NCBI GenBank assembly: GCA_020441735.1
Contig: JAGRLQ010000239.1
Coordinates: 1-38,401 of the forward strand
Direction of reading: 5' to 3'
DNA: 38,401 nucleotides
From: Nitratireductor sp.
GTDB lineage: Bacteria > Pseudomonadota > Alphaproteobacteria > Rhizobiales > Rhizobiaceae
Shown: piece by piece, positions 1 through 38,401 of the stretch
How positions within the stretch are numbered: position 1 is the first letter of the stretch
How the letters are laid out: the number at the start of each line of letters is the position of its first letter
The notes under the pieces: generated by a model
Databases searched by the model: none
The model's input: the letters and a program-made list of their open reading frames with translations, nothing else
Told to the model about the DNA's origin: nothing
Position numbers and translations under genes: made by a program

Positions 1-31
1 CCCGAGTTGAACGTAGAGCAACTTGAAAACC

Positions 32-472
32 CTACGCTGGGAGGAATTCCTGTGTGCGATCCTGCCAGGCACCCGCAAACAGTTTCCATTCGCGAACGGT
101 CGCGTTCTGACCGAAGCTCCGGCTGGGGCGCTTGACGATGACGCACTGCGCAGCCGAACCGCCTTCACCGTTCGACGTGTCGCGAACCGTGACAGCGAAG
201 GGCTGGAGCGTTCCGTTGCGCTGACGCTTGTGCTTGTTCTCCAGATACTTGTTGGTCGGAGAACCAGGCTGGAGTTTGAGGGTGATCATCGCACTGTCAT
301 CGGCCGAGATCGAAACCGTGCTGGTTCCATCAGCACCGATCATCGGCGTGGCCGTGTCGGTGTTGCGCTCGATCATGATCGCATCATCACCCTCGAAGAA
401 GCCGGTGGCTTCGTTGTTGTCGAGCATGCAGACGATGCTCTTGAACGAGAAGGATTGGATTTCACCTGCCAT
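32..472 (-). CDS. Tail tube protein (DUF3277-like)
   Basis: 146 aa with a GADG motif and ITLKLQPGSPTN; directly downstream of the DUF3383 sheath gene. Confidence 0.8.
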   Translation of the reverse strand: MAGEIQSFSFKSIVCMLDNNEATGFFEGDDAIMIERNTDTATPMIGADGTSTVSISADDSAMITLKLQPGSPTNKYLENKHKRQRNGTLQPFAVTVRDTSNGEGGSAAQCVIVKRPSRSFGQNATVREWKLFAGAWQDRTQEFLPA

Positions 473-483
473 CTGTATGCTCC

Positions 484-1620
484 TTAGAAGGTCATCGTGT
501 AATCGACACGGGTGTAGTGGATGGCGCCGGCATAGCGGAAGAACGCCTGAATTGTTGGCGCAATACGCTGACGACGCTGGCTTTGTGCCACGTCCTCGAC
601 CCGCTGAACCTTGATTTCAAAGGCCGGAAGGATCTCGCCGAACTCGTTCTCAAAGTCGGCCACGAGACCGGCGATGAAGGCACGATTGAGGATTTCCTCG
701 ACGCAGTGAACCAGCATGCCGACACCGCGATTGGTGTAGGGAATGCGGTTGTTGTTGGCGAGCAGATCGAGCAACCGTTCTTCGGTCCTGGAGACGATCC
801 AGTCACCGGCATGAACCTCATCGATGAACGCCTCGCCGAAGTTCTGACCCTCGACAACCATCTCGACACCGCCGATATCGACATAGGTGTTCCAGAGATG
901 ACCTTGGGCCGATTGCAAACCCAGCTGCGGCACGAAACCGGTGGCACCCTGCACACCGGCAGAACCGATGTTGACAGGCGCAATGCCGACCAGCCGCTTG
1001 AACTTCGCCGTATAGGCGCTGTCGGGGTCGTCGAAGTTGAAGGTCGCAAGCCGGGACGAGAGGGCGACAGCCGGATATAGCGCGGCATCGGTATGATAGA
1101 AGCCCCAAGACCGGTCGTAAGACTCGCCCTTGGCGCGAGCACCAAGGTTCGTGGCATCGGCGGGCGACTGGATTTCAACCTCGTTGCCCTCGAAGCCGAT
1201 CTGGATGCGGCGGGTCTGCCCCCATGCCATAGCGGCATCTTCCATCACGTCGACACCGCGAATGCCAGAGTCGAAGTGCAGCCAGTACCAGTCTGGGTCA
1301 TAGTCCCAGATGGCATCCAGTTCAGCGGTGAAATCCGGGCCGGTAACCTTGGCAGGATCACGCCAGCCAAGTTTGATCTGGACGGGCTGGACCTCTTGGG
1401 AGAAGGCTGCCTGCGCCATTTTGTAAGCCTCGGTGGCAGGCGCATAGTCGACAGCAACCTCATCCATCGAGCCGTAAACCTTGGTGCGGGTATTGGCATC
1501 CAGAGGGCCAGCGGCCTCGGCATGCACCAGCAGCGGCACACCAAATCCGCGGCGGGTTGCGAAGTTGTCGCGCCTGGTCAGATTGACATCGACCACGCGA
1601 TCAATTGGAAGTCGGGGCAT
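484..1620 (-). CDS. Contractile tail sheath protein (DUF3383-like)
   Basis: N-terminal LPIDRVVDVNL...GFGVPL and C-terminal IPYTNRG...YAGAIH motifs typical of the family. Confidence 0.88.
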   Translation of the reverse strand: MPRLPIDRVVDVNLTRRDNFATRRGFGVPLLVHAEAAGPLDANTRTKVYGSMDEVAVDYAPATEAYKMAQAAFSQEVQPVQIKLGWRDPAKVTGPDFTAELDAIWDYDPDWYWLHFDSGIRGVDVMEDAAMAWGQTRRIQIGFEGNEVEIQSPADATNLGARAKGESYDRSWGFYHTDAALYPAVALSSRLATFNFDDPDSAYTAKFKRLVGIAPVNIGSAGVQGATGFVPQLGLQSAQGHLWNTYVDIGGVEMVVEGQNFGEAFIDEVHAGDWIVSRTEERLLDLLANNNRIPYTNRGVGMLVHCVEEILNRAFIAGLVADFENEFGEILPAFEIKVQRVEDVAQSQRRQRIAPTIQAFFRYAGAIHYTRVDYTMTF

Positions 1621-1629
1621 TAGCCTCTC

Positions 1630-2172
1630 CTACGGTTTGATGACGGTAAGCGTCTCGGTCACATCCCCTGCCGATGAACCGGTTCTGGTAAACTCGGGAT
1701 CAACCTGTTCGATGGAATCGACCAGAACGCCGAGTGTGTTGATGTACCCGCGCAGCGAGACATCCATTTGCGCCCGTTCCTCCCAACGCTCGTTGATGAG
1801 CTCCGGCAACCGAATGACGGTGCCGCTGGCAAAGAGGATGAGCGGATAGAGATCGAACTCGACCTCATTCATTTCGCCGGCCACCTTGAGGGCAGCCAAC
1901 AAATCGGTGGCGTTTTGCGCGTAGGCATTGACCGAGAAGTCCCACTGCCATTCGCCTGCCAGATTGTGCTTGAAAGCCGGGCCGTCACCCGGTTCATCGA
2001 TTTCCGCGAAAGACCGCCCCATGGGCAGCTGGATACGATCTGACCGCAACAGGTTGATCATGATGTAGGCACCATCGGGCCTTGAGCCGCCCGGATGATC
2101 GACGATGACTTCCTCTACATCGGCATGAGCGAGGATCCAGCTACGGAGCTTGTTTTCGGTTTCTTCCTGCAT
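1630..2172 (-). CDS. Neck/tail terminator protein
   Basis: Lies just before the sheath gene; start moved to ATG 2172 (GGAG RBS); RP..YI and WEERA.MD motifs. Confidence 0.65.
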   Translation of the reverse strand: MQEETENKLRSWILAHADVEEVIVDHPGGSRPDGAYIMINLLRSDRIQLPMGRSFAEIDEPGDGPAFKHNLAGEWQWDFSVNAYAQNATDLLAALKVAGEMNEVEFDLYPLILFASGTVIRLPELINERWEERAQMDVSLRGYINTLGVLVDSIEQVDPEFTRTGSSAGDVTETLTVIKP

Positions 2173-2506
2173 CGCGCTCCAGTCCCAGAACTGCTTTTGA
2201 AAACCCGTCACGCTCGACGGCTTGAAGGATGCGATAGGTCTGACCCCGCCAGAGGACCGACCCGTAGGCAAGGTCCGGGTCGGCCTCCAGCGGTTCCCTG
2301 GTCCACATTGAGTACATTGCCTTCTCGCGAATGCCTTCGGGCAAGTTCTGCAATTCTGGCAGGGAAATCGGCTGGATTACCGCCTTGATCGGCTTGGCTT
2401 CTCCAGCACCCGGTTTCCAGCGACCATCTACATAGCTGCCAGCAACGGGCGGTGTATAGCTAACCTGTTTTCCGAAGAAACTTACAGAAGCCGCTGATAG
2501 TTCCAT
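2141..2506 (-). CDS. Head closure / head-tail joining protein
   Basis: 121 aa with G.YVDGRW...IQP...LQNLPEG.R motif; synteny. Confidence 0.7.
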   Translation of the reverse strand: MELSAASVSFFGKQVSYTPPVAGSYVDGRWKPGAGEAKPIKAVIQPISLPELQNLPEGIREKAMYSMWTREPLEADPDLAYGSVLWRGQTYRILQAVERDGFSKAVLGLERDAGRNRKQAP

Positions 2507-2507
2507 C

Positions 2508-2954
2508 TTATTTCACTTCCCAAGTGACTGCCTGCCGCATTGCGCTCGTGTCGATCAACGGGTTGCTGGAACCCTTTTGTCGGATCGTCGATGGGGCATT
2601 TGGCGGGCTATTGAGGCTCGTGATCTCGCCCTGAATATCGCCCTGCACAAGAATGCCGAGCTTGTTGAGCACGACCGGAATGGTGGAACTGCCGGCCATG
2701 ATCTGGCTTGCTGCCTTGCGCATGTGCCGCTTGTAGATGGACTTCTTCTTGGCAACCGTATTGCGCATGAAGGGGCGCTCGGGAATGTTGACCGTCCCGA
2801 ACTCGTTCCAGATCGCCTTGTTGAGATTGAAGCTGTCGGTCTTGCCTTTCGGAAACCCCGCCCGCAGCCGTTGCTCATGCCCTTTCGTAGCGGCCTTGAT
2901 CTTGTCGAGGCGTTCTTTGGCATTGCCCTTGGAGCGGACCTTGGCAAAGACCAT
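2508..2954 (-). CDS. Tail completion/neck protein (HK97 gp10-like)
   Basis: NEFGT.NIPERPFMR and NAPSTIRQKGSSNPLIDT motifs; TGATG coupling gives start 2954. Confidence 0.8.
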   Translation of the reverse strand: MVFAKVRSKGNAKERLDKIKAATKGHEQRLRAGFPKGKTDSFNLNKAIWNEFGTVNIPERPFMRNTVAKKKSIYKRHMRKAASQIMAGSSTIPVVLNKLGILVQGDIQGEITSLNSPPNAPSTIRQKGSSNPLIDTSAMRQAVTWEVK

Positions 2955-3415
2955 CACACGCACATGACGGGCGGGAAGGACCGCCGCAGGAGCTCCTGAT
3001 ACCGCTTGCCATAGGCGCTCAAATCAACACTGGTTGGGGCAGGAGCACTATCGGTACTACCGCCTCCACTGCCCAAAATGGAGCCATCCTGGAAGAACTC
3101 GATCTGGGTGTCTCCGACCTTGTGGGACTTGATGCCGCCGCCGCTAAGAGACGCTGCATTGTCAGTCTCCATTATGGCCGCTGCCTGCGACCGCCCAGGT
3201 TCGCCTTGCAGGGTCAGAAGATGGGCTGCCAGCCACAGGCAGGCATCCCCGATGTCATTTTCGATCCAGGTCTGCGCCGCAGAACTGCCGTCACCCTGTA
3301 TGACCGTCCGTCCGGCTTCGACCAGCACAGCGTTGACGGTAGCGTCAGCAACCAGACCGAACTCGGGAAAGCGGGTCTTGAACGTGTCGGCGTTTGGAAC
3401 AGTGTGATCCGGCAT
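2954..3415 (-). CDS. Head-tail adaptor (DUF4054-like)
   Basis: FKTRFPEF...LAAHLL...YGKRY motifs. Confidence 0.8.
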   Translation of the reverse strand: MPDHTVPNADTFKTRFPEFGLVADATVNAVLVEAGRTVIQGDGSSAAQTWIENDIGDACLWLAAHLLTLQGEPGRSQAAAIMETDNAASLSGGGIKSHKVGDTQIEFFQDGSILGSGGGSTDSAPAPTSVDLSAYGKRYQELLRRSFPPVMCV

Positions 3416-3429
3416 GGCAAACCTCGATG

Positions 3430-3459
3430 GAAAAACCCCGGCCTGTTAGGACCGGGGTC
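3430..3459 (-). terminator. Rho-independent terminator
   Basis: ACCCCGG/CCGGGGT stem followed by TTTTT on the minus strand, downstream of the 3484-3867 gene. Confidence 0.7.
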
Positions 3460-3483
3460 TGTGACATCTGATTGTCGGGAAGA

Positions 3484-3867
3484 TCAGGACTTTTTATCGT
3501 CCGGTTTCTTCTCGGCTGCGGCTTTTGCAGCGGCCTCGGCTTCTGCCTTGGCCTTTGCGTCGGCATCAGCTTTTTCCTTTGCCGCCTTCTCGGCAGCCTC
3601 TTTCTCGGCGGCTTCCTTTTCAGCCTTGGCCTTCTCGGCTGCGGCTTTTGCAGCGGCCTCGGCTTCTGCGGCTGCCCGCTCGGCTTCCATTTCAGGATCG
3701 ATGCCGACGAGTACACCGGTCTCGGCCCAGGCAGCCACAACAGCGTTGTTCTGGATTGCCTTAATCTGGGCTTCTGTCGCCGGAAGGCTTTTGCCCGGTG
3801 CGATTGTGCCGACACCAGGCACATGAAGCGGGCCGTCGCCTGTGTTTTGAAGTGCAAACTTGCTCAT
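3484..3867 (-). CDS. Capsid-associated protein with Ala/Glu/Lys-rich helical tail
   Basis: Follows the capsid gene; AAGGA RBS; low-complexity AEKA repeats. Confidence 0.7.
   Translation of the reverse strand: MSKFALQNTGDGPLHVPGVGTIAPGKSLPATEAQIKAIQNNAVVAAWAETGVLVGIDPEMEAERAAAEAEAAAKAAAEKAKAEKEAAEKEAAEKAAKEKADADAKAKAEAEAAAKAAAEKKPDDKKS
3508..3669. repeat. 39-bp perfect direct repeat (3508-3546 and 3631-3669)
   Basis: cttctcggctgcggcttttgcagcggcctcggcttctgc occurs twice and encodes AEAEAAAKAAAEK. Confidence 0.9.
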
Positions 3868-3892
3868 GTCGTCAGGTTCCTTGTTGAAGGGA

Positions 3893-3915
3893 GAGGGGGC
3901 GCTGAACGCCCCCTC
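3893..3915 (-). terminator. GC-rich hairpin after the capsid gene (weak terminator or mRNA stabiliser)
   Basis: GAGGGGGCG/CGCCCCCTC 9-bp stem with only a weak pyrimidine tail. Confidence 0.5.
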
Positions 3916-3925
3916 AATTCATCGC

Positions 3926-4885
3926 TTAGATGCCGTCCACGTAACGAACGGAACCCGGCCGGCGCACATCCAGCCCGCCAATGCGGAAGATGCCGGGGTT
4001 CTTGAACTGGAGACCCTCGAACTGCGTCGGCAGGAAGCGGAAGGCCATGGGGATGTGCATGGAAAGCACTTCCTCATCGCGCTTGTAAGCAACCATCCGG
4101 TCAGTGCCGCCATCGCCAGCACCTGTCAGCTGACGCAGCGCCTTGATGGTCAGCTTGCGCCCGGTCTCACGGGTGTAGACGTTGTTCTTCTCCAGGAACT
4201 CGATGATTGACATCTGGGTATCCGGGATGCGGCGGGTGGTCAGGGCCACCAACTGCGCATGAGGCAACAGGATGGTGTCCGCCATCTCGATCGTCAGGGA
4301 GTCAACGTAGACGCCAAGCAGCGCATTGTTGACATCCAGCAGGATCTCGTCAGCGTTCTTGTCCGCCCACAGCGCACTGGTGTCAGCAGCGTTGTTGGGA
4401 GCGGCAACCTTGGTGATACCGGGATAGTTGATAAGGCCATAGAACCCCTTCGCCTCATTCCCGAAGTAACCCACTTCCTCGCACATTTCCTCGTAGGCCC
4501 TGCGGGCATACATGGCATTCATGGCGGCAAGATTGACACCCAACCAGCGGGCACGACCGATCTCGAACAGCGTATAGTCGTAACCCATGGCGCCTTCGGC
4601 GATCTGGATTTCGTACTTCGCCAGGTTCGCGTTGGCGTAAGGAACATCATCCGCGCGGGTGTTGATCCATTTCGCCTTGCCGGTACCGTCATACGAGAAG
4701 TAGGTCACCGATGCCGCAAATTCCGGGGTCGAATAGTCGATCGGAATGAAGCGGGTGTAGGTGATCTCGGGGTATTTCTTCTCGTACACCCTGCGGTTGA
4801 TGTGGGAGGCCTGGTTGATTGCAAACTGCAAATTGGCCTGGTTATCCCGGAGGTATTGCTCCGGGACGTTCACGTGAGCGTTCAT
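3926..4885 (-). CDS. Major capsid protein (DUF2184-like, HK97 fold)
   Basis: 319 aa; VYEKKYPE, YGLINYP and GGLDVRRP.SVRYVDGI motifs; strong RBS. Confidence 0.92.
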   Translation of the reverse strand: MNAHVNVPEQYLRDNQANLQFAINQASHINRRVYEKKYPEITYTRFIPIDYSTPEFAASVTYFSYDGTGKAKWINTRADDVPYANANLAKYEIQIAEGAMGYDYTLFEIGRARWLGVNLAAMNAMYARRAYEEMCEEVGYFGNEAKGFYGLINYPGITKVAAPNNAADTSALWADKNADEILLDVNNALLGVYVDSLTIEMADTILLPHAQLVALTTRRIPDTQMSIIEFLEKNNVYTRETGRKLTIKALRQLTGAGDGGTDRMVAYKRDEEVLSMHIPMAFRFLPTQFEGLQFKNPGIFRIGGLDVRRPGSVRYVDGI

Positions 4886-4899
4886 TGAAGCGGCCCTCC

Positions 4900-5331
4900 T
4901 TAGCGGATGCGAACGCGGGCGAGACCGCCAAGCGCAGCGCTGGTTTCGTAAACGGCGTTCGGAAGGGCAGCGATGCCAGCGCCAGCGGTCTTGCCGCAGG
5001 TTCCGTCAGCCTCCTTGTAGAGCACCGCATCATTGGCATTGACTGCCTCGTAAACGGTGACCCAGATCGCGCCAGTCCGCAGGACCGAGGCGGTTTCGCC
5101 CGTGACGTATTTGTCAGCAAGGCGGGTGCGGTCGGCAACGGTAATGCCGATCGGGGCATCGCCACCGATGACGATTCCGTCATCTGCGGTTCCCTGGGAC
5201 ACGACAATGCCCCAGCCGATATCGCCGCCTTCAACCTGACGGCTTGCAGCATCACGAAGCGAGGCATCGGCAATCATGCCGTTCATCGCTTCGCCAATGC
5301 CGCTCTGATAACCCTGTTGGATGTCCGGCAT
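4900..5331 (-). CDS. Capsid decoration/cement protein
   Basis: 143 aa, Gly/Ala-rich, VLRTGAIWV motif; between protease and capsid genes. Confidence 0.8.
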   Translation of the reverse strand: MPDIQQGYQSGIGEAMNGMIADASLRDAASRQVEGGDIGWGIVVSQGTADDGIVIGGDAPIGITVADRTRLADKYVTGETASVLRTGAIWVTVYEAVNANDAVLYKEADGTCGKTAGAGIAALPNAVYETSAALGGLARVRIR

Positions 5332-5336
5332 GGCGG

Positions 5337-6506
5337 TTACTCCTGTTCCTCATCCTCGCGCCAGGCTTTGGACTGGCTATCAAGCATTGCCTGATGCGCC
5401 TTGTCCTCGTCGGCGATGGACTGTTTCGGGGCGGGTTTACCGGCACCGTCTTTCATGCCCTTGGCAATCGTGTCGGTGTCGATGGTGGCGACGAGCGCAT
5501 CGAAGCGGGCCTCGATGTATTCGTCGGACTTGTCTTTCACCGTGTCGGCTCCGCACTGGTCGGAAACCACTTCACGGCGAATATCGGCATTGGATTTGCC
5601 GGTGGCGTCGAATTTCTCGACGAGATGCTTGGCCGCATCGACGATGACCGAACGATCGGCAACCATCTGATCGAGGTCTGTATCGGAGACTTTCGCCTTC
5701 TCCAGTTCCTCAATCTTTGCGTCCTTCTCGCCGAGCTCTTTGTCCTTTGCGGCAATCGCATCCTTGTGCGTTGCTTTCAGGTTCTCGACGTTGGCGGCGG
5801 AGTCGGACAACTGCTTTTGCAGCCGTTCGATCACCTGCGCACCCTGGTCAGTGGTCTCGATGGAAATGCCATCGACAACCACCGTGCGGGTTTTGATGTC
5901 CGGCACGTTTTCTCTCCTGTCCATGATGGAAGATAGGGGTTGGTTGACGGGGAACGCTCCCCAGGTTGAAGGAGCGTCACCGATGCGACACTCGGCACCC
6001 GCGCGACCATGATCGACAATGGCGATATGGTTGATGCGGATGTTGGTTTGGATGGCGTCATACGTGATCGTATGCTCGCCTTCCTTGATGGTTCCGGGCG
6101 TCCAGAGCAGGTCGCAGACATAACCTGCCGACAGCCCTTTCTTGCCCTTCTCGATGAGATCGATGGTCTTGGCGTCGGTCACCATGAGCGGCACACGGAC
6201 ATACTCGCCGTCACGTGCCACTTCCTCGCCGACATGACCGACTGACAGATCGCGGTGGTTATCAGCCGTCACCATCTCGGAGGGATGGTCATTGGTAACC
6301 GGCTTGTTGGCAAAGCTCGCCATGGAACCACGGTCGAACACCTGTTCCTCGGGCCGGTAGATGATGGCCCATTCCAGGTCCGGCCGGCCTACCTCATCCC
6401 CCTTGTAAATCTGGACACCAGTCCTGGCCGTCCGCACATCTGCGGCAAGATAACCGTCAGCCGTGCGCCGGGTTGCCCCTACGGCTACCGCGTCGATGAA
6501 TTGCAT
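5337..6506 (-). CDS. Prohead protease/scaffold (DUF2213-like)
   Basis: ARTGVQIY, PVTNDHP, LSAGY and NHIAIVDHGRAG motifs; coiled-coil C-terminal half. Confidence 0.9.
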   Translation of the reverse strand: MQFIDAVAVGATRRTADGYLAADVRTARTGVQIYKGDEVGRPDLEWAIIYRPEEQVFDRGSMASFANKPVTNDHPSEMVTADNHRDLSVGHVGEEVARDGEYVRVPLMVTDAKTIDLIEKGKKGLSAGYVCDLLWTPGTIKEGEHTITYDAIQTNIRINHIAIVDHGRAGAECRIGDAPSTWGAFPVNQPLSSIMDRRENVPDIKTRTVVVDGISIETTDQGAQVIERLQKQLSDSAANVENLKATHKDAIAAKDKELGEKDAKIEELEKAKVSDTDLDQMVADRSVIVDAAKHLVEKFDATGKSNADIRREVVSDQCGADTVKDKSDEYIEARFDALVATIDTDTIAKGMKDGAGKPAPKQSIADEDKAHQAMLDSQSKAWREDEEQE

Positions 6507-6535
6507 GTCTGTCTCCCGTTGGGATAGAAGGCGCC

Positions 6536-6730
6536 ATGGGCGATGACGAGTTGAAGCGATTCCTGCTGGATCACAGCGAGCGGCTGGCCCGCCTCGAATT
6601 GCTTCTGAAAGCCGTCATTGCCCGGCTGGATGGCCGGGTGCAGGAGGACACCCCCCTGACCCTGGAAGAACTGATTGAAACCCTCGCGCCACGGCTCGGG
6701 CCGGACGAGAAGGATAAAACCGATGGCTAA
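6536..6730 (+). CDS. Small hypothetical protein (moron)
   Basis: 64 aa on the strand opposite the head genes; overlaps the next ORF. Confidence 0.5.
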   Translation: MGDDELKRFLLDHSERLARLELLLKAVIARLDGRVQEDTPLTLEELIETLAPRLGPDEKDKTDG

Positions 6731-6932
6731 ACGCACAGAATTGACCGTGTGCGCGTCTTGCGGCGAAACCGTACCCATCACCCTCAAAACGCCAAACCAC
6801 GCTCTACACGTGGTCCTGTCGATCCTGACGATGGGTCTGTGGCTGGTCGTTTACCTCGCGGCCATCCTCGACAGCGCCATGAACAACCGTTTCAGTCGCA
6901 AGCGCTGCCCGAAATGCAATGGCCGGTTGTGA
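6723..6932 (+). CDS. Membrane zinc-ribbon protein (CxxC-hydrophobic hairpin-CxxC)
   Basis: CASC...NHALHVVLSILTMGLWLVVYL...RCPKC; ATG 6723 with AAGGA upstream. Confidence 0.75.
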   Translation: MAKRTELTVCASCGETVPITLKTPNHALHVVLSILTMGLWLVVYLAAILDSAMNNRFSRKRCPKCNGRL

Positions 6933-7029
6933 ACTGTACGAATTGGCGAAATTGCACAATTTTGCAAACTGACCGGAATGCTTGACTACAAGGCTGGCAA
7001 CGCTGCCCGAAATGCAAAGGAACACTCTG

Positions 7030-7686
7030 ATGTCTGACAAATCCGTTATGCTTCTGGCCTCAACTGGCGATGAGGCGAACCGCATCTCCGCCTTCTGCAA
7101 AAGGGCATTCGGTCAGGTGGAAACCTACCATGGCAATTGGGGGCAACCGCTTCCCGGGGAATGCAATTGGTGGCAGGGTGATCTGCTGATTTCCTACTGT
7201 TCCAGGTGGATCGTTCCGCAATCCCTGCTTGAGAGGGCTGCGGTTGCCGCCATTAACTTCCATCCGGCACCGCCTGAATATCCGGGTGTCGGTGGGATCA
7301 ATTGGGCGCTTTACGATGGCGCTTCGTCTTTTGGTGTCACCTGCCACCATATGACGCCGGAGATTGATGCCGGTTCAATTGTTGAGGTTCGCCGGTTTCC
7401 GATCATTGCATCCGAAGATGTCGAAAGCCTTTTTCAGCGAACACATACCCATCTTGAGACCCTGGCATATGATGTCATCGCAAGGCTCGCGAACGACCTG
7501 CCGCTTCCAACCGCGTCCGAAAGCTGGGGCAAGGTCCGTCGCACAAGGGATGAATTGAACGAACTCGCAACAATAACGCCCGACATGACAGGCGATGAGA
7601 TCACCCGCAGAATCCGCGCAACCTCGTTTGGTAGTTGGAAACCAACTGTCAAAGTAGGCAGCTTTGAGTTCGAGTTGAAAAGCTGA
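7030..7686 (+). CDS. Formyltransferase (N10-formyl-THF dependent, Fmt N-terminal fold)
   Basis: INFHPAPPEYPG...GVTCHHM...IDAG carries the catalytic N/H/D pattern; no full Fmt C-terminal tRNA-binding domain. Confidence 0.85.
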   Translation: MSDKSVMLLASTGDEANRISAFCKRAFGQVETYHGNWGQPLPGECNWWQGDLLISYCSRWIVPQSLLERAAVAAINFHPAPPEYPGVGGINWALYDGASSFGVTCHHMTPEIDAGSIVEVRRFPIIASEDVESLFQRTHTHLETLAYDVIARLANDLPLPTASESWGKVRRTRDELNELATITPDMTGDEITRRIRATSFGSWKPTVKVGSFEFELKS

Positions 7687-7689
7687 CGC

Positions 7690-8505
7690 TTAGAACTCCA
7701 CGACCGCCCGAGCCACGCACCGACAGTTGATCGGCTGCCCCGGCTGACCACCGCCCTCGGCTGGCGTCGGTTTGCCGTAGGTAAAGCGCTTGCCTTCCAA
7801 CTTCTTGTGCAAGGGCCGCACCCGCTCATCGAGGCTGGTCGACCAGATGTAGTCACTGATGCCGGCCTGCTCATGACGGATGCGGTTGAGGTCCGAATTG
7901 AACTTCGACGCCTGGTCCCGGGCGATCAGTTTTGCCCGTCTCTGGGCGAACCCGAAATCAGCTGTCAGTTCCGCCGCCAGCTGCTTTGCCGGTTTGGCCG
8001 CGATGATGCCGTTGTAGACGGTCATCTCAACCCGTTTGAGAACGTCATCGGAGACGTTCTTGATGAGCGCCACGTTCCGGGCCAGCGCTGTCTCCATGTA
8101 GTCTTGAAGATCCTCGCGATCGATCAGGGCAGAGATATCGATCCCGAGCTCGCTCTTGACCGCCTTGAACCATTCTTTCGTGTGTTCCTCGGCATCAAGG
8201 CCCAAAATGGTCTCCACGGTGCGGGAGGCGATGCGAACCAGTTCCTCGGCCAGCTTGCGGGCGTCGTTGAAATCATCCGGCCCGGCATCGAGAATGCCCT
8301 TGCCGCGCTGACGTTTGATCTTCTCCGTGGCCTTGGAGAGAATGTTGGCCCGAACGTGCTGGGCCAACTCTCGCAGCATCCGGTTGATGGCTTTCTCGAT
8401 CCCCAGGCGAAGCGCCAGACGGTCACTTATCTCCGGCAGGATCGCCTGACCCTTCCGGTTCTTCTTCAACCGCTTTCCGATTTGCTTCAAGGAGAAGGTC
8501 TGCAT
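7690..8505 (-). CDS. Head morphogenesis protein (SPP1 gp7 / Mu F-like)
   Basis: RAKLIARDQ...YIWSTSLDERVRPLH...PGQPINCRC; start 8505 or 8517. Confidence 0.92.
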   Translation of the reverse strand: MQTFSLKQIGKRLKKNRKGQAILPEISDRLALRLGIEKAINRMLRELAQHVRANILSKATEKIKRQRGKGILDAGPDDFNDARKLAEELVRIASRTVETILGLDAEEHTKEWFKAVKSELGIDISALIDREDLQDYMETALARNVALIKNVSDDVLKRVEMTVYNGIIAAKPAKQLAAELTADFGFAQRRAKLIARDQASKFNSDLNRIRHEQAGISDYIWSTSLDERVRPLHKKLEGKRFTYGKPTPAEGGGQPGQPINCRCVARAVVEF

Positions 8506-9874
8506 TTTCCTGTTCACCTTCCGCCGCTATGCGGATCGTTTCGAGATCGGCGTCATGTTCCTCATAGGCCGCATCGATGCCGGGGTAGGGGCCATCCTCG
8601 ATCAGCTGGTTCTTGACGCCGGTTGCCAGCACCATCGGATCGACGAGACCGGTATCCTTGTAGATTTTCGTGATCTCTGCCCTGGCCTTGTCGACCTCGG
8701 CCTTTTCCTTGGCCGTGGGCTGGAACAGCGGATCGAACCGGTAATAGTGCTCGGCGGTCTCGCCTTTCAGTTCCTCCAGCCCTTCCTCACCCGTGACGAT
8801 TCCGGCAGAACGCAGCAGCGCCTCATCCAGCGGCTCTAGGTCTGGCCGCAATTCGTTTTCCTGGCGGGCCTGGATGTTGTCGTAGTAATTGCGAAGATCG
8901 CCTTCACCAGTCGAGTTCATGCCGCCAGGCGACATTCCCAGAAACCGGGTCATCGGAATATCGGCCGCGCCGGCCACCACCTGCATGAACTCAAGCATCG
9001 TATCCTTGAGCCCGGAGAAGGAGATGGTTTTCTGCTCGTGTTCCTCGCCTTCATCAAGGATCAGCGCATTGTTGATGCTCTTGAGCATGTTGGCGACCAT
9101 GAACCGTTTGGTAAGCCGGTTCGTGCCGTCCGTGTTCGAGACCATCTCGGCAAGGTTACGCACCTTGTAGACATCGATCTTCGCCTCTTGAACAAGGCTG
9201 GCGATGCCGGCATGTACCGAGGCAGCCGTCAGCACCGCGTCAGCAATGGCGTCGAAGATGCTGTCACCGAACCCGTCCTGCAACTCGCGGGCTTCATCGG
9301 TCACTTCCATGCCATCGAAGATGACAAGGCGGCTGGGATGAATTTCAACCTGTTCCTGCCCGGTGATGTTGGTCAGCTGATACTTCTTCGGACGCCCGTA
9401 ATTCGGCTTGCGGATGTCGCGCTCATAGGCATCATCACCAGCAGCAGTCAGCTGAAACCGATGGAAGGTATGCAGGTATTTGAGATCACCTTCCTTGATC
9501 TTGTCGAGGCGAAGCTCGGTTTCCGGCTTGTCGGTTCCGGTGCCGAGAAGAATCACGCCACCACCGAACACCCGTCGAAAGACCAGCGCCTTGCGAATAT
9601 GACGCTTGATGCGCAGGGCAGTTTCCAGGCGTTCGATCTTCTTGACCTGTTCCTCCGACATCTCCCAGGTACGCCACTGCCGCAGCATGTCATCGGGGAT
9701 GACCTCGACACATTTACGGCCCATCCAGGAACCACGCCACATATTGTCGAGCGTGTTGTAATCGTTGAAGCCGGCGAGGATCTTGTTCTGGGTGGCCTTG
9801 TCCTTCTTGGTTCCCAGGTTCGACACCAGGTTGATCAACCCGTCAAAGGCCTTCATTGGCGTGGAGTCGCTCAT
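8423..9874 (-). CDS. Portal protein (DUF1073-like)
   Basis: DGLINLVSNLGT, IHPSRL and AADIPMTRFLGMSPGGMNSTGEGDLRNYYD motifs. Confidence 0.92.
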   Translation of the reverse strand: MSDSTPMKAFDGLINLVSNLGTKKDKATQNKILAGFNDYNTLDNMWRGSWMGRKCVEVIPDDMLRQWRTWEMSEEQVKKIERLETALRIKRHIRKALVFRRVFGGGVILLGTGTDKPETELRLDKIKEGDLKYLHTFHRFQLTAAGDDAYERDIRKPNYGRPKKYQLTNITGQEQVEIHPSRLVIFDGMEVTDEARELQDGFGDSIFDAIADAVLTAASVHAGIASLVQEAKIDVYKVRNLAEMVSNTDGTNRLTKRFMVANMLKSINNALILDEGEEHEQKTISFSGLKDTMLEFMQVVAGAADIPMTRFLGMSPGGMNSTGEGDLRNYYDNIQARQENELRPDLEPLDEALLRSAGIVTGEEGLEELKGETAEHYYRFDPLFQPTAKEKAEVDKARAEITKIYKDTGLVDPMVLATGVKNQLIEDGPYPGIDAAYEEHDADLETIRIAAEGEQENADLLLEANRKAVEEEPEGSGDPAGDK

Positions 9875-10056
9875 TCGTCTGCCTTTTCCAGTTCTCCGGT
9901 GGCCGTCACCTTGTAACGAACACCGGCAGAGATAATGATCTTGCCGACAATGATGGCGGTGCCTTCGGCAACAGCCTTGGCGACTTCGGCAAGGTCTGCC
10001 TGTTTGGCGCCTTCAACCAGGCGCTCACGGGATTTCCGGCAAGGCAGACATGCCAT
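9871..10056 (-). CDS. Small hypothetical protein with N-terminal CxxC
   Basis: Translationally coupled on both sides (TGATG and ATGA overlaps). Confidence 0.6.
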   Translation of the reverse strand: MACLPCRKSRERLVEGAKQADLAEVAKAVAEGTAIIVGKIIISAGVRYKVTATGELEKADE

Positions 10057-10562
10057 CAAAGGCTGCCCTTCGGCTGGATATCGAACAGCTGATCGCGGGC
10101 ATATCCGTCGATGACCTGACGCTTCTCAATGCCATATGGCAGCAAGAGCGAGATCGATGAGATCATGGCGCAAGTGCTTCCAGCTGTCGGTGCCAGGGGA
10201 TGGAAAGTCCAGTTCTTGGCAGATAGCCCAGATGGGTCAACGCCATCCCGGTGAGCAATCTGCGAGGCATGGTTTCGAAAACCGTTCCCGTCATGCAGAT
10301 CGCAATACAAGGTATCCGTCCATCTGACATTGGAGCGTCGGTTTACTTCCGAAAACGACTGAAATGTCAGCTTGGTTCCCTCGACGGCGGGCTCCAACAC
10401 ACGCACATTCTCGTACCAAAGCCAGAAGCTCATCGGCATCAACCGGTAGAACGAATATTCTACCGCGATCATGATGACTGCGGCATAGACCATTGCAACG
10501 GCGATGTTCCACAGAACCTTGCCGCTGTGCTGCTGAAATTCTGCAACCCGAGACGCGCTCAT
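10056..10562 (-). CDS. Membrane-anchored hypothetical protein
   Basis: One N-terminal TM segment and a two-Cys soluble domain; coupled to neighbours. Confidence 0.7.
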   Translation of the reverse strand: MSASRVAEFQQHSGKVLWNIAVAMVYAAVIMIAVEYSFYRLMPMSFWLWYENVRVLEPAVEGTKLTFQSFSEVNRRSNVRWTDTLYCDLHDGNGFRNHASQIAHRDGVDPSGLSAKNWTFHPLAPTAGSTCAMISSISLLLPYGIEKRQVIDGYARDQLFDIQPKGSL

Positions 10563-10780
10563 TTCTTACCTCCAAAGCGTTTGATGATCTCATTGACGGC
10601 ATCGAACATCATCGAACCGCCCGCAAAGAGCATGGCGTAGATCGGAAGCGGGACAGACCGTTCGATCCAGCCAGTTGCATCAGCCAGAATGAGCCCGAAA
10701 AAGGCAAGCCAGCAGGAAATCGCCATGACGCGCCGCATGGTCTTGGTAAAGCCGTTCTGCGGCACTTGATCGAGGGTCAT
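10559..10780 (-). CDS. Small 2-TM membrane protein (holin/antiholin candidate)
   Basis: MTLDQ...; 73 aa, two hydrophobic segments, basic C-terminus KRFGGKK; ATGA overlap. Confidence 0.6.
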   Translation of the reverse strand: MTLDQVPQNGFTKTMRRVMAISCWLAFFGLILADATGWIERSVPLPIYAMLFAGGSMMFDAVNEIIKRFGGKK

Positions 10781-11148
10781 TGGACTTTCTTCTCCTGCCA
10801 CCATGCAACCATTCGGCCACCGGAATATTCGGCCACTGCCCGCCAGCCGTCCGGGCCGGGATTGCAGATCACCTTCGATGACGTGATGTGACACCCAGGA
10901 TCGCCATGCCCAGCTGCGGTCAGGAAAAACAGCCGGGTAGGGCTGGGCTTGCCTGCTGGCAACATCTCGAAGTTCCTGATCTCCCATAGACCCTCGTCGC
11001 CACCGACTTCCGCCAGTGTGGCGCATGAGATCAGCAGGAAAGATGCAGCTGCGGTAACCAGCCATGACCAGATGCGTCGGCCCAGGGACGGCTGTGGTTC
11101 ATCGGGTTCGACATGAACGCCCATTTCATAGTCCGGTCGTTCATTCAT
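10777..11148 (-). CDS. Hypothetical membrane protein or lipoprotein
   Basis: Hydrophobic stretch ending LLISC; coupled to neighbours. Confidence 0.55.
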   Translation of the reverse strand: MNERPDYEMGVHVEPDEPQPSLGRRIWSWLVTAAASFLLISCATLAEVGGDEGLWEIRNFEMLPAGKPSPTRLFFLTAAGHGDPGCHITSSKVICNPGPDGWRAVAEYSGGRMVAWWQEKKVQ

Positions 11149-11488
11149 TGGTTGCCATCTCCGTAAGCATCCCGCGCACTGTCATCTCGCTGACAAGCGT
11201 CTGGTGAGTTGCAACGCAGATATCGAGACGGTTGCGATCTTCCTGCCATTTCTCACGGGCCTCTGGCCCCGGCAGATGGGTACGGTTCCCAAGGTCGACT
11301 TTGCCTTGCGGTGTTTTGATGACCGAGGCCGGGATGGCTGGCGTCAGATCATCCAGCCGGTCCCGTGCTTCCTGGTCTTTCTGTTCGACGACCGCGCTCG
11401 GGGGCGGGGTTCCGTCTGTGTGTTTGCAGCCGGCAAGCAGCAGGACGCTAACGAATGCCGCGAATATCAAAGAGCGGTTCGGCATCAT
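11141..11488 (-). CDS. Outer-membrane spanin (Rz1-like lipoprotein)
   Basis: Signal peptide with LLAGC lipobox, Pro-rich; overlaps the 3' end of the i-spanin gene. Confidence 0.7.
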   Translation of the reverse strand: MMPNRSLIFAAFVSVLLLAGCKHTDGTPPPSAVVEQKDQEARDRLDDLTPAIPASVIKTPQGKVDLGNRTHLPGPEAREKWQEDRNRLDICVATHQTLVSEMTVRGMLTEMATNE

Positions 11489-11885
11489 CCCGGCCTTCCT
11501 TCCTTGCCTGTTCACGTTCCTGCTCACGCAACCGATCGGCCTCGGCCATGGACATGCTGTTCTGCCATTCGAGAAACCGAATCCGCTCCAAGAAACCGGT
11601 CTGGAGTTCCTGGCTGCGAGTATTGATGCGGTTGGCTTCCGCAGCCTTGTCGATGACGGCCTGGGACAACGAAATGCGCTTGCGCCGTTCCTCGGCAATG
11701 ACGAGGCGGGCATCCTTCAATTGCTGCTCGAACCGGATGGCCTCGGCCACCGCAGCCTCTTTCCGCCACCATAGGGCCACTACAACGAGGCACAGGGCGG
11801 CGATCGTGCCGGCCATCACCTTGACCACCGGAAAACCGGCAAACCGCGCTCCTACGGCGTCCCAGAGCAATTTGAACATCAGCAT
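11448..11885 (-). CDS. Inner-membrane spanin (Rz-like)
   Basis: N-terminal TM followed by coiled coil; in the lysis cassette. Confidence 0.7.
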   Translation of the reverse strand: MLMFKLLWDAVGARFAGFPVVKVMAGTIAALCLVVVALWWRKEAAVAEAIRFEQQLKDARLVIAEERRKRISLSQAVIDKAAEANRINTRSQELQTGFLERIRFLEWQNSMSMAEADRLREQEREQARKEGRDDAEPLFDIRGIR

Positions 11886-12223
11886 CACCGTCTTTCATCG
11901 GGCGGCGGAGGCGTCGGCTCCCGGAGCGGAATGTCGCCACCGTAATACGCTGACGGGTCGGGTTCCTGCTGCTGGGTGGGTTTGCCGTACTCGAGCAGAC
12001 CCATGGCAAGGGCCTTCATTCCAAAGGCTGCCATGAGGCAGACAACGGACGCAACGATCAGATAGAACAGGATATCCCGCTTGTGATCGGCGGAAAGATC
12101 GCCGCCCCAATAGAAGATCAGGCCGATGGTGAACATGGCGACGGTAACGGCAAGTTCGCGTGAGCCGGTCTTGCCGTCCTTCCTAGTCGGGAAGCCGAGT
12201 ATCTTGCCCCAGAGCCAGAACAT
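11885..12223 (-). CDS. Holin-like membrane protein
   Basis: 112 aa with two clear TM segments; between endolysin and spanins. Confidence 0.55.
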   Translation of the reverse strand: MFWLWGKILGFPTRKDGKTGSRELAVTVAMFTIGLIFYWGGDLSADHKRDILFYLIVASVVCLMAAFGMKALAMGLLEYGKPTQQQEPDPSAYYGGDIPLREPTPPPPDERR

Positions 12224-12564
12224 CAGCCTTCACCTTTTTGAAGATTCAGAACCGGATCGCCGTCATCATCCATTTCCGGCAACTCCACGGTCATCCCCTT
12301 CAGATCGTGAAAACAATCTGACAGAAACCGGATTTCCCCGTTTTCGACATAGGAATGACATCTGCCACCGGGCCGATCTTTGTTCACCAGCATGGATGGA
12401 GAAAAGGTAGGCTTCTCCATATCGCCGTTGAATGACCAGTTTGGGAGATTGCGGGATTTGCCAACCCTGAAAGGATGATCACACTTGCAGCCGGGGCAAA
12501 ACACCGAATAAACGCCCTCGCCGGGAAAGTCATGATCAGGATAAAAATGAACCCTTTTGACCAT
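12223..12564 (-). CDS. DUF6527-like metal-binding protein
   Basis: CPGC...H...WSFNG...PTFSPS...CHSYV..G.I.FLSDCFH signature. Confidence 0.8.
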   Translation of the reverse strand: MVKRVHFYPDHDFPGEGVYSVFCPGCKCDHPFRVGKSRNLPNWSFNGDMEKPTFSPSMLVNKDRPGGRCHSYVENGEIRFLSDCFHDLKGMTVELPEMDDDGDPVLNLQKGEG

Positions 12565-13271
12565 CACAGCCTCGCAAACTGGAAGTGCATCCAGTCGTAG
12601 TTACGCAGTCTGCCCAGGCTGACGCCGCCATGTTCCTCGACAATGCTCCAGAAGGGTTCATATTCGGGGTCGTCGAGCTTCGCCTGGTCGCGGCCCCATT
12701 TCAGCTGATTGCGGGCAGGATCGATGTCGAGGGCAATGCCCCAGCTGTGCATCGAATACCGGTTGCCGCCGCGCATCTTGCGAAAGTTGTAGCATCCGCC
12801 ATAGAGATCGAGGCCGAGAAGCCGGATGTTTTCCAGCCCGTAGTGCTTGAGCACCTGGTCGAAAATGCTTTCGAACGACGCTGCGACCTTGTGATGGCAG
12901 TTGAAGGTCCGCACGATCTCGTTCTTGTCCCAGGCGAGCCGCATGGGGAAGGGCAGTTGAACCTCTCCAGCCGTGCAGGCATGGCTACCGGGTGGGCCAT
13001 AGAACTTCTCGACATCCGCCTGCCGAGGCCAGGAACGGGCATGCCCCTGACCGGGAGCGGCCCTGACCGGATCAGGCTTCTGCCGCTCGGCAATCGGATC
13101 GGATTTCAGGGCTGCAATGGTCCGGCGCCCCGCAATGCCGTCCGGGTACAGGCCGTTGATGCGCTGGAAGCCACGGATGGCAGCCCTGGTCAACGGGCCG
13201 TTGATACCATCCACGCGACCCTTGTAGATGCCGAGTGCGTGAAGCCGCGCCTGAATCTCATAGGTGTTCAT
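12564..13271 (-). CDS. Endolysin: PG-binding domain plus M15-family peptidase
   Basis: DGINGPLT...FQR..GL..DGIAG repeats; SMHSWGIALDI and DWMHFQ zinc motifs. Confidence 0.92.
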   Translation of the reverse strand: MNTYEIQARLHALGIYKGRVDGINGPLTRAAIRGFQRINGLYPDGIAGRRTIAALKSDPIAERQKPDPVRAAPGQGHARSWPRQADVEKFYGPPGSHACTAGEVQLPFPMRLAWDKNEIVRTFNCHHKVAASFESIFDQVLKHYGLENIRLLGLDLYGGCYNFRKMRGGNRYSMHSWGIALDIDPARNQLKWGRDQAKLDDPEYEPFWSIVEEHGGVSLGRLRNYDWMHFQFARL

Positions 13272-13639
13272 ACCTTGCCTCCTTTTCGGATCGCGTTGTG
13301 CCAGAGCACAGCCATGCCCATGATGAACACGGTCCTGGGACCAACGCCGTCTGCCAGAAGGGCAGCGGCAAATTCCGCCGATGCGGTAATGGGCGAGAAG
13401 CCAGAATTGCAGACCATGTGATCGTGCAGGATCGCCGCCTTGGCGTATCGGGAATTACCCCGGTCGAACCAGGTCCAGGCCCATCTCGGGATGGAAGCAA
13501 GGTCGGTCACTTCGCCGGCCGGAACCGTGTAGAAATATCCGGTTCCCTTCTCCCCGATTTCCCAAACCAGATCAGTGACGAGCTTCCACCGGCCATCTGC
13601 CAGCGGGGCAATGGCGACTTCCTCGGTGTAGAAGGACAT
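13268..13639 (-). CDS. DUF1353-like protein
   Basis: VPAG..TDLASIPR...AAILHD motif. Confidence 0.85.
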   Translation of the reverse strand: MSFYTEEVAIAPLADGRWKLVTDLVWEIGEKGTGYFYTVPAGEVTDLASIPRWAWTWFDRGNSRYAKAAILHDHMVCNSGFSPITASAEFAAALLADGVGPRTVFIMGMAVLWHNAIRKGGKV

Positions 13640-13642
13640 CGT

Positions 13643-14206
13643 TCAAAAGGCGGCAGCCAACGCAACGGCTTCCGGTGAGGGTTCCGGCCAATGACTATCA
13701 TCGGCAAAGTCAACGGCTCCGGCAGCTGCCAACTCCGCTCCTTTTGCCCGCATTGCTGCGACCCACGCTAGTCCGGCCTGAAAAGCAGCCATCTGATCAG
13801 CGTTCAACAGCCCGGCAGCAGCGGCAGCGGCCATGTTCATTTGCGTGGCGGCAGAAGCATGGGCATAGATGCGATCGGATACCTCCTGCCTGATTGCGTC
13901 GGGATTGGGCGGCGGAGCGGAAATCGTCACGGACTGCCCATCAATCCACAGATCGCTGATCGGCTCTCCGGTCGTATGTTCAAACACAAAACCGCCATGT
14001 GCGGTCACATGCTCATCGGCCTGATACTCCGGCGACCGGGTGACCATCTCAAATTCTTCCGGCACTTCCGGCGTGATGATCTCTCCGGCCTCATCAAGTT
14101 CGGGCGGCTGATATTCCTGCGTGACAATCTTGTCTTCACGGTCAGCATCAAAAGCCGCATACTTCGCTATCCGGTTGCCTTCAACCGATACGATTGCGAT
14201 GAACAT
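13643..14206 (-). CDS. Fibre assembly chaperone-like protein
   Basis: Follows the fibre gene; C-terminal W..AMR...DDSHWPEP typical of Tfa-like proteins. Confidence 0.6.
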   Translation of the reverse strand: MFIAIVSVEGNRIAKYAAFDADREDKIVTQEYQPPELDEAGEIITPEVPEEFEMVTRSPEYQADEHVTAHGGFVFEHTTGEPISDLWIDGQSVTISAPPPNPDAIRQEVSDRIYAHASAATQMNMAAAAAAGLLNADQMAAFQAGLAWVAAMRAKGAELAAAGAVDFADDSHWPEPSPEAVALAAAF

Positions 14207-14217
14207 TTCCTGCCCTC

Positions 14218-15633
14218 CTAGCGATAGAACACGGAGCAGCTACCGCCTGAAAAGGTGCCGCCCATAAGCTGAACGCGGTCCAATGCCCCGCTTAGCGTTT
14301 TGTCACCAGCGCCATGAACAGGAACGTTCGAATACCCCCGAACCATGTGATCCGACATCCATTGGTTGCCGCCCATGTGGAACAGGCGCATGACGCCCTT
14401 AACCAAGGTCGAGGCTATCAGATCAAACTCGGTCGTAGACGATGTTGAGGACGAGCGATTGCCCGTGTAGCTGTCATACCCGGTGGTTTCGACGCCGCCG
14501 CTATCCCCGAGCCTCACGCCCAGACCTGACGTGACCGCAACATCATCAAACAGGATCAATACCTCTCTGACGCCTGTCGGAATGCCGGTGAAGTTGATGG
14601 CTGTACCAGCGCTGGTTGCCAGTGAAGAAAGCAGGGTCCAACCTTCACTTGCCAGCGCCTCCCATGCTCCGTTCTTGCGAGCATAAGTGTTACCGTCAGA
14701 CGGAGCGTCGTTCTCACCTGCCATGCTGCCGGAATCACTGATCTGGGCCAGTGTATGCGTGTGGCCGGTGGCCGACTTCCCATCCAGAGCAGCCTGCAAA
14801 CCCGTAACGTTGGCGATGGCGTGGGTGTGGGCGGACGCTGCCTTGCCATCCAAAGCGGTCTGGAGACCGGTGACGTTCGCAATCGTGTGCGTGTGCCCCG
14901 TTGCAGCCTTGCCATCCACTGCCGTTTGAAGGCTGTCGAGATTGGCCTGCAATCCGGTGACATTGGCAATCGTGTGAGTGTGGCCGGTGTTAGACTTGCC
15001 AGCCAGGCCGGCATTCATTTCAGCTACGGACGGCGCAGACAGATTGCCCCGTGCAACATCCGGGTCGTTCACATCGGACAGGTTGTTAGCTGCTGCCAGA
15101 AATCCAGCACCGGAGATATAGGCCGCTACCCAAGCCGCACCATCCCAGAACTTGAGACCGATACCAGTGTGGTAGAACAACGCACCGGGTTGCAACGGAT
15201 CGCCGTCATTGTCGGTGGCCGGTTCAGCTGCCTTTTCACCAAGGTACTTGTCATCGAAGTTATCAAAGGCCGTGAATGCCTGGTCTCGGGCAGCCTCGGC
15301 TGCAAGTTGTGCGGTGCCTGCTGCGTTGGCAGCAGCAAGGGCTGCGACCTTGGAAGCATCAGCTGCGGCAGCATCCGCGGCGGCATTGCCCTCGGACGTG
15401 CTCGCATTGCCTTCGGAGGTAAGGGCAGCGGCAGCGCTCGCAGATGATTGACCGGCGCTGGTTGCAGCAGCGTTCGCGCTGGCATCTGCTTCACCTGCCT
15501 TGGTCTCGGCTTCATCCTTGAAGCCCTCGGCATCGGTGGCACTTTGAGCGGCAGCGGCGGCGGCAGTGCTTGCCGATTCGTTCAGCGTTTCCAGCCATTC
15601 GAGGCCGTCGCCCTGGAACAGAAAGAAAGACAT
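14218..15633 (-). CDS. Fibre protein (Ala-rich stalk, HTH-IANVTGLQ repeats, foldon-like motif)
   Basis: FDDKYLG...DNDGDPL and NNLSDV motifs, four HxH repeats, DAPSDGNTYARKNGAW. Confidence 0.8.
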   Translation of the reverse strand: MSFFLFQGDGLEWLETLNESASTAAAAAAQSATDAEGFKDEAETKAGEADASANAAATSAGQSSASAAAALTSEGNASTSEGNAAADAAAADASKVAALAAANAAGTAQLAAEAARDQAFTAFDNFDDKYLGEKAAEPATDNDGDPLQPGALFYHTGIGLKFWDGAAWVAAYISGAGFLAAANNLSDVNDPDVARGNLSAPSVAEMNAGLAGKSNTGHTHTIANVTGLQANLDSLQTAVDGKAATGHTHTIANVTGLQTALDGKAASAHTHAIANVTGLQAALDGKSATGHTHTLAQISDSGSMAGENDAPSDGNTYARKNGAWEALASEGWTLLSSLATSAGTAINFTGIPTGVREVLILFDDVAVTSGLGVRLGDSGGVETTGYDSYTGNRSSSTSSTTEFDLIASTLVKGVMRLFHMGGNQWMSDHMVRGYSNVPVHGAGDKTLSGALDRVQLMGGTFSGGSCSVFYR

Positions 15634-15642
15634 CCGCTTACC

Positions 15643-17178
15643 TCACAGTGAATCGAAGATGCTGTGCGCCTTTTCCAGCAGTTCGTTGACGCCCATCATC
15701 AGAACATCGCACTGGTCATCGAACACGCCCTCGGGGAAGGCGTACATCTCGTTGAGAAAGTCCTTTGCCCATGGCGCATCCTTGGGCAGAAGAACCGGAT
15801 TGACGGCAATCGAGGGGATCACCCCGAGCGCCTTGGTCACCTTGTCGGTCTCGACCTGGACGCCCACCACCGGTAGGCGCTTACGCTGCAACTGCTGGAT
15901 CAATCCCGTACCGGAACTGGCATCCTCGACATTGATCGAGTTGAGATGACCGTGAACGTTCCAGGGAAGCTCCTTGTGTTTCAGCCAGAAGTTCTCGGCT
16001 ATCTGGACAAGCTCGGGCGCCTCCCATTTACCGCGAACCAGGTCCAGCAGATAAAGCCGGTCGTTGCGGTCGAGGCCGAAGCAGCCGAATACCGAATAGT
16101 CGTTACGCTCCTTGGTCTTGGAGGCTGTATCGGCGCAGATGATGCGGCGTTTCAGGTCCGGCCGCTTCTCTTCATCAAACCAGTCGAAATACGTGGCCTT
16201 GAACATATTGCCGCCCAGGACCACGGGCTGCTGCATGTACTGGCCGGCGAAGGTGTGCTCATCCAGCTTGAGGATGTCGATCTGTGCCTGATCGTGCTTC
16301 ACAGGCCAAAGCGGGCCATCCGGCAGGCCGTGCGGCACGACCTTGACCTTCGGCGCAACCGGTTCAGCCTCGCCATCAATCTCGATGGGGATGGAGATCA
16401 CTTCCCATTCCTCGCCGGAAGTCTCATAAACGTGAGCGGCAAAGTCATCGACATGCAATCGCTGCATGATGAGGATGACCGGCACGTTCTCGTGCGCCAG
16501 GCGCGACCGCATGGTGTTCTGCCAGCGCCGGTTGACGGACTTTCGTTCGGGATCGGATAGCGCATCATCCGGCTTGAGCGGGTCATCGATGATGAGCGCC
16601 CCGGTGAACACTGCGTCATCGTTGAGAAATTCAAGCTCGTACTCGTCGAGCTCGCTCATATCCTCCGGCAGATTGTTCTTGTTCAGATAACCGGCACGGA
16701 AACCCGTGATCGGACCACCGGCAGGCTTTGCCAGGAAGTGACCACGTTGTTCGGTACGCCACAGACCCTTGGAGTTGGTATCGCTCTTGAACCCGAGTGG
16801 CCACCGGTCCTGATACTGCGGCAGGTTGATGAGGTCTTTGATCCTTGACGAGTTGTCGTTGACCAATTCCTGCGAGAAGGACGTATGGATGAACCGGGCC
16901 TTCGGATTGACCGCGAATCCCCGAGCCACGAAATTGATGACGGCAAGCTCGGTCTTGGAATACCCGGGCGGAATGTGGATGCCGAGACGGGTACATTCAC
17001 CCCTGATTACCCGGTCCAGCTGGTCGCAGATCAGCTTGTGATGCGGGCCGACGATGAACGGTGTGCCTTCTGCGGCAACGAACATGCGGCGGGTAAAGCC
17101 AAGATGGCTGGTAACCAGCTCCCGGCTTTCCAGTATCAGCTTCGCCTTGCGTAGACGCTCCGCATCAAACGGTTCCAT
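15643..17178 (-). CDS. terL: Terminase large subunit
   Basis: Walker A PPGYSKT, Walker B LIIDDP, MQRLH, nuclease DTA...DDQCD. Confidence 0.95.
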   Translation of the reverse strand: MEPFDAERLRKAKLILESRELVTSHLGFTRRMFVAAEGTPFIVGPHHKLICDQLDRVIRGECTRLGIHIPPGYSKTELAVINFVARGFAVNPKARFIHTSFSQELVNDNSSRIKDLINLPQYQDRWPLGFKSDTNSKGLWRTEQRGHFLAKPAGGPITGFRAGYLNKNNLPEDMSELDEYELEFLNDDAVFTGALIIDDPLKPDDALSDPERKSVNRRWQNTMRSRLAHENVPVILIMQRLHVDDFAAHVYETSGEEWEVISIPIEIDGEAEPVAPKVKVVPHGLPDGPLWPVKHDQAQIDILKLDEHTFAGQYMQQPVVLGGNMFKATYFDWFDEEKRPDLKRRIICADTASKTKERNDYSVFGCFGLDRNDRLYLLDLVRGKWEAPELVQIAENFWLKHKELPWNVHGHLNSINVEDASSGTGLIQQLQRKRLPVVGVQVETDKVTKALGVIPSIAVNPVLLPKDAPWAKDFLNEMYAFPEGVFDDQCDVLMMGVNELLEKAHSIFDSL

Positions 17179-17641
17179 CGGCCTGCTTCGGCGCGATCGA
17201 TTCCTGCCAGGCGATGTAGGCCTTCAGCTGCTCGTCCGTCATGCTGTCGAAATCCGGCTCGGGATAGGTGTTCTCGACAGGGATCGGACCACCCTTTGGA
17301 CCGGCATGTTCAACCTGAAACGTGAAGCCGCGATGCTTGCCCTTGGTACGCAGGAGAAACTGAATGTCGGTGCTCTTGCCCGCCCGGATGTTCTGGATCA
17401 GCTTGGTCTCGGCAATGTCGAGGATATCTTCTCCGACATCAGCTGCAACGTCCCGCAACTGCGGATGCTTCTCCATGAACCGGTGCAAAGTGGATCGGCT
17501 ACACCCGAGCAACTGCGCCGAAGTGCCAATGAAGCCCCCGGTTTTCCGCAGTGCTTCCTCGACCTTCGCAATGGTCAGCCTGTGCCGGTTGCCATGCTTG
17601 GCCTTGTCAGCCTTGCCTTTCTTCGCACGTGAGCGTTTCAC
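17165..17641 (-). CDS. terS: Terminase small subunit (HTH)
   Basis: HTH SAQLLGCSRSTL, VEHAGPKGGPI tail; overlaps the terL start. Confidence 0.75.
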   Translation of the reverse strand: MKRSRAKKGKADKAKHGNRHRLTIAKVEEALRKTGGFIGTSAQLLGCSRSTLHRFMEKHPQLRDVAADVGEDILDIAETKLIQNIRAGKSTDIQFLLRTKGKHRGFTFQVEHAGPKGGPIPVENTYPEPDFDSMTDEQLKAYIAWQESIAPKQADGTV

Positions 17642-18369
17642 TCTGCGTCACTCTCGCCTTCTTCTTCGTCCTGTTCTGCCTGGATTTGCTCCAGACGCTC
17701 ATTGGCAAGCTCTGCCATGACCGACAGGGTGACCGCATCGTTCACGATCCCCATGACATCCTTGGTTTTGAGCATCGCCAGGAAGAACTTCTCGTACTCG
17801 GCAAACAGGTGGAGCCAGACCTTGCGGTTCTTGCTGCCCTGCATGATGCGGTCGAGGTTCTGTTGAAATTCCTCCTGATCTTCCGGCAGGAAGGCGATGA
17901 GGATTTCTTCATAAATCGGCGGTCCCAGGCGCAACTTCTCGAAGTCGGGATCGTCAAGCAGGCCCAGATCGGTATCGGTCAGGCCGGAATACTGCTGTTC
18001 GAGCACATCGAGGCTATCGTAGAGCTCGCGCAGGATGTTGGGATCATCCTTGCCGACGATGGCATTCTGGGACAGCTGGATTGCCAGCGCCCGTGCATCG
18101 CTGATCTCCGAAATGATGTCGATGGCCGTGATCTCGGGAAGGCCGGCCGCGATGGAAGCCTTGACCCGGTGATTGCCGGACAGGACCAGCTGCTCGTTCT
18201 CTGTCTCCTTGATGAGAACGGTGCCGAGAAGGGTTCCGTCCCGCTGGATGTTCTCTACCAGCTGGCGGAACTCTCGCTCTGGCATGGAGCGGGCGTTCTT
18301 CTCCAGCAGCTTGAGCTTGCGCGGGTCGACCTGGACCAGTCGGGTTTCGAGTGGTGCGTCAGCGGGCAT
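17638..18369 (-). CDS. ParB/Srx-like N-terminal domain protein
   Basis: LLEKNAR.M...F..LVENI..DG and VLSGNHRV motifs; between the modification gene and terS. Confidence 0.85.
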   Translation of the reverse strand: MPADAPLETRLVQVDPRKLKLLEKNARSMPEREFRQLVENIQRDGTLLGTVLIKETENEQLVLSGNHRVKASIAAGLPEITAIDIISEISDARALAIQLSQNAIVGKDDPNILRELYDSLDVLEQQYSGLTDTDLGLLDDPDFEKLRLGPPIYEEILIAFLPEDQEEFQQNLDRIMQGSKNRKVWLHLFAEYEKFFLAMLKTKDVMGIVNDAVTLSVMAELANERLEQIQAEQDEEEGESDAE

Positions 18370-19768
18370 AGCTGGTAGTCACCTGTCGGTTGCGGTCATC
18401 CTTGAAATACCGCTTGAACCATTCCGCATAGACTTCCTGCGGTGATTGCTCGCGGGGATGCCCCTCGTAATTGATGATGAACCGGGCGCCGGAACGCTCG
18501 TTGGCGTCTGCCTCCTGCTTTTTGAGGATCTTGTAGATGCCCCGGTATTTCATCGAGACCGGGTGGTTCGAGCGAACCGTGGTAACCACCGCCTTGATGG
18601 GGCGGCGATGCAGCAGGCGATGGCTGGCTTCCCGCAATACATCGCTCTGGCAGGCCAGCATGGCGATCAGTTTGGAAACCCTGCCGAACCTGGTCGTGCA
18701 GGTGTCCGACAACAGGTAGACGTACTCGGTTGTCTTGTGGCTGCCGATATTATGCTTCGGCATGGAAAAGGTCAGGATGCCGGCGAGCATGTCATCGAGA
18801 TAGATGAGGAAGTTCAGCGGGCCGGAAGTCCACGGGATGTTCTCTTGCAGGTACAGGCCCTTGATGTAATCGGCATAGCCCGCCTTGCAGCGGACGATCT
18901 CAACCTTGGTGTCGGCATCGATGTCCTCGATATCAACCGGCTTGAAGCGGAATGGCGTACCGGTCCCACTGGAATTGTGGTCGACAACCGAACCCGTGCG
19001 CTGGCTGTTGGAGTAGACGAAGAACTTCGGCTTCATCCCGACACGATGATAGCAGGCGAGTTTTCCGTCCTCGATCTTGTTTTTGTAGACCATGACGTAG
19101 GGAGCGCCCGATTCCTCGATCTCCTGCATGAGCTCGGGAAAGCGATCCGGGTTCCACAGATCGTAGGACGGTTCGTTCCAGGCGATGTTCTCGTTGATGA
19201 ACTTGAACCACTTCTCGTACCAGCCCGAGATGAAGGGCGCGGAGACGATAACACCGCCGCCTTCCTGGATACCCTTGCGCAGATGAGCGCGGAAGTCGCC
19301 GGGGAAGTAGCTGGCGAGGTTCAGTTCATGAACCAGCGCCCGAATTTGCTCGGTTCCCTTTTTCACATAGTCGGGAAACCGGTTTTCGTAATAGAGCCAG
19401 TGCCGCTTGGCATGCTCGGACTTGCCGCCGTAGACCCGGCCCAGATACAGCGCCAGGATCAAGGCGCCAGCCCGTTCCATCTCGCTTGCACCGTCCAGCA
19501 TCGGTTCCCAATGGGCCAGCCGCTCGCGAAACTCGAACCGCTCGGGCTTTCCCATGGCGATGCCCGACAGAACTCCCGACAGCAGGGATACGTCATTGCC
19601 GTGCATTGGCAGCTTCGGATATCGCTTGCCGATGGCGCGTTCGAAGGTAAAGGTGCCGGAACAGCCAACATAGCAGGATTTCCAGGACGAGAAGTCGACA
19701 GCCTTGATGATCTGCATCATGCAGATCGGCGGGATCGATCCGTTGAAAATCTCGTTGCTCTGAAACAC
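18359..19768 (-). CDS. Putative DNA-modification enzyme: adenine-MTase-like domain fused to a Mom/GNAT-like domain
   Basis: YVGCSGTFTFER...GNDV (SAM motif I-like), SAPF in place of DPPY, C-terminal YLLSD...SKLI...PVSMKYRG; likely GTG start 19768. Confidence 0.65.
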   Translation of the reverse strand: MFQSNEIFNGSIPPICMMQIIKAVDFSSWKSCYVGCSGTFTFERAIGKRYPKLPMHGNDVSLLSGVLSGIAMGKPERFEFRERLAHWEPMLDGASEMERAGALILALYLGRVYGGKSEHAKRHWLYYENRFPDYVKKGTEQIRALVHELNLASYFPGDFRAHLRKGIQEGGGVIVSAPFISGWYEKWFKFINENIAWNEPSYDLWNPDRFPELMQEIEESGAPYVMVYKNKIEDGKLACYHRVGMKPKFFVYSNSQRTGSVVDHNSSGTGTPFRFKPVDIEDIDADTKVEIVRCKAGYADYIKGLYLQENIPWTSGPLNFLIYLDDMLAGILTFSMPKHNIGSHKTTEYVYLLSDTCTTRFGRVSKLIAMLACQSDVLREASHRLLHRRPIKAVVTTVRSNHPVSMKYRGIYKILKKQEADANERSGARFIINYEGHPREQSPQEVYAEWFKRYFKDDRNRQVTTSYAR

Positions 19769-19885
19769 CGAACCTTGCCTTTTCGATGAGACCCTGCATG
19801 CCGGATGCAACGGCGCGATGTGGCAACGAGGTCGAATGAAACCGGCTTGCAGGGTGCCACGGAAACTGCTGACCCCCCTCGAAAT

Positions 19886-19945
19886 CGTCAAGTAAAAAAT
19901 TACAGACTGCGCAAATTAAGCCAAACTGTCATTTAAAACTTGACA
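19886..19945. promoter_or_regulatory. Divergent promoter pair, each -35 embedded in a 19-bp operator
   Basis: CGTCAAGTAAAAAATTACA (19886-19904, TTGACG on minus) and TGTCATTTAAAACTTGACA (19927-19945, TTGACA on plus). Confidence 0.7.
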
Positions 19946-20007
19946 GCCAGACACTAATTGCTAGTTCTGATTGTGCGACATGCAAATCACCTACCAAGGA
20001 GACAGAA

Positions 20008-20355
20008 ATGGAAGCCACGAATCAGGTCAAACCCTCTCGTTTGATCAGCAGAGTTGGGGGTACCGAGCACCGGATTATCCGAAAACTGGTCGATACCATC
20101 CTCAATGAAGGCCTCAAGATCGCGGTCTGGGACGAGGAAATGTTCCAGGAATGCGGGCCATCGAGCCAGCGGACGCGGATACTCGGCGCCATCGCCCATA
20201 CGGGAGAAAGCTACCTCTACCTCTGGCAGAACAACACCCGGCTTGGAATGTTCCAGCTGATCCACGGCAATGACGAGGATGTCATCTCCGATCTCTCCGA
20301 CAACCCGCTGTGCAATCGCATCTGGCAGGAAGTCAACGACGCGCTGGGGATGTGA
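20008..20355 (+). CDS. Hypothetical protein
   Basis: AAGGAG RBS; first gene after the promoter. Confidence 0.8.
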   Translation: MEATNQVKPSRLISRVGGTEHRIIRKLVDTILNEGLKIAVWDEEMFQECGPSSQRTRILGAIAHTGESYLYLWQNNTRLGMFQLIHGNDEDVISDLSDNPLCNRIWQEVNDALGM

Positions 20356-20356
20356 C

Positions 20357-20716
20357 ATGGGGCTGGATATCTTCATCGAGGGGCGCCGCACAATCTGGCG
20401 CGACCAACCAACCTATGATGACGGCACTCTCTGCGCAACGCATTACGATATTGCACGGCTGCACAACCACTATGACTTGCACGAGTGGATCGCGGTCGAG
20501 GTCATCGAGGGCGGATGCAATTCCGAGGCCATGTACCCGCTGGCAGAACAAGACCTGCGGCGCATCATCGACCAGATCAAGTCCAACTATTTTGGGGAGC
20601 CAAGCGAGGGAGAACGAACCCTTGATCCCAGACCTTTTCAATTCGCGCTCAACTGGCTGAACAAACCTTCCCCGGAAGGGATAAGCCGGTCGATCTACTA
20701 CTGCGCCAGCTTTTGA
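20357..20716 (+). CDS. Conserved phage hypothetical protein (MGLD...YY..SF type)
   Basis: Start reassigned to ATG 20357; characteristic termini. Confidence 0.75.
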   Translation: MGLDIFIEGRRTIWRDQPTYDDGTLCATHYDIARLHNHYDLHEWIAVEVIEGGCNSEAMYPLAEQDLRRIIDQIKSNYFGEPSEGERTLDPRPFQFALNWLNKPSPEGISRSIYYCASF

Positions 20717-20723
20717 GGTCACC

Positions 20724-20954
20724 ATGGACAAGATGGCTTTTCACAATGCCTGCCGGATCCTGCTCAATATCGATCTCGACGAGTTGGAACGTGCCGGCGT
20801 CATCCATCCCGGAAACAAAGACAGAGGCGGCTCGTCATGGAAGCGGTTCAATGACGAACCGCTGATCTTCATCCTCAAGCTACCGACAGAACGGTTCGAG
20901 AAACTGTGGCAGCTGATCGAGGAACGCCAGCCCGAGAAATGGAGGTCCAAATGA
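20724..20954 (+). CDS. Hypothetical protein
   Basis: GAGG RBS, 76 aa. Confidence 0.75.
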   Translation: MDKMAFHNACRILLNIDLDELERAGVIHPGNKDRGGSSWKRFNDEPLIFILKLPTERFEKLWQLIEERQPEKWRSK

Positions 20955-21226
20955 CCAAGGAACTCTCAACCCACGCCCATGTCGACATCGCCCAGGAGTT
21001 CATTGCCAAGCTGTGGTGCTACGTGGCGCTGCCGGATGGCACCCTCGGCATCGCTGTTGCCAACGAACGCGGCTACACGCCGGTCAGTCCGTTCTGGTTC
21101 AAGAGCGAAACCTACGACGAGGCCGACCGGGAAGCCGACCGCCTCAACCGCAAGCATCTCGATCTCGAACCCGACATCGCGCTGCGCATCATCACCACTA
21201 CCATGAGACTAGGAGAAGCGGCATGA
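20951..21226 (+). CDS. Hypothetical protein
   Basis: GGAGG RBS, ATGA overlap. Confidence 0.75.
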   Translation: MTKELSTHAHVDIAQEFIAKLWCYVALPDGTLGIAVANERGYTPVSPFWFKSETYDEADREADRLNRKHLDLEPDIALRIITTTMRLGEAA

Positions 21227-21963
21227 CGCCAGAACAAAATGCACATCACGAACAATCCATCTTGGATCATCTGAATGGCAACTCTGCTGACAAATGTTTT
21301 GGTCGGCTGGCAGCATCTACGGCATTCGAAGCGATGGAGAAATGGCTCCACTCCGAGCATTCTGGCGGGACCGAGATCGTTGACATCCTGTTTGCCTTCT
21401 CAAAACTCAACACGACCTTGATGGGTTCGATGATCGGCCAGATACCCTTCGGCAGCAAGGTAGCCATGCAGTCCTTCGTCGACACACTGGAAACGGCCAA
21501 CAGGAATATGCTGGAAACCCACATTGAATTTGTTCGCAAGCAGCATGGCATATCACCACTAAAGCAGGGAGCAAGGCCATTCTGCCGTGATCTCGAACGG
21601 ATCACTGCCGAGGTAAAACTGTCGCTCGATCACGTGACTTCGCGGTGCATCCTTGAAGCACCGATCCAACCCTTCGACACCGCCAGGCAGTTTCTTGAAA
21701 GCCTGGATGCGCTTTCCGACGCCGAGGACATGGTAACCATATGGCGGATCGACACGGTGATGGGACGAGCGGAGAACGTCACCGAGGAAGTGGCTGCCGC
21801 GGCTATCGAGATGGGTAATTTCACTCCCGAGGACGAGGACCAGTTGAACACCTACATCAAGGAATCGGCTGCATGGCAGGATTTCCTCCGGGAAACTGTC
21901 GAACATCGATCCGACCATGAGGAACACAGCACCCTCAACCGGGCGCAACAGGGAACCGCATGA
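21223..21963 (+). CDS. Hypothetical protein
   Basis: AGGAG RBS, ATGA overlap, start MTPEQ. Confidence 0.75.
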   Translation: MTPEQNAHHEQSILDHLNGNSADKCFGRLAASTAFEAMEKWLHSEHSGGTEIVDILFAFSKLNTTLMGSMIGQIPFGSKVAMQSFVDTLETANRNMLETHIEFVRKQHGISPLKQGARPFCRDLERITAEVKLSLDHVTSRCILEAPIQPFDTARQFLESLDALSDAEDMVTIWRIDTVMGRAENVTEEVAAAAIEMGNFTPEDEDQLNTYIKESAAWQDFLRETVEHRSDHEEHSTLNRAQQGTA

Positions 21964-22139
21964 AACCACCGTTGCGAAAGACGAAAGGGATTGGCCGACC
22001 ACCGGCCTATCCCGACCCTGCCGAAGATGACGACACGGGCGACATCTTCGACATCCGAACCTTCGACAAATTCATGAACCATGGAGGCGTATCCGATGCC
22101 GCTCGAAAACAACGATCTGAAATCGACGATCAGGAATAA
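21960..22139 (+). CDS. Possible 59-aa hypothetical protein (below the ORF-track cutoff)
   Basis: ATGA overlap; MKPPLRK...DDQE fills the gap. Confidence 0.4.
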   Translation: MKPPLRKTKGIGRPPAYPDPAEDDDTGDIFDIRTFDKFMNHGGVSDAARKQRSEIDDQE

Positions 22140-22665
22140 CATCAACCGGCTCGTTGCCGAGAAGCGGTTCACCAATGCGGTGCTGGCGCTCTCGATGACA
22201 CCGGGGGAAAGCCATATCGGCAGGATGCGCAGGGGCGAGCGGGATATCGGCCTCGATGCTCTGGAACAGTTTGCGAAGGTACTCGAGGTCAGCGTCAACG
22301 ATCTGGTCACGCCTTATGAGACCGAGCACCCGGTGCAACTGGTCTGCCGGGCCTGCGGCAGTACCGAACTCTGGTTTGATGCCAAGGCCAGATGGAATGC
22401 GGCCATCCAGGACTTCGAGCTCGCGGAAGTCATGCAGGGCGAATACTGCGAGGCCTGCGATGGTCAGTGCAGCATCGAACGCAAACCCATCGATCCGACC
22501 GAGAAGCGCTACCAGTGCCAGAATTGCGATGAAGTGATGCCGGCCGAGAAGCTGCAATCCATCGACGATATCGAACGCCGCCGTGCGCATTGGGGACCAG
22601 GCGACCAGGTGCCGGACGGCCAATGTCCGAACTGCGGCTCTCTGGCCTTCGAAATGGATGGATAA
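22096..22665 (+). CDS. XRE-type HTH fused to multiple CxxC zinc ribbons
   Basis: IGRMRRGERDIGLDALEQFAKVLEV plus four CxxC pairs; GGAGG RBS. Confidence 0.75.
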   Translation: MPLENNDLKSTIRNNINRLVAEKRFTNAVLALSMTPGESHIGRMRRGERDIGLDALEQFAKVLEVSVNDLVTPYETEHPVQLVCRACGSTELWFDAKARWNAAIQDFELAEVMQGEYCEACDGQCSIERKPIDPTEKRYQCQNCDEVMPAEKLQSIDDIERRRAHWGPGDQVPDGQCPNCGSLAFEMDG

Positions 22666-22679
22666 CTTTGTGACCTGAT

Positions 22680-22756
22680 TGTCACTTTTTACTTTACAAT
22701 AGGGCAATTATGCGCCAAGTTGTAAATGTAAAACATACACCTACCACGGAGTGAAA
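22680..22756 (+). promoter_or_regulatory. 77-bp promoter/operator/leader module, copy 1
   Basis: Near-identical to 29534-29610 with the same spacing: TGTCACTTTTTACTTTACA-N13-GCGCCAAGTTGTAA.TGTAAA-N5-CACCTACCACGGAG.GAAA. Confidence 0.85.
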
Positions 22757-22758
22757 TC

Positions 22759-23481
22759 ATGCAAGACAAGAAGAAGATCATGGAGAAGGTGAGAGCCCTT
22801 CTCGCCAAGACCACCGCCAACGGCTGCACCGAGGAAGAAGCGCTCGCTGCGATGTCCATGGCCCGCAAGCTGATGGACAAGTACGGAGTGACCCAGGCCG
22901 AACTGGAGGCGGAGGCAGAAACCTTCGGCACGACCAGCTTCGCCCACCGCAAATGGGGAACCTTCTCCGTCGAGGATCGGCTTGGTTATTGGGTCGCCAG
23001 ATATTGCGACGTGAAGGTCTGGCGAAACACCAATACAGGCGAATGGTCGGCCCATGGTGGCGAACTCGACCGGGAGTTTTTCCAGTGGTTGCTTACCAGC
23101 CTCTCCCGCTTTGCAGAACAACATGCCGAATGGTGGCTGACGGACCAGCGCCGCAACGGCAATGCGCACTACGGCTGGCAGGACCAGAAGTCCTTCGTCA
23201 TCGGCTGTGTTGACCGGATCAACGAGCGGTTGAAGGAAGAATGGCGGAAACGCCAGAGCAATCTCAAGACCACCGATGGCAAGGCACTGGTCGTTCTCAA
23301 GATGCAGCTGGTTGAGCAGAGCTTCCACCGTCAGGTCGGCCTCAAGCTCCGCAGTTCAACGCGACGGGAAAACATGCGGTCATCATCCGGTTTCCATGCC
23401 GGACGGGCGACGGGCGACAAAGCCAGTCTCAACCGCCCGGTCAATGGCGGCGGCGGCATGCGCTCCATCGGTTCCAGATAG
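22759..23481 (+). CDS. DUF2786-domain protein
   Basis: KVRALLAKT..NGCTEEEA..AM..ARKLM.KYG N-terminus. Confidence 0.85.
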   Translation: MQDKKKIMEKVRALLAKTTANGCTEEEALAAMSMARKLMDKYGVTQAELEAEAETFGTTSFAHRKWGTFSVEDRLGYWVARYCDVKVWRNTNTGEWSAHGGELDREFFQWLLTSLSRFAEQHAEWWLTDQRRNGNAHYGWQDQKSFVIGCVDRINERLKEEWRKRQSNLKTTDGKALVVLKMQLVEQSFHRQVGLKLRSSTRRENMRSSSGFHAGRATGDKASLNRPVNGGGGMRSIGSR

Positions 23482-23583
23482 CAGGACTGCCCTTCACCCA
23501 GAATCCTGCTTAGCCCTGCCGGTGTCTCCGTGGTGGTTGACCGGCAGGGCGACCCCTCACCACCACGGACAGGAAATCACACG

Positions 23584-23757
23584 ATGCGCAACCATAATCC
23601 CTTTCACGAACAGGACGAGAAGGCCCGCCGCTTTGAGCTCATTGCGGTGGCCGCTCTAACCATCGTTGCAATCGGCTCGATTGCTCTCGGCCTCTATCTC
23701 GATCGCCAGCAGGCAGCGAAAGACGCCGACACGACCTATCTGGAGCTTCGCCCATGA
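23584..23757 (+). CDS. Small single-TM protein
   Basis: AGGA RBS, one hydrophobic helix, ATGA overlap with the next gene. Confidence 0.65.
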   Translation: MRNHNPFHEQDEKARRFELIAVAALTIVAIGSIALGLYLDRQQAAKDADTTYLELRP

Positions 23758-24254
23758 ACGGCGAGCTCAAGACGTTTCAACCGGCCAAGCTGGAACCAAT
23801 GACCGAGGACGAGTTTCTGGCGAAGTTCTCCAGCATGCACCCCGCGATCTCGGAGGAACAGTGGCGGGCGCAGTACCGCCGCATGCAGGAGGAAATCATC
23901 TGGCTCAACGACGAGTATCAGGTGAACATCCGCCAGCGCTCCCTCCAGCTGGGGGATGATACCTATTGGGATCATCTCTCCATCAAGCGGGTGGACAGAG
24001 CGCCGGTCCATGACTGGCGCGATCTGCAAGCCATCAAGAACAAGCTCTACGGCCCGGAATACGAGGCCGTCGAACTCTATCCGGCCGAGAGCCGGCTCGG
24101 AGACACCGCGAACCAGTATCACCTGTGGGTGCTGGTCGATGAAAGCGGTGATCCTGTCCAGATACCGGTCGGCTGGTTCGGTGACCGTCTGGTCCTCTCA
24201 ACATCCAGCCATGGCGCGGTTCAGCGCCCACCTGCCAACGGAGAAACCTCATGA
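23754..24254 (+). CDS. Conserved phage protein (HLS...Q.IKN...AVE.YP...YHLW family), paralogue 1
   Basis: Motif shared with 28709-29155. Confidence 0.8.
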   Translation: MNGELKTFQPAKLEPMTEDEFLAKFSSMHPAISEEQWRAQYRRMQEEIIWLNDEYQVNIRQRSLQLGDDTYWDHLSIKRVDRAPVHDWRDLQAIKNKLYGPEYEAVELYPAESRLGDTANQYHLWVLVDESGDPVQIPVGWFGDRLVLSTSSHGAVQRPPANGETS

Positions 24255-24598
24255 CACCCCAAGAAATCGATGCCGTCATCGGCGGCAACGTGCGCAAGCA
24301 CCGCACCCTTCGCGGCATTACCCAGGAACAGCTGGCGGACGCATGCAACGTGTCCTTTCAGCAGATCCAGAAATACGAGAACGGCAAGAACCGGATGGGC
24401 GGCAGCCGCCTTGTCCAGATTGCCAACGCGCTCACCTGCACGATGGATGACCTGTTCGACGGCACCCCGACCGGATCGCCCAATCCGAGCAGCATCCCGG
24501 AGCTCTTGCAGATTCCGATTGCCGCTATCGAAAAGCTCGGCAGCACACGGGGCATGACGGTTCTCGCCATCCCGGACAAGTTCGCGGAGGGGCTGTAA
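24251..24598 (+). CDS. XRE-family HTH regulator
   Basis: TQEQLA...VSFQQIQKYENGKNR. Confidence 0.9.
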   Translation: MTPQEIDAVIGGNVRKHRTLRGITQEQLADACNVSFQQIQKYENGKNRMGGSRLVQIANALTCTMDDLFDGTPTGSPNPSSIPELLQIPIAAIEKLGSTRGMTVLAIPDKFAEGL

Positions 24599-24599
24599 G

Positions 24600-25070
24600 A
24601 TGAACGACACCCTGCTGATAAACCACATGGTGTTGATCGATCCATTCGAGAACAAGGTCGATTCGATCATCCTCGACAGGCCAGAGATTGACGGGAACCT
24701 GCTGCGGCACAACATCGGATGCAATACGCTGGCCCGGGTGCAGTTGAACAATTCGATCGACCTATGGGTTGATGATGAGGGCCTGTTCGCGCAGGACCAG
24801 CAGTTTTTCGCCATCGGCTCCTATCCAAACCCAATTGCAGGCAAGGGGCTCGTCACAGGGCTCTCTGGGCCGGACACGGTGTCTCTCCCTTCCACCATCA
24901 CGGCAACCGATATCGCGCGTTTCGTGCGGTTCATAGGCGACCAGTACGATCTCGAAAACTTCATCGAGATGGGCCACATTCAACGCCCGCATTCGGGAAT
25001 GATGGACCCCGACACCGGGGAGGTCAGTGTCTTTTGGCAGTGGACCGCGCAGCCAAGAGAGGATGCCTGA
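24600..25070 (+). CDS. DUF3846-like protein
   Basis: LWVDDEGL...PIAG motif. Confidence 0.65.
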   Translation: MNDTLLINHMVLIDPFENKVDSIILDRPEIDGNLLRHNIGCNTLARVQLNNSIDLWVDDEGLFAQDQQFFAIGSYPNPIAGKGLVTGLSGPDTVSLPSTITATDIARFVRFIGDQYDLENFIEMGHIQRPHSGMMDPDTGEVSVFWQWTAQPREDA

Positions 25071-25141
25071 AAAGAAACGGGCCGCTCTCGCGACCCGTTT
25101 TGCCATCACCTACCAAGTGAAGCGATCAGAAGATCGTGGCC
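25068..25141 (-). ncRNA. Predicted antisense sRNA carrying UUGGUAGGUGAU
   Basis: Promoter TTGACT-N17-TATTCA (25175-25147); GCCA/UGGC stem closing two hairpins; terminator ACGGGUCGC-GAGA-GCGGCCCGU-UUCUUUU; ends approximate. Confidence 0.7.
25070..25101. terminator. Probably bidirectional intrinsic terminator
   Basis: AAACGGGCCGC-TCTC-GCGACCCGTTT with T runs on both strands. Confidence 0.75.
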
Positions 25142-25207
25142 TCCTGTGAATAGGTTGGAGATACGGCAAAGTCAAGGCGATTTGCAATTGCCAGCGGCCA
25201 ATCCAAT

Positions 25208-25226
25208 TGTAAAGTTACAGTTTACA
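25208..25226. promoter_or_regulatory. 19-bp operator
   Basis: TGTAAAGTTACAGTTTACA upstream of the 25251 gene. Confidence 0.7.
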
Positions 25227-25250
25227 TTTCAAGATTAGACGAGGAAGTTC

Positions 25251-25850
25251 ATGGCTATTTACACATCATCCTGGTTCACTCCATTGCCACCGGAAGTGCA
25301 GCGGATCGGGATTTCTCGCGGCACTCCCAGAAATATGAAAGCAGGCTTCCGGGTATACCGGGAACTGGCACCGGGAAACTACTTCAAGTCGGCAACCATC
25401 TACAATTACCGGGATCAATACATGGCGGGATTGCTTGCCATGGACCCGATTGCTGTCCGGGATCGCATCCTCGGTCTCCAGGGAGACGCCGAACACTGCG
25501 CACTGCTCTGCTACGAACACCCGCAGAAAGAAGATGATTGGTGTCACCGCGGCTACGTGGCTGCCTGGCTGTTCGACAATCTCAAGGAAGTGGTTTGCGA
25601 GTGGGGCATGGAACAGGCCGGCCACGGCTGGCAGCATCCCAAAATCCCAAAGCAGTTTCGCACCTTTGAGGTCGCAGAGCCGATCAATGTCACGCCGTAT
25701 ATCGGCGCCACCGTCGAGCACAATGACGAAACCTGGACGGTTCTCGATCGCAGCGAAACCTATCCTGACCAGGCCATCATCTCGAACGGCAAGGATCAAC
25801 GATACATCTCCGAAGCCGTGCTCAAGAAGCGGTTCAATCCGGTCAGATGA
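25251..25850 (+). CDS. DUF488-like protein
   Basis: IYTS...ISRG.P...LAP...LLCYE...WCHR motifs. Confidence 0.75.
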   Translation: MAIYTSSWFTPLPPEVQRIGISRGTPRNMKAGFRVYRELAPGNYFKSATIYNYRDQYMAGLLAMDPIAVRDRILGLQGDAEHCALLCYEHPQKEDDWCHRGYVAAWLFDNLKEVVCEWGMEQAGHGWQHPKIPKQFRTFEVAEPINVTPYIGATVEHNDETWTVLDRSETYPDQAIISNGKDQRYISEAVLKKRFNPVR

Positions 25851-25883
25851 CAATCAACACCACCTACCAACAGGAGAGCAATC

Positions 25884-26831
25884 ATGGCTGAACACAGCAA
25901 GATCGAATGGACGGATGCCACTTGGAACACCATCACCGGCTGCGAACTGGTCGATGAAGGCTGCCGCAACTGCTATGCGGCGCTTCTCGCGGCCACACGC
26001 CTCAAGAACCATCCATCACGCAAGGGGCTGGCACGGGTGAATGCCGCAGGCGTTGCCAAGTTCACCGGCGAAGTCCGATTGAACGAACAATGGCTTCTCG
26101 ATCCGATCCGCTGGCAGCGCCCGCGCAACATCTTTGTCATCGCTCATGGCGACATCGCCCACAGAAACGTGCCTGACGATTGGATCGACAAGGTGTTCGC
26201 CGTCATGGCGCTGTCGAACAGGCATAACTACCAGGTCTTGACCAAGCGCCCCGGCAGGCTCGCGGATTACCTCTATGGCAAGGGTCTCGTCGGGGGCGTT
26301 GTCGGTCGTGAGCAACGGATCAAGGATCGTGCGCAGTCACTTGTGGGCCTTGATTGGACTGGCGACTTTCCATTGCCAAACGCCATCATCGGAACCTCGG
26401 TCAGTGAGCAGGAAAGCGCTGACGCTCGGCGCGAGGATTTGCGAAAAATCCATCATGCAGGATTCAAGACGTTCGTATCCTACGAGCCAGCACTTGGACC
26501 GGTCGACTGGAAAGGCTGGGAGTTTGTCGACTGGATCATCTCGGGCGGGGAAAGCGGGCCGCATGCCAGACCATCATATCCCGACTGGCACCGCGCCACG
26601 CGGGACTTCTGCTTGATAAATGAGATCGCCTATTTGTTCAAACAGTGGGGAGGGTGGCATCCATGGATGGAACCGCTGGCCGATGGCTGCATCAATCTGA
26701 TCTCGTTCGGTAAGAAGCCATCCCACTACTATCAGGATGGCGATCTCATTATGAGCCGGGTCGGCAAGAAAAAGGCCGGTCGGTTTCTCGATGGCAAGCT
26801 GCATGACGGGTTTCCGATGAGGGCAGCATGA
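25884..26831 (+). CDS. Phage Gp37/Gp68 (DUF5131) radical-SAM-like protein
   Basis: IEWTDATWN..TGC....GC.NCYA, LTKRP, GGESG and FKQWGG motifs. Confidence 0.92.
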   Translation: MAEHSKIEWTDATWNTITGCELVDEGCRNCYAALLAATRLKNHPSRKGLARVNAAGVAKFTGEVRLNEQWLLDPIRWQRPRNIFVIAHGDIAHRNVPDDWIDKVFAVMALSNRHNYQVLTKRPGRLADYLYGKGLVGGVVGREQRIKDRAQSLVGLDWTGDFPLPNAIIGTSVSEQESADARREDLRKIHHAGFKTFVSYEPALGPVDWKGWEFVDWIISGGESGPHARPSYPDWHRATRDFCLINEIAYLFKQWGGWHPWMEPLADGCINLISFGKKPSHYYQDGDLIMSRVGKKKAGRFLDGKLHDGFPMRAA

Positions 26832-27007
26832 AAAAGGAACCCCGCTACAAAACCGAAGCGAACCGCATCCACCGGCTTGGATGGATGTGCCTCGCGATTG
26901 GCATCATTCACATGCTCACGACCGGACGAAGCAGCGATGTTCCGGTGATCGCGGCAATCGGCTGCTACCTGGCCTCATTCATTGTTGCCAACTGCGGGAG
27001 GGAATGA
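26828..27007 (+). CDS. Small 2-TM protein, 59 aa (not in the ORF track)
   Basis: ATGA overlaps at both ends; MKKEPRY...NCGRE. Confidence 0.6.
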   Translation: MKKEPRYKTEANRIHRLGWMCLAIGIIHMLTTGRSSDVPVIAAIGCYLASFIVANCGRE

Positions 27008-27222
27008 TTGTGACCGACGACAAGATCATCGACCTGGTTGCTCGCCTTCCGAAGCCGCCGAAAAATGTCGACATCGCGCCGATCCTGGAAGCTGCCGACG
27101 ATCTCGAAACGGCAGCCTTTGTCTGCTTTGGAGCCGACGACACAGCCACCGGGGAAATCCTCGCCTACGTCAACGCGGTTCGCCGGGTGGTGATGCCGAT
27201 TCAGGGGGAACATGATGCCTAG
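27004..27222 (+). CDS. Hypothetical protein
   Basis: GGGAGG RBS; start 27004 or GTG 27010. Confidence 0.65.
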   Translation: MIVTDDKIIDLVARLPKPPKNVDIAPILEAADDLETAAFVCFGADDTATGEILAYVNAVRRVVMPIQGEHDA

Positions 27223-27424
27223 AGCCGCCCCGACCAATCCAATCTACACGCCGCCCGACTATGGCGTGAACGAGGGGGAGCTTTGCAAGCGCGACGGCTG
27301 CTGTGGTCGCATCATCATTGAGCAGGAACCTTGCCACTGCGCAGCAATGAGAATGCCTCCTTGCAGTGCTTGTGAGCAAGCCTGGTTCGAATGTTCAGAC
27401 TGCGGATGGAGGTCGGACGAATGA
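27212..27424 (+). CDS. Cys-rich zinc-binding small protein
   Basis: C..DGC.G...C.C....PPCSAC...C..CGW. Confidence 0.7.
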   Translation: MMPRAAPTNPIYTPPDYGVNEGELCKRDGCCGRIIIEQEPCHCAAMRMPPCSACEQAWFECSDCGWRSDE

Positions 27425-28182
27425 GCATCGGCAAGCACCACAGCGCCAGCGCCGGCACGACGACATGGATCACGCCGCCGCACGTGATCGAAGCCCTGGG
27501 CGGCGCGGATGGCTTTGATCTCGATCCCTGCGCCGCAGTCAACCAGCCATGGCCTTGCGCCCGGCAATCACTCACAATCTCCGACAACGGTTTGCTGCAA
27601 CGCTGGTCCGGCCGCGTCTGGCTCAATCCGCCCTACACGAATGCCGAGATCGGCAAGTGGATGGCCCGGCTGGGCGATCATGGCACCGGCACCGCGCTGA
27701 TCTTCGCCAGGACGGAAACCGAGTTCTTCCAGCGCCAGGTGTTCGAGCGGGCCGATGCACTCCTGTATCTCGAAGGACGGCTGCATTTCCACGTGGCCGA
27801 GGCGATGACCGTCACCATTGGCAAGCGGGTTCATGATTTACAGGCCGGGGATCGCTATCCAGCGAACGCTGGGGCGCCTTCGGTGCTCTGCGCATATGGC
27901 ACCCTCGACACGGAAATCCTCGCGTCCTGCGGCCTCCCAGGCTCGTTCATGGCCCTTACACTGGCCGGCATCATCTCCGTGCAGCTGCCGGTCGGTTCCT
28001 GGATCGAGGAAGTGCGGTCCTATCTGGAAGGGATCAACAGGCCGGTGACGCTCTCGGAACTCTACCGGGCCTTCGCCACGCATCGGAAGGCGAGGGACAA
28101 CCCGAACTACCGGGCGAAGATCCGGCAGACCCTCCAGCGGGGCGATTTCAACCGAATTGAAGCAGGGCTTTGGAGCACATGA
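27421..28182 (+). CDS. Phage DNA N6-adenine methyltransferase with C-terminal HTH-like extension
   Basis: W.TPP, FDLDPCA, VWLNPPY and LIFARTET motifs; GGAGG RBS before ATG 27421. Confidence 0.88.
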   Translation: MSIGKHHSASAGTTTWITPPHVIEALGGADGFDLDPCAAVNQPWPCARQSLTISDNGLLQRWSGRVWLNPPYTNAEIGKWMARLGDHGTGTALIFARTETEFFQRQVFERADALLYLEGRLHFHVAEAMTVTIGKRVHDLQAGDRYPANAGAPSVLCAYGTLDTEILASCGLPGSFMALTLAGIISVQLPVGSWIEEVRSYLEGINRPVTLSELYRAFATHRKARDNPNYRAKIRQTLQRGDFNRIEAGLWST

Positions 28183-28712
28183 GTCCTCTACGCAAAATCA
28201 CCAGTGAAGAAATGTTCGCTGCCAACGAGGCCTGGGGCGCCAACTGCGGACCAGCTGCAATTGCGGCAGTGCTCGGCATGACGCTCGACCAGGTTCGCCC
28301 GTTCATGGGCGATTTCGAAAAGAAGCATTACACGAACCCGACCCTCATGTGGGACACGCTGCGCCGGATCGGAGCGCTGTTCTCATATCGCGGTGGCGAG
28401 CTCGGCCGGAACAACTGGCCGATCTATGGCTTTACCCGCATCCAATGGGAAGGCCCATGGACACGACCAGGCGTTCCGAAGGTTGCCAGATACCGGCACA
28501 CTCACTGGATCGGGGTTAATGCGATCGACAGCAACAACATCGGCATCTTCGACTGCAACGCGACCGGCAACGGCACCGGATGGACCCCTCTCACGGATTG
28601 GGAAAACATCCTCGTTCCCTGGATCATCGAGGAACTAGTCCCGCGAGCCAACGGCGAATGGCACATCACCCATGCCGTCGAGATCAAGCTGCCATGGAGG
28701 TTCAAGGGATGA
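28179..28712 (+). CDS. Peptidase C39-like (Cys/His/Asp) protein
   Basis: NCGPAAIAAVL...HW...IFD pattern. Confidence 0.55.
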   Translation: MSPLRKITSEEMFAANEAWGANCGPAAIAAVLGMTLDQVRPFMGDFEKKHYTNPTLMWDTLRRIGALFSYRGGELGRNNWPIYGFTRIQWEGPWTRPGVPKVARYRHTHWIGVNAIDSNNIGIFDCNATGNGTGWTPLTDWENILVPWIIEELVPRANGEWHITHAVEIKLPWRFKG

Positions 28713-29155
28713 TCGACCCTATCGATAGCCTGCCAAGATGGGAGCGACGGCAAGTCCTCGAACTGGAAAGGCAACGCCGTAAGTCGGGGAAGTGGCCGGA
28801 CTGGAGGATCATCAATCTCCGGCAACAACAAACCCGCAGATGGTCACGATCATTTGCCAGGGCTCATGTGAACGATGTCTTTGCAGTCTTGGATCGAACT
28901 CTGGAATCCGGTGTCCGCCATCTCATGATTACCAGCGCGTCATGTACACGCCCGACCTTCTACGAAATGCAGAGGATCAAAAACGAGATCGCTGGGGAAG
29001 ATGCTGTTGCTGTCGAAGTGTACCCGAAGCAGAGCGACATATTCGACGGGGCTGACGCCTATCATCTGTGGGTCTTGCCGGATGGCCTCGGCTTCTCAAT
29101 TGGCGACCCGGTTCGGCTGGAAAAACACGGGGCTGCCAGCGTGGCAACCAGGTAG
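28709..29155 (+). CDS. Conserved phage protein, paralogue 2 of 23754-24254
   Basis: RHL...MQRIKNEIAGEDAVAVEVYP...YHLWVL; GGAGG RBS. Confidence 0.8.
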   Translation: MIDPIDSLPRWERRQVLELERQRRKSGKWPDWRIINLRQQQTRRWSRSFARAHVNDVFAVLDRTLESGVRHLMITSASCTRPTFYEMQRIKNEIAGEDAVAVEVYPKQSDIFDGADAYHLWVLPDGLGFSIGDPVRLEKHGAASVATR

Positions 29156-29258
29156 CAACCCCGGTCCCTGCTGACAGCCCCTCTCTCGCAGTGTATTCGG
29201 ATTCCGCTCCAGCTGTGGACTTAACCCAGGTTCACAGAAAAGGCGCCAGAGCGGAATT

Positions 29259-29334
29259 TGGTTGCGGGGGCCGGACTCGAACCGGCGACCTCCAGGTTAT
29301 GAGCCTGGCGCGCTACCGTCTGCGCTACCCCACT
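29259..29334 (-). tRNA. tRNA-Met(CAU), initiator-like, with encoded CCA
   Basis: AGTGGGG-TA-GCGC-AGACGGTA-GCGC-G-CCAGG-CTCATAA-CCTGG-AGGTC-GCCGG-TTCGAGT-CCGGC-CCCCGCA-ACCA; 76-nt cloverleaf. Confidence 0.93.
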
Positions 29335-29497
29335 GAAACGAGAATGCGCCATTACAGCCCGGCGATCATTGCAGCCTCCATCGAGGGATCGAACACGATC
29401 AAAAAAGCTGGAGCGGGTTGGAGGCCTCTCTCCCCCTACCGACCGGTGGAACCGGCCAGCTGCATAGGCACCCGCGATGCAGACAGGCATAGTGTAA

Positions 29498-29513
29498 AGT
29501 TTCACGTGAAACA
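29498..29513. promoter_or_regulatory. parS: parS centromere-like site
   Basis: AGTTTCACGTGAAACA matches the universal TGTTTCACGTGAAACA at 15/16; intergenic. Confidence 0.8.
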
Positions 29514-29533
29514 AGCGGCAAATATTGCCAATC

Positions 29534-29610
29534 TGTCACTTTTTACTTTACAGTACAGGTAAAACGCGCCAAGTTGTAAGTGTAAATTATCCACCTACCA
29601 CGGAGCGAAA
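29534..29610 (+). promoter_or_regulatory. 77-bp promoter/operator/leader module, copy 2
   Basis: Repeat of 22680-22756. Confidence 0.85.
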
Positions 29611-29862
29611 ATGACCCTCTACGACCTTTCCCATCAGCTGCATGTGCAGTCCGGTTTCTCGGGCAAGCAGCTTGAAGCGATCACCTTCGCCACCGCGCTC
29701 GGCATGGCGCACTACGCCGGGTCCGAGCATCAGACCTACTTCAAAAAACGGTTCCAGGAAACGCTGGACGATCTCGACAGCGAGGAAGTCGGCCAGGTGG
29801 TCGAGTTCATCGCCCACGAGGCCGGCATAAAGCCCGAGCCTGTCGACATCAACCGCATCTGA
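29611..29862 (+). CDS. Hypothetical protein
   Basis: GGAG RBS directly after the promoter module. Confidence 0.8.
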   Translation: MTLYDLSHQLHVQSGFSGKQLEAITFATALGMAHYAGSEHQTYFKKRFQETLDDLDSEEVGQVVEFIAHEAGIKPEPVDINRI

Positions 29863-29888
29863 CCACCTACCAATTGGAGAAACCTACC

Positions 29889-30221
29889 ATGCTGGCAACC
29901 AACATCAAGAATCTGCCCGAAGGCGAATACATGACCGAGCACGGATACTCGCAGAGCTACCCGTGGAAAGTCATCGCGCGGACGCCCGCCACAGCCACGC
30001 TCGCACGTGTCCACGTTGAGAGAGATCCCGAGTGGCAGCCGGAGTTCCATCCGGGCGGTTTCGCTGCCCATTGCTCAAATCAGTCTGACCAGACCTGGCT
30101 GTTTGGCAGATTGGACGAAGCCGACACAATAACCGTTCGCAAGACGAAGTACGGCTGGCGGCGCAAGGGGGTCGGTTTCACCGAGCAGATGGCCCGCCAC
30201 TTCTACGACTACAATTTCTGA
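29889..30221 (+). CDS. Conserved phage hypothetical protein
   Basis: GGAG RBS; F.PGGFAAHC.NQ..Q.W and FYDYNF terminus. Confidence 0.8.
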   Translation: MLATNIKNLPEGEYMTEHGYSQSYPWKVIARTPATATLARVHVERDPEWQPEFHPGGFAAHCSNQSDQTWLFGRLDEADTITVRKTKYGWRRKGVGFTEQMARHFYDYNF

Positions 30222-30238
30222 ACAGGAGACCACCTACC

Positions 30239-30571
30239 ATGAAGCAGAAGATCCTCGAAATCCGCGACCGCGCCACGTTCATCTCGGTTCTGGCAACCGA
30301 ATTATGGACAGGCAAGACCACCATCACCGAACGCTACTATCTCGAACGGGCTGGCTATGGAGACGGCGGCAGCCGGTATATCATCATGACCCGCCTCGAA
30401 GGACTGGAGACACAATGCGATCCCTACAAGTGGCCCAGCTTTCGAACGATGAAGGCCGCACACGTCTACATCCTCCAGCATTGGGATGAACTCGAATCCG
30501 GTGATGTCGTCGATGTTGAGTTTATCAACAGCGAAAGCAAGGAACCGAAGAAGTCGGAGCGGTTCCTATGA
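30239..30571 (+). CDS. Conserved phage hypothetical protein
   Basis: AGGAG RBS; LEIRDRATFI...DPY.W..RTM..AH..I..HWDEL.SGDVVDVEFI. Confidence 0.8.
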   Translation: MKQKILEIRDRATFISVLATELWTGKTTITERYYLERAGYGDGGSRYIIMTRLEGLETQCDPYKWPSFRTMKAAHVYILQHWDELESGDVVDVEFINSESKEPKKSERFL

Positions 30572-30771
30572 GCAAGTTCACCATCTCCGTCGAGACCGAC
30601 AACGCAGCCTTTTCCGATGACTGGCGCAATGCCATCGGCAACATCCTGCATCATTCCTACAAGCACCTGTTCAACCATGGCGAGGCCGGGCGGGAACGGG
30701 GTGTGCGGTCACACAATCTACGCGACCTGAACGGCAACACGGTCGGCACCATCGAAATCCGGGAGGATTGA
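30568..30771 (+). CDS. Conserved phage hypothetical protein
   Basis: TDNAAF...LRD.NGNTVG; ATGA overlap. Confidence 0.75.
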   Translation: MSKFTISVETDNAAFSDDWRNAIGNILHHSYKHLFNHGEAGRERGVRSHNLRDLNGNTVGTIEIRED

Positions 30772-30772
30772 G

Positions 30773-31441
30773 ATGGCCGAAGCTGTAATTGCCAAAGCCC
30801 GCGATGAGGCAAAGGTCAACGTTGCCATACGCCGTCGCCTACGGGAGCGCGGCTGGGACAAATGGGCGATATCCGCCATCAAGGATCAGGCCAGCCTCAA
30901 AACCTTCGACAAGCTGCCGTTCATCATCAACGGCGGCTGCTATTGTAAACACGAGATGGGGCGCGGCGGCTACAGCTTCGCCCGTCTCACGAAGTGGGAT
31001 TTCAAAACTGACACCGGCTTGTTCTCGTTCTTCTGCGGTATGTCTATTGAAAGCAGATCGCGCGATGAATGTCTGACCTTCGAACAGTACCGGGATGGCC
31101 CGATGCGCGAGGGAGACCTGCTTACGATGACGCCCCAGCAGTTCGATTTTTGGTTCCGCAAAAACACCGAGAAGATTGCCGAACAGGTTCGTGAACGCTG
31201 GCCGGAAGGCGTCGATGACAACAATCTTGGGGAATACCTCGGAACCATGATCGGTGTCGGCGGCTCTAACGGACCAGATTCACCATCCATCGAACGCCGC
31301 AATCTTCAATGGTCTTGTCGATGGTCATCTTTGGGAGATGTGGATCGAACGCTGACAGTGAAAGGCCCCCAGCTGATTGCCAAGTTCCGTGAGACGCACG
31401 GTATTCTCGATTCATCAAACCCGCAGCTTACCCTGTTCTAA
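30773..31441 (+). CDS. Hypothetical protein ending in QLTLF
   Basis: GGAGG RBS; 222 aa. Confidence 0.75.
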   Translation: MAEAVIAKARDEAKVNVAIRRRLRERGWDKWAISAIKDQASLKTFDKLPFIINGGCYCKHEMGRGGYSFARLTKWDFKTDTGLFSFFCGMSIESRSRDECLTFEQYRDGPMREGDLLTMTPQQFDFWFRKNTEKIAEQVRERWPEGVDDNNLGEYLGTMIGVGGSNGPDSPSIERRNLQWSCRWSSLGDVDRTLTVKGPQLIAKFRETHGILDSSNPQLTLF

Positions 31442-31465
31442 CCACCTACCAAGTGAGCACCTACC

Positions 31466-32335
31466 ATGACACAGCACATTCCGATCTCCCAGATCACCCC
31501 GAACCCGAACCAGCCCCGGAAGCACTTCGACAAGGCAAAACTACGCCAGCTGGCCGACACCATCGCCGCCCGTGGGTTGATCCAGCCGATCACCGTCCGT
31601 CCGCTCGGTGGTAGGCCGATGCGCTATATGATTGTTGCCGGTGAACGCAGATGGCGAGCACACAAGCTGCTGGAGAAAGAGGGCAAGGCCGAAACCATCC
31701 GGGCCAATGTCGAGAAGATGGGGAAGGACGAGATGGCGCTGCAAGCCATCATCGAGAACAAGGATCGCGAGGACATCAACCCAATTGAGCAGGCGCTTGC
31801 CTATCAGGACATGATTGACCGCGGCTGGACTGTCGAGAAGCTGGCAGCCGAGCTCGGCATGAAGCAACCCCGCCGAATCTCCGACCGGCTTCTCCTGCTT
31901 GGCTGCTGCGATACCATCCGGCAACTGGTCGCCTCGGGCCAGTTCTCCACCGATGTTGCCTATCACGTGGCCGGTTTGCCGGAGCATGAACAGATGCTCG
32001 TGCTCAAGGCCTTCAACGCCGGCAAGACCGACATCGGCTATCTCAAGGCCATGGTCCAGGCGTTGATCGACAAGCGCAACCAGTCCGGCATGTTCGGGGA
32101 TGATGACCAGCCATCACCGGAAGGCGGCAGGCAACTCAAGTCGATGGAGAACCGCATCGAGCAGATCGTCAAAGACCTGTCGCGCGGCTGGAAGGATGGC
32201 GAATGCGTCATCGCCAAGTCCGTCGATCCCAACAGGGCAGGGCGGATAGCCGAGCAGTTGCAGCTGATCGCCAAGACGGCAAACCAGATGGCCCGCGCCA
32301 TGACGCAGGCCCAGGCAGCAAGGGAGTTGTTCTGA
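31466..32335 (+). CDS. parB: ParB/Spo0J-family partition protein
   Basis: PNPNQPRKHF, GLIQPITVR, IVAGERRWRA, ENKDREDINPIEQA and an HTH. Confidence 0.92.
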   Translation: MTQHIPISQITPNPNQPRKHFDKAKLRQLADTIAARGLIQPITVRPLGGRPMRYMIVAGERRWRAHKLLEKEGKAETIRANVEKMGKDEMALQAIIENKDREDINPIEQALAYQDMIDRGWTVEKLAAELGMKQPRRISDRLLLLGCCDTIRQLVASGQFSTDVAYHVAGLPEHEQMLVLKAFNAGKTDIGYLKAMVQALIDKRNQSGMFGDDDQPSPEGGRQLKSMENRIEQIVKDLSRGWKDGECVIAKSVDPNRAGRIAEQLQLIAKTANQMARAMTQAQAARELF

Positions 32336-32430
32336 TGAAGTTAAATGCGGGTAATTTGCTTCATCGACTTAGAGAAGTGTCCACGAATACCGTGTGACCA
32401 TCTGCAATACCAAAACAGCAGGAGGTCAGG

Positions 32431-32637
32431 ATGACGCAGATCACCCCTATTTGTTTTACAGTCAACGAGTTCCTTTCCTGGTCCCGCATTTCGCGGGCGA
32501 CTTTCTACCGCGAGGTTGCTGCCGGCAACATAGTTGTTCGAAAACTCGGAAAGCGGTCCCTCATTGATCGTGAGGAAGCGGAACGCTGGTTTAACGCGTT
32601 GCCTGAAAGGTCACCAGTCACCCCAGCCGCGACCTGA
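32431..32637 (+). CDS. Excisionase/AlpA-like HTH protein
   Basis: FTVNEF...ISRATFYREV..G.I..RKLGKRSLI; AGGAGG RBS. Confidence 0.8.
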   Translation: MTQITPICFTVNEFLSWSRISRATFYREVAAGNIVVRKLGKRSLIDREEAERWFNALPERSPVTPAAT

Positions 32638-32803
32638 CGAAGCAGTCCTTCGCTTCCAGCAGCTTGCGCAGGCCGGCACTCTTTTCCGGGCCATCCGGCA
32701 ATTCCGCATCCAGCTTGTGGGCCAGTTCCGAAAGGGGCTGGCTCACTGCCTTGAGAGGATCCGGCAAATGCTCGAAGGCGAAGTATTTCAGAATCGGGCT
32801 CAT
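32618..32803 (-). CDS. Small conserved helical-hairpin phage protein
   Basis: F.FEHLP..L..VS.P...LA...LPDGPEKSAGLRKLLEAKDCFVR; GGAG RBS. Confidence 0.8.
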   Translation of the reverse strand: MSPILKYFAFEHLPDPLKAVSQPLSELAHKLDAELPDGPEKSAGLRKLLEAKDCFVRSRLG

Positions 32804-32997
32804 GATGGTTCTCCGGTTGCAGTTTCGACTTGCGGACGAAGCCGAAGCCTCTTTTCGGTGTTGGGTGTGATGTAGATGGCCCTGCCATTGGTGACGAAAT
32901 TGTTGTCCTCGACAGCCACCGGCTTGCCTTCCTCATCCTCGCCAATGATGGTTCCCGGTTCCCTGACAAAGATGTTGGACGCGCCAAACCAGGTCAC
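32800..32997 (-). CDS. Hypothetical protein, 65 aa
   Basis: GGAGG RBS, GTG start, GTGA and ATGA overlaps. Confidence 0.6.
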   Translation of the reverse strand: MTWFGASNIFVREPGTIIGEDEEGKPVAVEDNNFVTNGRAIYITPNTEKRLRLRPQVETATGEPS

Positions 32998-33413
32998 AAT
33001 CCAGCCTCCCGGTCGTCGATATTTTTGAGGACGATCCGGTAGGCCTTTGGCGTGATAGCCGTTGCGCCGATCTTCTTGATTGCCTGATCGACCAGCGCGG
33101 GGATGTCGTTTTTCTTCGTGTCGTGCCATTCGCCATAGGGAAGCTCCGAGCCGCCGAGCTCGGTCAGCACTTCCTGGAGAACGCGCTTGGCAATCTTGTC
33201 GCCGTTGATCCAGTGGAAGAACAAAAGTGCCACCGGTGCCGGGTTTGCGAATTGCGCCCGCTGATACAGGTCATCGATGTTGGCAGCCCATCCCAGGTGG
33301 GCCAGGCCGGATTGTTTATCCAGGATACCGTAGACGGCCGCGCCGCCTGCCTGCCTGTGAGCCTTTCGGAACTTCGCCGGAAACCGGCAATTCTCAAGAA
33401 ATTCTGGGTTCAT
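32994..33413 (-). CDS. GIY-YIG/T5orf172-like protein (divergent)
   Basis: VYGI...HLGWA...Q..NP.PV.L pattern; ATG 33413. Confidence 0.5.
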   Translation of the reverse strand: MNPEFLENCRFPAKFRKAHRQAGGAAVYGILDKQSGLAHLGWAANIDDLYQRAQFANPAPVALLFFHWINGDKIAKRVLQEVLTELGGSELPYGEWHDTKKNDIPALVDQAIKKIGATAITPKAYRIVLKNIDDREAGL

Positions 33414-34099
33414 GTTTTCCTCGTTTTCAACACAAAGCTGCGATGGTTGCGGTAGATGCCGTGCTTCCGCTCTAGCCCGACATAGACTTGTCCGTAAGCC
33501 TTCTGGATCAGTTGCAGGAGATATTGCCGCGAGAAGGTTGGCCGGCGCTTGTTCCAGAAGCGCGAGCACTGATCGACGGTGGCGCCGTTTGCCCGCAGCA
33601 ACACGAGTTTACGCAGCCGGTGCCAGTCCTTCGACTGGATGAAGTTCAACAGATCAAAGGCCATCATCATCCGGTCGAGCGCCATCCGGTCATAGTGTTT
33701 CAGCTGGGTGTTGCCGTAATGCGATGGCATGCCGGAAAGCAGCCGATCCAGCTGAATGTCGTAGAGTTCCTTGTCGCTACGGGTGACCTCGGGCATGGTG
33801 GACCGCATGCTGTTGAGCATTGTCCGTTCACGATCGGGAATCTTGCGGTGGGTGCGCATGGCATCCTTGAACGCAAAATTCAGGACATCGTAGGGCGTGG
33901 GCTCTCGCTTGAACACGCTCTCCCGCGCCAGGTAATCGCAGGTCTTGAGATACTGAAATACCTCATCAGCCGCTTTGTCGACGACAAGCCCCTCATTTGG
34001 CCCCACAGCGGCGTTTTCGTTTCCAGAACCCTCTGCACCATCCGCAATCAGTTTCGCTCCATAGGCTGCTTTCTGGGCCATTGTGTCGCTGTTTTTCAT
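33410..34099 (-). CDS. Hypothetical protein at the late-regulator (Q-like) position
   Basis: 229 aa with a basic, helical C-terminus; function inferred from synteny only. Confidence 0.55.
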   Translation of the reverse strand: MKNSDTMAQKAAYGAKLIADGAEGSGNENAAVGPNEGLVVDKAADEVFQYLKTCDYLARESVFKREPTPYDVLNFAFKDAMRTHRKIPDRERTMLNSMRSTMPEVTRSDKELYDIQLDRLLSGMPSHYGNTQLKHYDRMALDRMMMAFDLLNFIQSKDWHRLRKLVLLRANGATVDQCSRFWNKRRPTFSRQYLLQLIQKAYGQVYVGLERKHGIYRNHRSFVLKTRKT

Positions 34100-34683
34100 G
34101 TGATCCCCTGGAACATCTCGATTTCATCTCCGAAGGCAGTCCAGCCAGGCCGCTCCTGGCGGGAGAACAGATCAAGCCGGGTCGCCTTCGGCATCATCGC
34201 CTCGGCCACATCGTAGGCTTCATCCGGTTTGCGGCTGTGTTCGCGCAGCGGGCCGTCGAAGCAGCTGCGGATGCCACGGGTGGATTTTGGCTTCCCGCGT
34301 GTACCGATCAGGAAGGTCTCGTGCGAACTGCGCAACCGGTAGCCATATCCGAAGCCGAGCTTCCCGTGCTTGGTGATTTTCCGCCAGACGCCATGGGTCG
34401 AATATTTGAAGCCCCAGGCATCCATCACTTCGAGACCTTGCGGCAACATCGGGTTCGTAACCCAGAGCCAGAGCAGGCAATCCTTCTGACAAAGGTGCTG
34501 GACGGGCAGCCGCTTGATTTCCTCGAGCGTCATGACCCGATAGTGCTTGGTAGCGCCTTTCGCTTCCCCCTTCGACGAGTAGTGTTTGAAGCGCCACGGA
34601 TTGTCCGCCATCACGAAATCGAAATGGTAGAGCGGGATGTTGGGAATAGGGCCGTTCGACAGCCGCAGGTCAAGCATTGCCAT
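34096..34683 (-). CDS. MT-A70-family adenine methyltransferase
   Basis: AD.PW, LWLWVTNP, WGF.Y, HSRKP and LDLFSRQ.RPGW..FGDE motifs. Confidence 0.92.
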   Translation of the reverse strand: MAMLDLRLSNGPIPNIPLYHFDFVMADNPWRFKHYSSKGEAKGATKHYRVMTLEEIKRLPVQHLCQKDCLLWLWVTNPMLPQGLEVMDAWGFKYSTHGVWRKITKHGKLGFGYGYRLRSSHETFLIGTRGKPKSTRGIRSCFDGPLREHSRKPDEAYDVAEAMMPKATRLDLFSRQERPGWTAFGDEIEMFQGIT

Positions 34684-35231
34684 CAGGGCGTCTTTCGCCT
34701 CCTGACGGCTTCAAGCGGATGCACGTTGTCGGAGTTATCCCCAGTCTGTGGATCGGCAGTGCCATAATCTCCCATCTCATAATTGGATAGTTCACTATCC
34801 ATATGATTGTGATTGTGATTGTGACTGGCATGCTTCCGCTCTGCTAATGGATTGCTTGTGGCGAGCGCTGTTTTCTTGTTTTTCAATGCCTTGGCGGCAT
34901 GTGCCTTTTCCGACCGCTGTTTTCTTGCCTGATATTTCTCTTTTGCCTCCAGCCATTCGGCCTTCAATCGCTTCTGGTAGTACCGGCCCCGCAACAGGAT
35001 GCAGAACTCGTCGAGGATGGGCTTGATGAGGCGCAAGAACATTGCCTCATCGCATCGCAGGCGGCGCATGATCCAGTCCGGTTCGGCGGGAATGGTGCAT
35101 TCCGGCGAGCGCCACATGAGCATGAGGATGGACAGGTAGGCGCCGCGTTCCTCGAATGAGAGATGGTGGGTATCCAGTTCGAAGTCCGATACCCACAGGG
35201 GCATGAACGGAAGTTTGTTATTCGGGGCCAT
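34683..35231 (-). CDS. DUF1376 (YdaU-like) replication initiation protein
   Basis: LPFMPLWVSDF..DT.HLS.EERGAYL.IL..MW; ATG 35231. Confidence 0.88.
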   Translation of the reverse strand: MAPNNKLPFMPLWVSDFELDTHHLSFEERGAYLSILMLMWRSPECTIPAEPDWIMRRLRCDEAMFLRLIKPILDEFCILLRGRYYQKRLKAEWLEAKEKYQARKQRSEKAHAAKALKNKKTALATSNPLAERKHASHNHNHNHMDSELSNYEMGDYGTADPQTGDNSDNVHPLEAVRRRKTP

Positions 35232-35595
35232 GGTAGGTGCAGCTTTCGATGTTGCACCGCTCGCGTTCCAACGCAGCAATTTCCTGATTGATCTGGTCCA
35301 GCCGCCAGCCCTGCAACGCCGCAGGCATCCATTCCGGTTCCCGTGCATAGCAGGCCTTGAGGAAAGGCGGGCCATAAGCAGCGATCAAAGACATCAGATG
35401 ATCACGCTGTGGGGAAGATCGCCGCTGCATCCAATTGTCTACGGTGGCAGCAGGAATGCCGGTCAGGGCCTCGACATTGTGGCCGACATTGTTGGGGTAG
35501 CTCTTGCGCAGATACGCAAGCATGCCCTCCAGATCAAACAGGGTTGCGTGTGCATGGCCGGAACCTTGCGGTGGCAAATTGGTAGTCTTGTTCAT
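35218..35595 (-). CDS. CII-position HTH regulator
   Basis: TGIPAATVDNW....SSP...HL..LI.AYGP.FL; alternative in-frame GTG start at 35745 with GGAGG. Confidence 0.65.
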   Translation of the reverse strand: MNKTTNLPPQGSGHAHATLFDLEGMLAYLRKSYPNNVGHNVEALTGIPAATVDNWMQRRSSPQRDHLMSLIAAYGPPFLKACYAREPEWMPAALQGWRLDQINQEIAALERERCNIESCTYHGPE

Positions 35596-35737
35596 TGCTC
35601 GTTTCCTACGTTTGGGGGGTCGGAAACGGGCAGTTTGAATTGCCCCACGCAATACGGATGGCCGGGCATGGCATGGCAAAGCATCGGCGCTCTGACACAG
35701 CGCCTCGTAGGTGACATCGAGAGGAATGGAGAACGGG

Positions 35738-35956
35738 TCAGGCACGATCCGCCTCCAACTTCTCCGCACGGGAAAGCTGGCCTGGTGAATACCGGCCTTT
35801 CAGACGCACCGAGAAATCCTTTGCCAAATCTCTCGGAATGCCGCGAACACGCCAATGACTCACCGCCGACACTGTGCGACCATAGAATGCAGCCACACGG
35901 CTATTGCCGCCCAGCCGGTCAATCCCATCATTCGCGCAATTGGTAGGCTTACCCAT
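35738..35956 (-). CDS. cro: Cro-like repressor
   Basis: IDRLGG...VA...G.TVSAVSHWR..GIP; divergent from cI. Confidence 0.8.
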   Translation of the reverse strand: MGKPTNCANDGIDRLGGNSRVAAFYGRTVSAVSHWRVRGIPRDLAKDFSVRLKGRYSPGQLSRAEKLEADRA

Positions 35957-35987
35957 AGTCTCGGCCAATATCCGGCACCCCCCAGAG

Positions 35988-36037
35988 TGTCAACTTAAAA
36001 CTTACGAACCGGAGACGTTTGTAACTTTAAAAGTACA
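35988..36037. promoter_or_regulatory. OR-like operators and cro promoter
   Basis: TGTCAACTTAAAACTTACG (35988-36006, TTGACA on minus) and the 18-bp TGTAACTTTAAAAGTACA (36020-36037). Confidence 0.7.
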
Positions 36038-36071
36038 TTGCACTGATAGTTGCAACCTATAGAAAACCCTC

Positions 36072-36692
36072 ATGGAAAGAGGTTATACAGCAAAGGCGAT
36101 CGAGGCAGCCCGCCGAAAGCGTGGCTTGACGAAGGCCGAACTCTCCCGTCGCGTCAACGTATCCCGGATGACGATAACCGTCTGGGAACGTGGGACTGCT
36201 TTTCCCAAGCAGGAGAACCTGGACGCCCTGGCGGATGCGCTACAGGTCGAACGCCGTTCGTTGCTGGTCCCTGACGATGCGGTTGGCTTCCATCAGCAAC
36301 CCATTGCCGGCAGGCTGGCTCGCGATCAATGGCTCGGCCAACGATCCAAGAATAACTACGGATTCGCGCCGATTTCCTTTGATCATCGCTTTCCCACAGA
36401 CGCGCAGAGCTTCTATGTCATGGATGACAATTCCGGTGGCGACCGATGCCCCCATGAAATGGTGCTGCATGTCGTTTGCACGGATTCAATGGAGCCGCTT
36501 TCCAACGATCAACTAGTCATTGTTGAGCGCAAAAAGAACGATCTGACGGAAACGACATTACGGCAATTGCGGCGAATGGGCGACAGCCTGGCGCTTCTCT
36601 GGCTCGACGATGAAGCCGAATCACCCGAACCGCTGACGCAAGAAACCTCCATAGAAGGCGTGGTCATCGCAGGCTGGAAACAGTTCGCTTAA
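36072..36692 (+). CDS. cI: CI-like repressor (HTH plus degenerate S24 domain)
   Basis: GLTKAELSRRVNVSRMTITVWERG HTH; S24-like C-terminus ending IEGVVI. Confidence 0.85.
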   Translation: MERGYTAKAIEAARRKRGLTKAELSRRVNVSRMTITVWERGTAFPKQENLDALADALQVERRSLLVPDDAVGFHQQPIAGRLARDQWLGQRSKNNYGFAPISFDHRFPTDAQSFYVMDDNSGGDRCPHEMVLHVVCTDSMEPLSNDQLVIVERKKNDLTETTLRQLRRMGDSLALLWLDDEAESPEPLTQETSIEGVVIAGWKQFA

Positions 36693-36730
36693 GCGGCTTT
36701 CCCCCTGCTTTTCCCCAACCACGCGAAAAC

Positions 36731-36749
36731 TGTAAAATATAAATTGACA
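36731..36749 (+). promoter_or_regulatory. OL/PL-like operator containing TTGACA
   Basis: TGTAAAATATAAATTGACA upstream of the recombination operon. Confidence 0.7.
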
Positions 36750-36919
36750 CGCTCCCCCCTGAAACGATAGGTGTCGTTTTACAGGCGGCACCTGTTTCAC
36801 ATGACATATTCGGTTTGGCATCAAGCAGCCGCCTGGATGCCAAGTCTGCGACCGGCCGGCTCCTTCCCCCGGGTCTCCTCCGCGACCGGCCGGTCGCATC
36901 ACCTACCAGGAGCAATGTC

Positions 36920-37504
36920 ATGAATGAACGATCCCTCCAGTACAAGGCGGAAGCTCTCAAGACTGGCATCAGCCAGTTGAAGGAGCTCTGCGAAGGCGAC
37001 GATGAGTTGCTGGCCGGAATGGTCGAAGGCGAACTCGATATCGAGGCGTTCGCGCTGAAATGCCTGGAACTGGAAGCCGAGGACGATATGCGGTCAGCGG
37101 CACTCAAGGCTCATATCGACCAGCTGTCGGCCCGCAAAAAACGGTTCGACGAGCGCAAGAAACGCACCCGGAACCTGATCGCCTTTGTCCTCGACATGGC
37201 ACGTATTCCGAAACTGGAATTGCCCACGGCGACGGTCTCGGTATCGAAGCTCGACCCCGGCATCATCATCCAGGCCGAGGAAGAAATTCCCACGGCTTAC
37301 TGGAAGCGTCCCGATCCGGTTTTGGACCGTGGCAAGCTGCGCCGCGATGTCGTTGGGCGATGGAAAGCCTTGCAGGCGGCAGAGGCCGAGGAAGATCCCG
37401 AAATCCGCGCCAAGAAGGTTGATCTGGCGAACACCGAGTTCCCGGAAGTGCCGGGTGTCGATCTCGACAATGGCGACATCTCGGTAACGATCAGGAGGGC
37501 GTAA
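36920..37504 (+). CDS. Siphovirus Gp157-family protein
   Basis: EGE...L.ARKKRF...K.ELPTATVS...EEEIP..YWK..DP.LD...VPG..L.NG...TIRR. Confidence 0.85.
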   Translation: MNERSLQYKAEALKTGISQLKELCEGDDELLAGMVEGELDIEAFALKCLELEAEDDMRSAALKAHIDQLSARKKRFDERKKRTRNLIAFVLDMARIPKLELPTATVSVSKLDPGIIIQAEEEIPTAYWKRPDPVLDRGKLRRDVVGRWKALQAAEAEEDPEIRAKKVDLANTEFPEVPGVDLDNGDISVTIRRA

Positions 37505-37506
37505 CG

Positions 37507-38401
37507 ATGAACGTTCCAGCCCCGGTCAGGATCAACTCGTCAGGTCTCGATATTCTCCGCCGCGGCCATTGCCGCAAGTTGAACAATCAGGAGTTCGACG
37601 AGTTTGTCCGCGCCTGCGAGAATTACGGGCTCGATCCGTTTCGCAAGCAGATCATCCCCATCGTGTTCAACGAGGGCAACCAGCAGAAGCGGAAGATGGA
37701 GTTCATCATCACCCGCGATGGCTATCGGGTGATCGCAAGCCGCTGCGGAAACTACCGCCCGAAGTCGAAGCCCGCCGCCTTTACCTACGATGACGCCCTA
37801 CGGAACGACCACAATCCGGCAGGGATCGTCTCGGTGATGGTCGAACTCTACTGGCAGGACAATAACAGCCAGTGGCACCCGGTGGCAGGTGAAGCCTATT
37901 GGGAGGAATTTGCTCCGCTGGAAAACGAGTGGGGCGACGATCCGCAGAGTGGCAGGCGGAAGGTCGTCGGCAAGAAGCTCTCCGCCAATTGGGCGAAAAT
38001 GCCTCGTGTCATGCTGGAAAAGTGCGCGGAGTCGGGCGCCCTTCGCGCTGGCTGGCCGGAACAATTCGCCGGTCTCTACGGCGAGGAAGAAATGGCGAAG
38101 GTCATCGCCGAGGATGTCGCGGCTTCCGAACTGGCCGAGCTCGGTCGGACCCAGCGGCTCGAAAAGACCATGCAGTTCAAGAACAAGGTGGCCTTCAACT
38201 TCGGTGAAGGCGTCCAGTACGTCGAATGCGGCAAGGCGCACGATGCCTGGATGGAGAACGTCTTTCACAAGCACCGGGAGAACCCGCAGATCATCCTGAC
38301 CATGCGGGACCAGAGCCGGGAGGCGCTGCGCTACCTCTCGGTGCAGGACAAGAACGCTGCACTCGATCTGAAAGCACAGTTTGAACGGGTCGAGGCCCGT
38401 G
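37507..38401 (+). CDS. bet: Bet/RecT-family recombinase (partial, runs off the window)
   Basis: ATG 37507 with GGAGG RBS; GLDPFRKQI...TRDGYR.IA.R and WAKMP..ML.KCAE..ALR.GWPE.F.GLY. Confidence 0.88.
   Translation, partial: MNVPAPVRINSSGLDILRRGHCRKLNNQEFDEFVRACENYGLDPFRKQIIPIVFNEGNQQKRKMEFIITRDGYRVIASRCGNYRPKSKPAAFTYDDALRNDHNPAGIVSVMVELYWQDNNSQWHPVAGEAYWEEFAPLENEWGDDPQSGRRKVVGKKLSANWAKMPRVMLEKCAESGALRAGWPEQFAGLYGEEEMAKVIAEDVAASELAELGRTQRLEKTMQFKNKVAFNFGEGVQYVECGKAHDAWMENVFHKHRENPQIILTMRDQSREALRYLSVQDKNAALDLKAQFERVEAR

What the first reader, a model, noticed from the sequence alone, without database searches (positions are those of the whole stretch)
19988..36908. CACCTACCA element fixed at RBS/start codons on both strands
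Seen: 11 exact copies, against about 0.3 expected for a random 9-mer on both strands of 38.4 kb (uniform composition), and none found in the late operon. Ten copies are in the sense orientation of a gene. They sit just 5' of the SD (20008, 22759, 25884, 29611, 29889, 36920) or supply the A of ATG (30239, 31466, minus-strand 35231). parB has two tandem copies. Variants occur at 29881 (AACCTACCA-TG), 24229 (CACCTGCCA), 23558 and 21196. Inference: strict sense orientation and placement imply RNA-level translational control. Alternatives are an RNA-binding-protein site or a microhomology for shuffling gene cassettes.
Basis: partly seen in the sequence, partly recalled or inferred. Interest (0 to 1): 0.85.

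Follow-up and report, generated by a model that had tools for sequence, protein, structure and literature searches.

The report
Phage small RNA tagging early genes
This temperate-type phage puts the same nine-letter tag at the start of nine early genes and carries the mirror image of that tag inside a predicted 72-base RNA gene, and tag and mirror change together in related phages, so one small RNA likely silences these genes together by base pairing (no transcript or repression has been observed).

Summary
There are 11 exact CACCTACCA copies (shuffle mean 0.07), and 10 sit sense at the starts of 9 early genes. Read on the minus strand it is the seed of an unannotated ~72-nt RNA gene: TTGACT-17-TATTCA promoter, three-way junction, terminator. 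A ~91%-identical phage keeps the cassette with structure-preserving changes. Related alphaproteobacterial (pro)phages, including ones in Mesorhizobium and Pseudaminobacter, carry similar cassettes, mostly at the same place. Their seeds fall into three letter classes. The window's tags match only its own seed (10 against 0) and L076's only its own (14 against 0). Best reading: a trans-acting antisense RNA that blocks translation at the head of every early operon, c4/CI-like in logic. It matches no Rfam family, and it has 9-14 targets where c4 has one operon. Against: no RNA data, some tagged phages show no cassette in the DNA held, and activation is not excluded. The scan reported this architecture before on other DNA, but not this sequence family.

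The parts
25070..25141 (-). Predicted small RNA gene, ~72 nt: three-way junction (P1 25137-25140/25102-25105, P2 25123-25136, P3 25106-25120) followed by an intrinsic terminator
   Evidence: Fold -33.1 kcal/mol, z -3.5, 0 of 200 shuffles as stable; pair table; kept in a relative with structure-preserving changes; 5' end inferred from the promoter
25107..25117 (-). Seed CUUGGUAGGUG in the P3 hairpin (loop GGU open, 3' part in the stem); complement of the tags
   Evidence: unchanged in runs X10, X11, X12
25147..25175 (-). Sigma70-type promoter of the RNA: -35 TTGACT (25175-25170), 17 nt, -10 TATTCA (25152-25147)
   Evidence: Sequence; 8 of 12 consensus matches, below the cut-off of the scan, which did not list it; both boxes unchanged and 3 changes in the spacer in the relative
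25070..25100 (-). Terminator: 11-bp stem with GAGA tetraloop, then CUUUU; probably also ends the + strand operon 22759-25070
   Evidence: not listed by the scan; two-way use is inference
19988..19996 (+). Tag before the SD of gene 20008 (first gene after promoter TTGACA 19940); 13 contiguous pairs with the RNA
   Evidence: unchanged in X10
22738..22746 (+). Tag before the SD of gene 22759 (DUF2786/DUF7168), head of an operon; 9 pairs
   Evidence: orthologues tagged in L174, L076, L089
25861..25869 (+). Tag before the SD of gene 25884 (DUF5131); 10 pairs
29592..29600 (+). Tag before the SD of gene 29611, head of an operon; 9 pairs
   Evidence: orthologue tagged in L175
29864..29889 (+). Tag before the SD of gene 29889 (10 pairs) plus variant AACCTACCA (29881-29889) that supplies the A of ATG
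30231..30239 (+). Tag between SD and start of gene 30239; supplies the A of ATG
31443..31466 (+). Two tags at parB (31443-31451, 14 contiguous pairs covering the GTGAG SD; 31458-31466 supplies the A of ATG)
   Evidence: ParB orthologues tagged in L175, L299, L076
35231..35239 (-). Tag supplying the A of ATG of the DUF1376 replication-initiator-like gene (34683-35231)
36900..36908 (+). Tag before the SD of the Gp157/Gam-like gene 36920, ahead of recT; 12 pairs
24229..24237 (+). Variant CACCTGCCA before the SD of HTH gene 24251; the change gives a G.U pair with the seed; likely target
25208..25219 (.). Perfect palindrome TGTAAAGTTACA, candidate repressor operator over the divergent promoter of the DUF488 gene; a separate motif from the tag
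   Evidence: operator role inferred
25251..25850 (+). DUF488-N3a-like gene, divergent neighbour of the RNA gene and the marker that led to related phages
   Evidence: Pfam E 4.5e-5, below the cut-off

Best explanation
The ten sense copies are likely target sites for a phage-encoded small RNA predicted at 25141-25070 on the minus strand, which would pair through its UUGGUAGGUG seed with the ribosome-binding regions of nine early genes and block their translation. Shown by sequence and comparison: the tags, their placement, the complementary copy inside a promoter-hairpin-terminator cassette, its conservation, and matching letter changes in seed and tags across phages. Inferred: transcription, pairing and repression. 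The open UGGU loop would start pairing and open P3, giving 9-14 bp that end 0-5 nt before the SD (7 sites) or cover the A of AUG (3 exact sites and 1 variant). All six early transcription units that I infer carry at least one tag; cI and the late genes carry none. Blocking the lead gene would likely silence whole operons by polarity. On timing I favour the lysogen (about 60:40 over a shut-off late in lytic growth). The RNA promoter lies outside the candidate operator that covers the back-to-back DUF488 promoter, so it would stay on while CI represses early promoters. It would then remove leaky early transcripts and be titrated out by the many tagged mRNAs on induction. Seed classes would act as immunity specificities.
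For: (1) Placement. (2) Cassette anatomy. In duplex energy with the seed region, the top 5 of 59 gene starts are tagged genes. (3) Close relative (runs X10-X12, one study): the cassette is kept although the adjacent gene 24600 is deleted. Of 6 substitutions inside the RNA, 2 form a U-A to C-G double change (25120/25106), 2 turn A-U into G.U (25118, 25100), 1 is unpaired (25122), and 1 in P1 (25137) is matched by a 2-nt insertion (read by eye). The G.U pairs work only on the minus strand. (4) 6 of 22 DUF488-linked viral loci have an enriched CCT(A/G)CCA start motif, against 0 of 80 loci of another early protein family. Five of those 6 hold an antisense cassette, 4 of them 130-170 nt upstream of the DUF488 gene as here and L076 about 490 nt upstream. 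(5) Covariation (sites with >=9-nt complement, at starts/all): window DNA 10/10 with its own seed, 0/0 with 7 of the 8 other seeds and 0/3 with that of L076. L076 DNA 14/18 with its own UGGCAGG seed and 0/0 with all 8 others. Mesorhizobium DNA 10/12 with its own class and 0/1 with the window's. Orthologous DUF2786 and ParB genes keep a tag with each phage's own letters. (6) Strand: the antisense strand folds better in 10 of 11 cassettes, and GNRA/UUCG loops number 10 against 0. The seed hairpin is 94% paired with 8 double changes, 0 of 500 shuffles. (7) Precedent: the C4 b' loop partly occludes ribosome-binding sites and P1/P7 specificity rests on a 4-nt difference (passages of PMC5320573).
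Against: Nothing here shows transcription or repression. Covariation alone would also follow if all copies were sites for one protein; only the strand and structure evidence separates the two. Tags without a cassette in the DNA held: L092 (16 CCTACCA sites in a record 51% complete; my first candidate there proved to be a sense tag), L179, L190/L194/L217, L197/L198. L089 targets match the window's seed as well as their own (4/4 against 4/5), and L074's one clear tag differs from its seed at -1/-2. An unchanged 11-nt seed at 8.8% divergence is expected by chance about a third of the time. Three of the 14 rows were found with a hairpin-shaped pattern, and one (L092) is not a cassette. A promoter-like 17-nt spacing was seen in only 6 of 11 cassettes, with starts set by eye. 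Part of the seed is paired in P3. The three-way junction is not shared by all members (L076 and L093 fold as one long hairpin).
Confidence: 0.68

Rival explanations
1. Same RNA and same pairing, but it activates: the C-rich tag weakly folds back on the GGAG SD, and the RNA frees it.
For: In isolated leaders the SD is predicted mostly paired (unpaired probability 0.06-0.42 in 9 of 10 leaders), and the tag's CC/CCU can pair with GG/AGG.
Against: These folds are weak (-2.4 to -5.6 kcal/mol). At 3 exact sites and 1 variant the tag lies between SD and AUG and includes the A of AUG, and the parB site pairs over the SD itself; a duplex there cannot help initiation.
Confidence: 0.1
2. The tag is a protein site, either an asymmetric DNA site like mycobacteriophage stoperators or an RNA site for a phage translational repressor, and the 25107 copy is one more site.
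For: All + strand copies, 25107 included, share one orientation. Asymmetric oriented DNA sites exist (PMC9283540 abstract). The window encodes three HTH proteins. Some tagged phages show no cassette.
Against: It does not explain why the odd copy sits in a hairpin whose partner arm changes with it, nor the promoter, tetraloops and U-tail on the opposite strand. A separate palindromic operator family already marks the promoters.
Confidence: 0.12
3. The tag is a phage-specific translation enhancer or RBS idiom spread by copying of leaders, with no trans partner.
For: C/A-rich sequence before the SD is a known enhancer type (recalled, GcvB targets). Two leaders (22680, 29534) are 83% identical over 77 nt.
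Against: Only 2 of the leaders are duplicates. It gives no reason for letter-exact turnover of all tags in step with one intergenic antisense hairpin. An enhancer role could coexist with the RNA model.
Confidence: 0.06
4. The tag is a microhomology for shuffling gene cassettes.
For: The region is mosaic and the phage encodes RecT.
Against: 0 of 12 joints between the window and the 39,982-nt relative end inside a tag; the nearest is 31433, 10 nt before one. The gene gains and losses among them fall at stop/start boundaries.
Confidence: 0.03

Closest known systems
C4 antisense RNA of phages P1 and P7 (Rfam RF01695)
   Same: Phage-encoded ~75-nt RNA with three stems; loop sequences pair with ribosome-binding regions; specificity changes together with the targets (passages of PMC5320573).
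   Different: No match to RF01695 or any Rfam family. One seed instead of a' plus b'. Own promoter and terminator instead of RNase P processing from a precursor. 9-14 targets over all early operons instead of the icd-ant operon (C4's target operon is recalled).
CI RNA of satellite phage P4
   Same: Antisense immunity RNA that shuts off the phage's own replication genes in the lysogen (passage of PMC4825925).
   Different: CI is processed from the transcript that it regulates and pairs with two flanking sites to cause termination. Here the gene is free-standing and the sites are dispersed at translation starts.
Start-associated sequences (SAS/ESAS) of cluster K mycobacteriophages
   Same: Asymmetric motif at the starts of 13-19 non-structural genes, often behind inverted-repeat promoters; role unknown, an RNA or protein partner was left open (passages of PMC3203893, PMC11373665, PMC12699233).
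   Different: Unrelated sequence; SAS contains the SD, this tag abuts it. A candidate antisense hairpin was found in 1 of 3 cluster K genome stretches tested.
sar (P22), OOP and aQ (lambda), 24B_1, VpdS, PreS
   Same: Phage small RNAs acting by pairing (sections 2 and 4 of review PMC12197685).
   Different: In the two sections read, each acts on one phage gene in cis or on host and mixed targets; none is described with a dedicated tag repeated at many own start sites.
Stoperators of cluster A mycobacteriophages
   Same: Many asymmetric sites across a temperate phage genome, used to silence it (abstract of PMC9283540).
   Different: DNA sites for the repressor protein; no antisense RNA.

Membership tests
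C4 antisense RNA (RF01695) | Match to the covariance model | tested here: not met
   No C4 hit in the window at E<=5 or in the 161-nt cassette at E<=10; best genome hit is 23 bits on another contig, cut-off 45; none in 7 related loci
C4 antisense RNA (RF01695) | Three-stem structure | tested here: inconclusive
   Three-way junction in the window, L072, L073, L299; a single long hairpin in L076 and L093
C4 antisense RNA (RF01695) | Two recognition loops (a' and b') with paired target sites | tested here: not met
   Only the P3 seed has repeated complements; no second enriched word pairs with P2
C4 antisense RNA (RF01695) | RNase P processing from a longer precursor | not testable with these tools
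   Promoter ends about 5 nt before P1, which suggests a primary transcript; no RNA data
Trans-acting base-pairing sRNA (mechanistic class) | Free-standing gene with promoter, stable fold and intrinsic terminator, no conserved ORF | tested here: met
   the 30-36-codon minus-strand frames that start in the seed are hit by a 2-nt insertion in the relative
Trans-acting base-pairing sRNA (mechanistic class) | Conserved seed complementary to the initiation regions of several mRNAs, with covariation | tested here: met
   exceptions L074, L089
Trans-acting base-pairing sRNA (mechanistic class) | Expression and seed-dependent regulation; Hfq use | not testable with these tools
   Needs RNA data and reporters
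Stoperator-type DNA sites | Bound by the phage immunity repressor | not testable with these tools
   A different, palindromic motif marks the promoters
Cluster K SAS | Consensus GGGATAGGAGCCC containing the SD | tested here: not met
   The tag is CACCTACCA and lies beside the SD

The most novel reading that the evidence does not exclude
A family of alphaproteobacterial temperate phages runs a second, RNA-only immunity layer. One small RNA silences every early operon through a purpose-built address tag at translation starts, and seed and 5-14 tags are rewritten together to make new specificities. The same logic may explain other unexplained start-associated phage motifs, such as the cluster K mycobacteriophage SAS, where Adephagia's single reverse copy forms an intergenic hairpin with an anti-SAS loop.
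Probability: 0.4. Interest if true: 0.88.

Novelty: new variant of a known kind. Interest (0 to 1): 0.74.

Why it matters
The phage antisense RNAs described in the papers I read control one gene or operon. Here one RNA appears to address the whole early programme (replication initiator, recombination, ParB, accessory genes) through a repeated tag, and natural variants supply the compensatory pairs. Cultured lysogen candidates exist (Mesorhizobium sp. WSM3862 and WSM3860, Pseudaminobacter salicylatoxidans DSM 6986), so expression, direction of control and cross-immunity between seed classes can be tested directly. It also gives a concrete, testable hypothesis for start-associated motifs whose role has been open since 2011, and a natural set of orthogonal RNA-leader pairs for alphaproteobacteria.

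Tried and rejected
Expression: no RNA holder listed, so nothing was learnt. Exact-seed scan of viral contigs with the window's own 15-mer: 55 hits, all looked like chance, at most 3 tags each. Tandem-tag pattern: 2 hits in low-GC repetitive DNA. Cassette DNA against 60 related genomes: only short terminator-like matches. Tag+GGAG in 300 family genomes: at most 3 per genome, none clustered. A loose pattern in 400 order genomes was too unspecific to use. Single-protein locus searches found nothing. Two named phages sharing DUF5131 or TerL have no enriched tag. The scan for more CCCCTGCCA-type phages gave 33 loci, with several copies only in the record of L076, so that class rests on one phage. 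Rows dropped: L338 (wrong coordinate); L092 as a cassette, so its column and its row are not an RNA, and one search leaves it out. One search used a pattern that missed the L179 tags. One search used the LSM family, which says nothing on Hfq. Resemblance of the tag to the 16S anti-SD (ATCACCT) was dropped because relatives read CCCCT/TCCCT. SAS side test: in ZoeJ the reverse copy is a sense SAS of leftward gene 40, and Pixie 30-61 kb has none. Print searches (listings only unless a paper is cited) showed no report of this RNA or tag; most subscription papers are outside that library, and I read no supplements, including those of PMC2864571, which may describe c4 homologues and their sites.
Full report
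Setting. The window is a whole 38,401-nt contig of a fragmented genome bin. Its genes mark a temperate-type myovirus: tail sheath, head, portal and terminase on the minus strand (1-19900); an early and accessory region on plus; an excisionase-like gene, a DUF1376 initiator-like gene, a cI-like gene (36072), Gp157 and RecT. No integrase was seen in the window. Related prophages lie in Mesorhizobium and Pseudaminobacter.

Observation. All 11 copies are real and far above chance. Ten end 0-17 nt before a start codon and tag nine genes. By my reading of promoters and gene order, the early region has six transcription units (20008-, 22759-, 25251-, 29611-, the leftward unit through 35231, and 36920-). 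Each has at least one tag; cI and the late genes have none. The rest of the bin has 10 scattered copies in 3.13 Mb, and 300 family genomes show no cluster.

The eleventh copy. 25107 is intergenic and has no ORF behind it on plus. On minus the sequence reads TTGACT, 17 nt, TATTCA, then a 72-nt stretch that folds into a three-way junction and an 11-bp GAGA-loop hairpin with a U-tail (z -3.5). The consensus scan did not list this promoter (8 of 12) or terminator. The complement of the tag lies in hairpin P3 with GGU in the loop. The ten exact sites can form 9-14 contiguous pairs with it. Rfam has no match.

Close relative. Run X10 holds a 39,982-nt contig, about 91% identical and syntenic. It has lost gene 24600 exactly up to 25070 and kept the cassette. 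In 25070-25297 it differs at 20 letters plus a 2-nt insertion (X11 and X12, same study, agree). None falls in the seed or in either promoter box, and three fall in the spacer; at this divergence that alone is not significant. Against the pair table, the six changes inside the RNA are one double change (U-A to C-G), two A-U to G.U, one unpaired, and one in P1 matched by the insertion. G.U tolerance holds only for the minus strand. The tag at 19988 is unchanged; the table was cut before the other tags. None of the 12 joints of this contig ends in a tag.

Distant relatives. An alignment of the neighbouring DUF488-like protein gave 22 viral loci. An unbiased word search found an enriched CCT(A/G)CCA start motif in 6 of 22, and in 0 of 80 loci of a second early protein family. 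Five of the 6 hold one odd copy inside an antisense hairpin-terminator cassette upstream of the DUF488 gene; L092 does not. A seed scan added L294, L297 and L299. L074, L077, L177 and L202 have the seed hairpin but few tags in the DNA held. In Mesorhizobium sp. WSM3862, 12 of 21 CCCTACCAC copies lie in 27 kb of prophage; in P. salicylatoxidans 5 of 13 lie in 43 kb.

Covariation. The seeds fall into three classes, whose complements are caCCTACCAa (window), (t/c)cCCTACCAc (most) and ccCCTGCCAa (L076). Counting every place with at least 9 nt of perfect complement, window DNA gives 10 start sites for its own seed and none for the 8 others. L076 DNA gives 14 for its own and none for the others. The common class cross-reacts within itself. 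L089 is the exception, matching both its own seed and the window's. DUF2786 and ParB orthologues at 30-49% identity keep a tag with their own phage's letters. Because a protein site would covary too, I tested the strand: the antisense strand folds better in 10 of 11 cassettes and carries all 10 GNRA/UUCG loops, and 6 of 11 have a 17-nt-spaced promoter 3-5 nt upstream (one mis-addressed row dropped). The seed stem is kept by double changes (three rows were selected by a hairpin pattern and one row is not a cassette).

Mechanism. Shown: tags, cassette, conservation, covariation. Inferred: the RNA is made, pairs from its loop, and blocks the 30S subunit at or next to SD and AUG, and polarity extends the block down each operon. 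Weak tag-SD folding leaves activation open for the upstream sites but not for those that include the A of AUG. A separate palindrome family (TGTAA..TTACA, 13 places with up to 2 mismatches, 12 of them intergenic) marks the early promoters and is the likelier CI operator. The perfect copy at 25208 covers the DUF488 promoter, whose -35 lies 12 nt from the RNA's -35, and leaves the RNA promoter free. I therefore favour a lysogen-state filter that is titrated out on induction. Late shut-off remains possible.

Results against. There is no expression evidence. Tags without a cassette occur in L092, L179, L190/L194/L217 and L197/L198, all partial. The TGCC class rests on one phage and the window class on one lineage.

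Comparison. It works like P1/P7 C4 and P4 CI (passages) but fails the C4 membership tests. For the papers: I read passages of PMC2864571, PMC3203893, PMC12699233, PMC11373665, PMC4825925 and PMC5320573, the abstract and sections 2 and 4 of PMC12197685, and the abstract of PMC9283540; no supplements. The GcvB enhancer and C4's icd-ant target are recalled. Eight earlier AI notes of this scan describe the same architecture in other phages; they are unchecked, my reading predates them, and look-ups by sequence, place and motif found none for this family.

Verdict. A real feature and a new variant of phage antisense control: confidence 0.68 for seed-mediated repression, 0.78 for an RNA-target pair of either sign, interest 0.74.

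Noticed in passing
L423:38683-38695 (Adephagia JF704105, 58682-58694): The single reverse SAS lies between genes 92 and 93, and the forward strand folds into a long hairpin with loop CUCCUAUCCC, complementary to the 16 sense SAS in the stretch held. Not seen in ZoeJ 27-57 kb or Pixie 30-61 kb.
   Followed up: partly
window 19893, 22687, 22721, 25208, 29493, 29541, 29575, 35988, 36020, 36026, 36738, 36772: Palindrome family TGTAA-NN-TTACA at the early promoters and around cI; candidate CI operators. Relatives show GTAACC..GGTTAC repeats at like places.
   Followed up: partly
window 22680-22756 and 29534-29610: Duplicated 77-nt promoter-operator-tag-SD leader, 83% identical.
   Followed up: partly
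window 35738-35956 (-): 72-codon ORF divergent from cI, Cro-like by position, possibly leaderless; it carries CCTACCAA in its first codons, a possible further target. No Pfam match.
   Followed up: partly
window 29259-29334 (-): tRNA-Met(CAT) gene on the strand opposite the early genes.
   Followed up: no
window 18359-19741 (-): DAM-like-phage1 plus GNAT-phage-like fusion ahead of a ParB-like gene and the terminase, a possible DNA-modification module; two more methyltransferases at 27421 and 34096.
   Followed up: no
window 23754-24254 and 28709-29155: Two paralogues of phrog_7839; the second is absent from the X10 relative.
   Followed up: no
L418:4857-5300 (-): A tagged gene of the Mesorhizobium prophage encodes a ROS/MucR regulator.
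   Followed up: no
L338, L365, L303, L336: Long hairpins with the same UGUGGUAG loop, two followed by terminators, but with 1-2 tags in the DNA held; possible further members.
   Followed up: no
L116, L099, L144, L150: Other enriched start-proximal words in unrelated viral loci (for example CGGAAGAAA, 9 copies, in L116); not checked for antisense cassettes.
   Followed up: no

What the first reader, a model, noticed from the sequence alone, without database searches (positions are those of the whole stretch)
25068..25176. Predicted phage sRNA whose loop is antisense to the translation-start regions of nine early genes
Seen: the only CACCTACCA copy not beside a start codon (25107) lies in an intergenic unit that reads as a complete gene on the minus strand. 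It has a promoter cTTGACT-N17-TATTCA, then GGCCACGAUCUUCUGAUCGCUUCACUUGGUAGGUGAUGGC, then a GAGA-tetraloop terminator with a U tail. The RNA folds as a GCCA/UGGC stem enclosing CGAUC/GAUCG and UCACU/GGUGA hairpins, leaving UGGUA exposed. Complementarity to targets extends past the 9-mer: 14 nt at 31443, 13 nt at 19986 (reaching the SD), 12 nt at 36897, 10 nt at 25861 and 29864. Known: P1 C4, P4 CI, P22 Sar and lambda OOP are phage antisense RNAs that act on one locus. Inference: one trans-acting RNA silences translation of a genome-wide early regulon that includes parB, the DUF1376 replication gene and the Gp157/bet operon. No operator overlaps its promoter, which fits expression during lysogeny.
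Basis: partly seen in the sequence, partly recalled or inferred. Interest (0 to 1): 0.95.

Follow-up and report, generated by a model that had tools for sequence, protein, structure and literature searches.

The report
Phage antisense RNA silencing early genes
A phage carries the same nine-letter tag at the start of nine of its early genes and, on the opposite strand, a predicted small RNA gene that mirrors the tag, so one RNA likely switches these genes off together; an unrelated phage group has the same tag and a similar predicted RNA, but no transcript or repression has been shown.

Summary
CACCTACCA occurs 11 times (0.07 expected). Ten copies sit at the starts of nine early genes. The eleventh (25107) is the only one with a promoter-like and a terminator-like element on the opposite strand.

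New support: four viral contigs of one lineage, sharing no detected protein with this phage, carry 8-10 tags plus one orphan hairpin of the same build. A model built only from them finds the window's unit (E 6e-5). A ~90%-identical relative keeps the unit while losing the adjacent gene.

Against: no RNA data; no seed-target covariation; other phages carry the tag without a unit; only ~5 of 9 seed bases are exposed.

No Rfam membership. The second lineage weakly resembles Salmonella prophage IsrB; the window's unit does not directly, and five IsrB-like phages show no tag regulon. This scan noted the same architecture, with other tags, in other genomes; my paper searches found no description. 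Verdict: likely a multi-target phage antisense RNA (0.6), a new variant of a known kind.

The parts
25147..25175 (-). Predicted sigma-70-type promoter TTGACT-N17-TATTCA; the -10 lacks the -7 T, as most alphaproteobacterial promoters do
   Evidence: only 11 such sites in the window, about 0.011 per 75 nt; PMC8407463 abstract
25068..25141 (-). Predicted ~74-nt small RNA; ends inferred, +1 about 25142-25140
   Evidence: found by a model built from an unrelated phage lineage, E 6e-5
25106..25120 (-). Seed hairpin UCACU-UGGUA-GGUGA; loop holds a YUNR (UUGG) motif; seed UGGUAGGUG
   Evidence: YUNR definition from PMC6562991 passages
25123..25136 (-). CGAUC/GAUCG side hairpin inside the GCCA/UGGC closing stem; absent from the second lineage
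25069..25100 (-). Intrinsic-terminator-like hairpin (GAGA loop, U.G wobble only on this strand) and U-rich tail; T4 follows on the + strand, so possibly bidirectional
19986..19998 (+). Tag, 13-nt pairing reaching the SD, before gene 20008 (unknown function)
22738..22746 (+). Tag before DUF2786/DUF7168 gene 22759
24229..24238 (+).
25861..25870 (+). Tag before DUF5131 gene 25884
29592..29600 (+). Tag before gene 29611 (unknown function)
29864..29889 (+). Tag plus a second 1-mismatch copy abutting ATG 29889
30231..30239 (+). Tag between SD and ATG 30239
31443..31466 (+). Two tags (14-nt and 9-nt pairing) before parB-like gene 31466
35231..35239 (-). Tag abutting the ATG of the DUF1376 replication gene
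36897..36908 (+). Tag before Gp157 gene 36920, which is followed by the RecT/Bet gene at 37507
25208..25219 (.). Perfect operator-like palindrome at the divergent rightward promoter; outside the RNA's promoter
35738..36692 (.). Divergent Cro-like (35738-35968, -) and CI-like (36072-36692, +) genes with operator-like sites between them; neither carries the tag

Best explanation
The orphan copy of the tag lies in a predicted promoter-hairpin-terminator unit on the minus strand that likely makes a ~74-nt antisense RNA, which is predicted to pair with the tag at the starts of nine or ten early genes and would block their translation. Shown by sequence: the tags, their positions, the complementarity, and the unit's recurrence in an unrelated phage lineage. 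Inferred steps: (1) the loop UUGGUA, with a U-turn motif, first contacts UACCA(A) on the mRNA; (2) the 5-bp stem opens to give 9-14 bp; (3) the 5' arm GCUUC adds a second helix on GGAG, so the duplex covers or abuts the SD or AUG and excludes the 30S subunit. The tag is probably also a C/A-rich translation-enhancing leader, which would explain phages that have the tag without the RNA. The operator-like sites at the tagged transcription units and their absence from the RNA's promoter suggest a second, post-transcriptional lock on early genes in the lysogen. Shut-off late in infection is equally open.
For: (a) 11 copies against 0.07 expected; hairpin-complementary stretches of 7 nt or more at 10 of 37 early starts and 1 of 25 late starts. 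(b) Of 11 copies, only 25107 has both an antisense promoter and an antisense terminator; the same 1-of-n result holds in L119 (1 of 10), G435 (1 of 8) and G436 (1 of 9). (c) The second lineage was found by a start-site pattern, not by the unit, yet its orphan copy shares TCACCTACCAA..GTGAAGC and an AACGG..CCGTT hairpin; blastp found no protein shared with the window. (d) Model R2, built from that lineage only, ranks the window unit first: E 6e-5 in the window, 0.0014 in 0.9 Mb, 24.9 bits against at most 15.8 in 30 other loci holding the same core word. (e) All three versions of hairpin 2 have a G.U on the antisense strand that is an A.C mismatch on the sense strand; L119 and L216 differ by 3 two-sided and 2 one-sided changes with every pair kept. 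(f) A ~90%-identical relative in run X9 joins 24596 to 25070, dropping the adjacent gene and keeping the unit. (g) Net binding after unfolding is -8.6 to -18.8 kcal/mol at the ten tagged starts (circular by design). (h) Precedents: GcvB silences an ACA enhancer just upstream of the SD (PMC3879156 abstract); IsrB, a prophage RNA of similar build, is expressed (PMC2330248 passages).
Against: No covariation between seed and tag: both lineages have the same seed, and swapping their 5' arms changes mean duplex energy by under 1 kcal/mol. G438 (85.8 kb, complete) has 12 start-side tags and only one other copy, in a coding-like context; no unit was found there or in G433, G434 or G439. In the second lineage the AACGG hairpin recurs elsewhere and other tagged starts also follow hairpins, and a window-only HMM preferred such a start over the unit. 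Hairpin covariation rests on two sequences and is not significant (58 of 500 shuffles). The whole-genome search with R2 did not report the unit. Five IsrB-type phages have no tag regulon. Part of the strand bias in folding energy follows from the G/U-rich antisense strand.
Confidence: 0.6

Rival explanations
1. The tag is a purely cis-acting leader, a C/A-rich enhancer spread with early-gene cassettes. The orphan is a decayed cassette leader behind a bidirectional terminator, with GGAG turned to GAAG and no trans effect.
For: Tag without unit in G438, G433, G434, G439. Two tagged leaders are 77-nt repeats, 83% identical (22680 and 29534). The orphan's 3' flank resembles tagged leaders (GTGAAGCGA against GGAGCGA). 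Hairpin-plus-tag also heads ordinary genes in the second lineage and in G438.
Against: It does not explain the same GTGAAGC extension and hairpin in two unrelated lineages (local alignment 0 of 2000 shuffles), antisense promoters only at the orphan, the antisense wobble bias, or retention in the X9 relative.
Confidence: 0.2
2. A protein reads the tag, either as an RNA-binding translational regulator or as a polar DNA site like mycobacteriophage stoperators. The hairpin copy is then a structured site or decoy on the sense strand.
For: All 11 copies point with local transcription. Tandem (CACCTAC)n arrays in G438 look like multiple binding sites. Unrelated phages share the word, while a reversed control word gave 0 of 80 loci with three or more start-side copies, against 5 of 79 loci (3 lineages), which could point to a conserved host reader.
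Against: No protein is shared among the tag-bearing lineages beyond terminase, head and polymerase-type hits. No RNA-binding family was named for the window ORFs scanned (ORFs under 50 aa not scanned). A separate palindromic operator exists for the CI-like protein. On the sense strand the orphan lies directly behind a terminator-like hairpin with no room for a promoter.
Confidence: 0.12
3. The RNA is made and pairs with the tags, but its effect is not a ribosome block: it triggers premature termination or decay, or it activates or stabilises the mRNAs.
For: Several tags end just upstream of the SD rather than on it. P4 CI RNA is recalled to act through termination (recalled, not read here).
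Against: Four copies abut the AUG or lie between SD and AUG, and duplex predictions extend over GGAG at most sites. Tagged leaders are A/C-rich with no inhibitory structure apparent to open (not tested in detail).
Confidence: 0.08

Closest known systems
IsrB-1/IsrB-2 of Salmonella prophages Gifsy-2/Gifsy-1 (Rfam RF01386; PMC2330248, passages read)
   Same: Small RNA lying backwards in a prophage early region; a hairpin with core C(U)UUGGU-N-GGU followed by a terminator hairpin. The second lineage's unit matches it weakly and reciprocally: 22 bits, E 0.068; R2's best hit in 14 kb of Gifsy-2 is IsrB, E 0.017.
   Different: The window unit gets no RF01386 hit and no significant direct alignment (142 and 152 of 2000 shuffles). 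The seed has A where IsrB has C. There is no recE neighbour. The five IsrB-type phages examined have no repeated tag at gene starts. The passages read name no IsrB target.
Start-associated sequences (SAS) of cluster K mycobacteriophages (PMC3203893 and PMC12699233, passages read)
   Same: An asymmetric repeat of 11-19 copies just before starts of non-structural genes, function unknown, with an RNA or protein reader left open. Four cluster K phages have one opposite-strand copy away from any start.
   Different: Different word. SAS contains the SD itself, whereas this tag lies beside it. No ESAS-type inverted repeat was looked for. Here a candidate reader RNA is identified.
GcvB (PMC3879156, abstract read)
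   Same: A G/U-rich seed pairing with a C/A-rich element immediately upstream of the SD of many mRNAs, where the element is itself an enhancer.
   Different: GcvB is a host RNA with degenerate targets. Here the targets are one near-invariant 9-mer on the phage's own genes, and the seed is half inside a stem.
Phage antisense RNAs P22 Sar and lambda OOP (PMC12197685, part 2 of 6 read); P1 C4 and P4 CI (recalled)
   Same: Phage-encoded antisense RNAs that hold down lytic or antirepressor functions by base pairing.
   Different: Each acts on one gene or operon, and Sar and OOP act on the locus they overlap. This RNA would act in trans on at least six transcription units on both strands. No Rfam hit other than tRNA in the window.

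Membership tests
IsrB (RF01386) | Reaches the Rfam gathering score of 35 bits | tested here: not met
   Window: no hit at E up to 10 or in the genome search. Second lineage: 22 bits. Controls: Gifsy 99.3 bits, HK225 38.2 bits.
IsrB (RF01386) | UUGGU-N-GGU core in a hairpin directly followed by a terminator hairpin | tested here: met
   Invariant core columns in alignment A4
IsrB (RF01386) | Direct sequence similarity beyond chance | tested here: inconclusive
   Window vs IsrB 142 and 152 of 2000 shuffles, and an HMM miss. Second lineage vs IsrB 2 and 0 of 2000. Window vs second lineage 0 of 2000 (cores were preselected).
IsrB (RF01386) | Lies antisense just upstream of recE in the early-left operon | tested here: not met
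   Antisense within the early region, but between DUF3846 and DUF488-like genes; compare
Trans-acting base-pairing sRNA (works like) | Own promoter and intrinsic terminator, no plausible ORF | tested here: met
   The only long ORF from inside it (24762-25109) runs through the terminator, antisense to a Pfam-matching gene, and most of it is missing in the X9 relative.
Trans-acting base-pairing sRNA (works like) | Accessible seed complementary to several translation-start regions | tested here: met
   only about 5 of 9 seed bases are exposed
Trans-acting base-pairing sRNA (works like) | Seed and targets covary across relatives | tested here: inconclusive
   Same seed in both lineages; the arm swap shows no cognate preference; no relative with a changed tag found
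Trans-acting base-pairing sRNA (works like) | Transcript detected and seed-dependent regulation shown | not testable with these tools
   Needs RNA data or bench work
P1 C4 / P4 CI | Rfam C4-type match; RNA processed from the same-strand operon it controls (recalled) | tested here: not met
   Only tRNA in the Rfam scan; the unit has its own antisense promoter, with targets up to 12 kb away
Cluster K SAS | Asymmetric repeat, oriented with transcription, at starts of non-structural genes | tested here: met
Cluster K SAS | Consensus GGGATAGGAGCCC containing the SD (PMC3203893) | tested here: not met
   The tag is a different word beside the SD
Mycobacteriophage stoperators | Asymmetric DNA site bound by the immunity repressor | not testable with these tools
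   Orientation fits; a separate palindrome fits the CI-like protein better

The most novel reading that the evidence does not exclude
A portable RNA 'regulon code' moves between unrelated temperate phages, probably across host phyla. A phage installs one 9-nt enhancer tag before its early genes and silences them all with one small hairpin RNA of an IsrB-like superfamily. That would be a repressor-independent second lock on the prophage, and would also act on any incoming phage that uses the same tag. It would supply the missing reader for phage start-associated sequences.
Probability: 0.3. Interest if true: 0.85.

Novelty: new variant of a known kind. Interest (0 to 1): 0.65.

Why it matters
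The phage antisense RNAs in the review section read here each control one gene or operon. An RNA that addresses ten dispersed early genes through one installed tag would be an RNA counterpart of the repressor-operator regulon. It makes two open questions testable with simple reporters: what reads start-associated sequences in phages (left open in PMC3203893 and PMC12699233), and what prophage RNAs of the IsrB build do. The same seed and tag in two phages with no detected shared protein suggests that the module travels on its own. A 74-nt RNA with a 9-nt tag could also serve as a compact orthogonal translation switch.

Tried and rejected
Expression: no RNA holder listed among 12 runs; this is no evidence either way. 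The letters of the X9 relative inside the unit were not obtained, so conservation of its seed and promoter is open.

Search for DNA relatives: BLAST of the unit against phages gave no match, and against plasmids and of the L119 unit against phages only short chance matches; 2 of 60 related genomes matched only at short stretches, the one read being a terminator-type hairpin.

Pattern scans for the unit: 1 chance hit; 25 of 29 viral hits had at most 2 tag copies; 0 of 63 metagenome hits had 3 or more; 0 of 22 genome hits had start-side copies; 11 of 15 hits were single-copy; 31 of 400 order genomes matched and none of the 30 loci examined held a unit. Start-side pattern: 17 of 400 family genomes had one copy, none more.

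Related phages: prophage flanks from 10 of 16 capsid-related genomes, and phage Ssp-JY39, show no tag enrichment; 0 of 80 DUF5131 neighbourhoods had more than 2 exact copies. Protein-led locus searches found nothing.

G433:2190 and G434:6896/14937 were considered as further units and dropped: no antisense promoter was found at the G433 site, and none of them reached significance. Model R1 had a mis-registered second hairpin and was not used; R2 replaced it.

An SD-mimic acting on the ribosome was rejected as a main role: net -5.4 kcal/mol to a recalled 16S-tail motif against -14.4 to a phage site. A host regulon was rejected: 10 copies in the other 3.13 Mb, none fitting the tag-SD-ATG pattern. 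An IsrB-wide tag regulon was not seen in five phages.

Literature: searches (listings only) showed no paper describing one phage RNA against a shared start tag; subscription papers and bioRxiv supplements were not searchable. PMC12612679 (one passage) concerns a different, E. coli 'IsrB'.

Full report
Setting. The window is one whole contig (C402) of an incomplete genome assembly. It holds a tailed phage with sheath, head, portal and terminase genes on the minus strand (1-19.9 kb), a rightward early region (20-32.6 kb), and a leftward replication block. It also has divergent Cro-like and CI-like genes and a Gp157-RecT block at the right end. No integrase was seen on the contig; temperate life is inferred from the repressor pair, operator-like sites and an excisionase-like ORF. 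An alphaproteobacterial host is my inference. Near-identical DNA is in activated-sludge and wastewater runs from three studies, one of which may be the source.

Observation. CACCTACCA occurs 11 times against 0.07 expected. Ten copies lie at nine gene starts and the eleventh lies at 25107. The promoter, 40-nt body, hairpins and terminator are as described, and the five pairing lengths are exact. A wobble copy heads the HTH gene at 24251. The CI-like and Cro-like genes are untagged. Only GGU of the seed is fully unpaired; recognition would need a loop contact followed by stem opening. The loop contains a YUNR motif, which can form a U-turn scaffold for fast pairing (PMC6562991, passages). The -10 box lacks the -7 T, which is the majority state in Alphaproteobacteria (PMC8407463, abstract).

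Internal control. One rule was applied to every copy: antisense promoter before the seed and a strong antisense hairpin after it. It is met by 1 of 11 copies in the window, the orphan. Operator-like TGTAA-N2-TTACA sites (13 at up to 2 mismatches; shuffle mean 8.2, so it is their clustering that counts) fall at six promoter regions, each heading a unit with a tagged gene. None lies in 25147-25175.

A second lineage. L216, L220 and L221 are close kin with 8-10. These are ~38-kb phages with SU10/P22-type head genes, an integrase, ArdA and a PF06737 transglycosylase; an actinobacterial host is my inference from the last. They share no blastp hit with the window. Each has one orphan copy whose antisense strand reads TAGAAT, the hairpin GCUUCAC-UUUGGUAG-GUGAGC, then an AACGG..CCGUU hairpin. 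A covariance model from these alone (R2) finds the window unit on the minus strand as best non-self hit. It scores 24.9 bits against at most 15.8 in 30 loci that hold the same core word by chance; the filtered whole-genome search missed it. Hairpin 2 keeps all 12 pairs through five changes between L119 and L216, which is not significant with two sequences, and its wobble lies on the antisense strand in all three versions. A second antisense promoter-like site upstream could give a ~125-nt form with two seeds.

A close relative. Contigs of run X9 hold a ~90%-identical phage that joins 24596 to 25070: the DUF3846 gene is gone, while the terminator and unit stay. Its letters inside the unit were not seen.

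Results against. The tag is wider than the unit. G438 (complete, 12 start-side copies, some tandem), G433, G434 and G439 carry it at starts with no unit found. The word is nonetheless special: 5 of 79 loci (3 lineages) had four or more start-side copies by a loose rule, against 0 of 80 with three or more for one reversed control word. L426's count shrinks to 2-3 by eye. This suggests that the tag has a value of its own, most simply as a C/A-rich enhancer. In the second lineage, hairpin-plus-tag also heads ordinary genes, and a window-only HMM preferred such a start to the unit. Swapping the two RNAs' 5' arms shows no cognate preference, so there is no covariation evidence. Capsid-related prophages lack the tag.

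IsrB. Rfam gives only a tRNA at gathering level and nothing relevant at the unit. The L119 unit aligns weakly to isrB, and R2's best hit in the Gifsy-2 early region is IsrB. IsrB is an expressed 88-94-nt RNA lying backwards beside recE (PMC2330248, passages), which shows that RNAs of this build are made. The window unit itself is not significantly similar to IsrB. Gifsy-1, Gifsy-2, HK225 and two Klebsiella phages have no ACCGACC at starts. In four of them, matches of 7 nt or more occur at 0 of 23, 1 of 27, 2 of 28 and 1 of 20 annotated starts, against 10 of 37 early starts here. So this works like an IsrB-shaped RNA, may be a distant relative through the second lineage, and is not a member by test.

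Mechanism. The best reading (0.6) is translational repression in trans: loop contact, 9-14-bp duplex, and a predicted second helix of GCUUC on GGAG, with net binding favourable at all ten tagged starts. The closest mechanistic precedent is GcvB silencing an enhancer just upstream of the SD (PMC3879156, abstract). Rivals are an enhancer-only tag with a dead leader (0.2), a protein reader (0.12), and pairing with another outcome (0.08). Timing in lysogeny is inferred only from operator placement.

Novelty. My paper searches (listings) showed no description of one phage RNA aimed at a shared start tag. Earlier unchecked notes of this scan report the same architecture with other tags in other genomes; no look-alike of this sequence was indexed. 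I class it as a new variant of a known kind. What this case adds is the same seed and tag in two unrelated phages, and phages with the tag alone. Interest 0.65.

Noticed in passing
L652:7741 (Gifsy-1 cII start), L651:12453 (Klebsiella phage cII start): The best match of each phage's own IsrB hairpin among annotated starts is 8 nt at the cII start, and the matched word differs as the two IsrB variants differ (CCAACCGA, CCACCGAC). Gifsy-2 has the same word upstream of its annotated cII start; HK225 and L650 showed none in the 94 nt printed. IsrB may target cII.
   Followed up: partly
window 19893, 22687, 22721, 25208, 29493, 29541, 29575, 35988-36037, 36738, 36772: Operator-like TGTAA-N2-TTACA sites at six promoter regions, probably read by the CI-like protein at 36072.
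   Followed up: partly
window 22680-22756 and 29534-29610: 77-nt repeat, 83% identical, holding operators, tag and SD: a duplicated leader cassette.
   Followed up: partly
window 29259-29334 (-): tRNA with CAT anticodon lying antisense inside the early region.
   Followed up: no
window 17638-19891 (-): A DAM-like-phage1 + phage GNAT fusion and a ParB_N-like gene directly upstream of the terminase genes, plus Dam (27391) and MT-A70 (34096) methyltransferases: a possible DNA-modification set.
   Followed up: no
window 10056-15633 (-): Tail-fibre, chaperone and endolysin genes sit between terminase and portal, an unusual order.
   Followed up: no
window about 21190-21223: A bulged variant CACCACTACCA before gene 21223; net binding -8.6 kcal/mol, equal to the weakest true site.
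   Followed up: partly
G438:84646-85601 and 30196-31377: Tags in tandem, up to four CACCTAC units, behind a repeated GC-rich hairpin cassette; no antisense unit found.
   Followed up: partly
window 25105-25115: ATCACCTACC resembles the recalled 16S 3' tail with one inserted base, so the RNA's seed resembles an extended SD with one inserted U; predicted net binding to the tail motif is weak. The loop UUGGUAG also resembles a common tRNA D-loop (recalled, not tested).
   Followed up: partly
window 26816-27011, 27210-27420, 28182-29115, 30573-30731, 30777-31433, 32337-32617: The relative in run X9 skips or replaces several early-region stretches, showing gene-level turnover.
   Followed up: no
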